Of a DNA stretch of 64,000 nucleotides, positions 1-64,000 are shown one piece after another; within the stretch, counting starts at the first letter, position 1; every line of letters begins with the position of its first letter. The stretch covers positions 17,362,001 through 17,426,000 of the forward strand of contig CM075988.1 of NCBI GenBank assembly GCA_038087875.1. Reading direction: 5' to 3'. The DNA is from Malacoraja senta (lineage: Eukaryota). The translations under genes were made by a program, and so were the position numbers. Below the pieces are notes generated by a model. The model saw only the letters and a list, made by a program, of their open reading frames with translations. It was not told where the DNA came from and did not search any database.

Positions 1-400
1 ACTAGGCCCACCTGTCCGCATTTGGCCCATATCTCTCCAAATTCTTTCCAATCCATGTACCTGTCCAAATGACTTTTAAACATTGTTATAGTACCTGCCT
101 CAACTATCTCCTCTTGCAGCTTGTTCCATGTACCCACCACCCTCTGGATGAAAACATTGCCCCTCAGGTTCCTCATGATCTTATACACCTCTATCAGGTC
201 ACCCCTCCAACTGTCCTGCCAACATTACAACTCTTAATGTGGCATATGAGCCACACCCACAACTGTATGTTAATTGGTAATATGTTTTTGTGGCCATTGT
301 CACATGGGTCACAGCAGTACACTGACTGGGTTGCATAATCATAGGGCTCTTGGAACTAAAAACGTTGGTCTCAAGTAAAGAATATGCGGCAAGGACTTAC

Positions 401-469
401 TTTTTATCTGTATTATTGCTTGTCAGGATGGCAACCAGGTTCCCCTTCTCTTCTTGTTCCTTCATCAGT
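401..469 (-). CDS. RNF214: RNF214 coding exon 6 (69 nt, phase 2-2; R-LMKEQEEKGNLVAILTSNNTDK); gene continues beyond window start
   Basis: ttctgttctag acceptor and gtaagt donor on minus strand; phase 2 matches preceding exon ending ..GGG AAG CG; open, coiled-coil-like peptide. Confidence 0.7.
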
Positions 470-612
470 CTAGAACAGAAAGACGCATTAAACCAACACG
501 ATTGGCATCTTTGTAAGAAATAACTGCAGGTGCTGGTATAAACCGAAGATAGACACAAAAATCTGGAGTAACTCAGCGGGACAGGCAGCTTCTCTGGAGA
601 GAAGGAATGGGT

Positions 613-640
613 GACGTTTCAGGTCAAGACCCTTCCTCAG
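613..640 (-). ncRNA. Minimal hammerhead ribozyme motif in a Penelope-type terminal repeat
   Basis: minus strand CTGAGGA-A-GGGTC-TT-GACCT-GAAA-C-GTC. Confidence 0.55.
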
Positions 641-1769
641 ACTGGTTAGGGATAAGGGAAACGAGAGATATAGATGGTGATGTGGAGAGATAAAGAACAA
701 TGAATGAAAGATATGTAAAAAGGTAATGATGAATAAGGAAATAGGCCATTGTTAGCTCCGATTGGCATCTGGGTTGGCATGGACAAGTTGGACGAAGGGC
801 CTGTTTCATACTGTACGAAGCCAGGAGAAAGATTTCAGTAGGGAAGAAATTGAACTTTTTTTTTGCCTTCCATCACAGTGAGGAATATGGAGGAGTCACT
901 GTGGTGGATGTTCACGTTAAAAAGTATTTTGTGTGTTCCATTGCTTTTTTATTTGTATGACTGACTTCGCAAATGTTGACTTCCTCATATGTTGCAAAAC
1001 ATACTTGGCTAATAAAGTATCATTGTATTGTATTGTATTGTATTGTATCAATCTGTGATGGATTTGGGGAGTGTTATGCAAACTACAAAGGTTAATTTCC
1101 TTGAGCTAACAGCCCGAAACGTTGCCCATCTCCTTTGCTCCATAGATGCTGCCTCACCTGCTGAGTTTCTCCAGCATTTTTGTCTACCTTCGATTTTCCA
1201 GCATCTGCAGTTCCTTCTTAAACAATAATTCCTCTGTGTCGGGTTTATGAAAGAGAATTTTCAATTATTTATTTGGGAAAGAAAACTCCAAGATTTCAAT
1301 GCCTGCAAACGCTACAGTGAAAAAGATTTCGCTTTGTCTGCACGGTCCTCTCAAGGACAGCACAAACGGGTTTGCAAAGCTTTCTTTGTGCACTTCGAAC
1401 CACAGGAGTTGAGGATTTAAAAAAAAAAGAATTGAAGTGGGAGGAAAGAATAAACGGCAGGGCTTCCTGCTACTGGTTGAAATTCATACAGAAAATGTGG
1501 TAGGATTTTAGCTTCAGGTTTCCTCACATCTCCTAAAGATTCAAAGAATAATGAAACAAAATTGGTTCAATGCTTCAATGGCATTTTATTGTCACATGTG
1601 CCTAGCTACAGTGAAATTACTTCCTTGCACACAGCCAGTAAAATGATTACTATATATGGTCACAGTCATACTCGAGTACAGGGGTGTAGGAATAGTAGAT
1701 TACACTGAGATAGCACACAAGAGTCGCCACGTTTCCAGCGCCATTTTATATAATTCAAGTCCAATTGCC

Positions 1770-2105
1770 ACAAAAGGATGTGGAGAGGATGTTTCCAATA
1801 GTGGGAGAGTCTAGGACCAGAGCCCACAGCCTCAGAATAAAAGGACAGACCTTTAGAAAGAAGGGGAGGAATTTCTTTAGTCAGAGGGTGGCGAATCTGT
1901 GGAATACATTGCCACAGAAGGCTGTGGAGGTTGGCAATAGATATTTTTTTAAGGTGGGAATTGATAGGCTCTTGATTTGTACGGGTGTCAGGGGTTACGG
2001 GGAGAGGGCAGGAGAATGGGGTTGCGAGGGAAAAATAGATCAGCCATGATTGAATGGCTGAGTAGACTTGATGGGCCGAATGGCCTAATTGTGCTCCCAT
2101 GACTG
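1770..2105 (+). mobile_element. CR1-clade LINE 3' fragment (others at ~2905-3230, 5545-5975, 6730-7075, 9485-9860, 14128-14440, 19590-20065, 25295-25500, 51505-51810)
   Basis: RMFPIVGESRTRAHSLRIKG..FFSQRVANLWNTLP and gggccgaatggcct tail. Confidence 0.88.
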
Positions 2106-2314
2106 ATGAAAAGCTCAGGTCAGGCAGCATCTGTGGATTGGTACTGCCGATGGGTCGCAGACCTGAAATGTTGACTGATTCCCTTTCCTCAGATGCAGTC
2201 TGTGTTGCTGCGATTTTCTACATGTTTCCATTTTTCTTTCAGATATCCAGCATTTGCAATGTTTTTTTGATTTTGCAAGAATTGCACATTATTTAAACAA
2301 AAGTCAAAATTATA

Positions 2315-2500
2315 ACATAAAATGCTGGAGTAACTCAGCGGTTCAGGCTGAACCCCTGGAAAGTATGGATAGGTGACGTTTCAGGTCGGGACCCTTCTTC
2401 AGACTGTAGGAACTCAGGAGGTCAGGTAGCATCCCTGAAGAAGGGTTCCGACCCGAAACGTAAGCTATCCATGTTCTCTAGCAATGTTGCCTGACCTGCA
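2315..2500. mobile_element. Inverted pair of Penelope-type terminal repeats with hammerhead cores on both strands (2375-2402 minus; 2435-2462 plus)
   Basis: tgctggagtaactcagc...gtgacgtttcaggtcgggacccttcttcag / ctgaagaagggttccgacccgaaacgta...gcctgacc. Confidence 0.65.
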
Positions 2501-5500
2501 GATGGGGATGGGTTTAATTTGGCATCATTTGGCACAGACACTGTGGGCCGAAGGGCCTGTTGCACTCTATCTTCTATGTCAAATGGAATCATCAGAAAGC
2601 CATTTTTATAAAGGAGGACTGCAAGGCTGCCAAGAAGAAAAATGAATGAATGAGTTGAAATGCAACTGTAGAAGTAAAACAGGATGAGCCTCCAAGAGTA
2701 ATGTTTCCTGCAACCAACTTTGGTAATTATTATCTGCCCCCTAAGTAGGGATCAATGTATAGAATAAGCATCTAGGTGGAACAATGAAGCTAAAAACCAT
2801 GGAAACATTTAAGCAACAATTCGCTGCTGCAATTGGGAAAGGGACATTGGCATCCTTCTGCATGAACATTACCATCTTTCTGGATTTGTATATAAAATAA
2901 GATAGTGTGTAGACAGTCAGAATCGTTTTTCCCCCAGGTTGGAAATAGCCAACACCAGAGGGAGTAACTATAAGGTGAGAGGGTGAAAGTTTAATGGAGT
3001 TGTCCGGGTCTTTTTTGAAATAATATGTACAGAGATAGTGGGAGCCTGTAATGTACTGTCAGGAGTGGCGGAGGCAGATACAACAGGGGTGTTTAAGAGG
3101 CTTTTAGATTAGCACATGTCGTGCAGGGAATAGAGGGATATGGACCGTATACAGGCAGATGTGATCAGTTTGGCTTGGCATCATGTTCGGCACAGACATT
3201 GTGGGCCAAAGGGCCCGTTCCTCCATGTTCGAACAGACATGGGAGCAAAGGACCGTTACTGCCCTGTGCATCATCAATGGCAAGTTTGGATTATATTCCA
3301 TGCAGATTTTTCCATCCCGACTCTAGTGTAAAACGATAATATTAAAAATGTACTCGCACTGGGACTTAGATGCGGTGTGACAGGTAGCTACAAGAATCTG
3401 TGAAGCATTGCTTTAAAGATCAACCCCAGGGAAAGAAAGCAGCAGCAGGAATTCTTCTGAATGTCGGTCAAGACTTTTCAGCTTAAAACTTGTTCGTGCT
3501 AACAGATGCCAGCTGACAAAAAGGACTCAAGCTAATTTTGATGAAGCCACATGATACATTTTCAAAATATACATCCCACAGTTTTCCTATTAATGTATCT
3601 GGCAGTTTCATAAATTACTTTAATATCCTGGTCTCAAATGCCTTGTTTCATCTTTTTACCCTCTGCAATAGAAATACTGCTTGCATTTGGCTTCAAATGC
3701 GAACATTTAACATTCCAAGTCAATTTTCCCAATTATAACATCGCGCCACACCATTTTGTTTGCGTGGAATTGTTCGCAAATTAACCACATATATATATAT
3801 AATTTTTAATATAAGATTACTCGTACTCAGCACATGGACTTTGCTGGGAAAGGCAGTCTTTGTCATTAATTCTGACTTGCTCTTATTGCACCAAGTGCTG
3901 GAGTATCTAACTTGCCCTTATCTCAGAAGCCACAGATATTGAAGCAGAGATGGAGATCTCCTGCGTTGTCTGTATGTAAGCATAGATCAGCAAATCCTGA
4001 TCCTCTGTCTTTAAAATACTTTCTTTTCAAGTACTTATCCAGCTTGCCTTGGCTTGCTGGGACTAAACTTCCCTGGATGTGCATTCTATCTATATTCTGA
4101 TCCCCTGCATAAAATACGTTCCTCATTGTTGACTCTTTTATCAATCACCTTCATCTTATGTCCATTGATTCTTTATCCTTCCATCAACAGAAACAATTTG
4201 TCTCCATTTACTGTCTAAATCCTCGACAAGTTTAAAAACCTCCATCAGACCCTTTCTCAATTGTCACTATTCTTGGAATAAATCTGACTTCTCTAAAGTA
4301 CCTATGTTCCAAAGTCTCTAATCTCTGGTATTGTTTTAGTAAAGCTCATTTTCACATTGGTCCTGAAGTACGCTGCCAAAATTTGGCCACATTTGAACCC
4401 CTGAGAGGTTCTTTACCCCAGACCTGTGACCCCATGCATTGTTTTTTTTTAAATTTAAACTAGAGGAATAACTCCCCTGCCACTTATTCTCCATTCCTGT
4501 ACCATTTTACCATTCTACAAGGCCGGTAAGAGAGGGTGCGGGGTCTGGCCTAACACGCCTGGGGGAGGTCGGCTGGGGGAGGTACCCCCAGGGCACAAAG
4601 GTGGACGGGCGAGGAGAGGGACATTGGTTCGCTGGTCGTTCCACACATCCAAGGATTGGAGGCCCTGCAGCAGCCTGGGACTTGCCTAGGTCGGGCATCG
4701 CTCATAAGACCTAGAGTGCGGACTGGACTTTGAAAATGGCTCCAAAACCTGGCCCCTCTTGCATGCGGGCTCTGCAGACTATTTCTGTACGCTTCGGTAA
4801 TCGGGGATTATGCTTAGGTACGGCAATACTTTACTGGTCCGTATGTAAGAAAATAATTTCACTGTGCGTTTGCACATGAGACAATAAAAGCGCCACTGAA
4901 CCAATCATTTTGCTTACTTTTCCAACCAACATGTACCATCTTGCATCCTCTTACTGTAACTTTCAGCTGGAACTTATCCACCCATTTCAACAACCTGTCC
5001 ATAACCCCTTGCTTACTAGTTATTAATTATCATGACTTCCACTTCCATAATATCTGAAAATTCTGCCTCATAATTTGCGGCGGGTGTCAGGGTTTATGGA
5101 GAGAAGGCAGGAGAATGGGGTTGAGGGAGAGATAGATCAGCCATGATTGAATGGCGGAGTAGACATGTCGGGCCGAATGGCCTAATTCTTCTCCTAGAAC
5201 TTATGAACTTACCCTAGGCTAAGGCACAAACTGGTTTTTTTTTTAACATAATCCTGGTGTTGACAGCGGAGGAACAATGAACATTTAGCTACATTCCAGA
5301 GTTGGTCACTCGACTAATTTTCCACCTGTGCTCTTGTAGCCACTCTCATTTCACCCATTTGAAACCCAGATGTCAAGTCTATTATGCAAAATTTTACTTA
5401 ATATCTTATAAAACCTAGTACGGTGACTATAAGTCAGTGCCTTGTAGCCTGCAGACCCATTGCAGGAAGGCATGGGTTTGGAGTCACATACGTTACAGAC

Positions 5501-7181
5501 CAGGTTTACTTCCAGGTTTAGACTTTGTGAGGGGCTATGGGGAGAAGATACTGGGCCTGTACTCGCTGCAGTTTAGAAGAATGAGGGAGGACCTCATTGA
5601 AACATACAGAATTGTGAAAGGCTTGGATAGAGTGGATGTGGAGAGGATGTTTCCACTAGTGGGAGAGTCTAAAACTAGGTCATAGCCTCAGAAATAAAAG
5701 AACTTTTAGTAAGGAGATGAGGAGAAATTTCTTTAGTCAGAGGGTGGTGAATCTGTGAAATTCTGTCCCACAGAAGGCTGTAGAGGTCAAGTCAGTGGAT
5801 ATTTTTAAGGCCGAGATAGTTCGATTTTTGATTAGTACAGGTGTAGAAGGGAGGAGAATGGGGAGAAGGCAGGAGAATGGGGTTAGGAGAGATAGATCAG
5901 CCATGATTGAATGGTGGAGTAGACCTGATGGGCCAAATGGCCTAATTCTGCCCCTATCACTTACGACCTCATGACTTGGAGTCACATATGCTACAGAGCA
6001 GATCTGGGTTTGGAGTCATCAATGCAACAGACCAGGTCAGCACAGCCAATTACTTTTCCCAAAAGGATGTCTATGCACCTGGTGGGATTTTAAATTACAC
6101 TCCAGAAGTTTCACAGCGCCAACTTGTTAATATTAGATTTAATTAACCAAATGTAAAATCCTCAGCTGGTGGTTTTGAAACAAAGTGCCCCGTCAATCCT
6201 CCACTAGTCGAGAAACTAATTTAAAAAAAATCAAAATCACTGCAAATGTACAAAATCTGAAATATAAACAGAAAGCTCATTTAAACACTCAGCGGGTCTG
6301 AGATTATCTACATCGAACAAAATACAGCATAGGAACAGGCCCTTCAGCCCACTATGTCTGCAGTGACCATGGTACCAATCTAGCAAATTCCTTCTCCCCA
6401 CACGTTGAACAATACAGCATGGCAAGGGGGCCTTTGCCCCATGTTTTTGTTTTACATGACGCCACTTCCTTCTGTATAATCAGTGTCCCACTACGCCTGC
6501 CTGTGCAAATGTTGGTCTAAATGCCTCTCAAATGTTTCGATCATATCTGGTTGTACCACCTCACCTGGCAAAGCGTTCCAAGCACTTACCACACTCTGTG
6601 TAAAAAAAAAATCTTGCCACATAAATCTACAAGTTTTCCACCCTTTCCCATTAAAACATTCCCCATGCATTTGGCATTTCCACCTTTGGATAAATACTAT
6701 CCCTAATACATAGATAGTTTTGGAGTGTCACAGTGATACAGTGTGGAAACAGGCCCTTCGGCCCAACTTGCCCACACCGGCCAACATGTCCCAGCTACAC
6801 TGGTCCCACCTGCCTGCGCTTGGTCCATATCCACCCAAACCTGTCCCTATCCATGTACCTGTCTAACTGTTTCTTAAACGTTGGGATAGTCCCAGCCTCA
6901 ACTACCTCCTCTGGCAGCTTGTTCCATACTCCCACCACCTTTTGTGTGAAAATGTTCCCCCTCAGATTCCTATTAAATCTTTTCCCCTTCACCTTGAACC
7001 TAATGTCCTCTGGTACTTGGTTCCCCTACTCTGGGCAAGAGACTCTGTGCATCTACCTGATCTATTCCTCTCATGATACGTCCATTATTTTCCAAATGCA
7101 AGCAAATCCTGCCCCTACAAAATATTTGCAATAAATTCCCGAACAGTGATGCAAAGCTCACAGGCTTATAATTAACAATTT

Positions 7182-7986
7182 TGTCGCTTAAACAAAAGAA
7201 TAACATTAGCTAATCTCTAGTCTTCTGGATCGATGCTATAGCCTGGGACTGGATGTCAAGTATCCCGACAGGTTTCGGGAGGATGCTATTAGCTCGAGAC
7301 AGACAGAGCAAAATGGCGGAGCCAGGGGGACAAAGGAGTGCAGTGAAAATGGTCACATCATTGACATCTGGTGGGAGCAGGGCTGAAGGTAACTTCACGG
7401 CTAAGGCAGTACGGCGTTGAGAAGATAAGGTGCCTGGAACGGACATATTGCAAAATAACTCTCCAATGAGAAGGAGATACGAACAGGCAACATAATTAAG
7501 AACTCCCTAGACTGATAAGGAATGAAGATGTGTTTTGTTTATTCAGCCCTTGGAGGAGCGACAGCTTGAAATGATTGACTGTAAAGCCATGAGAGCCTTG
7601 GGTTAGAACAAAGGCTTCCTTTAGGAGATTGAAGGAAAATTAGGAATAAAGAAGGGCGGTCCGAGACATCTGCAACGACAACCTGGGGACAACCATCGCA
7701 AGAAGGAGGGACCCGAGTCCGAAGCTCAGGGAAGACTACCCCCTACCAACAGAGTGAATCTGGCCAATTCATTCAAACGGGTAATATCTGGCTCAAGTCA
7801 TGAGTTTTGTGATTTAGCTTAAGAAGTTGAAATAGTAAAGTAAATGAGAAGTTATTAGAAGTCAATTGTTTGCATGCATGTTTAAAGTTACTCGAGTGTT
7901 AATAAAGATTAAGTTGTACTGAACTGAACTTAAACCTTGGTTTAGAGTCTTTTGTTCGACACTTCAGTTGGTGCCCTGTAGAGGTA
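7182..7986 (+). mobile_element. Probable LTR (retroviral/LTR retrotransposon) with adjacent primer-binding site
   Basis: unique ~780-bp block; TGTCG..CGACA inverted ends; AATAAA ~7901; ..TTCA-gt-TGGTGCCCTGTAGAGG at 7969. Confidence 0.5.
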
Positions 7987-8570
7987 ATAGGGTCAACAAT
8001 GCCCATGACTAAAGAGGATATAAAGATCTCTGTCAAGGTTGCTGCAATCATCTCCCTTGCTTGTCTCAGTATCCTGTTATAGGTAGCATCAGACACAAGA
8101 GAAGTCTGTGGAATGAGAAATATGTTTCAGATCAAATGCCGTCCATCTGAACGTTCTGACAAGGGTCTTGGATTGGAATTGTTGAGTGCTTCTCTTTCCA
8201 CAGACGCCATCTGACCTGCTGAGCAGTTCCAATCAAAAAATAAAGCTGCCTCCATTTTGGGTGCATTAAAAATATACTGTTCCATTTACTGAAACAGGGG
8301 CGCAACGGTAGAGTTGCTGCCTTAGAACACCAGAGATCCTAACTACAGGTGCTATCTGTACGTTCTCCCTGTGACCGTGTGGGATTTCTCCGGCTGCTCC
8401 GGTTTTCACCCACACTCCAAAGACGTACTTGTTTGTTGATTGGGTTCGGTAAAGATTATACATTATCCTTACTGTGTAGGATAGTGCTAGTGTGATCACT
8501 GGTTGGCGCAATCTCGGTGGGCCGAAGGGCCTATTTCCGCGCTGTATCTCTGAACTAAAAGGTTTATTAC

Positions 8571-8710
8571 CGCTTCCCATTCTCGTAGAGTCTCTCAACT
8601 TCATTCTTCAGCTCCTGTTCTTTTTGAGCAAATTCTCTCTTTTCCTTTTCGGACTTCTTCTTCAGCTCCTCCAGTTTTACCTTCATCTCCTTGATCTGCT
8701 TAACGTTCTC
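8571..8710 (-). CDS. RNF214: RNF214 coding exon 5 (ENVKQIKEMKVKLEELKKKSEKEKREFAQKEQELKNEVERLYENGK)
   Basis: ttgcag acceptor, gtaat donor; resembles recalled human RNF214 coiled coil (..[30 protein letters not shown]). Confidence 0.9.
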
Positions 8711-11610
8711 CTGCAAGTTTTGGTGATAGATCGAAAAGGTAATTCGAATTGCCGTCACACAACTTGCCAGCCGCGGAAAGAGGAACAATACTGCTAATCT
8801 TCCCAAAAGAAGCTTCATTTTACAGCAATTTCATGTAATGGAACATTTTAATTTAAATTGTAAATGCTAAAGGCACTATCAGTAATCAACTTCAAACAGT
8901 TACCATGCTCAAGAGCATGAGCCAAATTAACATCAACGGCACGACAGCCTTGGGGATTACATGTTGAATAGCGAATGTTAATTCAGCACCACCAAATTAA
9001 GTTCAGCCACTTAACTAATGGTGTACTTTTATTCCAGAGAGAATTGCAAAATGCTTCCACAGTTTTAGGGAAACATCCTGTGGTTTGTTTCAGTTTAGTT
9101 TGTTGTCACGCGTACCGAGGTACAGTGAAAAGCCTATGTTGCATGCTAACCAGTCAGCAGAAAGACAATACATGATTACAATCGAGCCATTTATAGTGTA
9201 TAGATGCATGATAAGGGAATAACGTTTAGTGCAAGGTAAAGCCAGCAAAGTCCAATCAAAGATAGTCCGAGGGTCACCAAAGAGGTAGATAGTCATTCAG
9301 CAGTGCTCTCTGGTAGTGGTAGGATGATTCAGTTGCCTGAATTATGGAATTATCCTGGGTATGAAATGGGATTGCGAGAAAGAAGAATTAGGTTAAACAG
9401 TTCTTCCTAGGACAGCACAAATTAAAAAAAATAATAATAATAATAAAAACAGTCCAACTCAAGAGTCATACAGCATGGAAACTAGCATTTATTTCAAGAG
9501 GGCTTGTATACAAAAACAGGGATGTAATGTTGAGGCTCTATAAGGCACTGGTAAAGCCGCATTTGAAATACTGTGAGCAATTTTGGGCACCATATCTGAG
9601 GAATGATGTGCTGGCTCTGGAGAGGGTCCAGAGGAGGTGGTGAATCTGTGGAATTTTTGCCACAGAAGGCTGTGGAGGCTGTCAGTGGATATTTTTAAGG
9701 CAGAAATAGATAGATTCTTGATTAGTACAGGTGTCAGAGAATATGGGGAGAAGGCGGGAGAATGGGGTTAGGAGGGAGAGATAGAACAGCCATGATTGAA
9801 TGGCAGAGTAGACTTGATGGGCCGAATGGCCTTATTTTACTCCTATCACTTATGTTCTTATGACTTATGAAACAGACCCTTCGGCCCAACTTGCCCACAC
9901 TCACTAATTGCCCCATCTATACTGGTCCCACCTGGGTGGAGCAAAGTAGGGAGAGTAAAATAGGATTTGTGTAAATGGACTCAGGATCACCCAACGCCTG
10001 TTTCCCTGCTGTATGAACTTATGGAAGTTCAAAAGTGCTATTCCCAAAGATAATAGGTAGCCCATTTTAAGATATTTGGTCTTTATTCTTGGGATGTGGT
10101 CACCATTGATTGCCCATCTCCAGGTATTGGTACGGGCTATTCCAAAAACGTCACGTATCCATGTTCTCCAGAGACACTGCCTGACCCATTGAGCCACTCC
10201 AGCACTGTGTCCGTGGCTATCCACACTGGACACTCGCACCACACACACACACATTGGACCCATTCCGCACCACTCATTTAATGCACCTTCTCTATTCAGA
10301 GGAATCTCTCAGTCACCGACATTGAAAATGCTTATTCTGGTTTAATTTATACTAAAACCATTGTATACAGGAAAATATCTACCGAGGTTGCCAAACAGTA
10401 GCTCATGGAGAGAACTCAAAAAATCACATCCAAAACCTTTCGATGACAACAAAGTTTATGTTTGTTCTGCCACCCAGTTATAGGTCATGTTGTCTCAAAT
10501 CCATGAGCCGTAAGGCTGCTCTAATGCCAGCTGTTGTTGACTCTGTTGAACCAGGCTGCATCTTCACTCTAAATCACTTGGTGCCAACTCAAATATTTGG
10601 TACAAACATGCTAATTCAAGGACAATTCTTGCTCAAGTAATATTCGGGATAGTTTTTTGATTAATTGAATAAAATTGATTGAAAGTTAGAGCAGGGACAC
10701 AGGCCCATCGGCCCACTGAGTGCAGATGACCATTGATCACCCATCCACACTAGTTCTATGTTATCCCACTTTCTCATTCACTGCCTACATGTTAGGGGCA
10801 TTTACAGAGGCCAATTAATCCAAAAACCTATGGGATGTGGGAGGAAATCAGAGGACCCGGAGAAAACCCATGTCGTCATAGGGTGAACGCGCAAACTCCA
10901 CACAGACAGCACCTGATGCCAGGATGGACCTGGATCTCTAGTGCTGCGAGGCAGTAGCTCTACCTGCTGCACCACTGTTTTACTTTGATTGGACCCGTAA
11001 ATTTATGTCAGGTAAATGCAGAAGTACTATGCCTACGAACAGTGGGAAATACATGCTATGCTCCATTAGTTAAGTAAGCCTATTTTGTTATTTTGGGAAG
11101 TGGCCAACATTTATTATTGACCTCTCGGTTCTGGTTTGGCAACTTTTTGCACAGCCAGTGTGATGCATAATACTGTTGGGAATAAGCTAGAGAAATTTGG
11201 ACAATCACAATGAAGAACAGAAAGGTATATTTCCCAGCTCCTAACAAGGCATAACCTGGAAACAATGTTTCATGGCCTTGTCTACCTTTCAGGTGGTGCT
11301 AATTACGTCTGGCATGGGCTGTCTACTTTGTGTTTGTCAAGACCCTAGTTACCGAAACGTTGGTCCCACTCCATATTTCCTTCACTCCATAGATGCTGCT
11401 GCACCCGCTGAGTTTCTCCAGCACTTTTGTCTACCTTTGATTTTCCAGCATCTGCAGTTCCTTCTTCAAAACCAAACTGGCTTCATTCCTCACATAACAA
11501 TGGTGATTTCACTTGCTGCAAAAGTACTTTCTAGGCTGCAAAGCATTTTGGAAATGACCATGGATGAGAACGGTAAATGCAAGTCACTTTTTCTTCCTAC
11601 GTACAGTTAC

Positions 11611-11751
11611 CTGGTAGATGTTCTCCTCTTCCTCCTGCTGCTCTTGAAGGTGACGGACTTTGACCTGGAGCTGGTTCTCCACCTGTATCTGTCGATCCAA
11701 CACCTCCTGGTACTTGTCCTTCAGGACCTCCCGTTCAGTCGCCACTTCATT
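11611..11751 (-). CDS. RNF214: RNF214 coding exon 4 ([47 protein letters not shown])
   Basis: cttcag acceptor, gtaac donor, 141 nt phase 0-0; resembles recalled human [28 protein letters not shown]. Confidence 0.92.
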
Positions 11752-12915
11752 CTGAAGCAACACACCAGGCAAGATTAAAACATTAATAAATAAAAGCAAC
11801 GACTTCACATGTACCGAGAAAATCCTGCCTTCAACGTGCCAGCATTAATGCAGACTGGTTTCAGAGAGCAAACCTGCAAATTAGGTCAATTGATAACGAT
11901 TCGACCCCGAGCTGGAAGCTCAAGGTTGGCTACTGTCCTTGTTTATTTTCTAAATTTGGACGGCACAGTGGCACAGCTGGAAGAGCTGCCACCTCACAGC
12001 GCCAGAGACCCGGGTTCAATCCTGACCTCGGGTGTTTGTGTGTGGAGTTTGCACATTCACCATGCGATTGCTTGGGTTTTCTCCAGATGCTCCAGTTTCG
12101 ACCCACATCCCATGACATGCAAATCTGAAAATTAATTAACCTCTGATAATTGTCCCTACGGCGTAGGAGGTGGGATAACATCGAATGGATGTGGTGGATC
12201 ATGTCCATTCTGTCAATGGCCTCCACCATGTTGATGTTGAGGGACTCAATGATGGTAATTTCTGAATTTCCCCGAGGGGATCAATAAAGTATTTATTATT
12301 ATTATTATTATTAATGCACTGAATGTCAGTGGTAATGTTGGAGATGACCATTGCCAGGCACAATTGTGGCACAGATGTTACTTGCCACTTATACTGTATA
12401 GGTTTGGCTGCAAGTTAAAGTGGGTGGCTTCATTTATGTCATAAGGTCATAAGTGATTAAAAAAAAAAATTAATAAGTGATAGGAGCAGAATTAGGCTAT
12501 TCGGCCCATCAAGTCTACTCCACCATTCAATCATGGCTGATCTGTCTCTCCCTCTTAACCCCATTCTCCTGCCTTATCCCCATAACCCCTCATGCCTGGG
12601 AATTGTTGGCTGTTCACTAGTTGAATATCTCCTCTTCTGATGGAATTCACCAATAAGTTGGCTTTGGGAGTCCATTTCCCAACTAGTTCTTCAATTTCAG
12701 TTCTTACCAAAAAAGTTCAGAATATTAAAAAAAAACGGTTACCTCTCTCAGCAAACTAAATGACCATCTAAATGCATTTTAGACCCAGTGGTGAACAGAA
12801 CAGATAGTGCCAGAGCTTTAATCAGTCCTTGGAGAACAAAAGATGTGGAAACAAGAATTGCAGAACTGTACTCGTCAGCACCAGAGTTAACAGCTCGACA
12901 ACAATACACACTTAC

Positions 12916-12975
12916 CATGTACCTCTCAATGTCCTGATTAGTACTGACCTCTGCATCCACAGTAAAACAATCAGT
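12916..12975 (-). CDS. RNF214: RNF214 coding exon 3 (TDCFTVDAEVSTNQDIERYM)
   Basis: tttcag acceptor, gtaag donor, 60 nt; resembles recalled human [20 protein letters not shown]. Confidence 0.9.
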
Positions 12976-15900
12976 CTGAAATGGAAAAGACTTGGCTTAG
13001 GTTCCAGTTCCAAGCAGATTCAAGAAAATATACAAAAAAAGTTTGATACTATTATATAATTAACATCACAAACCATGTGCTTGGGGAATCAAGAATGTAC
13101 AGAATGTACTTTCTGGAGCATGAGCACTGATAATTATTTTTACATTCAAACAACTGCATTCTCCAACATAAGCAAGCCAAGTAATTGAAGATCCAATGGA
13201 AAGGACTCAATATATAATATATAAATAAAACCATTAAGATATGTGCTACACTGCAGGAATCACAGCCAAAAGCTTACACACAGGGAAGACCATGAACAAA
13301 TATTGGGTAGACAAAAATGCTGGAGGAACTCAGCGGGTGAGCAGCATCTATGGAGACGCTGCCTCACCCGCTGAGTTCCTCCAGCATTTTTGTCTACCTT
13401 TGATTTTTCCAGCATCTGCAGTTCTTTCTTAAACATGAACTAATATTAGATAGCCCACATAATCTGTCCAGTTATGGTTGGAAAGAAAAGTTAAAAAGGG
13501 CAGGTCATGGAGTCATGCAGCACGGAAACAGGCCCTTCGGCCCATCTCCTCCACGTTGACCAAGCGTTAGAGAACTGATTTACATTTCCAAAAGGGTTAA
13601 AACAATGGAACACCGACAAGGAGATGAATTTTTGCTTTTCAAAGAAGAAATTGATAAATATTTGAAGGCTTCTTTTGGTTAAAACATAAAACTATGAATG
13701 GACGATAATTGGACATGTTAAAACCACAGAAGCAAGCAAATCAAAAACAATTATGATTGTGAAACCATTTGGTTCATTGCTTCTGCCTCTACCATTTTTT
13801 TTTCAGGCTGTGAATTCCAGATCCCTTTTACCATCTACCTACACATGACACAGCCTGTTGGTCTCTCAGCACTATTTTAGGCAAGCCATGGACACTCAGC
13901 ATAGCTGTGCATTCCAGGTCCCAATTACCATCCACTGGGCATAATACAAAATATTTCTTCATGCCTCCTCTCATCCTTCCATTAATTATTTTCAATTCAT
14001 TTCCAGGTTTTTTTACTCCTCTGCTCAGGCAGATGAGTCCTTCCTATTTTCTCTATCCAGGTCCCTCTGCCCCCTCAAACCTCTGTTTGATGAAGCTACC
14101 TTAACTTATCCAACTATACTCCAAAGAAACATAAAAACATAGAAAATAGGTGCAGGAGGGAGGAGGCCATTTGGCCCTTCGAGCCAGCACCGCCATTCAT
14201 TGTGATCATGGCTGATCGTCCCCTATCAATAACCCGTGCCTGCCTTCTCCCCATATCCCTTGACTCCACTAGCCCCTGGAGCTCTATCTAACTCTCTCTT
14301 AAATCCATCCAGTGATTTGGCCTCCACTGCACTCTGTGGCAGGGAATTCCATAAATTCACAACTCTCCGGGTGAAAACGTTTTTTCTCACCTCAGTCTTA
14401 AATGACCTCCCCTTTATTCTAAGACTGTGGCCCCTGGTTCTGATAGAAACATAGAAAATAGGTGCAGGAGGAGGCCATAATAGGTGCAGGAGCAGGCCAT
14501 AATAGGTGCAGGAGGAGGCCATGCAATCCATGGCTGCAACATTCAAGTCCTAGCAGCATCCTAGTTCTCTCAGAACCCTACCCAGGTCATCTCAAGCCTC
14601 CTGTAATGAACTCACCAGAATTGCCGTCAATACTTAAGCTGTGGCCAAACTAATACTCCACATAACCAACAGCTCTGGCGTAAACCTCATTTCTCATATA
14701 CACTCTTCTTCAGCTAATGAAGAAAGACTTCATGTGTTTTTAACCACCGTACTAACCAGTCTTGCCACTCTAATAATCTATGGACATACTCTCTCAGATC
14801 CCTCTGTTCCATCGCATCACATTGTGTCCTGTCAGTTACTGTCTGTTTGCGTACCATTCGCACCGTGCCAAATACAGCACCTCACCTTGTCCTGGATTAA
14901 ATTCCATTTGCCATCCTTCCACCCGGCGACCCAGACCATCGAGATCCTCCTGCAGTCTGATGACTTACCACACTCTCATGGCCAATTTTTATACCGTCTG
15001 CAAACTTATCGAGCTCTTTTTATGTGTGTTTTAAGACTAATACGGGTCAAGGAAAGCGAGGAAATGAATACAGTATAAACCTATGAAACCCCACTTCCTT
15101 AACATGGCTTCTGTCATAATTCCTATCGATCATTGCCCTTGGTTTCATGCCACGGACTCATTTCTGGCTCTGCTTTGGATCCCAGAGGCTTTAACTATTT
15201 TTTTGACCAATTTGCCTTGTCAAATCCTTGCCGAGATTTACAAAGATTATGACAAATGTACTGCACTCATTGATTTTTTCTTTTAAAGGAAGGCTAAGCA
15301 GATTAGTCAGACAAGATCTCCCCTCCACAATGCTGACTATCCCAATTAAACTGGTGCTATTCTAAATTAAGGTACATTTTTTTACTTGGAACAATCATTT
15401 GTCCACCATCACATTTAACTAAATACCCATACTTGGTTTATGCCTTTTTCACAGTCACTTTGAGATCTTATTCGTACCTGGGCTAATTCAAGTAACTAAA
15501 CCAAACCAGCACTGACCAAAGAATGAGTGTAATGGTCTCAGTCTTGGTTTATGGGCCCGAAAGCAACATCTGAAAGATGTTGCCTCCAGCAGTGTAGCAC
15601 TCCTTCAGTATCACACCAAGAATTTTGGTCTTGGCTTCAAGCTGATGACCTATAGACTGGACATCTTTCCACTGAACTATCCCCAGACGTTTCAGGTCTG
15701 ACGCTCTAGGTGATGCAAGCAACACCAACAAAGCCATGATACCACAGCCAATTCCATCCATAATGATGTCCAGACCGAACAATGAACCTCTACTCCACCT
15801 ATCATTATATCACGTAAGCATGACTCCACTAGGGCTTGTGCAAAAGATCTACCCGTTTGGAATAACCATGCTTTGTAACAAAGCCTCTGGAGACCTGGTA

Positions 15901-16003
15901 ACTTCCTGGTGTTTCTGGAGATACTGGGTCAATTCTGAGAGCTTTCAAACATAGACGCAACCCAGAACCCTCCACGCCTGTTTATATTCTTGCAGGGCCC
16001 TAC

Positions 16004-16745
16004 CTGCACTGCAGAATCTTCTAATGACTTCAAGGGTGGCAACTCTTTTGAGAGACTGCATATTGTGTCAGGACCTCCACCTGGTTTCTCTTCGCGTTGT
16101 GCTTTTGCCATTCCTTCTTCATCAGCTGGCACCGTGCCAGTGCTCCGCCCATCTGCATATTGCACGTAGCCACCAGAATGCCCACACGATTCATCAGCAA
16201 ACGGTTTAGGGATCTGGCCCTCCAATGCATCGAGCAGCCAGCCCTGCTCTGGATAGTTTGACATGTCCGGAGGCACGTTTTCGCCACCATCAATGTAATA
16301 TGGCACAGACGGTTGGTCTCCAAGCTCTGATTCGGGGAAACCATAAACAGCCAGAATTTCTGGGGTACAACAGGCCAGTGCGTCCTCTGCTTCATTGTCT
16401 GAGTTAGACATATAGATGTCATCATCCTGTGCAGGTGAACCTGGAGTAGTGAACACTGCAACGTCCAAGTCTGCACTGGGTGGCTGCTGATCAACGTCCA
16501 AGTCTGCACTGGGTGGTTGCTGATCAATGTCCAAGTCTGCACTGGGTGGTTGCTGATCAATGTCCAAGTCTGCACTGGGTGGTTGCTGATCAATGTCCAA
16601 GTCTGCACTGGGTGGTTGCTGATCAATGTCCAAGTCTGCACTGGGTGGTTGCTGATCAATGTCCAAATCTGCACTGGGTGGTTGCTGATCAATGTCCAAG
16701 TCTGCACTGGGTGGCTGCTGATCAGATGGAGAGGAGTTGGAGTCA
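16004..16745 (-). CDS. RNF214: RNF214 coding exon 2 (742 nt, acidic/disordered, contains 8x DQQPPSADLD[I/V])
   Basis: tttttctccag acceptor, CAG|gtagg donor; open frame ending DSAVQ, which joins TDCF.. in phase 0; phase-2 start matches exon 1. Confidence 0.82.
16460..16723 (-). repeat. 33-bp coding minisatellite, 8 near-perfect copies
   Basis: unit gatcagcaaccacccagtgcagacttggacatt (minus strand) repeated 8 times with few substitutions. Confidence 0.97.
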
Positions 16746-18760
16746 CTGGAGAAAAATAAATAATGCAAAGGTTACATGGATACATTTGATATCATTGTAA
16801 TGTCAGATTAATTGGATGATGCATCAAAATTGAATTTCTAATTCATTCACAACCGAAACGAAGTCAAGCACTGAAATCAAATGCCATTATTGAAATAATT
16901 TAAGGAAGATTGAAGTTGCCCTTTTCATCATCTGAGTAACTGCCTGACTCTCAGTCAGGTTATTAAACTAAATTCTAAAACAAAATGCTTAGTTAAGTTA
17001 TGCGCACTTACCTTTGAAGGCATCATAAGCAGAATAGCTGAATGAAACATGTTCATCAGCCCCCTCATTTGTTTCAGAAGGCGCAAAGGTGAAGCCTCAT
17101 TCCACACAGACTTGCCCAACACTCAAGCAGTGCCCTAGTGCGTTACGTTGCCAGAGGTGCTGTCTCTCAGGTAAGATGGTAAATTGAGCCTTCTCGTGCT
17201 GCTGGACCCAGAGGAATTTGTGGTCATTTGAAAAGGTGGTTCACTCACCTTTTGTGTAGGAAAGAACTGCAGATGCTGGGTAAGATGAAGACAGACAAAA
17301 AATGCTGGAGTAACTCAGTGGGACAGGCAGCATCTCTCTCTCGAGAAGGATTGGGTGACGCTTCGGGTCTGCAGAAGGGTCTCGACCCAAAACGTCACCC
17401 ATTCCTTCTCTCCAGAGATGCTGCCTGTCCCGCTGAGTTACTCCAGCATTTGGTGTCCATCTCCCTCCTTTTCTCCTAGCTGACATTTAACCCCTAGGCA
17501 CACAAAGTGCTGCAGTCACTCAGCGGGTTAGGCAGCATCTCTATTGAGATTATTCCTGACCCGCTGAGTTACGCCAGTGCTTTGTGTCCTTGTGTAAACC
17601 AGCATCTGTAGTTCCTTGTTTCTATATTTAACCCCCCAATTGATACACCCAAAACCAAGTCTCCAATCATTTTCACATTGCTATTTATGAGAGCCAGCAG
17701 TGCAAAAACAGGGACCACATTTGCTTCCCTATTAATGCATCTCTGCGGTGTGAAGGATAGTATGGGTAGTTCTCCTATAAAATGTAATTCCTCAACATGA
17801 ATTGGATTTAACATGCGTGATGAATAGGGGAACACTATTTGCATAATGCAGGTCGAATTCGTGATTTCGATCGGAACTTAAAAGTTACTTTGGAAGTTGG
17901 CAAGCAGAATAAAAGCTGTCCTGGATTTAACCAGTGCAAGGGACAGAAACCTGCTTCCATGTAACCCCCGTGCAGTAATCAGACACCATTGACTGTTAAG
18001 AACACAAGTTGCTATTTCAATTGCGGGTGACTATTGATAATGACAAGCAATCGCTTGTGCAAAGATACACAATAGAACAATGTATCACACACTCTTTGGT
18101 ATTTTTAGCTTGCAGAAACAAAATAAACTTACAGTCTACTCTCATTACAGACCTCTTTCTTATGATTTTGGTTATTGTGGATAGAGTGGCCGCTAGGTGG
18201 CAGCAATAGGCAAGCACTATATAACACCATCAATTTAGAAAGAATTCTATGTACCACTTTCATTGTTTATATGAACCTCTTTCCAAATACATTACAATCC
18301 ACGATGGAGTATGTGAAACACGGCAGAGCTTGGCTTAATTATCATGTTTTCAGTATCTATTCTATTTTTTATAAACTACTTTAGATGTAACACTAAAAAT
18401 ATATGCACTAACATCCCCTTACTCAGTTATAATGGGCAATCTGCAAGAACGGGCACCATCCCCCCCTCCCGGTCGATTATAACGGAGGTTTTCTGATTTA
18501 CTATCGAAAAGACTTATTTTGAAAATTCTGTGGGAAAATTAATTTTGTTATTGCAAGTGTGAAATTCTCTAACCCACTTTCCCCCAATTGTCATATAACA
18601 TGATTTTTCCACAACATGAGGTCTCTAAGGAATACAACTATCGCCTTGCATCAGAACTACCTGTATATAAATGCTTTTTTTTTTTTAATTAGAAAATGGA
18701 ATGCATACGTTGGAAACCATTTACCGTGGCAGAAAAAGGTGCAAGATTATTTGCGAGTAC

Positions 18761-18933
18761 CTTAGTGTAGGGGTTTCAAGTGCTGCATCACAGCCCATAG
18801 TTGCAACGCTCCTGGTCTCTGCAGGTACATCAGTGCATGAGGTATCATCAATCTGTCCTCCATTTTCTAAGCTCGGGGCAGCAGATGTCACCTCAGGTCT
18901 TTCTTCAGAATCCAAGACTTCTACAGGCTCCAT
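18761..18933 (-). CDS. RNF214: RNF214 probable first coding exon (MEPVEVLDSEERPEVTSAAPSLENGG...ETPTL)
   Basis: ATG with in-frame TAA two codons upstream; AAG|gtact donor in phase 2, matching the 16745 acceptor. Confidence 0.7.
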
Positions 18934-21900
18934 GTATTAGAAACAGGGTACTGCAGGCTAGACAAGTTCCACAAATTTGATTACACTCATTTTTCTCAAA
19001 GAAAAACTGTTTTTGTTAAGTTCTTTCTCACTTTGATAAAGTGCATACATATCAGCTATAGACTCATTGACAAGCTCCTGGACACGAGGATATCTCTGCC
19101 CATCAGTACAGCCACAAATTAATTTAGTTTAATTTAGAGATACAGCATGGAAACAGGCCCTTCGGCCCACTGAGTCCATGCAGACCAGCCACTATTCTAT
19201 ACACACTAGGGACAATTTACAATTATACCAAGGCAATTAACCTACAAAGCTGCACGTCTTTGGAGTGTAGGAGGAAACCGGAGATCCCAGAGAAATCCCA
19301 TGCAAGTCATGGGGAGGACATACAAACTCTGTACAGACAGCACCTGTAGCCAGCATCGAACCCGGGTCTCTGGCGCTGCGCCATCTTGCCGTAATTTGTT
19401 TTTTTTCCTTTACATTGTATTTCCTTGTGACATAGATGCCCATTCGGTCCATCAAATTTCAGAGCAATCCCATTAACACCACTCATCTATTCCTCTACAA
19501 CCTGTCCCCTCCCACATGCCCAACAATGCCTGACATCAGGGCAATTTTTCACGACCAACCACCTGCCAACCAGCACATCTTTGGGATACAGCGTGGAAAC
19601 AGGCCCCTGGGCCCAACTAGCCCACACTGACTATAACATGCCCTAACTACACTAGGCCCAACTGCCTGCATTTGACTCATATCCCCCTAAACATATCCTA
19701 TCTGTGTACCTGTCTAAATGTTTCTTAAACATTGTGATACTACCTGCCTTAACTACCTTCTCCATCAGCTCGTTCTATTACCCATCAGCCTTTGTGTAAA
19801 AAAGTTGCCCCACAGGTTCCTATTAAATCTTTCCACCCTCATCTTAAACCTGCATCCTCTGGTTCTCGATTCCCTTACTCTGGGTAAAAGACTGCGGATT
19901 TATCCTATCTATCCTTCTCATGAACATACACCTCTATAAGATTAACCCTCATCCTCCTGCACTCCAAGGAATAGAATCCTTGCCTGCTCAACCTCTCCTG
20001 TACCTCAGGCCCTCGAGCCCTGACAACATCCTCGCAAATCATTTCCGCACCCTTTCCAGCTTAACATCATCTCTGGGATGTGGGAGGAAACCGGAAAAAC
20101 CCAGGGAGAATGTGCAAACATCAAACCGGGGACACTGGAGTTAAGGCAATTGCACCAGGGTGCCACCAAAGTACAAAGATTAAAATTACATCTGGGTCAA
20201 TCTATAGATTGCTGATGGAAGATCTGGAACTGAGACAGGAAAGTCTCAACGCTGACTCTAGAATCGCAAATAACCTTCTAGAATTCAGCGCAACACTCCT
20301 GGGCTATCTCTATGAAAGAGCTGTCCAGTTTGCTCCTTTGTTCTCCTCCAAGCCGAGAGGTTCCTTTTTACAAAGATACTTATTCAAATTACTTCTGAAA
20401 GTTATTACATCTCTTCCAGGAAGCCTGACATGGATCAAAACTCACTGCTTAAAAAAGAAGTTTCATATTACCTTTAATTTTTGTGTTGTCCTTTTTTCTT
20501 TCAATTATGAAGAGTGACTGTAAAGGAGCGGGGAATGCCAAGGAAGACCTGATAAAGATATACAAGATTACAAGGGGCAGAGATAAGAAGAGCATTGAGA
20601 AACTTTAGACATGTTTAAAACCAAAGGACGCAGATTTAAGGTGATGGGGAGGAAGTTAAGAGGGGAGTGTAGAAAATTTCCCCCCACCCCGAGAGAATGG
20701 TTGCAATCTGAACACACATCCTGCGGAGGGGGTGGAGGCAGACACTATCACTGTGGTTTCATTGTAACTACAAGGCTATGGACCTGCTGCTGGTAAAAGG
20801 AATTAATTTAGAGTGGGCACCTGATGGTCGGTGTGCTCTGAAAGGTCTGGTTCAGTGTTTAATGATTATATTACTCCAACGTGACCTTGAAGCTGTGTTT
20901 CAGATTTAATTCTGTACCTTTTCATACCTCTAGTTTCCCTCTCCCCTGGCTCTCGGAAGAAGGGTCTTGACCTGAAACATCACCTATTCCTTTTCTCCAG
21001 AGATGCTGCCTGACCCGCTAAGTTACTCCAGCAATAACCAAAAATCTGTAGCCTCCTTTTGCTCTGGTATTTTATTTAATTTACATGTTTAATCAATAAT
21101 GTTTTATTGTTAATGTTTAATGTTTTACGTGTCATTTCTAACTGTCACTGTATGTCATGTTGTCACTTGCAGGCAGAGCACCAAGGCAAATGCCTTGTAT
21201 GTGAATACTTGGCCAATAAACTTATTCATTATTATTCATTATTCATTTTGTGTCTATCTTCGGTGTAAACCAGCATCTGCAGTTCCTTCCCTGACAGAGG
21301 AAAGAGTTTCTTTTCAATTACTCGCTCAAATCCTTGTCTGATTACACCACTGTCCAGCCATTCCATCAAAATTCCACTAACTCACTAACCAGTGCCAGGG
21401 TGCAACAAGTTGTGCTGCTGTCCTCATCAATCCTCTTGGTCATCTCGTCAAAATCGCAATTAAATTTGTGAGATGCAAATCCCCATCTACAAGGCCACGC
21501 TACCTAATCAGTCCTTGCCTTTCAAATGGAGGTTCATCCTGTTTCTCAGAATCCCTTCCATTAACATCTCAACCAGACGTTAGGCTCACCGGCCTGTGGT
21601 TCCCTGGCTTATTTTTGCAGCCCTTCTTAAATAAACACACCCTCCAGTCTTACTGCACCTCACCTGTGGCTAAGGAAGATATTAAAATTAAAAGCCTGAA
21701 GAAGGGTCTCGACCCAAAATGTCACCCATTCCTTCTATCCAGAGATACTGCCTGTCCCGCTGAGTTACTCCAGCATTTTGTGTCTCGTCAGTGTAAACCA
21801 GCATCTGCATTTCCTTCCTACATATTAAAATCTCTGCCTGGGCCCCAGCATTTTCTTACCTCACTACCCACCTGATCAGAATAAACCATGTGTCATCCAT

Positions 21901-22082
21901 CTTTACGCACCTCAAGACCACCAAGACCTTCTCTCTCATAACAGTAATATGTTTCAGGACTGCCTTAACCATGGTCTCAGAAATAGCCATGTGCTAGCAA
22001 AAAAAGGTTGAGAACAGGCATGACACAAAGTGCTGGAGAAACTCAGCGGGTCAGGCAGCATCCGTGGAGGGAAGAGACAGAC

Positions 22083-22110
22083 GACGTTTCGGGTAGGGAC
22101 CCTTCTTCAG
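22083..22110 (-). ncRNA. Minimal hammerhead ribozyme motif
   Basis: minus strand CTGAAGA-A-GGGT-CCCT-ACCC-GAAA-C-GTC. Confidence 0.55.
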
Positions 22111-22464
22111 ATGATGTTGAGAATGGACCTGGTGAGAAGGGTCCCCAGACAACAAACACCCACTCCAGGAAGTAGCGGGCCCCCAAAACACAGCATCTGA
22201 CTGCTTGAAACTTGAGATAAAAGTTAATCCTTGAATGTTTAGTACTCAAGTGTCACCTTATTCGTACAGATGGTCAGAGAGAGTGAGAGTGAAAAAAAGA
22301 AAAGTCAGAAAAGATAGAGAGAAAGATAGACAAAGACTGAAAGAGCGAGGGACAGAAAGAGGGGGGCAAAAAGACAGTCAAACAGAGTGATAAACACACA
22401 CAACGGAAGAAAGACACACTTATACAAAGGCAGGTTTCAAAATATATCTCAAAGCCCCACCGTT

Positions 22465-22830
22465 ACTCACTGTGATATTTAAGAAACAAACTTCTCAGTG
22501 ATGTAACTTTGCTTGAGCCTGCACTAATGCACCTCGTTTACCTTATAGGAGTAGTTCATTTATCGCCCTCACACCCCCAGATTACATAACCATCGGGAAA
22601 GGAAAGCTCTTCCAAAAAACACAAACATTTGCAATAAGCGGGCGCAGCCATTATTACCCTTTAAACCTACCGCTGGCACTGCTCTGCAGACTGACACTGC
22701 ATACACTGCTCACTAGCCCGCAACGATGCCGCTCATTGGGACGATGTCGGCATCAGCCAGGCTTTATTCTTCGCTCTAGACCAATAATGCAGCCTCCACA
22801 GTTCAATGGGCTGGTCTCAGCGAAGCAGCT
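22465..22830 (-). promoter_or_regulatory. Candidate RNF214 promoter / non-coding first exon
   Basis: repeat-free, locally CpG-richer; CCAAT boxes (~22735, ~22781); candidate minus-strand donors gtaggt (~22670) and gtgagt (~22470); inference only. Confidence 0.35.
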
Positions 22831-22878
22831 TATGTCATTTCCTCCCTGCATGTGAATTTCAAGTGGCATTTCATGTTG

Positions 22879-23093
22879 GATTGCAGGGGGTGCAATCGAG
22901 GGACAGAGGACAGGGGACAGGGGACAGGGGACAGGGGACAGGGGACAGGGGACAGGGGACAGAGACAGAGACAGGGACAGGGACAGGAACAGGAACAGAG
23001 ACAGAGACAGGGACAGGGACAGAGACAGAGACAGGGACAGGGACAGGAACGAGACAGGGACAGGGACAGGAACAGGGACAGAACAGAGACAGA

Positions 23094-23129
<36 letters not shown>

Positions 23130-23175
23130 AACGAGACAGGGACAGGGACAGGAACAGGGACAGAACAGAGACAGA

Positions 23176-23216
<41 letters not shown>

Positions 23217-23341
23217 AGACAGAGACAGAGACAGAGACAGAGACAGAGACAGAGACAGGGACAGGAACGAGACAGGGACAGGGACAGGAACAGGGACAGA
23301 ACAGAGACAGGGACAGGGACAGAGACAGAGACAGAGACAGA

Positions 23342-23388
<47 letters not shown>

Positions 23389-23553
23389 AGACAGAGACAG
23401 AGACAGAGACAGAGACAGGGACAGGAACGAGACAGGGACAGGGACAGGAACAGGGACAGAACAGAGACAGAGACAGGGACAGGGACAGGGACAGGGACAG
23501 GAACGAGACAGGGACAGGGACAGGGACAGGAACAGGGACAGAACAGAGACAGA

Positions 23554-23607
<54 letters not shown>

Positions 23608-23653
23608 AACGAGACAGGGACAGGGACAGGAACAGGGACAGAACAGAGACAGA

Positions 23654-23689
<36 letters not shown>

Positions 23690-23735
23690 AACGAGACAGG
23701 GACAGGGACAGGAACAGGGACAGAACAGAGACAGA

Positions 23736-23771
<36 letters not shown>

Positions 23772-23823
23772 AACGAGACAGGGACAGGGACAGGGACAGG
23801 AACAGGGACAGAACAGAGACAGA

Positions 23824-23871
<48 letters not shown>

Positions 23872-23917
23872 AACGAGACAGGGACAGGGACAGGAACAGG
23901 GACAGAACAGAGACAGA

Positions 23918-23953
<36 letters not shown>

Positions 23954-24152
23954 AACGAGACAGGACAGGGACAGGGACAGGAACAGGGACAGAACAGAGA
24001 CAGAGACAGGGACAGGGACAGGGACAGAGACAGAGACAGAGACAGACACAGACACAGACACAGGGACAGAACAGAGACAGAGACAGAGACAGGGACAGAC
24101 ACAGGGACAGACATAGGGACAGACACAGGGACAGACACAGGGACAGGGACAG
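22879..24152. repeat. GGGACA/GAGACA hexamer satellite with higher-order structure
   Basis: ~1.27 kb of GGGACA, GAGACA, GGAACA units with recurring 5-mer variants GGAAC and GAACA; starts with 7-mer GGGGACA repeats. Confidence 0.97.
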
Positions 24153-24345
24153 ATCAGTTGTTGTGGCTGAAGTCCCCTCTCTGCTGTGTTTCTCTGGTTC
24201 ATGAGAACACTGTCTGTAAACAGAATGTTTCCATTGGGAGTCTCCCCTCTGCAGGCCGGTGACGCTCTGCAAGGACCAACACGGAGAAACATGTCTGAAG
24301 ACAGGTCTCGACCCGAAACGTCGCCTATAGGGGGGGGTTGCACGT

Positions 24346-25209
24346 AAGGTCACCGGGTCATAGGGCTTGACGCACGGAGCCGCTCAATCCATCTGGAGGA
24401 CATCCGTCACTTCCGGTATATGTTATTAATGCTAGAAACGCTACTTTCCTGTTAAAAACCGCCAAAATGTTGATTTGTTTTCCGCTGTAAAAAAGTGTGT
24501 AAGTCGGGGTAAGTGTGAGAGACATGGACCCAACTTCAGAATTCCAAAAGTGAAGTGAAATGAAGGTAAATAGAAGCGAGAGCTGAAGGGACAACAACAG
24601 CTAAAGTGCTTGGCGAACATTGGCCGTGCAGATATCGGAATTGGAAATATTGGGATGTATCGCGTTTGTTCGCTGCATTTCATCAACAGTAAGGCATTAT
24701 TTGTTTTTTTTCTTGATTTCTTTGGTATCTAAAAAGTCTCAGAAGTGGTAAATCTGGTTGTAAATTTTTGCTTCAGAGGCGTTTTATTTTTGTATGTAAA
24801 AACCCACGCCCCCCAAACCCCCATTAAAATTTACAACCAGATTTACCACTTCTGAGACTTTTTAGATACCAAAGGAATCAAGAAAAAAACACAAATAATG
24901 CCTTACGTTGATGAAATGCAGTGAAACGGCCAATGTTCGCCAAGCACTCTGGCTGTTGTTGTTCCCTTCAGCTCTCGCTTCTATTTACCGTCATTTCTCC
25001 TTCACTTTTGGAATTCTGAAGTTGGGTCCATGTCTCTCACACTTACCCCGACTTACACACTTTTTTACAGCGGAAAAACAATCAACATTTTGGCGGTTTT
25101 TAACGGGCCCGCTACGCTGGAAACAATGGTAAGTACTTACCTGCAGTTCATCGCGTGTAATCCACTGGGCGTAGCATAGCAACAGTACGGGTCATGGGTC
25201 GTGACCTAT
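24346..25209. mobile_element. Foldback / long-TIR non-autonomous DNA element
   Basis: arms 24451-24768 and 24826-25104 are inverted copies around a ~57-bp spacer; outer GGTCAC..GTGACC motifs; mirror-image ORFs 24441-24686(-) and 24908-25132(+). Confidence 0.75.
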
Positions 25210-27810
25210 GATAAAGATGTGTGGGTATGTAGGTTAATGGGCCTCTGTAAGTGTGCAGGGAGTGGATGAGAAATTAGGATAACATATATGGTCACAAGTG
25301 ATAGTAGAATTAGGCCATTCAGCCCATTCAATCATGGCTGATCTATCTCTCCCTCCTAACTCCATTCTCCTGCCTTTCCCCCCCCCCATAACCTCTGACA
25401 CCTGTACTAATCAAGAATCCATCTATCTCTGCCTTAAAAATATCAACGGACTTGGCCCCCACAGCCTTCTGTGGCAAAGAATTCCACAGATTCACCACCC
25501 TTTAAAGAACTAGCATGATTATGGTCAGCATGGACTAGGTGGGCCGAAGGGCCAGCTTCCATGCTGACTGTGTCTTTAAACTCAACTAATAAATCAAACA
25601 AAAAAAATTTGCAAAAGATGGAAATCTAAACAAAGGCTCCTGGGATCTGAAACTTTCACTTGAGCAATACACAAAGTGCTGGAAGAACTCTGCGGGTCAG
25701 GCAGCATCTGTGGAGGGAATGGACAGGCAGCATTTTGGGTCAAGACCCTTCTTTCCACAGATCACAAGGGCTGATGGGTATTTCTCCATTTCCTGTTTTT
25801 ATTTTAACTATTGATGTGACAGGTTTCAGCAAACATTTATTTTTATCACTTGTGGATTGTGGATTTAATTAGTTGTGCTGACAATATTTGGCCATCCCAA
25901 ATTGACCAGGCAAGTAAAAGTCAACAATGTTGGTAGGCTGGTGGGAGAAGACACGATGGGTCAAAGGGTCTGTTTCCAAGTCTAAAGATATGCCCTCAAA
26001 GTTCTGACTCACCTTGCATTCTGTCCTGCAACGTGAATACATCCTGGCCAGCACTGAGTCCTCTGTTTAAAAATATATTCTGTCGGTGACCTTCGAGCCA
26101 GCACTCCCATTCAATATAATCATGGCTGATCATCCCAAATCAGTACCTCGTTCCTGCTTTTTCCCTATATCCCTTGATTCCTTTAGCCCTAAGTGCTAAA
26201 TCTAATGAGTCACAGCACAGGGGATGGCCATTCGGCCCATCAATCCAGTGCGAGCCACTCTGATGTTCTAAAGCCTCTGCATTTCATCAAACCTCCAGAG
26301 AAAAATTCTATATCCTTAACTATTTGCCCATCTACCTTTTTATGGTAAATAATAATACAGTTGTTCTTTGTGAGAAATTTCCCTGACACAACAATGTATA
26401 TTTGTGGGAAAGAATATAGTGTTGAGTTTGCACGTTCTCCCTGTAACCTATGGATTCAACCCCCGACACCCCCTTGAAGATAACCCCTTGTGTGAATTTT
26501 TTTTTTGTCTGGAATTGAAGTCCTAAATAGTTGGGTGGAAGGAGAATCGGGTGGGGCAAGAGATGACAGACATCAGGTTGCAGGGAAATGAATGGGATTC
26601 CTCTGAAAACAGTATAAGGCTCAATGGGCTGATTGGCTATCTTCTATGTCGTAGGGATAATTCACATAAAGAAACTGCAGGGTTATGGGGAAATAAGAGA
26701 CAGGATTGCTTACTTGAATGCTGGCATGGCCCAGATGGGCTGAATGAACTCTTGTCATCATGATAATTTAAGATGTTCCCCCTGAATCTTTCGACGTTGA
26801 TTTTAATTCCAATTTGTGGTTATTCTAATCGCTCAGTCGAGGGAGTTTGTCTCCCTCTTTAACTATTGCAATGCCTCCAGATTAACTAGGCTGTCTTCCC
26901 CATACATACACTGACCTGCTGTAACCTTTCTGTGTACTCTTTGATTAATGATGGGTTACATGATAATTGAATGAATGACTGATACTTTATTGTCACATGC
27001 GACAAGTCACAGTGATATTCTTTGTTTTGCATACCCAAGGTATGCAAAGAGTCGCTACATAAAGGCCGCTGACAAAGTTACAGAAAAATTTATGCTGATG
27101 ATTTGACATTGAACTTGTCTGCAACATAAAGGAATAATAACTTCAAAATAAAATCAATGCCTGTTAATCATGACAGGATTTCTCAATATTTCTAATAACT
27201 GAAATTTCTGAATTAACAAGCTTGGACAATATAGGAATAGAAATACTTTATTGTCACATGTGACTAGGCACAGTGAGATTCTTTGCTTGCATACACAATG
27301 TATACAAATAGCAGCCACCTACGGCGCTGACAGTTACAACGCACGTTGGCTCCTCCTTTTGTTTACCCCCCCCCTTAGCGGTTCCCCACGCCGGATCCCC
27401 ATTATCTTTTGACCCCCCCCCCCCCATTGTCCTCCCCCCACCTCCCTCACGGCAGCTCCCCCATGCCGGGTCCTCCATTGATCTTCCCCTCCCCCCTCAC
27501 GGTGGTCCTTCAAGCTCACATCGGCCATCGGCCACAGGTCGACCCGCGAGGCTTCACCACCACCGAGGCCCCATCATCGCGAGGCTTCACAGTTGATGTA
27601 AACGATTGCATTACCAGTATAGATCTGTCAATGTAGGAGAGGGAAAGGGATATTACTGGCAAGGCCTTGTAGCTAGCATGTCCTTTGGGAAACTGAACTC
27701 CCTAGAGGCCTCTTGGCAGATCTTGGGTCAATGGTCCACATGGATATCCCTCAGAGGAGAGAAGATTGCATTATCTAGAAGTTGCTAAATTGCCTCCACA
27801 CTAAGTGACG

Positions 27811-27997
27811 ATAGACACAAAAAGCAGGAGTAACGCAGCGGATCAGGCAGCATCTCTGGAGAAAAGGAATAGGTGACAGTTTGGGTTGAGAGCCTCCTTC
27901 AGTCTGAAAAAGGGTCTCGACCCGAAACGTCACCTATTCCTTTTCCCCAAAGGTGCTGTCTGAGCCGCTGAGTTACTCCAGGTTTTTGTGTCTATCT
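27811..27997. mobile_element. Palindromic Penelope-type terminal-repeat element (similar copies at ~17255-17530, 36343-36553, 42000-42226, 46793-46985, 58983-59745; variant subfamilies at 13307-13430, 53145-53440)
   Basis: same inverted-arm consensus as the 56241 copy; hammerhead core partly mutated. Confidence 0.7.
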
Positions 27998-28424
27998 TTT
28001 GACTATAACATTGTCACATATTACATTCTTTAATAAAAGATCAACAGAAATTTTGTCTTGCTTTCTCATTTCCATTTGAATCAACAGATTAAGTGACTTT
28101 GGATGAAGGTCATCATGCATCTGCTGTTCCTTCCTCCACATTAAGTACGCAGGTCACGTCTGGCATGGTGATGTGGGACCACTCCAGTGGTGATCAGTAC
28201 CAGTAGCTGGTGATCCTATCGATGGGTAATATGGTGGTCTGAAGCCCAAACAGTTGCAGTTTTCCCTTCTCTCCCCAGAGTCAGTTGCATTGCAGTGGCT
28301 AAACTCTGGCCACTCATGAAGTGGTATTAAGTAACTGAGTGCTGCTCAGACTGTAACATCTGCTTCAAGATATAATGCAGGTTAGGGAAATCATGATGTA
28401 ATTCATCGTACATGGGGTGGGTTT

Positions 28425-28750
28425 ACCGATCCCATTCCATCAGGCAAAAGGTGCAGAAGTGTGAAAACGCACACCTCCAGATTCAGGGACAGTTTCTTAC
28501 CAGCTGCTATCAGGCAACTGAATCATCCTACCACGGCAAGAGAACAGTCCTGAACTACTATCTACCCCATTGATGACCCTCGGACTATCTTTGATCGGAC
28601 TTTACTGGCTTTACCTTGCACTAAACGTTATTCCCTTATCATGTATCTATACACTGTAAATGGCTCGATTGTAATCATGTATTGTCTTTCCGCTGACTGG
28701 TTAGCACGCAGCAAAAGCTTTTCACGTGACAATAAACTAAACTGAACTGA
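28425..28750 (+). mobile_element. Rex1/Babar-type LINE 3' fragment (tails also at ~9088-9340 minus, 31320-31500, 35850-36025)
   Basis: encodes PSGKR.RSVKTHTSRFRDSFLPAAIRQLN-like C-terminus; 3' UTR ends gtgacaataaactaaac. Confidence 0.7.
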
Positions 28751-29232
28751 ACCAAAATGTTTCAATCCAATCGATAAATCGGGGAGTTAGGATGGGATAG
28801 TGTATAGCATTGAATCTGTACCCTTTGCTTTGAGCTTGTTTTTTGGTCTGTAATGGGAGGTTCAGGAAGTCTCCATCTGAAACACAGGGGGGGGGGGGGG
28901 GGGTTGGTTGGGACCTGCATCATTGCCTATCCACTCCCTCCACATTTGCTTCCTGGCCCATCAGGTTACTCCAGCACTTTGTGTTTTGCTCTAGATTCCA
29001 GCATCGGCCGTTCCTTGTACAACGATAATTTCAGTCATGTCAACAGCAACTGGCTTGTTGAATTCAGGAGTGAATTAAACAGTCATCATCACCTATTTTC
29101 TCCAGTCTACTTTGCATTGTGTACTGTCAAAATAAACAACACCACCAGATCAAATTTCTTGGCACAAATATTTAAAAGTATTCATAGAAACGTAATACAA
29201 TAAAGACAAGAGCCCAGAGTATAAATAGTCAT

Positions 29233-29238
29233 TTTATT
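29233..29238 (-). other. Candidate polyadenylation signal (AATAAA) of ABCG4
   Basis: AATAAA on minus strand followed by U/GU-rich downstream sequence (ctcttgtctttattgtattacgtttc); closes a largely repeat-poor AT-rich stretch running from the stop codon. Confidence 0.45.
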
Positions 29239-32200
29239 AGTAATATGTTAACAGATATTTCTTACAGAAAGTAACATATAGTCCAACAAACCGTCACTGG
29301 TGTAAATATTCATTCACAGCTTTGGACATTACATCTTTGATTTGCATAAACATTATTAATATATGACCCGTGTGTTGACTTTAGTTCTGTTCAAAAATCA
29401 GCCTGCCAGTCAAGTCTTTAGCACGTGCAATAGAAACAGAATAAGCCATGGAAAGGAAAAATATTTGGTTCATTCACTAAAGTAAAGCATTCTTTAAAGC
29501 ATTTGGAATGCGTTCGCATTTGGCTCAAATCCTCCCACCACCTTCCTTTCTCTCTTTTAAAGGCACTGCCTTCTCTGATAAATATTCCGAAAGTCCCACC
29601 AGCCAACCTGAGCATCCATTGATCTTCAGCGGATTATTTAACTGTGGATTGTCCCACTTTCAAGGGCAATTTCTTTTGGATACCAAATCACAACAGTTTT
29701 CTAGCCTGTGCTATTGAACATTGATTGGGGACAGGGTCACGTTTAAAAAAAAAAAAAAAAAATCACCTTTCTGCCAACCCTTAAAGGTGCCGCTGAAATC
29801 AACACCCATGCTCCAGTTTCTCAAATCTTAGCAAATTATTGCACTCACATCAAGGGTCAAACCTGGGTAAATCCAACCTGCAGATCACTAGATGTGGGCA
29901 GGTGCCCTTAGTCAGTGAGAGCAGAACAAAACAAAACCAGTGCTAACGCTAATGAACCTCTTCAGCATTTCATCTCAGAAACAGAAAGTTTAAAGTTCAT
30001 AAGTTCTTTCGTTCTAGGAGCAGAATGAGACCATTCGGCCCATAAAGTCTACTCCGTCATTCAATCACAGCTGATCTATCTTTCCCTCTCAACCCCATTC
30101 TCCTGCCTTCTCCCCATAACCCTTGACACACTAATCAAGAAATTTTAAACTAAATCCTAAATCTTTAATAAAAAATATGGTTTTACATTTTAACTAGGAA
30201 GAGAAGTTAATGTTTCGAGTTGGACTCTTCCCTTTTTACTGAAAGATCCACTATACTTGTTAACCAGCTTTGCTCTGACAGACTTGCACATACAATCATC
30301 TATTAGTTGCTAAGCTGTTACTGTTCAAACACGTAACTTACCTGCAAATTTGATCTAAGCACTTTTAATGAAGAGCCTTCACTGTCAGCCAAGCTTCAAC
30401 TGAGGAGTTGGAGGCGGGACTGAGCTTCTTGGCTCTAGGTCTCTTGATCAGCAAACAATGTCAATTCACTTAGTCAAGTCTCTTTAAAGATGAGAGGAAA
30501 CAGATCCCCCAATAAAGGCCGGGTAATATTCCCAGAAAGATAGCGAGTGGAAGATAGGTACATACACATTCTGCACAGAAAATCGTCCTCAGTCACTTGA
30601 TTGATAGAAGAATTCTACAGTCCACCTGTCTGAAGAAGGGTCTCGACCCAAAACGTCACCTATTCCTTGTCTCCAGAGATACTGCCTGACCCGCTGAGTT
30701 ACTCCAGCTTTTTGTGTCTATCTTTTGACTATAACATTGTCACGTTACATTCTTTAATAAAAGAGCACCGGAAACTTTGTCTTGCTTTCCCATTTCCATT
30801 TGAATTGACGGATTAAGTGGCTTCGGATGAAAGTCACCATGCATTTTTTGTTTAGATGTTCGATTCTTGCTAATTGTCATTTCCTTTGTCTTTGCGTCTC
30901 TCAATGAAAGGTGTTGGTGATGGCCAGCTTCCATCTGTCATGATTGAAAAACCTACTACAAATGGTGCTCGAACAGCTTAATGCCAAAAGTCCACAACGT
31001 TAATTTCCGAGTGGATTGTACAGCATAAATGGGTCTTGTCAACGTGCTGAATTCTTTGACATCCTTGCAGACAGTTTAGCTCTATTTACACATATATATG
31101 GCAGTTAAATTTTACAATTGCATTGATTCGGCAAATACAAAAGAGGTAGCTTCCCTCTCGCCAGGCTTGCACTAGAAATGTTTCGAATCCACAAAGAACA
31201 CTTAAATGATCAATTTTTGCATTAACGTTTCTGAAATACATTCTTCAAAATTTAATAAAATTATAAAATAATACTTTAATGGAGAGGATCAAATGGGTTG
31301 AAATGTTGCAGGAATGAATGAAGGACTATCTTTGATTAGACTTTGACTTTATCTTGCATTAAATGTTATTCACGATATTCCTTTTATCGTGTACCTGTAC
31401 ATGATGGCTCAATTGTAATCATGCATTGTCCCTCCGCTGACTGGTTAACACGCAACAAAAGCTTATCACTGTATCGCAGTACACGTGACAATAAACTAAA
31501 GTCAAACTCGAAGGTCAAACGCAGGCCCTTTCTCTTTCCACCAAGATCCTTCCCGACCTGAAACGTAACCTATCCATGTTCTCCAGAGATGGTGCCTGAC
31601 CCGTTGAATTACTCCAGCACTTTGTGTCTTTTATTTTCCTCTAATATTATTTCTATCTTTATTAAAACTTTGAGTATGACTTCTGTAGTGCCATGAATTC
31701 CAACCTTTCTTTGTGTTCTTGCCTGCCGACTTCAAATGTTGTAGTGCACAAGATTTAACTTCAGAGGAATTGGGCATGTGAGGCATTGGTACCTGCCACA
31801 CACATGGTGATAAAGGAAAGGTGTCTGAAGGGTGGGTGCAGTATTGGGTCCAAACATAGGGCAGGTTGGCACAGAGCATTACATGTAACAATCAAGATTA
31901 TTGAATACTGTGTGGAGTTCAATAGTTCCCTGAGCTATTGGAGCCATTCGAGATTCACAAAGAAGAGAACAGATTAAAGTTGTACAACTTAAATATATAC
32001 CTTTGGGTAGATTTACGTCTGTTGATGACAAAGCATCTGAATTATAGAATAGAATTAGTGATATTACTGCACAGGATGCAACTATTCATCCAGGAAGCCA
32101 ACTCTAATCACTGTAGAACAATCCATTCAAACCTATTCTCTTGTTCCTTCCTCGTTGTTCTTCAAATTACTCTCCCTTAAACACCTAACAAGTTTCCCTT

Positions 32201-34101
32201 TGAAAGCCCTGAGAGTGTAATTCCACCAGGCACGGGGAATGGTCCAGTTCGAAAACCCTCCGTGCACTTTTTCGCACTTTGCCCATCGTCTTTCAATCAT
32301 CCACTAATGAGTTCAGCTTCTCTTTGTAGTCCTATTTAAATCCTCCAAGATCTAGCACATCCATCACATCTCCTCACTGCCTTCTCTTTGCTCCATGGAG
32401 ATTAGCACCAGCTACCTAACTTTCACCTTGTAGTTGAAATCTCCCATCCCTGAAGACATTCTGGCCAATCTGCTCTGTACTCAAGACATTCTTCATGTGA
32501 TGATCAGATCCGTACTCAATGCATTGATTGCCAGCTAATTGTTTTCCCCCCATGTTATGCAGCCTCCTCGAAGGAGTGGGCTTTGTGTGGTCTATAAAAA
32601 CACAGGAGCTGGGAAACAGGAGTGAAAGGATCACTGTCAAAGTGTCACCATATTTTCAACTGTCTTGCTTTTTACTTTTATTCTCAATGCTCCGATGAGC
32701 AGACTTCAGGGTTTTACAGCCAAATAAATTAAACCAAATCTACCAATTGCCAGAGAGAAAAATAGAGATTTGTAACTGCTGTTAAAGATTTTTGTTTAGA
32801 GGAAAAAGACAAAGATTAATAAATTCCAATCATAATGTTGACCATTGTGAACTGTGCAAGCCTGCAATAGGGATACTGCTCTTTTTTAAGTCAAACTCAA
32901 GTTTATTGAAATTAAATTTATAAAACTGTACACTCTCCCACACCATAGTCAGCCACACAGATTTCAAAGTGCCAAAAGGCCATAAAATACTGCAATACCA
33001 GGATAATAGCTTTGCAATGTTTTTGTCTATTGTACAGTGTAAGGACATTGCCCGGAGTTTTTTCATGCTTCATGGAGACGTCACATTATAATTACTGGAA
33101 GTTGATCGAACTGCAAGCTTTCTGGGCCCGTATGTCACAATGAGATGATTAGTGTCCCTATCACTCTGGGACTATGGTAGCATTAAATGTAGGAGACAAA
33201 TGAAGCAATTCAAAATGATAAGCACTGCAATTCATATGAACATCTGGATGCAGTGCAGCACAGCTGCACAACATGGGAGTTTATTTCAGTTAAAACATTC
33301 CTAAAAAAAAGTATTCTGTTAAGATGCTGTGGTGTGGGGGAGAAGACATATAATAACTCAGGAAGTAAATCTCTAGATACCAAAAAAAAATAAAAACCAT
33401 AACACCAATACAAAATTCAGTAAAAATTATTAACACTACCTCTTTTTAAAATGTTTTATACTTTCAAGATTGTATCTTTTTAAATATATTTTTGAACTGT
33501 CAAAAAAGTTACAGAGACTTTCCACAATGCCTGTAATTATAATATTTAAAGCCTAGTTTATAATGCCTTGCTTCTGTATTTAAACTTACAGTTATTATAA
33601 TTTAACAAAACGTGCTACTAGTGGACATGCTCAAGGTGACAGATTAAAGCGTACATTATTCTACAAAAAACTGTGCTTATTAACAGTCTGGTTCTAAAAT
33701 CAAAGTTTTGTTTTGTATCTTTTTAAATAAGATCTACCTCACAGTTCACAAGCGGGGCTTTTTCAACACTTTGTTGGTGCACAAATCTGACATTGTCATT
33801 GTGCAGAAGGCCAAAGCTGGGTTGCTTCATTAAACAAGTTGTTTTCCTTGACAAACCTTCATACACGTGGGTTGAGAATTAATCAAAATCCAAAAGCAAA
33901 ACTAGACAGGCAAAAAATAAAAATCTGACAACCAAAATGGCCTGTCAGAAGCCATCTTGATGTTTGATGATTTTGTTTTTAAAGATTACTGTTCAGGCTA
34001 CGCAGCCGTGATGTAGACTTCAGCCATTCTGAGCCACATGAGAATAGGTCCAGTTCACAGACTAGATGCCGCAAAATATCCATTTGTTTGCGATTCCCTT
34101 T

Positions 34102-34327
34102 CTATCTTTCAGATTTGACTTTGTAACGCAGGACAAGGTAGGCCATCAAACGCAAAACAACAAAAAATATACCCAGGACTATGAAGTCCATGTAAAGCTT
34201 TGCGTCTTGCACATCCAACTCTTGCAGAATTTTCTTTGGTTCCTTATAAGGACAGAACTCAGTATTGCAGGTCAAGTTTTTTCTGTCCAGTCCATATATT
34301 GACAAGATGACACCCTCAAAGCCATAT
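34102..34327 (-). CDS. ABCG4: ABCG4 last coding exon ([74 protein letters not shown])
   Basis: aaacag acceptor, phase 2, TAG stop; C-terminus KVKSER is ABCG4-type rather than ABCG1-type (KIRAER). Confidence 0.95.
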
Positions 34328-34496
34328 CTGTTTCAGAATAAACAAATGGAATTGTAACTCTTGCAGAATGAGTTGTGTTCTGAAGGGCTTTGTTGCCCAT
34401 ATTAGACTTAGAATTCTCCATTACCCACAAAGAATGCATTAAACTCAATATTATCCCAAGAGATGCACATACATTCCAACAAGAGAATTTCATCAA

Positions 34497-34812
34497 GGGC
34501 GGCACAGTGGTGCAGGGGTAGAGTTGCTGCCTTACAGCGCCAGAGACCCGGGTTCGATCCTGACTACGGGTGCCGTCTGCACGGAGTTTGTACCATTTCC
34601 CTGTGACTTGTGTGGGTTTTCCTCGGGTGCTCCCTTTTCCTCCCACACTCCAAAGAAGTACAGGCTTGTAGGTTAAATTGGCTTCAGTAAACATTGTAAA
34701 TTGTCCTTAGTGTGTAGGATAGTGCTAGTGTGCGGGGATCACTGGTCAGTGTTGATTTGGTGCGCCGAAGGGCCTGCTTCCATGCTGTATCTCTAAACCA
34801 AACTAAACTAAA
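34497..34812 (+). mobile_element. tRNA-derived V-SINE (HE1-like), full length
   Basis: tRNA-like head with A/B boxes (ggttcgatcc), V-core ggagtttg..gtgggttt..cctcccac, CR1-like tail gccgaagggcctg..ctctaaac(taaac)n. Confidence 0.85.
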
Positions 34813-35145
34813 ATGATGGCGATTTATGCCATGTTAACCTTATATATTTGTATCACACCGATGCCAATACCCGAGAGAAAGAGTTAAGGCAAGGGATAAA
34901 CTAACAGGATTAGGTAAAGAATGTTGGAAAAGGCTGTTGTAAAATGTTCAGGATCTGGGCCTTCTGACAAGGCCTGCATTTATTGCCTATACATAATTGC
35001 CCTTGAAAAGGTGACAGTGAGCCACCTTCTTAAGCCATTAGTCCTTCTGGTGAAACCTGAGTGGTGTATACACGCCATCACAAGATGTGTACTTACTGTT
35101 CAGTATTCATATCTATGGAATGTCTTTCCTGGTCTCAGGATCTTA

Positions 35146-35369
35146 AGGACCTGTCCCACTTGGCGATTTTTCGGCAACTGCCGGCGTCATATCAGTGTCG
35201 TCAAAAGATTTTGAACATTTCAAAATCCAGCGGCGACAAAAAAAAATGTTGCGACACTTGAAAAACCAACGCGCGTCATACGTCATCACGCTGCGTATTT
35301 TTCGGTGACCTGATACATCAGTCAATGATGCCGGTGGTCGTCAAAAATATCGGCAAGAGGGACAGGTGA
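35146..35369. mobile_element. Short MITE with related TIR (ACCTGTCCCACTTGGCGAT), probable PIF/Harbinger
   Basis: tta-AGGACCTGTCCCACTTGGCGATTTTT ... AAAAATATCGGCAAGAGGGACAGGTGA-tta; CpG-rich interior. Confidence 0.65.
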
Positions 35370-36061
35370 TTACCTGTACATTACCTGTGTTCACTCTTTG
35401 TGACTCAGACCCACAACCTCTCTGGAGGCATGCAACTGACCTGGTAACCAGCTGGCACTTTGGGGGGATATGTTTCCGTGTCAAGGCAGCAGGAACGAAG
35501 CTTGAAAGTTGAGCAGGGAAAGTTTGAGCTCGGGAGCTGCAGCAGTGGGAAAGGACGGCACAGTGATGCAGCGGTGGAGTTGCTGCCTAACGACGCCAGA
35601 AACCTGACTACCGGTGCTGTCTGTGTGGAGTTTGTACGCTTGCCCCATGACCATGCTGGGTGCTCCGGTTTCCTCCCACATTCCAAAAACCTGCAGGTTT
35701 GTAGGGTAATCGGCTCCTGTAAAATGCTCCTAGTTTGTGGGGTGCGAAACTGGGATAACATAGGACGAGGGTAAGGGTGATCATTGGTCAGCAGGGACTC
35801 AGTGGGCTGAAGGGCCCGCTTCCGCCCTATCTCTAAACTAAAGTCCAACTTTATCGGACTTTACTGGACTTTATCTTGCACTAAACATTATACCCTTTAT
35901 CCTGTATCTGTACTCTGTGGCGGCTTAATTGTTATTCAAGTATGGTCTTCTCGCCCACTGGGTAGCATGCAACTAAACTGTTTTTAACTATACCCTCGGT
36001 ACATGTAAAATAAACTAAACTAAACAGAAGTCCAGGAAATGCTAATAAGAGAAACATGTAC

Positions 36062-36180
36062 CTGACGTAAGATACGTAGGAACTCCACTGCAGGTATGTG
36101 GGGATGGTGTCAAAGCTAACAAAGAAGCCAGAGAACAGAAGCACTGGGATGGCCGTGACAGGGCCCACAAACGTGGCAAC
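36062..36180 (-). CDS. ABCG4: ABCG4 exon ([39 protein letters not shown])
   Basis: AG/GT boundaries, 119 nt phase 0-2; conserved ABCG1/4 TM segment. Confidence 0.95.
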
Positions 36181-36635
36181 CTGTTTGGAGAGAAAGTTGG
36201 AAGAAAATCAGGCACAATACATACAAAAGTTGGCAAACAGTCATGTATCATCAAAATAGATTTCTTTTTCATGCAATATTTCGCATATTTTGGAATGGAG
36301 ATTTGATTAGTTGGTTGGTAGACACAATGTGTTGAGACAGAAGATAGACACAAAATGCTGGAGTAACTCACTAACTCAGCGGGACAGGCAGCATCTCTGG
36401 AGAGAAGGAATGGGTGATGTTTCTTCTGAGGAAGGAGCGCGACCCAAAACGTCACCCATTCCTTCTCTCCAGAGATGCTGCCTGTCCCGCTGAGTTACTC
36501 CAGCATTTTGTGTCTATCTTCGGTTTAAACCAGCATCTGCAGTTCCTTCCCACACATTTCACCATCTTAGGCACTCATCTCATGAAGCACAACTCCCAGG
36601 TTGGATCCTGGAATGACTCGGTGACTATATTTAGA

Positions 36636-37262
36636 CAATAGACAATAGGTGCAGGAGTAGGCCATTCGGCCCTTCGAGCCAGCACCACCATTCAATGTGA
36701 TCATGGCTGATCATCCCTAATCAGTACCCCATTCCTGCCTTCTCCCCATATCCCCTGACTCCGCTATCTTTAAGAGCCCTATCTAGCTCTCTCTTGAAAG
36801 TATCCAGAGAACCGGCCTCCACCGCCCTCTGAGGCAGAGAATTCCACAGACTCACAACTCTCTGTGAGAAAAAGTGTTTCCTTGTCTCCGTTCTAAATGG
36901 TTTACCCCTTATTCTTAAACTGTGGCCCCTGGTTCTGGACTCCCCCAACATCGGGAACATGTTTCCTGCCTCTAGCGTGTCCAAACCCTTACAATCTTAT
37001 ATGTTTCAATAAGATAACCTCTCATCCTTCTAAACTCCAGAGTGTACAAGCCCAGCCGCTCCATTCTCTCAGCATATGACAGCCCCGCCATCCCAGGAAT
37101 TAACCTTGTAAACCTACGCTGCACTCCCTCAATAGCAAGAATGTCCTTCCTCAAATTAGGGCACCAAAACTGCACACAATTCTCCAGGTGTGGTCTCACT
37201 AGGGCTCTGTACAACTGCAGAAGGGCCTCTTTGCTCCTCTTGTTATAAAGGCCAACATGCCA
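36636..37262 (-). mobile_element. 5'-truncated CR1-clade (HER1-like) LINE: RT C-terminus plus 3' UTR
   Basis: ALLQLYRALVRPHLENCVQFW..IEGVQRRFTRLIPG..RRMRGYLIETYKI..SRTRGHSLRI..FFSQRVVSLWNSLP; one frameshift. Confidence 0.9.
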
Positions 37263-37912
37263 ATAATCTCCGCACCTGCCAGACACAATGGCCTGGATTT
37301 TGAGGTCTGTGGATAGCATCTCATTGTTGATAAACTAACACCTACTTTGGGTCAATCCTTCAGCAATTGCTGCTTGTGAGTGGACGGAGTCCTTCCCGAC
37401 AATATAAAAATCAAGCCCCATCTACAATTCATCCCTCACTTTGAAAGCACTATAATGGTGACCAGTACAGGCAGGATGGCCCAAATGGCCTTCTCCTGCA
37501 TCATATGTTCTATCACTGCATTTTGTTGTACACTGCACAATGACAATTAAAGATTGAATTGAATTGAATTGAATTGAAATGATAGAACATAGAACAGAAC
37601 AGCACAAGAACAGGCCCTTCAGCCCTCAATATCTGTGTTGAACACGATGCCAAGACCAACTCTTAGTTGCCTGCACATAATCCACATCCCACCATACCCA
37701 TGGGCCTATCCACAAGCCTCTTAAATGCCACTATTGCATATGCATCATCCACCTTCCCCCTGGCAGTGCATTTGGGACACCCACCACCCTATGTGTAAAA
37801 AAAAACCAGCCCCGCTCATTTGCTTTAAACTTTGTCGCTCTCACATTAATTGCCCCTGGCAGCGATCGTCAGGTGAGCTGGGGCTGCCCGCTGCTCCAAG
37901 GCATGGTGTTAC

Positions 37913-38071
37913 CTGTAAAGATGTGGACGCAGCGCCGATCAGGAGTCCGAGCGACTGGGCCACCAACGCCGTGGCCGTGGCAAATGAAGCAAACAAGAGG
38001 AACCGCGACGCCTCAGGTGGCTGAGCCGTCATCCAGTACACGATGCTGCAGTATACAATCGGGCAGATCAC
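37913..38071 (-). CDS. ABCG4: ABCG4 exon ([53 protein letters not shown])
   Basis: ctgcag/gtaac boundaries, 159 nt. Confidence 0.95.
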
Positions 38072-38767
38072 CTGCAGGAGGAAGGCCAGTTTAGTGGGAT
38101 TGATCAATGTGTCCTGCTGACCACTGCCCAGGTAATTCCATGCACCAGCTCCCGTTGAGAATATTAAAGTCACTCAGCTTTACTCTTGGCGCAGAAAACG
38201 CTTGTATTCCTTCAAGAGGAGACCTTTCAGTACAGAGCAAACGGTCAGGATTACCCAACCAACCAGGCAACAGATTCTGACAGATTCTTGATTGGTACGG
38301 GTGTCAGGGGTTATGGGCAGAAGCTAGGAGATTGGGGTTGAGAGGGAATGATAGATCAGCCATGATTGAATGGTGGAGTGGACTTGATGGTCTTAATTAT
38401 GTTCCTAGAACTTAAGAGCAATTTATCGTCATCAACACCAGGTAAATAGGAAAACAGGAGTGGTATTGTGCCCGGCCTTCAACATCGCTGACCTGTGGTC
38501 CTGCCCGCAAGTAAAGACTGTGGCCTTGCCCACAACTCCAGGCTCGTGGCCCCAATTAGGAGCCTGTTTCTGTGTCAGGAGTTTGATTGCATTGCCATTC
38601 GGTGCCATTTGGCCAACGTCAGTCTCACCTGAACCTAATATCGGGAATCTTAAATGCAACTTGCATTCAGCACACTTTACAATGTCACCATCTTTTGCAC
38701 GTTTTATGTGCAATAAGACACTTTCAAAAGATGTTTTTTTAGCACAAAGAGAGTATAGAGCTTAATG

Positions 38768-39058
38768 TTTAGAGATACAGCGCTGAAACAGGCCCATTGG
38801 CCTACCGTGTCCGCACTGAACACCTTTACACTAGCATACACCATACACTAGGGACAATCTACAACTTTTAACCGAAGCCAATTAACCTACAAACCTGTAC
38901 GTCTTTGGAGTGCGGGAGGAAACCGGAGCTCCCGGAGAAAACCCACGCAGTCACAGGGAGAACGTACAAACTCCGTACAGACAGCACCCGTAGTCTGGAT
39001 CGAACCTGGGTCTCTGGCGCTGTACGGCAGCAACTCTACCGCTGCGCCACCGTGCTGC
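38768..39058 (-). mobile_element. V-SINE (HE1-like); about 20 copies in the window, e.g. 8297-8560+, 10690-10976-, 11960-12180+, 19120-19385-, 35555-35845+, 41350-41622-, 42943-43220-, 48915-49215-, 51905-52220+, 52565-52848+, 53716-54018-, 55850-56132-, 56912-57203+, 57960-58240+, 60409-60707-, 62080-62377-
   Basis: same consensus as the 34497 copy. Confidence 0.85.
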
Positions 39059-39330
39059 TCCAATGTGACTTTAAACTTCATAATGTGTAAAGGACCCGCC
39101 CCCAACAATGGCTTCACCCAAAGGCTGAATGAATCAAAAGAAGGAAATCTAAACAAAGAATGTGGATGCAATTTTGTTTGGGATCAACTACTATGATCCT
39201 GATCTTGAACTCTCTCAAGTTGAAGACTGAATGGCCTTCCTCTATCCCCATGTTCGTCACCACTGCTCTACAGTTTTTACATAATATTTATTTAACGGCA
39301 GAGGCTGATAGATGTTGAAGCAGTACATAC

Positions 39331-39431
39331 TTGGAAAGGGACATCTGCCATGGTTTTTGCCAGGTAGTAGGCCTTGAGACTGTACCAGTAGTTGAGATGC
39401 TCCCTCAAGAAAACAGACATCTCAAGAGGAA
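39331..39431 (-). CDS. ABCG4: ABCG4 exon ([33 protein letters not shown])
   Basis: tttcag/gtatg boundaries, 101 nt phase 1-0; not in the ORF track, read by hand. Confidence 0.95.
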
Positions 39432-40525
39432 CTGAAATGAGGAGAAAATAAATAAAGATAAAGATTTACTTCTGCACAGATTTTAATTAATAGTTATTAT
39501 TATCTATTCATTCACAAGATGAGGGCTTTGCTGAGATTGATTACCCATCCCTAGTTTAGTACCTATCAGGATCTAAGTTGATGGTGAATAGTATATCTTG
39601 CTTTGTACGATAGAAAGTAGTTTGATACAACTGGTTTGTTTCAGAGGGCAACTAACAGCAGGTATGGTGTCACAAAAGGGCTAGACAGGCAAGTATAGCA
39701 AATTTATTTCCTGAAGAACATCAGTGAAGTGACCTTACAATAATCTGACAGGTTTATGGCCTTCATTTGTGATGGCTGCTGTTTTTCTCAATTTATGATT
39801 TATTTAATTGACCACATATTAATTCCATAGCTTTCTGGTGGGATTCAAGCTCATTCCCAAGACACAGGTCTAGGAACGTAGCCATTAGGCTATCATGCCC
39901 CATCTAACTAAAAAAAATGTTTGGCCTTGGTTTAATAATACATTGGAAAGACTCATGGAACTTGGTCTAAACAGACATGTTTTTTATCCTGTATTTGGAC
40001 TCTGGAGAATGGTCAACTTTGATCATCGATGAAAATAACCCAATGTACAAATTATTGACCTGCCGTTTAGTATTGGCCGTACAATGTTGTTGTAGCTGCA
40101 AATCTCTCTCCAGGGAATGGGGTACAAAATCGAGACTGCCAGGTGAGCTGAACTAGTACAGGTTCACTGTATCTACCTTCACACACATAGGAAAGTTTCT
40201 AAGAAATTATTTTGAAGAGGTCCAGTGCCCTGGCCAATATTTGTCCCTAACTCAGCATCACTAAGCAAAAACTTGAATAATCTGGATAGTAACGTACTCC
40301 AATTTGTAAAGTCTTGCATGAGTAAGAAATATGTCCAACATCATCTTTATCTATAAACTTTGGTATGTCCCAAGGTGGTGATAATCTCCTTAAAAATGTA
40401 TGAATTTCTTACCTTGTGTTTAATCAGTTAATATTTAATCTTAGCACCTCACCGCCCAGGAGAAACAAGCACAAATCCCAAAGTTATCCAACCAGTTATG
40501 ATCAGAGGACAGGATCTTTGCTTAC

Positions 40526-40694
40526 AGGTCAGTACAGTTGGCATCAGGGCCGCAAACATCAGGAAGAGCATGGAGAAGAAGAGGCATCCCGTATTGTTAA
40601 ACACTTTCTCTGCCTCATTGCCGATGTTGAGGTACAGCAGACCAATCAGGACTCCAATGCAGATGTGGGAGATGAACCGCAGATGGGTCAGAAC
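40526..40694 (-). CDS. ABCG4: ABCG4 exon ([56 protein letters not shown])
   Basis: ctgcag/gtaag boundaries, 169 nt. Confidence 0.95.
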
Positions 40695-40779
40695 CTGCAG
40701 TGGGCAAGACAAGGAGGACGCTGTCAGAATTCCAGCCAAGGTCTGAGATGCTTCAAATGTTCATGCGTATGATGCCACA

Positions 40780-40956
40780 CATTTGTACATGCAGCACCAA
40801 CACGTGCATGCGAGTGCATACACACACACACACGTGCATGCAACTGCATACATACATGCACATGCATGCATACGCATGTGCACATAAACACAAACGTGTA
40901 TGCTAGCGTATACACACAAGCAAGCACACACAAACACACGCATGTACACACACACA
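40780..40956. repeat. Degenerate alternating purine-pyrimidine (CA/TG/CG) microsatellite
   Basis: cacacacacgtgcatgc.. pattern. Confidence 0.85.
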
Positions 40957-41151
40957 GCGATTATGGCCAAACTCCCATAGTATGGAAGCCAGCATGTTGA
41001 CCAGCCCAGTTAAGCGTGAAGCATCTCATTCCTCTGCCTGCCAACTCAACAGGCCATTGAGTGGACGGACAGGCTGGAGGTCCAGCAGAAAGGCATTTTA
41101 TGTCACATGACTGAAGATCCTAAAACAGAGTGACAAACGCAGCGAACTTAC

Positions 41152-41250
41152 CGTGTCCCTACATATGGAAACAAAGGTTCTCCGGAAGAGGACACAAAAC
41201 TGAGCGAAGGAGCTGATGGCAAAAGTGCGGCTCTCGATTGGGCCGGAGTC
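41152..41250 (-). CDS. ABCG4: ABCG4 exon (DSGPIESRTFAISSFAQFCVLFRRTFVSICRDT)
   Basis: ttcag/gtaag boundaries, 99 nt. Confidence 0.93.
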
Positions 41251-41692
41251 CTGAATAGGGAGAGACAGAGAATCAGAGCGATGTGAAGAACCCGTTTCTG
41301 GTCATAGCCAAGCCACATTGTGCCATTGTAGTGAAATAGAACAGATTCTTTAGACTTTATAGATACAGCTTGGAAACAGGCCATCGGCCATCATGTTAAC
41401 CAGCGATCACCCATACACTAGCACTAGTTGTACAGCAGGGACAATTTACAATTTACATAAGCCAATTAACCTATAAACCTGTATGTCATGGGTGTGTGGG
41501 AGGAAACCAGAACACCCGGAGGAAACCCACACAGTCACAGGAAGAACGTATCTGTGGACAGACAGCACCGGTAGTCAGGATCGAACCCGGGTCTCTGGCG
41601 CGATAGGCAGCAACTCTTCCGCTGGACAGAGACCTACTGTGAATGATGTCGCTCCTTCCTTGAGGCACAATCAGATTCCAGCTGGTTCTTAC

Positions 41693-41835
41693 CGTGAGGC
41701 TATTGCTCTTCCAGCCCGTTGAATCACTGCCATTAGTTGAGTTCTTCTTTTCCGCCATGGTGCACATTCCATCCTGGACGGCTTTGAAGAGCAGAGGGTT
41801 CAAATCCCCATATTCACCTGAAGCCACCTCAATGA
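41693..41835 (-). CDS. ABCG4: ABCG4 exon (IEVASGEYGDLNPLLFKAVQDGMCTMAEKKNSTNGSDSTGWKSNSLT)
   Basis: cccag/gtaag boundaries, 143 nt phase 1-0. Confidence 0.93.
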
Positions 41836-43364
41836 CTGGGCAAAGAAACAAAGAGCAGTCGTCACAGTCAGAATGAAAAGCCTGGATATGAAACCCTAAC
41901 AACAGGAGGGGTTGGAGGGAGATTCCGGCAAATGTAACTGGAGTTGCTCCGCATCACAGAGTTTAGAAAGAAAACAAGCAGAGAGGTGAGATAAAACGTG
42001 TGGGAAAGGAACTGCAGATGCTGGTTTGCACCCTCGATACACGCAAAATGCTGGAGTGACTCAGCGGGTCAGGCAGCATCTCTGGAGCAAAGGAATAGGT
42101 GACTTTTGGGTTGAGACCCACCTTCAGATAGTTTGAAGAAGGGACTCAACCCAAAACGTCACCTGTTCCTTTTCTCCAGAGATGCTGCCTGACCCGCTGA
42201 GTTACTCCAGCACTTTGTGTCCATCTACGGAGAGGTGCGATCCTAGATGCTAAAGGTTGTAACTCATCACCTTCAGGAAACAGCCTCTGGCTCAGTAAGT
42301 CCCTCCTCCGTGGACTAGACAGTAGTCTCGGTGAAGCAAGACAAGAACCTGGTGGGATCTACTCACTCATCCCAGGTCCAGCAGTGATCCACACACATGT
42401 CCTACAACCTAGTGTACTGCTTTCCAGGCTGGCAATGTGGCCTCTTCTACATCAGTTCCAACGGGTCCCGCCCTGAATCTCTAGTTCCCGACAAGACACC
42501 GCCCACCTACGACCTCTGGTGATAAAGTGATGTAATGTGGGAACAGGCACTACGACCCCAACGAGTCCACACTGACCATTGTTCACCCATTTACACTCAT
42601 CTCACTTTATCCTCCCCATATTCCCATCATCAACTATCCCAAGATTTTACCACTCACCTGCACATTTGAGGCAATACACAGCATCCAATTATACTACCAA
42701 TCTGCTTGCCCTTGGGATTCTGGAGGAAAATGGAATACATGGGGGAGAACCATGCAGTCTTGGGGATAAAGTGCAATCTCCACATGATTGCAGAGGTCAA
42801 GACTGAAGCCAGACGACTGCACTATCAGCTATGCCGCCGTGATGCCAGTGACACCTGATGTTCACATAGAGGGAGGTGTACCTGGGGCAGACCTGGGGTG
42901 GGCTGGCCCTAGCCCTAGCTATTTCCGCACAGGACGATTTCGTTTTTAGTTTTAGAGATACAGTGCGGAAACAGGCCCTTCGGCCCACTGAGTCCGTGCG
43001 GACCAGCGGGCCCCGCACACAAACGCTATCCTACACAACTTACAATCTACCAACCTGTATGTCTTCAAAGTGCGGGAGGAACCCGAAGATACTGGAGAAA
43101 ACCCACGCAGGGCAAGGGGAGAAAGTACAAACTCCGTACAGACAAGCACCCGTATTGAGGATGGAGCCCGGGTCTCTGGTGCTGTGAGGCAAAAGCTCTA
43201 CCGCTGCGCCACCGTGCTGCCCTGTACTGAAGGCCACATCCCAGCTAGCACTGTCAATATCAGACAACTCAACATAGACCGGATGTACATGTAGAGGCCC
43301 TGTGATCAGAACCACCAATGTTTTTGTTGAAACTTGTCAATAAGAGAGTGCTTTTCTTACTTAC

Positions 43365-43479
43365 TGAAGTCTGCAGGGTTGTGATAAGTCGGACAATGCA
43401 GGCCCAGTCCTTTAAGGAAGGGGATGAGGTTGGGAACAATCCCTTTGTAGATGCACTGCCCTTGGCTCACGATGAAGAG
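43365..43479 (-). CDS. ABCG4: ABCG4 exon ([38 protein letters not shown])
   Basis: ctcacag/gtaag boundaries, 115 nt; ABCG-specific NPADF motif. Confidence 0.95.
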
Positions 43480-46400
43480 CTGTGAGGAGAGCAAGGAGAC
43501 TCCGATTAAACCCCACACGGGTAAATGCTACTCAAATTCAAACACAGCTGCTTTGTAAAAAGAAACAGAATAATATTACTTATATTTTGTGCTGTTACGT
43601 CATTCCCCCAAATCACTGAATGTTTCAATAGATAACATAACAACATGTTTGGGAGAAGGCTACGTCGATGGAGTTGCAGTTGCTGATGGTGTAACAAGGG
43701 TAGAGTAATGAAACGGTACGGTGATTAAATCACTAAACTAACAGCCAGGGGTCTAGACCATGATGGAAGCTGATGGAATTAAATTCAATCAATCAAGTCA
43801 AACTGGAGTAAAACACCAGTGAAAATCATAGTGAGCATGAAACTATGTGAATGGAGTTTACCAACACCCTTCAAGGTAATTAATCATAATCATCATAATC
43901 ATACTTTATTAGCCAAGTATGTTTTGCAACATACGAGGAATTTCATAGCACATACTCAGGCCTAAACATGACTCTAGACCCACCAGCAATGTTGACTTTA
44001 AATCCTCCTTACATTGATACATTTTCCAATTTTCTTTCTCACACGCCTGCTCAGTTGGGTTTATTCCGTCCTCTGTCTAACGAGGGGCATGGGTTCAAAT
44101 CCCAGTACAGCATAGTTCTCAAAGCTGTGAGGACAGCCCACTGCAGTGCTGATGGTGGACTGGAATATCGACCGACCCATCCTTCATGCAAGCTTGTAAT
44201 CTCTTCTCGATTTTCTGTTCTGTTGGATCCTCAGTCTTCGCAGTTGAAGACCGGGGAATCTTATTGATGATTCGGCCAGCTGTTCTCCCTGAGCAGTTAT
44301 TCAATGCTGATATTTTGGTCAAATGCTGACATGTTTCCCTCCATTTTCAAGTAACCCTCCACTGCTGGCAGTATCCTGCCTTGTCTCCAAAATCGTGCAG
44401 TTCAATGTTCTTTCCTCATAGTCCCGGCCGATGACTAACACTGGCTAACACGCTACAAAGAGAAGGAGCAAAGTCAACTCAACATTGTCAATGCGTCCCT
44501 CAATCATGCGGCCTGCATTGAAACACCCAGGGTGACTTGAGGCGAGAGTTGCGATCAATATTCTAATTGCTCAAGTGCCGACCAACGACCACCCTTACAT
44601 TCGTTCTACGTTTTCCCACTTTCGCATCCTACACACTAGGGACAATTTACAGAGGCCCAATTAACCTACAAACCCGCACATCTTTGGAATGTGGGAGGAA
44701 ACCGGATCACCTGGAGAAAACCCACGCGGTCTCAGGGAAAACGTATAAACTCCACACAGACAACACCCACAGTCAGGATTGAACCCGGGTCTTTGGCGCT
44801 GTGAGGCAGCAGCTCTAAAGGAGGTTTGCTTTAAACATTCTTTGGTTTCCAAGTGACTGTAATTTTGAAAGCAAGGAGAAGACCTGCAATGTCAACATGC
44901 AACAGAAGGTGGCAGTCAACGCCAGAGATCTGCACCCTCGTTGATGCTTGAAGTGAGAGAGAAAAGCTTACATGGAAATAAGTGGGGGAATAGGATGCGA
45001 TTGCTCTAGGAGCCAGTATAGACTTGATTGGCCAAATGGCCTCCATCCACATCTTCAGGAAAACATAGGAAATACAAAACCACCTTCTATACCCTCACGG
45101 GTGCTCTGTGATAATACAACGACCAGTCCTGTCTGGCCTTCCTACGAGTCACAAATAAAAGCAGCAGGGGAGGAACGATAATAGCTGTGTAAAGCCCAAA
45201 GTACATCGACTTCACCACCGGATATCAGCTAAGGGATGAGTTTAAAAGAGTGAAACTACAGCAGTTGCTGTGCGGAGGTGACCACAGGTCCTATGCTGGC
45301 ACCCTGCACCCATCTCTCCCAGAATCGATTCTCTGAACCAAACTTCGAGTGGTTTGCCACCAACTTCAGGCCCTGCGAGCTGGAAACTTATGTGGGTAGG
45401 AAACTGTGGTCACATTGAAGCTGATCAACGTCAAATTAAATACTTTCTCCTTGAACATTTTCTGTTCTTGCCTAAATGGTGAATATAGGATGGATTTGGA
45501 TCTGTGTTGAACATTTATCAGGCTACATATTCAGGGAAACGAGAGGGAACGTAAGTCTGATGGGACTGCTCCAAGAACTGGCACCTATCCATGTGCTCCA
45601 GAGATGCTGCCTGACTCGCTGAGTTGCTCCAACGTTTTGCGTCAATGTTAATCTCTGGCTTCACGGCAGCGAGCTCAATATTCTGTTGCTTGTTTGTTTG
45701 TTTAACTCATTTTTGCTCAAGTGTTTTAATTCAGGTAATCACCTCAGCTGGACTCCCTCCCGTACCTGATTCATGAGTGAGTTATGAGGATTGATGTCGA
45801 GGAGGGTCTTCATTGCCCCTGAATCCTAGCAGTTGTTGAAGGTCATGTCAGAGCAGAGGGCGTCACATACATGACAGACTGGGTGGGATTTCCTTTCCTA
45901 ATAGAAGCCAGTGTACCCGTTGTGTTTCATGACATCTTAAAAGCTGCACAGTCACTGAAACGATTCCAGCTTATCTACTTCCAGATTGTTAAAACTGATT
46001 TCAAAATCTCACAATACCGCAGTGGAATTGTGACTGATAATCTGGCAACATGAACATTCTGGTACCTTACAGCATAGGACAGTACAGCACAGGAATTGGC
46101 CCTTCGGCCCACAATGTCTGTGCTGAACATGATGCCAAGTTAAACTGGTCACATCTGCCTGTACATGATCCAAAGCCCTCTATTCCTTGCACCTCTATAT
46201 GCCTATCTAAAAACCTCTTAAATGGATGGAATGTACCCTTCATTATATAAATGATAGAATTATGTTTGTATTTAATATGCTCCCTCAATAGCTCACCGGA
46301 CCAATACAATGCTTTGTATAATGGATGATGCCAGGTTCGAATGTTGGTTTGTAATGGACCAGCTGAACTCAGCCAAGTCTACAGTGAGTGGGCAGTGCAT

Positions 46401-47472
46401 CTGCCTTATGTTGGAGTGGCTGTGAACCATCTGCTGGTTAGGAAAACCTATTGGAAAACACCTATAGACAGGTAACAAACAAGAACAGGCCGGAAGGCAA
46501 CCTGCATGTAGGATGGCAGAGGACGATTATCATCTGCATTTGCACGCAGAACACACCTAGTGCAATTCCAGGAATTGTGGCCAAGGGAACTGAGAAAATA
46601 CATTTTGAAACTATCATCTTAAGATGAAAGCAGCAAATGATATTTACTGAACCCCACCTCAATGCCGATTTACAAATGTAGGCCTACAATACATGGAGAT
46701 TTGAAGAATTACAAGCCTCACCGCTAAATTATCAATCTCCGAGTGTGCTCAGTCCCAGAGATAGGCAAGTCAGTTTGCCTAGGATGTGGAGGAAGGAACT
46801 GCAGATGTTACTTTATTCCGATGATAGACACAAAATGCTGGAGTAACTCAGCGGGTCAGGCAGCATCTCTGGAGAGAAGGAATGGGTGACGTTTCAGATC
46901 AGAACCCTTCTACAGACATCACATTCATTTTCTTCATAGATGCTGTCTGAACGGATGAGTTAATACAGCATTTTGTGTCGACTATGTCAGTTTGCCTTTG
47001 GCCCAGACAGATTTGCTGTTTATGTACAGATTCCTCCTCTTTAGAGAAGAGGAAAACGATGACATGTTGGAGGTCTAAAATTATCCAGAACTACCCAGGC
47101 CTTCCACTATTCGGAAAGTTTCAATGAGGTCCCCCCTCAACCTTCTAACCTCCAGCGAGTGCAGGCCCAATGCCTTCTGTGTCATGACGTTGATATGATT
47201 CTATGGAGGCAGAGAAACCTCTTTGGTGGAAGTGTGGGAACGTGGAAGTCAACCACTTGGATTGGTGGAAGAGAAGTGATGCATTTTAGTAGATGCTGGA
47301 TAAGTACATGAGCGAGAAAGGGCACAAAGAGGAACTGACAGCATTAGATGAAGAAAGAAAGCCGTGTAATATCACTTGACATAAAATCAGATATCAAAAA
47401 TAACACAAAGTATTTCACAGATAAGAGCCGTGTTTCCACATCAGCGCCAAAGGAGTTGATAATAAATCGTAC

Positions 47473-47596
47473 CTTGTCAAACATTTCAAAGAGCTTGGCA
47501 CTGGGCTGATGGATGGTGCAGATGATGGTCCTCCCGCCCTGTGCTAGTGACCGCATCAGTGACACCACTTGGAAACACGAGGCACTGTCCAGACCA
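47473..47596 (-). CDS. ABCG4: ABCG4 exon ([42 protein letters not shown]-loop and H-switch)
   Basis: ctctcag/gtacg boundaries, 124 nt phase 2-0. Confidence 0.96.
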
Positions 47597-47598
47597 CT

Positions 47599-48310
47599 GA
47601 GAGGGAGAGGGAGAGACAGAGAGGAAGAGACAGAGAGGAAGAGACAGAGAGGAAAGAGACAGAGACACAGACAGAGAGAGTCAGAGAGAGACAGAGAGTC
47701 AGAGAGAGTCAGAGAGAGTCAGAGAGAGGCAGAGAGAGGCAGAGAGAGGCAGAGAGAGGCAGAGAGAGGCAGAGAGAGGCAGAGAGAGAGGCAGAGAGAG
47801 AGGGGCAGAGAGAGAGAGGCAGAGAGAGAGAGGCAGAGAGAGAGAGGCAGAGAGAGAGAGGCAGAGAGAGAGAGGCAGAGAGAGAGAGGCAGAGAGAGAG
47901 AGGCAGAGAGAGAGAGGCAGAGAGAGAGAGGCAGAGAGAGAGAGGCAGAGAGAGGCAGAGAGAGAGGCAGAGAGAGAGGCAGAGAGAGAGGGAGAGGCAG
48001 AGAAAGAGGCAGAAAGAGAGAAAGGGGAGAAAGAGAGACAGAGAAAGGGAGGGTTAGATAGTGTGTGTGAGAGTGAGAGAGAGGAGGTAGTAGGGGGCAG
48101 AGGCAGAGAGAAAGAGCAAGAGAGAGGGTTGGATGCAGAGAAAGAGAGATGAACAGAGAGAGAGAGATAGGTAGGAAGGGCAAAGGCAGAGAGAGAACGA
48201 GAGAGAGGGCAGAGAGAGGAGAGTCAGAGGCAGAGATAGAGAGAAAGAGTGGGTGCAGCAGCAGTAGAGAGAGAAGGAAAGACAGATGGAGTGACATGGG
48301 TAGAGAAGGA
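47599..48310. repeat. Purine-rich (GAGAGGCAGA)n / GA low-complexity tract abutting an ABCG4 splice acceptor
   Basis: near-pure A/G on plus strand with sparse C; 10-14-bp GA-GGCA units. Confidence 0.95.
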
Positions 48311-49358
48311 GAGAAATTGTTAATATGGTGATACGTCCAGTGCTCATAATACGTCAGTGGCCATTAGTTGTCCAGTTTCTCTCCTTCCACACCTCTTGAT
48401 GAGGTCGATACATCTGTGTTGCATCCATTCACTGCCCATTCAACAAAGCTCCATTAAGATAATTATTTTTGTTTGGTTAGTTGTTTGGTGTTTTCCAACT
48501 CAAGGAGAAGGAAGCAAATGAAGAATCTCTCGGTCGATGGACTGAGCAATCCTACAGACATATCAAGGAATGGTACCTTTTCATGGCTCTTCCATTCCAG
48601 CAGATGTTCATTAGTCGTGCCAAGAAGGGAAAGGAAAGATGATGTGGCTGGGCTGGGCTGGGATGTCCACTGTCATTGTCCTAATCTCTAAACTGAATGG
48701 CCAACCTGTTATTTTCAGACTGTGTTATCTACCCTGGACACAGGGGTAACATTCTGCTTGCAGTAATTCTGTCGAGCCCTGTGTGAATGATACACGTTTC
48801 AATGTGTTTACTGCTGATATTCCCCTGCACCTCTGTTTTAGTCCTTACTGTGCTGCAGCTGAGATCACACCTGGAGTGTCACACCTTGCTGTTGGATCCA
48901 TAGACCTCACCTCTTTAGACTTCAGAAGCACAGAGCGGAAACAGGCCCTTCGGCCCACCAAGTCTGCGGCGACCAGGGATCACCCCCGTACACCAGCACT
49001 ATCCTACACCCTTGGGACAACTTACAATTTTACCGAAGCCAATTAACCTACAAAGCTGTACCTCTTTGGAGTGTGGGAGAAAACTGGAGCACCTGGAGCA
49101 AACCCACTCGGCCACAGGGAGAATGTACAAACTCCGCACAGACAGCGCCAGTAATCGGGATCAAACCTGGTATGCTGGCGCTGTTAGGCAGCAACTCCAC
49201 CGCTGCGCCGCCCCGCTCGACATTACACACACTGGCACGAATGCAACATGAGGGACAGAGTAAACCAAGAGATTGTTTAGGCGACAACACACACACACAC
49301 ACAATTATTCCAATTCCTGATAAGTGACCCAATTCATTGGGGCACACCACTCCACTTA

Positions 49359-49523
<165 letters not shown>

Positions 49524-51111
49524 TCAGATGCCGCAAACCAGGCAAACAACTACCGATTACTCCATTACACAATTGGATTCCATTCAACCCATCTTATCCG
49601 TCCCAGCACTTTGAAAGAGCTGTTATTAGTTGCATTTATTCTTCTCAGTTATCTTGGGATTTGGGTTTTGATATTTGTCTGAAATGTATCCAATTGCTAT
49701 AGAAAATGATACACTGCAGTGGGCAGGAGAAAATTCGTAGGTCCTTTGTCTTTATTTACAATCAGAGTAATACAGCGCGGAAACAGGCACTTTGGCCCAA
49801 CTTGCCCACACCAAACAACATGTTGCATCTACATTAGTCCCACCCGCCTGCGTTTGGCCCATATCCCTCTAAACATAAGATAGACACATTGTGCCTCGAA
49901 CGCGCTGCCAGGGATGAGTGTGGAGGCGGATACTATAGTGGTATTTAAGAGGCATTTGAATCGGCACATGGATATGCAGGGGATGGAAGGATCACATGCA
50001 AGCTGAGGAGATTAGTTTAAATTGGCAGCATCTTTGGCATGGACACTGTGGCTTGAAAGCCAGTGCTGTATCATTCTATTTCTATGTTCTGTGAGGTCAC
50101 CTCCAGAAATTGTGAATCTGAATTACCAGATGACTAACTTCCTGCACAGTCGACATGTTTACATATTCTGTTGCACTGCAGCAAGTAAGAATTTCATTGT
50201 TCGATCTGGGACATATGGCCATAAGACACTCTTGACTCTTGGCATTGCCAAAACAGACAGTAAAAGAGTTGGTAAATCTTGTCTGCTTCCTCCTCGAGCC
50301 AAAAATATCATTCTGAAGGTTTATTCCCCAGAACTGTCAGTTGAGGAACTGCAGATGTTGATTTACAAAAAGGAGACCCAAAGTACTGGAGTAACTCAGC
50401 CAGTCAGGCAGCATCTCTGGAGAACATGAATAGGTGACATTAGGGTCAGGACCCTGTTTCAGACTGATTGGAGGGGGCGGAGGGGAAGCAGAAAGAGGGG
50501 AGGGGGCAGGATAAAGCCTGGCTAGTAATAGGTGGAAACAGGTGGGAGGGGGGTGGTTGATTGTTGGACAAACGCCAGTGATGAAAAGGCAGAAGGTGCG
50601 AGATAAAAGGATTAAAGAGTTGTAGGTACTATTGTAACATTTTTGTAATATTTAGACAGGTACATGGATAGGGTATTAGGTTTAGAGGAATATGACCCAA
50701 AAGCAGGTAGCTGGGACTAGTGTAGATGAGGCATGTTGGAAGATGTGGGCAAGTTGGGCTGAGGAGTCTGTTTCCACACTGTATGACTCTATGAGTTGCA
50801 AATTGTGAAGCTGGAGGAAGGAATTTGGGTGGAAGGTGAGGGGCAGCGACATGATATCCCAACATATTCTCCTGTCACGAAAAGCTTTCTCACAGGGGCA
50901 CCAATCCACAAATCGTATTTTTATTTACCCGACCAGGTCTGGAAAATTGTTGCACAACTTGAGGCAAGCGCGGTTGGCATTCTCTGCGCCGATATATTTG
51001 TGCTTTCAATTTGAAAGGCCTTGATTCATAATTGTTCGTCAATAGCTCCAATTAATAGCACAAAAACTAAAGTTCACTTCAAGCCATTATCAAAAGAAGC
51101 ATATGACTCAC

Positions 51112-51162
51112 CAGTTCCTTCTTAACTTCCAATTTCTCCTTCAGCTTGAGGTGAGCTGAGAC
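51112..51162 (-). CDS. ABCG4: ABCG4 short exon (VSAHLKLKEKLEVKKEL)
   Basis: tttaaag/gtgagt boundaries, 51 nt; resembles human VSANLKLSEKQEVKKEL. Confidence 0.92.
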
Positions 51163-54100
51163 CTTTAAACAAAGCAATAACATTCAACATTTGAGAAAAA
51201 AAAGTGAAATAATACAACTCAGGAGTCAAAGTGCAGATTGTGAATTTACTTGGAGTACACTTTCTTTCAGAAATAAATGCGTCAATTAACAATCTGTAAT
51301 CACTGGAAACATAAGGGCACAATTCTTCAGTTCTATTTACAGGTAATTAATTAGGAGACAAATACATTTACAATCATTTCCCTGATTGTTGCTATGGGTA
51401 ATGTCACTTCAAGCGATTATCTTCACTGAGCGCTGGCCTCAACAATTACATTGGTGGAGGGAGGACGAGTCTTCACGTGGTGCAACAGGAAGGAGGTGCA
51501 GAGGAGGTTTGGCACAATGATGCCTGGATTAGAGGGTGCTAGCTACAAGAAACGGTTAGACAGACTTGGAAAGGTGGAGGTTGAAGGGGGACCTGATAGA
51601 AGTCTACACATTTATGAGAGGCAAAGATAGAGTAGACAGTCAGAACCTTTTTCCCAGGATGAAAATATAAAATACCAGAGGGCATCGCTTTAAGGAGAGA
51701 GGGGTGAAGTTTAAAGGAGATGTGCGGGTCAAGTCTTTTTTTACACGGTGGGTGGTGGGTGCCTAGAACATAACATCTGGAGTAGTTGAGGCAGATATAA
51801 TAGTGGAATTCAAGAGCAGGGAAGGAAGCTGTTTGGCCTATCCAACGGGTGCAGTTGAGAAAGAGAAGTGAATAAAAGAGGGAGCAAAGGATGAAATAAA
51901 TAAGGGCAGCACAGTGCCACCGCTGGTAGAGCTGCTGCTTCACAGCACCAGAGACCCCGGATCATTCCTGACACCGGGCGCTCTCTGTGTGGAGTTTGCA
52001 AGTTCTCCCCGTGACTGCACGGGTTTCCTCCGGATGATCCGGTTTCCCCCCACATCCCAAAGACGTACGGCTTTGTAGATTAATTGGCCTCTAACAATTG
52101 CCTCTAGAGTGTCGGGAGTGGATGTGAAAATGGGATAACATTGAACTACTGTGAGCAAACATTTGATGGTTGGCATTCTCAGTGGGCTGAAGGGCCTACT
52201 TCCATGCTCTATCTTTCAATAAATTCAATCTATTGCGATTCTCTGTGAGAGCAACTCAGTCAGTCCCATTTCCCAGTTAGACCTGCCATTTATTTCCTCT
52301 TTAAGCATCTATCCAGACAGGATGAGTTGATCTACTTCTGCTAAATTAATGCCACATGATAACTACCTACTGCATAAAAGAAAATCCCTCAGATCCCCCT
52401 AATTCTTGGGCGAATCACTTTAAATCTGTGTTCTTCACTCAGTGAAAACACGTCCCCTTTATTCACTTGGCCATAGCCGTTCATCATTCTTGAACCTGTA
52501 TCAATTTTCTGCTCACAGGTGAACAACCCACATATCTCCAGCTTATCCATGAAACTGATGCAGGTTGGCGCAGGGGTGGAGTTGCTGCCTTACAGCGTTT
52601 ACATGCCCGATACCGAGGTTCAACAGGTGCTGTCTGCATGAAATTTGTTAGTTCTCCCCGTGACCGCGTGGGTTTTCTCCGAGATCTTCGGTTTCCTCCC
52701 ACACTCCAAAGACCTACGGGTTTGTAGGTTAATTGGCTTGGTATGCGTGTAAATTGTCCCTAGTGTGTTAGGATAGTGTTCATGTGCAGGGATCGCTGAT
52801 TCAGTGGGCCGAAGGGCCTGTTTCCATGCTGTATCTCTAAACTAAAAGGAAGTCTCTCATTCCTGGGATTGAACAATTAAATCCTCCCCATCCCTTCTCA
52901 AGGCAGGTTTTTCACACCCTTCGTTGACCAGCATTGTTTCTAAACGTAGACAAGTACAAGAGAGAAAAAGGACTAGAATGATACGCAGAAAAGCTGAGAA
53001 AAAAAGCATTAAACATTACAACATTAAATACAACTATTTGAGATCACACGTGTGGGAACTGACAGGTTCCGTGAATAAACTTTGGCACAGTAGCTTTTGA
53101 GATTTGAGGAAGAAAGCAATCGCATGTGAAAACAGAGAGAGAAGAAACTGCAGACGCTGGAAACTTGAGCAAAGTGCAATGTGCTGGAGGAACTCAGCGG
53201 GTCAGGCAGCATCAGGGGCGGGAATGGACAGACAACGTTTTGGGTCGGGACCCTTTTTCAGACTGTAATCCTGAGCAAAACACAAGGTGCTGGAGGAACT
53301 CAGCAGGTCGGGCAGCATCTGTGGAGCATCTTGACAGGGTCATCTGTCCAATCCCTCCACAGATACTCCCTGACGTGTGGAGTTCCTCCAGCACTTGGTG
53401 TTTTGCTCAAGATTCCAGTGTGTGCAGTCTCTTGTGCCCAGGGACAATTGTAATTGGGGAAGGTGGGACTAGATAGATTCCTTCTTTCCAGAGATGCTGC
53501 CTGTCCCGCTGAGTTACTCCAGCATTTCATGTTTAATTTTGGACTAGATAGAATCTCTTCTTCTTTTGTCTTGCAAATTTGTGTGGCTTCCAATTCCTTC
53601 TACGATACTGCACCCCTTTCAGTGTAGATAAGCACCGCCATTCTGAATCTGTGAGATATTTTGATTTCCTGTGATAAACACACATGCACAGTAGGAGCTA
53701 ACCTGCGTCTCTAGACTTTAGACAGACAGCGGGGAAACAGGCCCTTCGGCCCACTGAGTCCATGCTGACCAGCAATCACCCCATACACTAGCACTACCCT
53801 ACACACTAGGGGCAATTTACAATTTTATTGAAGCCAATTAACCGACAATCCTGTACATCTTTGGAGCGTGGGAGGAAACCGGAGCACCTGAAGAAAACAC
53901 ATGAAGGTCACGGGGAGAACGTACAAACTCCATACACACAGCACCCATTGTCAGGATTAAACCCAGGTCTCTGGCGGTGCAGGGTAACAACTCTACCACT
54001 GCGCCACTGTGCCGCCCCAGTGTCCTTTGCTTCAGCGAAGTGAAGTCAATAGAACTGTTTCACTCGTGAATCCTCTGCACAGAAATTTAAAGTAAGTGGG

Positions 54101-55487
54101 AATGGAGGCCCATGCGCTGTTGAACTATTCAACCTTGGAATCTGAGGCCAGTGCGGGAGCTATTGCCAGAGATTGGGTTGCAGTTTGCCCAGGTGGAGAC
54201 CATTTGTTGTAGGGATTTATTCCTGTGCCTTTGTGTCCTGTTCAGCCTCTTTGCATTTTCTCCCTCTCTTGTTTCTAAAGAACCGCAGAAAGATCCTTTC
54301 AATTCAACACGTTGGCGCTCGTTTTTTTTTTGCTTCCTTTCAAAATAAATGGCTTGCAAAGTTGGCACACAGCAGTGTTACAGAAACAAAACCAGCGTGC
54401 AAACGGAGGAGGAAGAATATTTGTAGAGCGATCTCCATCCTACACTCTTTCAATCCATGAAATGTATCGCCACTCTTATAGAGACCTGATCCTGCTTTCA
54501 GTGGTAATGTAATCTGATGAATTGATTTGCAAACCAGTTCTCTTGCTTGGCAAACAAGGGCAAGCCGATTGAGAATGTCACGATTACAACTTCTTTAACG
54601 TTTCCTCTGCCGCTCGAAATCATTGAATAAGTTCTGGTTTTTGGACATTTAGATTCTAAGTAACCAGTTTCTCCAACTTGCATCAAAAATGGACAGTTCT
54701 CTACGCATGGTCACCAATTAGAAGTGTTAACTGTTCCTCTTTCTGCAGATGCTTCTTGATCTGCTGAGTATTTCCAGCCTTGCATACTTTTATTTCAGAT
54801 TGTAGGGACCCGCAGTTGTTTATAAATCAAGGAGTTGGGCACCAGAGTGTGTTTGATGCTCAATTTTCCAGCTCAGGCACAGTCTGATGTGCACGTTCCT
54901 GTCTGTGCATTGGTTCTTAGCATCCCACCTGAAATAAGGGTTGGCAAGTTCAATCCCATCGTTTAACCCCACAGCACACCACTGGTAAAAGAGGCAACCT
55001 GCGTGGGATTTCTCCGAGATCTTCGGTTTCCTCCCACACTCCAAAGACGTGGAGGTTTGTAGGTTAATTGGCTTGGTATAATGTAAAAATTGTACCTGGT
55101 GTGATTAGGGTAGTATTAATATGCGGGGGTACACAAACATGCTGGAGAAACTCAGCAGGTGCAGCAGCATCTATGGAGCGAAGGAAATAGGCAACGTTTC
55201 AGGCCGATATTAATATGCGGGGATCGCTGGTCAGCGCGGACCCGGTGTGCCGAAGGGCCTGTTTCCGCGCTGTATCTCTAAACTAAACTAAAGAAAGACC
55301 AGGCAGAATGTGAAAACAGATCCTCAAACGGTGGTGGTTGGCAAGTTAAAACCAGCCTTTTTAAATCCCTAAAGTATAATTCCCTCTCCAAACAACTCTT
55401 GCCTCTCCACCAGTGATTATCAATTAAAACTCAATCATGTGTTGAAGTTTCTCCATGTCCTCACTCCCACTGCATTTCTGGAAGCTA

Positions 55488-55728
55488 CTGCAGGCTCTGT
55501 GCTCCAAAACCTCTGTATCCCTGCAGATTCTGTGCTCCAGTGCATCCCTGCAGTTCTTGGCTCCAGGACCTCTGCATCCCTGCAGGTTCTGTGCTCCAGG
55601 ACCTCTGCATCCCTGCAGTTCTTGGCTCCAGGACCTCTGCATCCCTGCAGGTTCTGTGCTCCAGGCCCTCTGCATCCCTGTATGTTCTGTGCTGCAGGAC
55701 CTCTGCATCCCTGCAGTTCTTGGCTCCT
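55488..55728. repeat. 32/33-bp minisatellite, ~7 units
   Basis: ggacctctgcatccctgcaggttctgtgctcca (33 bp) interleaved with ggacctctgcatccctgcagttcttggctcca (32 bp). Confidence 0.92.
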
Positions 55729-56240
55729 GCCTATCTCCTGCTTCCTTTGGCTCACATCTGACAACCTGTAACTTCAGTCCTCTTGGCCCTCTCTCTGGAA
55801 CCCGACAGCGAACTATTGACTTCAGAGCAGGTTTGCAGAGGTCAGGAACTCTTTAGAGATACAGCGTGGAAACATGCCGTTTGGCCCAATGAGCCTACCA
55901 GCGATCACCCCGTACACTAGCACCAGCGTACACACCAGGGACAATTCACAATTTTTAACAAAGCCGATTAACCTGCATGTCTTTGGAGTGTGGGAGGAAA
56001 CTGGAGCGCCCGGAGAAAACCCACGCGGTCATAGGGAGAACGTACAAACTCTGTACAGACAGCACCAGTTGTCAGGATCGAACTCAGGTCTCTGGCGCTG
56101 TAAGGCCACAGCTTTACCGCTGTGACACTGTGCTGTCTACACCTTCTGATTGGATAGCTGGATGACTATAGTTCTGTTAGGAACTGCTGGCTTTATTCAG
56201 TATCATTTAACCAAATATACGTCCATCACATTGAACATCA

Positions 56241-56465
56241 TAGATAGACACAAAATGCTGGAGTAACTCAGTGGGTCAAGCAGCATCTCTGCAGAAAATG
56301 GATAGGTAATGTTTTGGGTCAAGCCCCTTCTTCCAGCTGAATCTGACGAAGGGTCCCGACCCGAAACGTCACCCATCCATTTTCTCCAGTGATGCTGCCT
56401 GACCCGTTGAGTTACTCCAGCATTTTGTGTCTATCTTTGGTATAAACCAGCATCTGCAGTTCCTT
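56241..56465. mobile_element. Palindromic Penelope-type terminal-repeat element with hammerhead core at 56343-56370 (+)
   Basis: agatagacacaaaatgctggagtaactc...gagttactccagcattttgtgtctatct inverted arms; CTGACGA-A-GGGTC-CC-GACCC-GAAA-C-GTC. Confidence 0.7.
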
Positions 56466-57380
56466 TTTTTATTATATTAAACATCTTGACTGTCAAAAAA
56501 AAGACTTTTTTGATAATCATCTTAAATCAGTGATTTCGGTTACCGACCAATGCAACGGGCTTCTCTTAAGGAACGTTATTCATGATTTTCAACATCTCCA
56601 ACTTAAGTCAACAATGTTTGTGCCTCTCAGAAAAGCCTATGAAGTCACAGTGAGATACAGCATGGAAAGTGGCACTTTAGCCCATCAAGTCTGTCACTGT
56701 GCCACCCTAACGTCCGAGAGGCTTTGTGGAGCATTTTCAGATATGGACAATATCCTCAGCTAGCCATGAAGTTTCTTGTCTTCAGCACTGTCCCAGTAAA
56801 TTGCCATACCCATTTCAGTATATTGATGTATTTCCTACAGTACAGCAGCCAAAATTAAACATGGCCCCCAGATGAGACAAATCCCCCAACAAGAGTCATA
56901 AGTTCACAAGACACGGTGGCGTAGTGGGAAAGGTGCTGCCTTGCAATGCTTGCAGCGCCAGAGACCCTGGTTCGATCCCGACTACGGGTGCTGTCTGTAC
57001 AGAGTTTTATGTTCTCCCAGTGACCGCGTGGGTTTTCTCCGAGATTTTTGGTTTCCTCCCACATTCCAAAGACGTACAGGTTTGTAGGTTAATTGGCTTG
57101 GTATAAGTGTAAACTGTCCCTAGTGCGTGTAGGATAGTGTTAATGTGTGGGGATCCTGGTGGGCCGAAGGGCCTGTTTCTGCTCTGTCTCTAAACTAAAC
57201 TAAAGAAAACATAGGAGCAGATTCGGCCCATTGTCTACTCCGCCATTCAATCATGGGTGATCTATCTTTCCCTCTCAACCCCATTCTCTTGCCTTCTCCC
57301 CGTAGCCCCTGACACCCGGGTCACGCAGGTTGCTGCTACTTGTCACGTGTAAATAGCAGGTCTGTGCCCCAGATACATAC

Positions 57381-57513
57381 CATCATGGCTTCCAGTACAG
57401 TGAGGTGTGGCAGCAACATGTCATCTTGCATGATGTAGCAGGACATCTTTCTGAATGTTCGCAAGTCCCGTGGCTGCCCATTTACAAGGATCTGGCCTTT
57501 CATTCCCGTTTTC
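57381..57513 (-). CDS. ABCG4: ABCG4 exon ([45 protein letters not shown]-loop)
   Basis: ttttag/gtatg boundaries, 133 nt phase 2-0. Confidence 0.96.
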
Positions 57514-58789
57514 CTAAAAGGAGCACAAGAGGAGCGTAAATCACAAAGTAATTATTTTTGTTAAAGTATCGAATTATAACCAACCGAGGCCATTCAGCCC
57601 AACAGACTGATGTTCACTCTCAATACATATTCCCTTATACACTTCACAGTGGCCTCTACTTAACTAGGTCTTTGATAGCAAGTACCATATTCCAACAAAT
57701 ATGTGGATTTATTAATAACTATCTTATCCTTATGAGCAACAGTTGTGGTCTCCTCATCTCTTTCCATTTGAAGCAGGAAATGTTCTTCAATTGATGCTCG
57801 CTATGATTCATCAGATTCCACAATTACCACTTCACCTTGGCCCAGACCTATAAAGGACCTTCGGGCCATGTGCCACACGGCAGGACTGGTTCACCTGCTG
57901 CGGAACTGGGAATCGTGCCTGAAGAAGGAAGTGCCCAAGCCCGTGCCCGAGTTCCCCTCCGTGGCTTGGCCGTAAAGTTGCTGCCTTACAGCGGCAGAGA
58001 CCAGGTGGGTTCAATCCTGACTACGGGTGCTGCCTGTTCGGAGTTTGTACTTCTCCCTGTGACCACGTGGGTTTTCTTCAGGTGGTCCAGTTTCCTTCCA
58101 CCCTCCAGAGATGTACAAGTTTTTAGGTTAATTGGCTTCAGTTTAAAAAAAAATTGTAAATTGTCCCTGGTATATAGGGTGACTGTTGGTTGGCGCGGAC
58201 TCTGTGGGCCATAGGACCTGTTTCCACGCTGATTCTCTACAGTCTAATGTATAAAGGAAAGCTACCGATCCCGGCTCAGTGCTCGCTCCCGAGCATTGGA
58301 GAACCGGAGAGGAGGGTGTGGAGGGAGTTGGCGATGGCCGACGCAAGAACAAAGGGCTTGTAAGAAGAATCAGGACCCTCAAGGTCGGCTGTGAGAGGGG
58401 CCCCCGGAGGAGAAGTGCCGAATGGTGGCCGGGCATAGAGAGGAGCGACGGTTCACTTGATGATCTGGATGGAGGTGAAGGCTGCAATGGGCCTTTGTGG
58501 CCAGCTACAGCTTGGTTATTAAAAATGGCTCCAAACCTGGTGACTCTCGTGTACGGTCTCTTTCTACACACTTTGTACCTAATCTGGAATTGTGCTTATA
58601 TATACTAATAATTTACTTAACAGTGTGCAAAAAAAATAGTCACAAATGTCAATGGACCAAATTGTTTTTTTCTATTAATGTTTTATGAGCTAAGATTCAG
58701 CAAATTAAGTTCACTAATGTTTTTTATTGGTAAACAGTTAATCAGTGTAACGATGCAAGAATCAATAGCAATAAGCATTTGACACTCAC

Positions 58790-58907
58790 CTGTACCCTGC
58801 TAAAATATTCATGAAGGTGGACTTCCCAGCGCCTGAAGGACCCATTATGCCGATTAGCTCCCGACTGCAGAACCTTCCGGATAGACATTTTAAAAGAGTC
58901 TTGTACC
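58790..58907 (-). CDS. ABCG4: ABCG4 exon ([38 protein letters not shown]; Walker A); upstream first coding exon not found in window
   Basis: ttttag/gtgagt boundaries, 118 nt phase 1-2; GPSGAGKS P-loop; KCLSG..RELIGIM is ABCG4-type. Confidence 0.96.
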
Positions 58908-59165
58908 CTAAAAGACAAAGTTAAACAGTGCATGAAAATGTGGGTTTAATTGGAAAAGTTGATCCTTGGAAATTTAATAAAAAGGAACTGCAGATGCTGG
59001 TTTATACCAAAGGTGGACAGAAAATGCTAGAGTAACTCAGTGGGTCAGGCAGCATCTTTGGAGAGAATGGATAAGTGACTGAAAAAGGGTCAGACTGAAG
59101 AAAGGTCCCAACCTGAAACATCACCCATCCATTTTCTCCAGAGATGCTGCTGACCAGCGGAGTAA

Positions 59166-59720
59166 AGGGGCTGTCCCACTGCGGCGACCTAATTGCCGAG
59201 TTTAGGAGAGTTTGAAAAAATGACATGTTGAAGACCTCCTTCGATTATGTAGAAGACCTCCTTCGACTATGTTGAAGACTAGCTTCGACTAGCTACGACT
59301 AACTTCGGGAAAATTGTACACTGAAAAGTGGAGAGTGAAGACGACCTCCTTCGATCTCCTTCGACCTCCCTTCCACTATGATGAAGACTATCTACAACTA
59401 CCTTCGACTACCCTCGATTACCTACCAATAACATACCGACTTACTACGACCTACTAGGACCTGCTTCGACTGAAGCTACAAGTAAAAAAATATAGATTTT
59501 TTCCATGGCGACCTTTTTTTAAAAACTTGCGGGCATTTTTCAACATGTTGAAAAATACGCCGCGACCTAGCTGAGGCCTCGAGTACACGGAGACTACTCT
59601 CGAGCAGGAAGGAGAGTTACGAAGACCTCCTAGGACCTCGTGTCGACCATGCTGCGAATATGAGTCGAGGGCAAACTCGCCAGAACTTGCGGATTAGAAC
59701 GCCGCAGTGGGACAGCCCCT
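59166..59720. mobile_element. MITE with 21-bp perfect TIR, probable PIF/Harbinger superfamily
   Basis: AGGGGCTGTCCCACTGCGGCG ... CGCCGCAGTGGGACAGCCCCT, flanked by TAA / TTA; interrupts a GAG-TTA-CTCCAGC site of the Penelope-type repeat. Confidence 0.8.
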
Positions 59721-61056
59721 TTACTCCAGCTTTTTGTGTCTATCCTTGGAAATTAATTTAAATTCAGGATAGATGGAAGTCTTCTTATTATGTGCTGGAC
59801 AGGCATAAAGATTAATTTAAATTGCCATAAAACTGTTAAAAAAAAACTGCAAGAAGGCTGTGATTTGGCTGATAGAAGAATTATACCGATGCAGTTGACC
59901 TTGATCCATCCAATATAACAGTAAAGTACATTGTTATGGCAGAATATTTATCATCATATGCTTGATAAATCCATGAATGTCTAATTGAATTACTGTTATG
60001 GCCGAGAATCTGCAAGTATCCAGCAACAAATAACATCCGAGCTTGAGCAAAAGAATAACATTTATTTTAAATTCCTCTGAGTCATTACTTCAATAAATGT
60101 GATGTTAAACAAGGTGAGATTTAAAGTGATTGGTTCGTCTGTTTCTGGTAATTGACTGGAATGAAGCTGGCTGAGATGGTAAAATTAATATCCAGACCCA
60201 GCATCAAAAGAGTTAGCTGAGCACCAAAGTTCCCTAAATGAGGCTCAATTGTAAGTTGTAAGTAAATGAGGCTTGATTGTAAGTATTATTATTATCATCC
60301 TTTAGATCCAGGAGAGGTAAGTTTGCTGGATCATTATCTGGGAATCCAGCATTGCTCTGGCATTACTGTCCAGGAGGGTCATTTTAAACTAAAACGTTCA
60401 AGCTCCTTTAGATTTTAGACTTTAGAGTTACAGCTTGGAAACAGGCCCTTAGATCCACCGGGTCCGAGCCAAGCAGTGATCAATTCATATGCTAGCACTA
60501 TCCTACACACTAGGAACAATTTACAATTTTACCAAAGCCAATTAACCTCTAAACCTACACGCCTTTGGAGTTTGGGAGAAACCGGAGCACCTGGAGAAAA
60601 CCACGCGGTCACAGGGAGAATGTACAGATAGCACCCTTGGTCAGGATTGAGCCTGGGTCTCTGGTGCTGTAAGACAGCAACCCTACCATTGCGCCACTGT
60701 GCCGCCCTTGAATTGAAATAAAACTAAGCCTTGAAACAAAAACCCTGTGACTCTGAAGCAAGAGAGTTGGTGATTAAACTAAAGGGACAGAATACACCCG
60801 GAGTGGGGGGACTGCCGTGAGGGAGGGGAAGGGGGAGAAGAACAAGGGGGAACTGGCGCGGTGGGGAGGGGGGGGGGGATTTGTAACTTTGTATGCGCTC
60901 TTTATGGGCAACTATTTGCGTACCTTGGCACGGTATGCAAGCAAGGTATTTCACTGTGACTGGTCACATGTAACAGTAAAGTATTCAATCCAATTCAATT
61001 CAACACCGCAGGTTAAGCCACAAAGTTTTAATGAGTTCACATCCTTACTTCAGATA

Positions 61057-61350
61057 TCTATATTACTAAAAGTCTGATCTTGACCACTTCCTGTTGTTCT
61101 GTATATTGATTTTAGAAAAAACGCTGTCACTTACGGCTGTGATTTTGGCCATCTTACTCAGAGTCCCCCTCCGCAGCGCAGGACAAGAGGATGTTTCCCA
61201 TCGATGAAAAATAAAAGAGTTGTTAGTGTTTAAAAAATGTTGTGATTCTCTCTCCGGAGGGACTATAAAACCCAGAAGTGTTGAGTGCCTCAGTCAGTCT
61301 CTGCAAGCTGGGGGAGCGAGAGGGTCACGTCTCTCAGTGTGAGCTGTGAA
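61057..61350 (+). mobile_element. Possible Helitron 5' fragment
   Basis: begins A|TCTATATTACTAAAA, typical of Helitron 5' termini; no 3' hairpin-CTAG found. Confidence 0.4.
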
Positions 61351-61477
61351 TGAGTCTGGAGTGACATGTAGGTCAGATAATATAAGGAAGGCAGATTTTA
61401 TTTCTTGAACAAAATGGGTTTTAACAATATTTGGTAGAATTAAGGGATCGTACAGCAATGGTATAGGAGGCCACTTC

Positions 61478-61670
61478 AGGAACACCGAATGTAGTAGATG
61501 AGGTTAGAGGAGGTTCACGTGACCTTTGTCTCACCTGGAAGGATTGCTGGGGTCCCGGGATGGAGGCAAAGGAGGAGGTATAGGGACAGGTGTTACATCT
61601 CCTGCGGTTGCAGGGGAAAATACCTGGGGAAGGGGTGGTTTGGGAGGGAAAGAGTGAGTGAGCCAAGGAG
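61478..61670 (-). mobile_element. Penelope-like element GIY-YIG endonuclease remnant (frameshifted)
   Basis: PGIFPCNRRRCNTCPY..GPQQSFQVRQR then, in a shifted frame, TSSNLIYYIRCS: the Cys-rich linker and first GIY-like strand typical of vertebrate PLE endonucleases; weaker plus-strand remnant near 42360-42460. Confidence 0.7.
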
Positions 61671-63595
61671 CTGCATTGGGAGAGGCATTTTGTTAGGTCT
61701 CTGGAAGAAGCAGCTAATAATTGTTATGAGCCAAGTGCCCTCTAAGCTGCAAAGAGAGAAATTATGTATTTATCATCTACGTAATTTAGAACTGCAATTT
61801 GTTGGAATATAAATATAGTTGATGTATTGTTCTCGTTTAAAATGCAAAACAATAAAATTCCTTTCAGAAATTATTTCATGAAGGAAAACTTGTTTTTAAG
61901 TAATATGATGTTAGGACATTTATCTCTAATTTACTGCCTGTTATATGTGAGGAGGCCACTAAATTAGTTGTTTGACAGACTGTGGTGTTGGTACAAAGTA
62001 GAAGGGACAGAACATCCTACACCTGGCTGCTGGTGGACATGTTAAATGGACAACTTTAACAATTGCTCCATCACTTCACTTTAGACTTTACAGAAACAGG
62101 CCCTTCGGCCCACCCGAGTCCACGACGACCAACAATCATCCCGTGCACTAACTCTATCCTACACACTAGTGACAATTTAACAACATACCAAAGCCAATTA
62201 ACCTACAAACCTGTACGACTTTAGAGCATGGGAGGGAACTAGAGCACCTGGAGAAAACCCACGCGGTCAAGGGGAGAATGTACAAACTCCATACAGACCG
62301 CACCCGTAGCCGGGATCAAACCGGGCTCTCAGGTGCTGTAAGGCAGCAACTCTACCGCTGCACCACTGTGCCGCCCCTAAACCGCTGTTGTATTTAGTTA
62401 GTCCCATTCTGGTCATGTCTAATTTTTCTCTTCCTACTATTTGCTAACAGCTATCCTGTTCCGATATCTCGGCTGCTAGATACAATGTCCAGTTTTAGTC
62501 AGTTATGACATTCATAAGCACTTTCAGGATCTCTGAGATAGGAAAGGGGCTGAAAGAAGTGGCAGGAACAGAAAGTTTCCAAAAGTGATCAATAAGCATT
62601 GTCAAAAAATATGCTTTGTGTTGGGCCAAAAGGCCTCTTTTTATGTCGTATGACTCTATGACTATTATAGTGTACAAAAACATGAGGGGAGTGGACTGGA
62701 TGTATGCACAGATACTTTTTCCGCAGGTTTGGGAAAGCAAGAACAAGGGGCAACTTTTTCACATGGGTATATGGAATGAGCCGCCAGAGAAAGTAGTTGA
62801 AATAGGGACAATAACAAGATTTAAATGATAGACACGAAATGCTAGGTTAAATGCTGAAGAAGGGTCCCGACCTGAAACGCCACCTATCCATTTCCTCGAG
62901 AGGTGTTGCCTGACTGTTACTGAGATGTTGAGTTACTTCAGAATGTTGTGTCTATCTTTGGTATAAACCAAATATCATTTAAGCCTCTGCAGTTTTTTTT
63001 ATTGTAACATTTAAATGATAGTTTGACAGTTACATGGATAATAAAGGTTGGAGGGATACGGATCAAATACAGGCAAATGGGACAAGCACAGATGGGTATC
63101 TTGGTCAGCATGGGCAAGTTGGGCTGAAGGGCCTGTTTCCAATCTGCATGAGTCGATGACATCTCTGTGTGTAGACTACAAATGCTAACAGGGTGGGCAC
63201 CAGGTATGGAACATGTTGTAGCCAGAGAGGGTGGGGAAACAATTAATGCTTCTAAAAGGTTGTTGGAAAACTTTAAAATCAAGTCGAAGATGAGATCTCC
63301 TTTCAACATCCCAACGAATGCTAAACCGAATGTTGATGCATTTCCAGGCCGAGAGTCAACAGCTGATTAACGCGAGCTGGCAGGCTCTTTCATTAGCTCT
63401 TAGACACTGCTTTTCCTCACTCAAACGTATTTTAAACACTTCAATTAGATGCCAACAGCTAACAAAACCTCAGTTCATGAGCAGATCTTGTTACACGATT
63501 AGCGTTGTGCGCGCGAGGAAGATGACATCATTGTGCAATGCTGGAAATAAAGCTGCCAACAATGACCAACTTTGCAGAAACTGATAACAGCAAAC

Positions 63596-64000
63596 ACCTC
63601 CCACTCCCTCCATAACCCCTTCTGCTCACTCTCCACAACACCCCCCTCCACACCACCCTACCCCCACTGTCCACAATCCCCCCACCCCCCACACCCCCCA
63701 CCACCCACCCCCGCACTCTCCACCCCCCCCGCACTCTCTACCACTCCCACACTCTCCACCCCCTGCACTCTCCACCCCCCGCACTCTCCTCCCCCCCCCC
63801 CCCGCACTCTCCCCCCCGCACTCTCCTCTCCCCCCCCCGCACTCTCCACCCCCCACACTCTCCACCTCCCCCACACTCTCACCCCCCACACTCTCCACCC
63901 CCCACACTCTCCACCCCCCACACTCTCCACACCCCCCCCCCGCACTCTCCACCCCCCCCCGCACTCTCCACCCCCCGCACTCTCCACCCCCCCCCACACT
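63596..64000. repeat. C-rich minisatellite (CCCCC[C]n-RCACTCTCCA), runs off window end
   Basis: repeated cactctcca core separated by C5-C13 runs. Confidence 0.92.

Follow-up and report, generated by a model that had tools for sequence, protein, structure and literature searches.

The short repeats scattered through a 64,000-nucleotide stretch of the Malacoraja senta genome (the window) are very probably the 5'-truncated 3' ends of a Penelope-like element (PLE) family, likely of the Neptune clade, which encodes a reverse transcriptase (RT) and a GIY-YIG endonuclease and carries a minimal type-I hammerhead motif. The copies appear to be decaying and to leave host RNA, in all likelihood, uncut. 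Motif and host element are of a kind already known, PLE ends with minimal hammerheads having been published (PMC4209133), so that most of the finding is ordinary.

Abundance of the motif

The motif occurs far above chance. There are 25,079 exact matches to the hammerhead pattern in the 1.94-Gb genome and none to the reversed control, which bears out the very high copy number proposed in the preliminary description of the window. A profile search of a 1.0-Mb sample (100 evenly spaced 10-kb stretches) found 449 fragments covering 42,060 of 1,000,000 bp, or roughly 0.9 million fragments genome-wide if the sample is representative; the reversed profile returned no fragments from the first 600 kb. 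By a strict descriptor there are about 37 motifs per Mb, with none in the control.

The window contains 46-47 repeat fragments by profile search, 23 of them with the core spanned (Table 1). All five 28-mers named in the preliminary description lie at the coordinates and on the strands it gave, as do the substituted copies at 21696, 24295, 27904, 30630, 36426, 42133 and 59095; the copy placed at 62853 begins at 62854. An Rfam scan of the window gave no hammerhead family among 23 matches at E<=5. The literature searched contained no description of this skate repeat family or its 5' hot spot; Repbase and Dfam may hold it.

The parent element

The repeat is the 3' end (pseudo-LTR) of an EN+ Penelope-like element. 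In 29 of the 30 top GIY-YIG matches (two of which form a near-identical pair) a same-strand repeat follows after 119-337 nt, confirming the suspected link to an RT/GIY-YIG element. A young subfamily, 95-99% identical, has the order hammerhead, intact RT and GIY-YIG frame, hammerhead. Partial tandems have hammerheads on both sides of open frames of 1,213 and 1,224 residues, with a unit spacing of 3,891-3,918 bp, and five loci (L291, L292, L297, L307 and L310) are partial tandems with pseudo-LTRs on both sides of the ORF. The full unit of about 3.9 kb comprises hammerhead, tail, an ATG at about +163, a 1,211-aa frame, 3' UTR and hammerhead (positions are counted from hammerhead C3).

At L303, a 1,224-residue frame contains both YIDD and GIY-YIG. 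Pfam matches to the full protein (RVT_1, E 6.7e-6; GIY-YIG, E 0.0015) are both below the curated cut-offs; at L082 the GIY-YIG match passes. The linker CNRKRCNTC and the C/C/H/H endonuclease residues, read from the translation, fit the Neptune definition CX2-5CxxC in the available part of PMC8557442, which also gives Nematis the same Cys linker. The element thus likely belongs to the Neptune clade, a name based on this motif rather than on a tree. There are 568 protein homologues, and none of the 120 matches listed is named by PLE clade.

Fold and decay of the hammerhead

The minimal type-I anatomy of the preliminary description is borne out by the descriptor and the subfamily majorities, which contain the CUGANGA core, the 9b base, GAAA, an NUH triplet, G10.1-C11.1 and the palindromic 15.2-16.2 (ACGU, replacing stem III). 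The majorities keep the core, with the exception of a CpG change at G12 in the oldest, 18-copy cluster. Stem II had been drawn as 5 bp with a 2-nt loop; the predicted fold is 4 bp with a 4-nt loop. Two of the five copies described as intact, 613-640 and 2375-2402, do have the core letters but fail the G10.1-C11.1 descriptor because C11.1 is changed to U. Only 2435(+), 22083-22110(-) and 56343(+) pass, with stems I of 0, 2 and 1 bp, respectively.

Stem I is indeed weak: it has 2 bp in 27 of 37 strict matches, and in predicted folds it pairs with a probability of 0.013 or less. Helix I likewise has 2 bp in the D. virilis variant and 4-5 bp in the S. mansoni family (PMC4209133). Folding predictions give an additional -3.1 kcal/mol for the ACGU duplex and show no longer-range stem I pairing in the young source copy or in one older source copy. 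We rejected a family with a longer stem I, as the variant tested has only 8 matches genome-wide. The check for stem II covariation suggested earlier found none: in 43 closely related ORF-linked copies, selected because their core is intact, 0 of 6 pairs had changed on both sides, the only changes were one-sided and to G-U, and the covariation score was no better than that of shuffles (244/500).

At catalytic CpG positions, decay is as fast as at neutral ones or faster. Genome-wide, 6,679 copies have G12 changed to A, compared with 2,573 G-to-A changes in the neutral loop and 25,079 intact motifs; in the 1.0-Mb sample, the CpG is retained at a frequency of 0.49 at C11.1-G12 and 0.56 at 15.2-16.2, compared with 0.65 in the loop and 0.60 in the flank. 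The expected conservation of core over flank was found at non-CpG positions, where 5.4-5.9% of core letters differ from the subfamily majority versus 9.0-10.2% in the flank, but not at the catalytic CpGs. We read the lower core divergence as source-element variation still mixed into the subfamilies; weak constraint on the copies is also possible. About a fifth of the core-spanning copies (49/247) keep the complete motif. The hammerhead would likely be under selection only in source elements. There a single RNA contains two hammerheads, separated by 3.9 kb, which could pair, probably aided by protein.

It is conceivable, if rather improbable, that even in source elements the motif only resembles a hammerhead or is a dead relic, its conservation reflecting protein binding or promoter function rather than catalysis. 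This would agree with the lack of two-sided changes and the shuffle-like covariation score, with a stem I shorter than in the S. mansoni family, with the Rfam result and with the Anolis carolinensis Poseidon element PAc, which inserts without a working ribozyme according to the available part of PMC11167929. However, the same part of that report has the PAc motif cleaving once protein is added, and the skate core, 9b insertion, G10.1-C11.1 pair and palindrome fit the published consensus. Subfamily differences preserve pairs (U-A to U-G at 10.4-11.4 and 2.1-1.1) while many flank columns differ, and the mutable CpGs at G12 and 15.2-16.2 are kept in source elements.

Insertion signature

Insertions have two fixed 3' end points, +93/94 and +129/130, and show the optional tail and inverted 5'-truncated partners of EN+ PLEs. 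The short copies are independent insertions: of 120 copies tested, 32 have target-site duplications of 8-15 bp, whereas 360 shuffled pairings gave none. Head-to-head partners involve 161 of the 449 fragments, compared with 8.6 expected, and tail-to-tail partners 12; 36 of the 449 have a same-strand upstream neighbour. The 278 core copies comprise 119 solo, 79 inverted, 68 extended and 12 tandem copies, and there are 482 perfect palindromic junctions genome-wide.

The available part of PMC11167929 reports that an internal RT start yields the tail of PAc and that hammerhead mutants still insert in vitro. By analogy with PAc, the skate protein would bind the RNA between hammerhead and tail and nick the DNA, and reverse transcription would start inside the RNA at one of the two 3' points. 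We further infer that, from a start in the transcript's first terminal repeat, copying would end after just 95 or 130 nt, at about -6..+4. The TCAG-T-CTGA palindrome would join two cDNAs made at opposite ends of a single break, giving inverted pairs.

The repeats had been taken for a separate non-autonomous family, but the pieces are more probably 5'-truncated ends of autonomous lineages. Short and extended copies occur together in every sampled subfamily class, and GIY-linked copies in five of the six named classes (1.0-Mb sample); one sequence class of 12 copies has no GIY-linked member among 153 linked copies. We consider it unlikely that the 95/130-nt unit is a non-autonomous element sufficient in itself, with an internal promoter and RT start sites, its solo copies being transcribed and the PLE protein copying it in trans. 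The unit does form a sharp size class with its own target-site duplications, and extended copies keep TCAGT 5' of the core (C at -4, 0.94; A at -3, 0.87). The available parts of two papers add that the promoter of D. virilis Penelope is internal and TATA-less (PMC2377424) and that rotifer pLTRs alone mobilised host DNA in trans (PMC3846280). Against this reading stand the class composition just described and the expectation that run-off on autonomous RNA would yield an identical size class.

The 5' hot spot

The 5' ends of copies pile up at the 5' edge of the ribozyme, not at the cut site. In solo copies, 121 of 196 5' ends fall in -15..+9 (0.038 per nt), compared with 50 of 251 in +10..+59 (0.0044 per nt). 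Ribozyme-cut RNA as the template was rejected, as there is no 5'-end peak at +28, the first base past the cut (2/257). Against this rejection, 2 of 20 young long copies begin at +24/+25, near the cut site; one of the two lies in a duplicated stretch whose other occurrence contains a short copy. The 5' junction is fuzzy, and a search for a cap-derived G found 9 G among 18 non-C bases before AGT.

Our best candidate for the stop at -6..+4, held with somewhat less than even confidence, is the RNA 5' end at the initiator-like TCAGTC, otherwise a structural stop. A bolder and more doubtful proposal is that the pile-up marks transcription start at TCAGTC, 3 bases before the core, and that the 95/130-nt piece combines promoter, protein-binding site and RT start in a minimal self-copying unit filling about 4% of the genome. 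If true, hundreds of thousands of insertions would map where the RNA starts and how PLEs insert by a two-ended (twin-primed) chemistry.

We think it very unlikely that the hot spot is a 3' splice site (pyrimidine tract and CAG before TCTGA) and that the short copies derive from spliced RNA. ORF-linked copies do have a pyrimidine tract and CAG ahead of the core, and in D. virilis an intron ends at helix I (PMC4209133), but 32 resolved junctions revealed no common upstream exon between target-site duplication and core. A spliced-leader origin was rejected for want of a shared upstream exon.

Copies within host genes

As described previously, copies lie inside two genes, both on the minus strand, which are RNF214 and ABCG4. 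RNF214 was named by a homologue search, not by ESM Atlas or a Pfam scan (150 of 167 minus-strand frames). Its exon at 8571-8713 is covered by four contig sets (window positions 1-10800); contigs cannot show RNA starts, ends or strand. The GIY-YIG remnant noticed earlier is real, extending over 61478-61690 on the minus strand; it was missed by Pfam alone and has no hammerhead end of its own. A link to the copy at 62854 was ruled out, the two being on opposite strands and 1.2 kb apart.

The suggestion that RNF214 pre-mRNA could be cleaved found no support. Both sense copies in its coding span have lost C11.1, there is no strand bias in the two coding spans (17 plus, 15 minus), and catalytic CpG decay is no slower than neutral. 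To judge from sequence, host-RNA cleavage is unlikely because stem I has 2 bp, two-sided covariation is lacking and there is no strict sense copy in the RNF214 and ABCG4 coding spans. It is highly improbable that pairing between sense copies in introns leads to cleavage of RNF214 or ABCG4 pre-mRNA and so alters host expression: strict motifs are frequent, seven core-spanning sense copies lie within the two coding spans, the ACGU duplex is predicted to be stabilising and PLE hammerheads have low dimer activity in vitro (PMC4209133), but 0/7 sense copies pass the strict descriptor, the short stem I is rarely paired in prediction, inverted pairs are predicted as -71 to -174 kcal/mol hairpins burying the motif, strand bias is absent and G12 decays freely.

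Table 1. Element copies and host genes in the window
Positions	Strand	Feature	Details
391..18933	-	RNF214 host gene, coding exons	continues past window start; homologue search
519..643	-	PLE 3'-end copy with tail	core 613-640, C11.1 to U; ~117 nt more element 3' UTR upstream; RNF214 intron, sense
2111..2259		Head-to-head pair	old, degraded
2293..2501		Cluster	minus copy (core 2375-2402, C11.1 to U), minus fragment, plus copy (core 2435-2462, GUA triplet, stem I absent)
17263..17485		Head-to-head pair	broken plus core (17369); long hairpin predicted
20953..21075	+	PLE end copy	substituted core
21693..21815	+	PLE end copy with tail	G12 to A
22000..22112	-	Short solo copy	core 22083-22110 intact; stem I of 2 bp; target-site duplication of 8 bp; first RNF214 coding exon 3.2 kb downstream
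24292..24328	+	37-nt fragment	substitutions in core and stem II
27806..28023		Head-to-head pair	joined at palindrome just 5' of core
30627..30743	+	Short solo copy	G12 to A
34105..58908	-	ABCG4 host gene	coding exons mapped
36331..36547		Head-to-head pair	ABCG4 intron
42006..42251		Head-to-head pair	ABCG4 intron
46794..46981		Head-to-head pair	minus-copy core broken
50345..50465	-	Older copy	core broken; ~160 nt element 3' UTR upstream
53142..53548		Four-fragment cluster	minus core 53234-53261, G12 to A
56232..56464		Head-to-head pair	plus core 56343-56370 intact, antisense to ABCG4; predicted buried in -140 kcal/mol hairpin
58983..59163		Head-to-head pair	substituted cores
61478..61690	-	Broken PLE ORF piece	Cys linker CNRRRCNTC and start of GIY-YIG domain; separate insertion
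62854..62971	+	Short copy	substitutions in stem II and cleavage triplet

Comparison with known systems

The value of the skate repeats is as a data set, in which fragments and a young intact-frame subfamily record how PLEs insert: RT starts at two fixed points, target sites are duplicated over 8-15 bp, inverted pairs are joined by a palindrome, and ribozyme-cut RNA does not serve as template. This record bears on what PLE hammerheads are for.

The motif resembles the published PLE hammerheads (PMC4209133) in its CUGANGA core, the extra base between 9 and 10.1, G10.1-C11.1 and a palindromic 15.2-16.2 without a helix III loop, as well as in its presence in both flanking repeats, mostly as solo truncated copies, and in opposite-strand pairs. 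It differs in number (about 25,000 exact motifs, compared with about 4,000 in coelacanth and about 9,000 in Xenopus) and in having a stem II of 4 bp and a stem I of only 2 bp. The supplement of PMC4209133 that was searched names no cartilaginous fish; its other supplement (probably alignment figures) or bioRxiv supplements may list one. Animal non-LTR retrozymes (Li et al. 2026, bioRxiv 10.64898/2026.07.22.740005), as the available part of that report describes them, are also PLE-derived and non-coding with a type-I hammerhead, but they form head-to-tail tandem arrays with a motif per unit. The skate copies are mainly dispersed solos or head-to-head pairs, only 12 of 278 core copies being tandem, and retrozyme membership was rejected.

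Like PAc in the available part of Frangieh et al. 2024 (PMC11167929), the skate element has two 3' end points defining a tail, a hammerhead at the repeat and no sign of cut RNA as template. The PAc ORF starts at stem II, whereas the skate ATG lies about 163 nt after C3, past the tail, and the clade is different. With the EN+ Neptune and Nematis PLEs, as far as the available part of Craig et al. 2021 (PMC8557442) describes them, the skate element shares one ORF with RT and C-terminal GIY-YIG, the CX2-5CxxC linker, CCHH, partial tandems giving pLTRs, inverted 5'-truncated partners and an optional 30-40-bp tail. Unlike these, it has a long proline-rich N-terminal part (1,211 aa in all, compared with about 700-950 for most of the homologue matches listed), and most copies consist only of the last 95-130 nt. 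It thus offers a Neptune-type test system beside the anole Poseidon element.

The repeat and its parent element

A profile search located 46-47 fragments of the 100-125-nt repeat in the window, 23 of which span the hammerhead core. The five 28-mer motifs named in the preliminary description are present where it placed them, as are the substituted copies, except that one coordinate, 62853, should read 62854. Genome-wide (1.94 Gb), exact matches to the hammerhead pattern number 25,079, versus none for the reversed control. In 100 evenly spaced 10-kb stretches, drawn from the larger contigs, 449 repeat fragments make up 4.2% of the DNA; a reversed-profile control covering the first 600 kb found no fragments. 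An Rfam scan of the window returned no hammerhead match.

The translation of 61478-61690 (minus strand) contains a Cys linker together with the beginning of a GIY-YIG domain. Inside the window this remnant lacks its own hammerhead end; of its relatives elsewhere, 29 of the 30 best matches carry the repeat on the same strand, 119-337 nt after the GIY-YIG match. Following these elements upstream led to a young subfamily, in which paired repeats 3,891-3,918 bp apart lie on either side of an open frame with RT and GIY-YIG. The ATG is ~163 nt past hammerhead base C3, from which signed positions are counted below. The family is probably recently or still active. Most other element copies are broken, the longest open frame being 384 residues among the 150 GIY-YIG matches listed. 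The CX4CXXC linker and CCHH residues agree with Neptune or Nematis as defined in PMC8557442, and judging by sequence the element likely belongs to the Neptune clade. Young copies in stretches of the same genome outside the window (L307:1884-5923, at G000:C675, and L303, L291 and L292) are 95-99% identical, with partial tandems.

The repeat had earlier been taken for a separate non-autonomous family. A separate lineage may exist but is not shown by the sample: every sequence class there mixes short copies (5'-truncated ends alone) with extended ones, and GIY-linked members occur in five of the six named classes; one 12-copy class has none among 153 linked copies. A tandem retrozyme was rejected, as only 12 of 278 copies are in tandem.

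Insertion of the short copies

The 422 core copies in all the DNA examined were reduced to 169 that are neither extended nor inverted, and then to 120 with a definable 3' end. Exact 8-15-bp target-site duplications were found in 32 of these 120 short copies, including the window copy at 22083, versus 0 of 360 shuffled pairings. The short copies are therefore separate insertions.

Their 5' ends are concentrated at a hot spot. In counts that under-detect short fragments, 121 of 196 solo copies reaching +9 end within -15 to +9 (0.038 per base), and 50 of 251 reaching +59 end within +10 to +59 (0.0044 per base). Because the upstream sequence is pyrimidine-rich and differs among subfamilies, alignment and composition were each used to score continuation. 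For the 119 copies whose flanks are unique, bases resembling the element fall to background within ~6 nt upstream of C3. Position +28, the first base after the ribozyme cut, is the start of 2 of 257 solos. The most likely cause of the hot spot is run-off at the RNA 5' end, at TCAGTC, a sequence resembling an initiator. The D. virilis Penelope has an internal promoter without TATA (PMC2377424). Neither a cap-derived G nor a common upstream exon was found at the 5' junctions, so a structural stop may be the cause instead. That TCAGTC is a start site making the short piece a self-copying unit seems doubtful to us.

At the other end, young-subfamily copies stop at two points, +93/94 and +129/130. 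Between +45 and +115 in L307 and L093, one stretch is predicted to pair alternatively with two near-identical partners, each at a similar distance ahead of one of the two 3' ends. The choice of the two RT start points might depend on these alternative predicted hairpins.

A head-to-head partner accompanies 161 of the 449 fragments (8.6 expected) and a tail-to-tail partner 12; genome-wide, 482 perfectly palindromic junctions lie on the sequence directly 5' of the core. Inverted 5' partners are already known in PLEs (PMC8557442, PMC3846280). We infer that cDNA would be primed from both ends of one break and that the two cDNAs would join at the palindrome 5' of the core; self-priming is the published alternative origin.

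In L209, L078 and L224, a broken-core PLE end adjoins another repeat's end within a larger composite (≤1.9 kb shared at ~87%), with which it spread as a passenger. L131 and L301 have a common 1.7-kb flank (91%); one of the two places has a short copy, and the other a young long copy from which the motif's initial 24 nt are missing, possibly an insertion into an older copy.

The ribozyme motif

Stem II has 4 bp and a tetraloop. In the majority sequences of the subfamilies the core is intact, apart from CpG decay that affects the oldest cluster, of 18 copies; stem changes between subfamilies are U-A to U-G. As core and stem pairs are kept while many flank columns differ, selection in source elements is suggested. 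Against activity, no pairs changed on both sides were found in 43 ORF-linked copies, all picked for an intact core; 27 of 37 matches to the strict descriptor (which requires G10.1-C11.1) have a stem I of just 2 bp, and the predicted pairing of stem I is ≤0.013; and the predicted ACGU duplex gain is only -3.1 kcal/mol. In the literature, PLE motifs show weak cleavage as dimers (PMC4209133); that of PAc, a Poseidon-type PLE of Anolis carolinensis, cleaves only with protein, and PAc insertion does not need an active motif (PMC11167929).

In inserted copies, the two core CpGs are lost no more slowly than others, with retention of 0.49 and 0.56 versus 0.65 and 0.60. Genome-wide, 6,679 motifs that are exact in all other respects have A in place of G12, the hammerhead's general base (PMC6155905), versus 2,573 with a neutral loop change. 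The catalytically lethal G12A thus outnumbers the neutral loop G-to-A by a factor of 2.6, and both core CpGs lose G more often than C (genome-wide patterns; L121-L220). Either the sequence context or selection favouring inactive ribozymes could account for this. Variation at non-CpG letters is 5.4-5.9% in the core versus 9.0-10.2% in the flank, which we attribute to variation among source elements; weak constraint on inserted copies may also account for it.

Host genes

Among named RNF214 sequences the closest is that of a skate (98% over one exon). The RNF214 and ABCG4 coding spans hold 17 plus-strand and 15 minus-strand repeat fragments. Seven copies in the two spans are in sense orientation and cover the core, and all seven fail the strict descriptor; those at 613 and 2375 have lost C11.1. 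Copy 22083(-) passes but precedes the first coding exon; 56343(+) also passes, but lies in antisense orientation, within a long hairpin that is predicted to bury it. Cleavage of host RNA by inserted copies, raised in the preliminary description, is unlikely on this sequence evidence.

Coding features, open frames and other repeats
Feature	Location	Strand	Remarks
RNF214 coding exons	18933 to 391 and beyond	-	
ABCG4 coding exons	58908 to 34105	-	
Open frame, young element	L307		1,213 residues
Open frame, young element	L303		1,224 residues
33-nt coding tandem repeat	16393-16755		~8 units, in large RNF214 exon
108-nt inverted repeats (97%), 444 nt apart	24448-25107		inner hairpin 24731-24863; resembles part of a DNA transposon or MITE
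Second very abundant dispersed repeat, ~300 nt (families D5, D9, D13, D20)	19223-62381		presumably a SINE or LINE end
Long purine-rich simple-repeat array	22780-24160		
Long purine-rich simple-repeat array	47560-48150		in ABCG4 intron

Comparison with known elements

We found no account of this PLE family or of the 5' hot spot among the papers listed by our literature searches, repeat databases and some supplements being outside our reach. The PLE end family is a further example of an already known kind. Its motif has the same anatomy as the minimal PLE hammerhead in PMC4209133, and the stretch bounded here by two 3' ends is the one that forms the PAc 'tail' between two internal RT start sites (PMC11167929).
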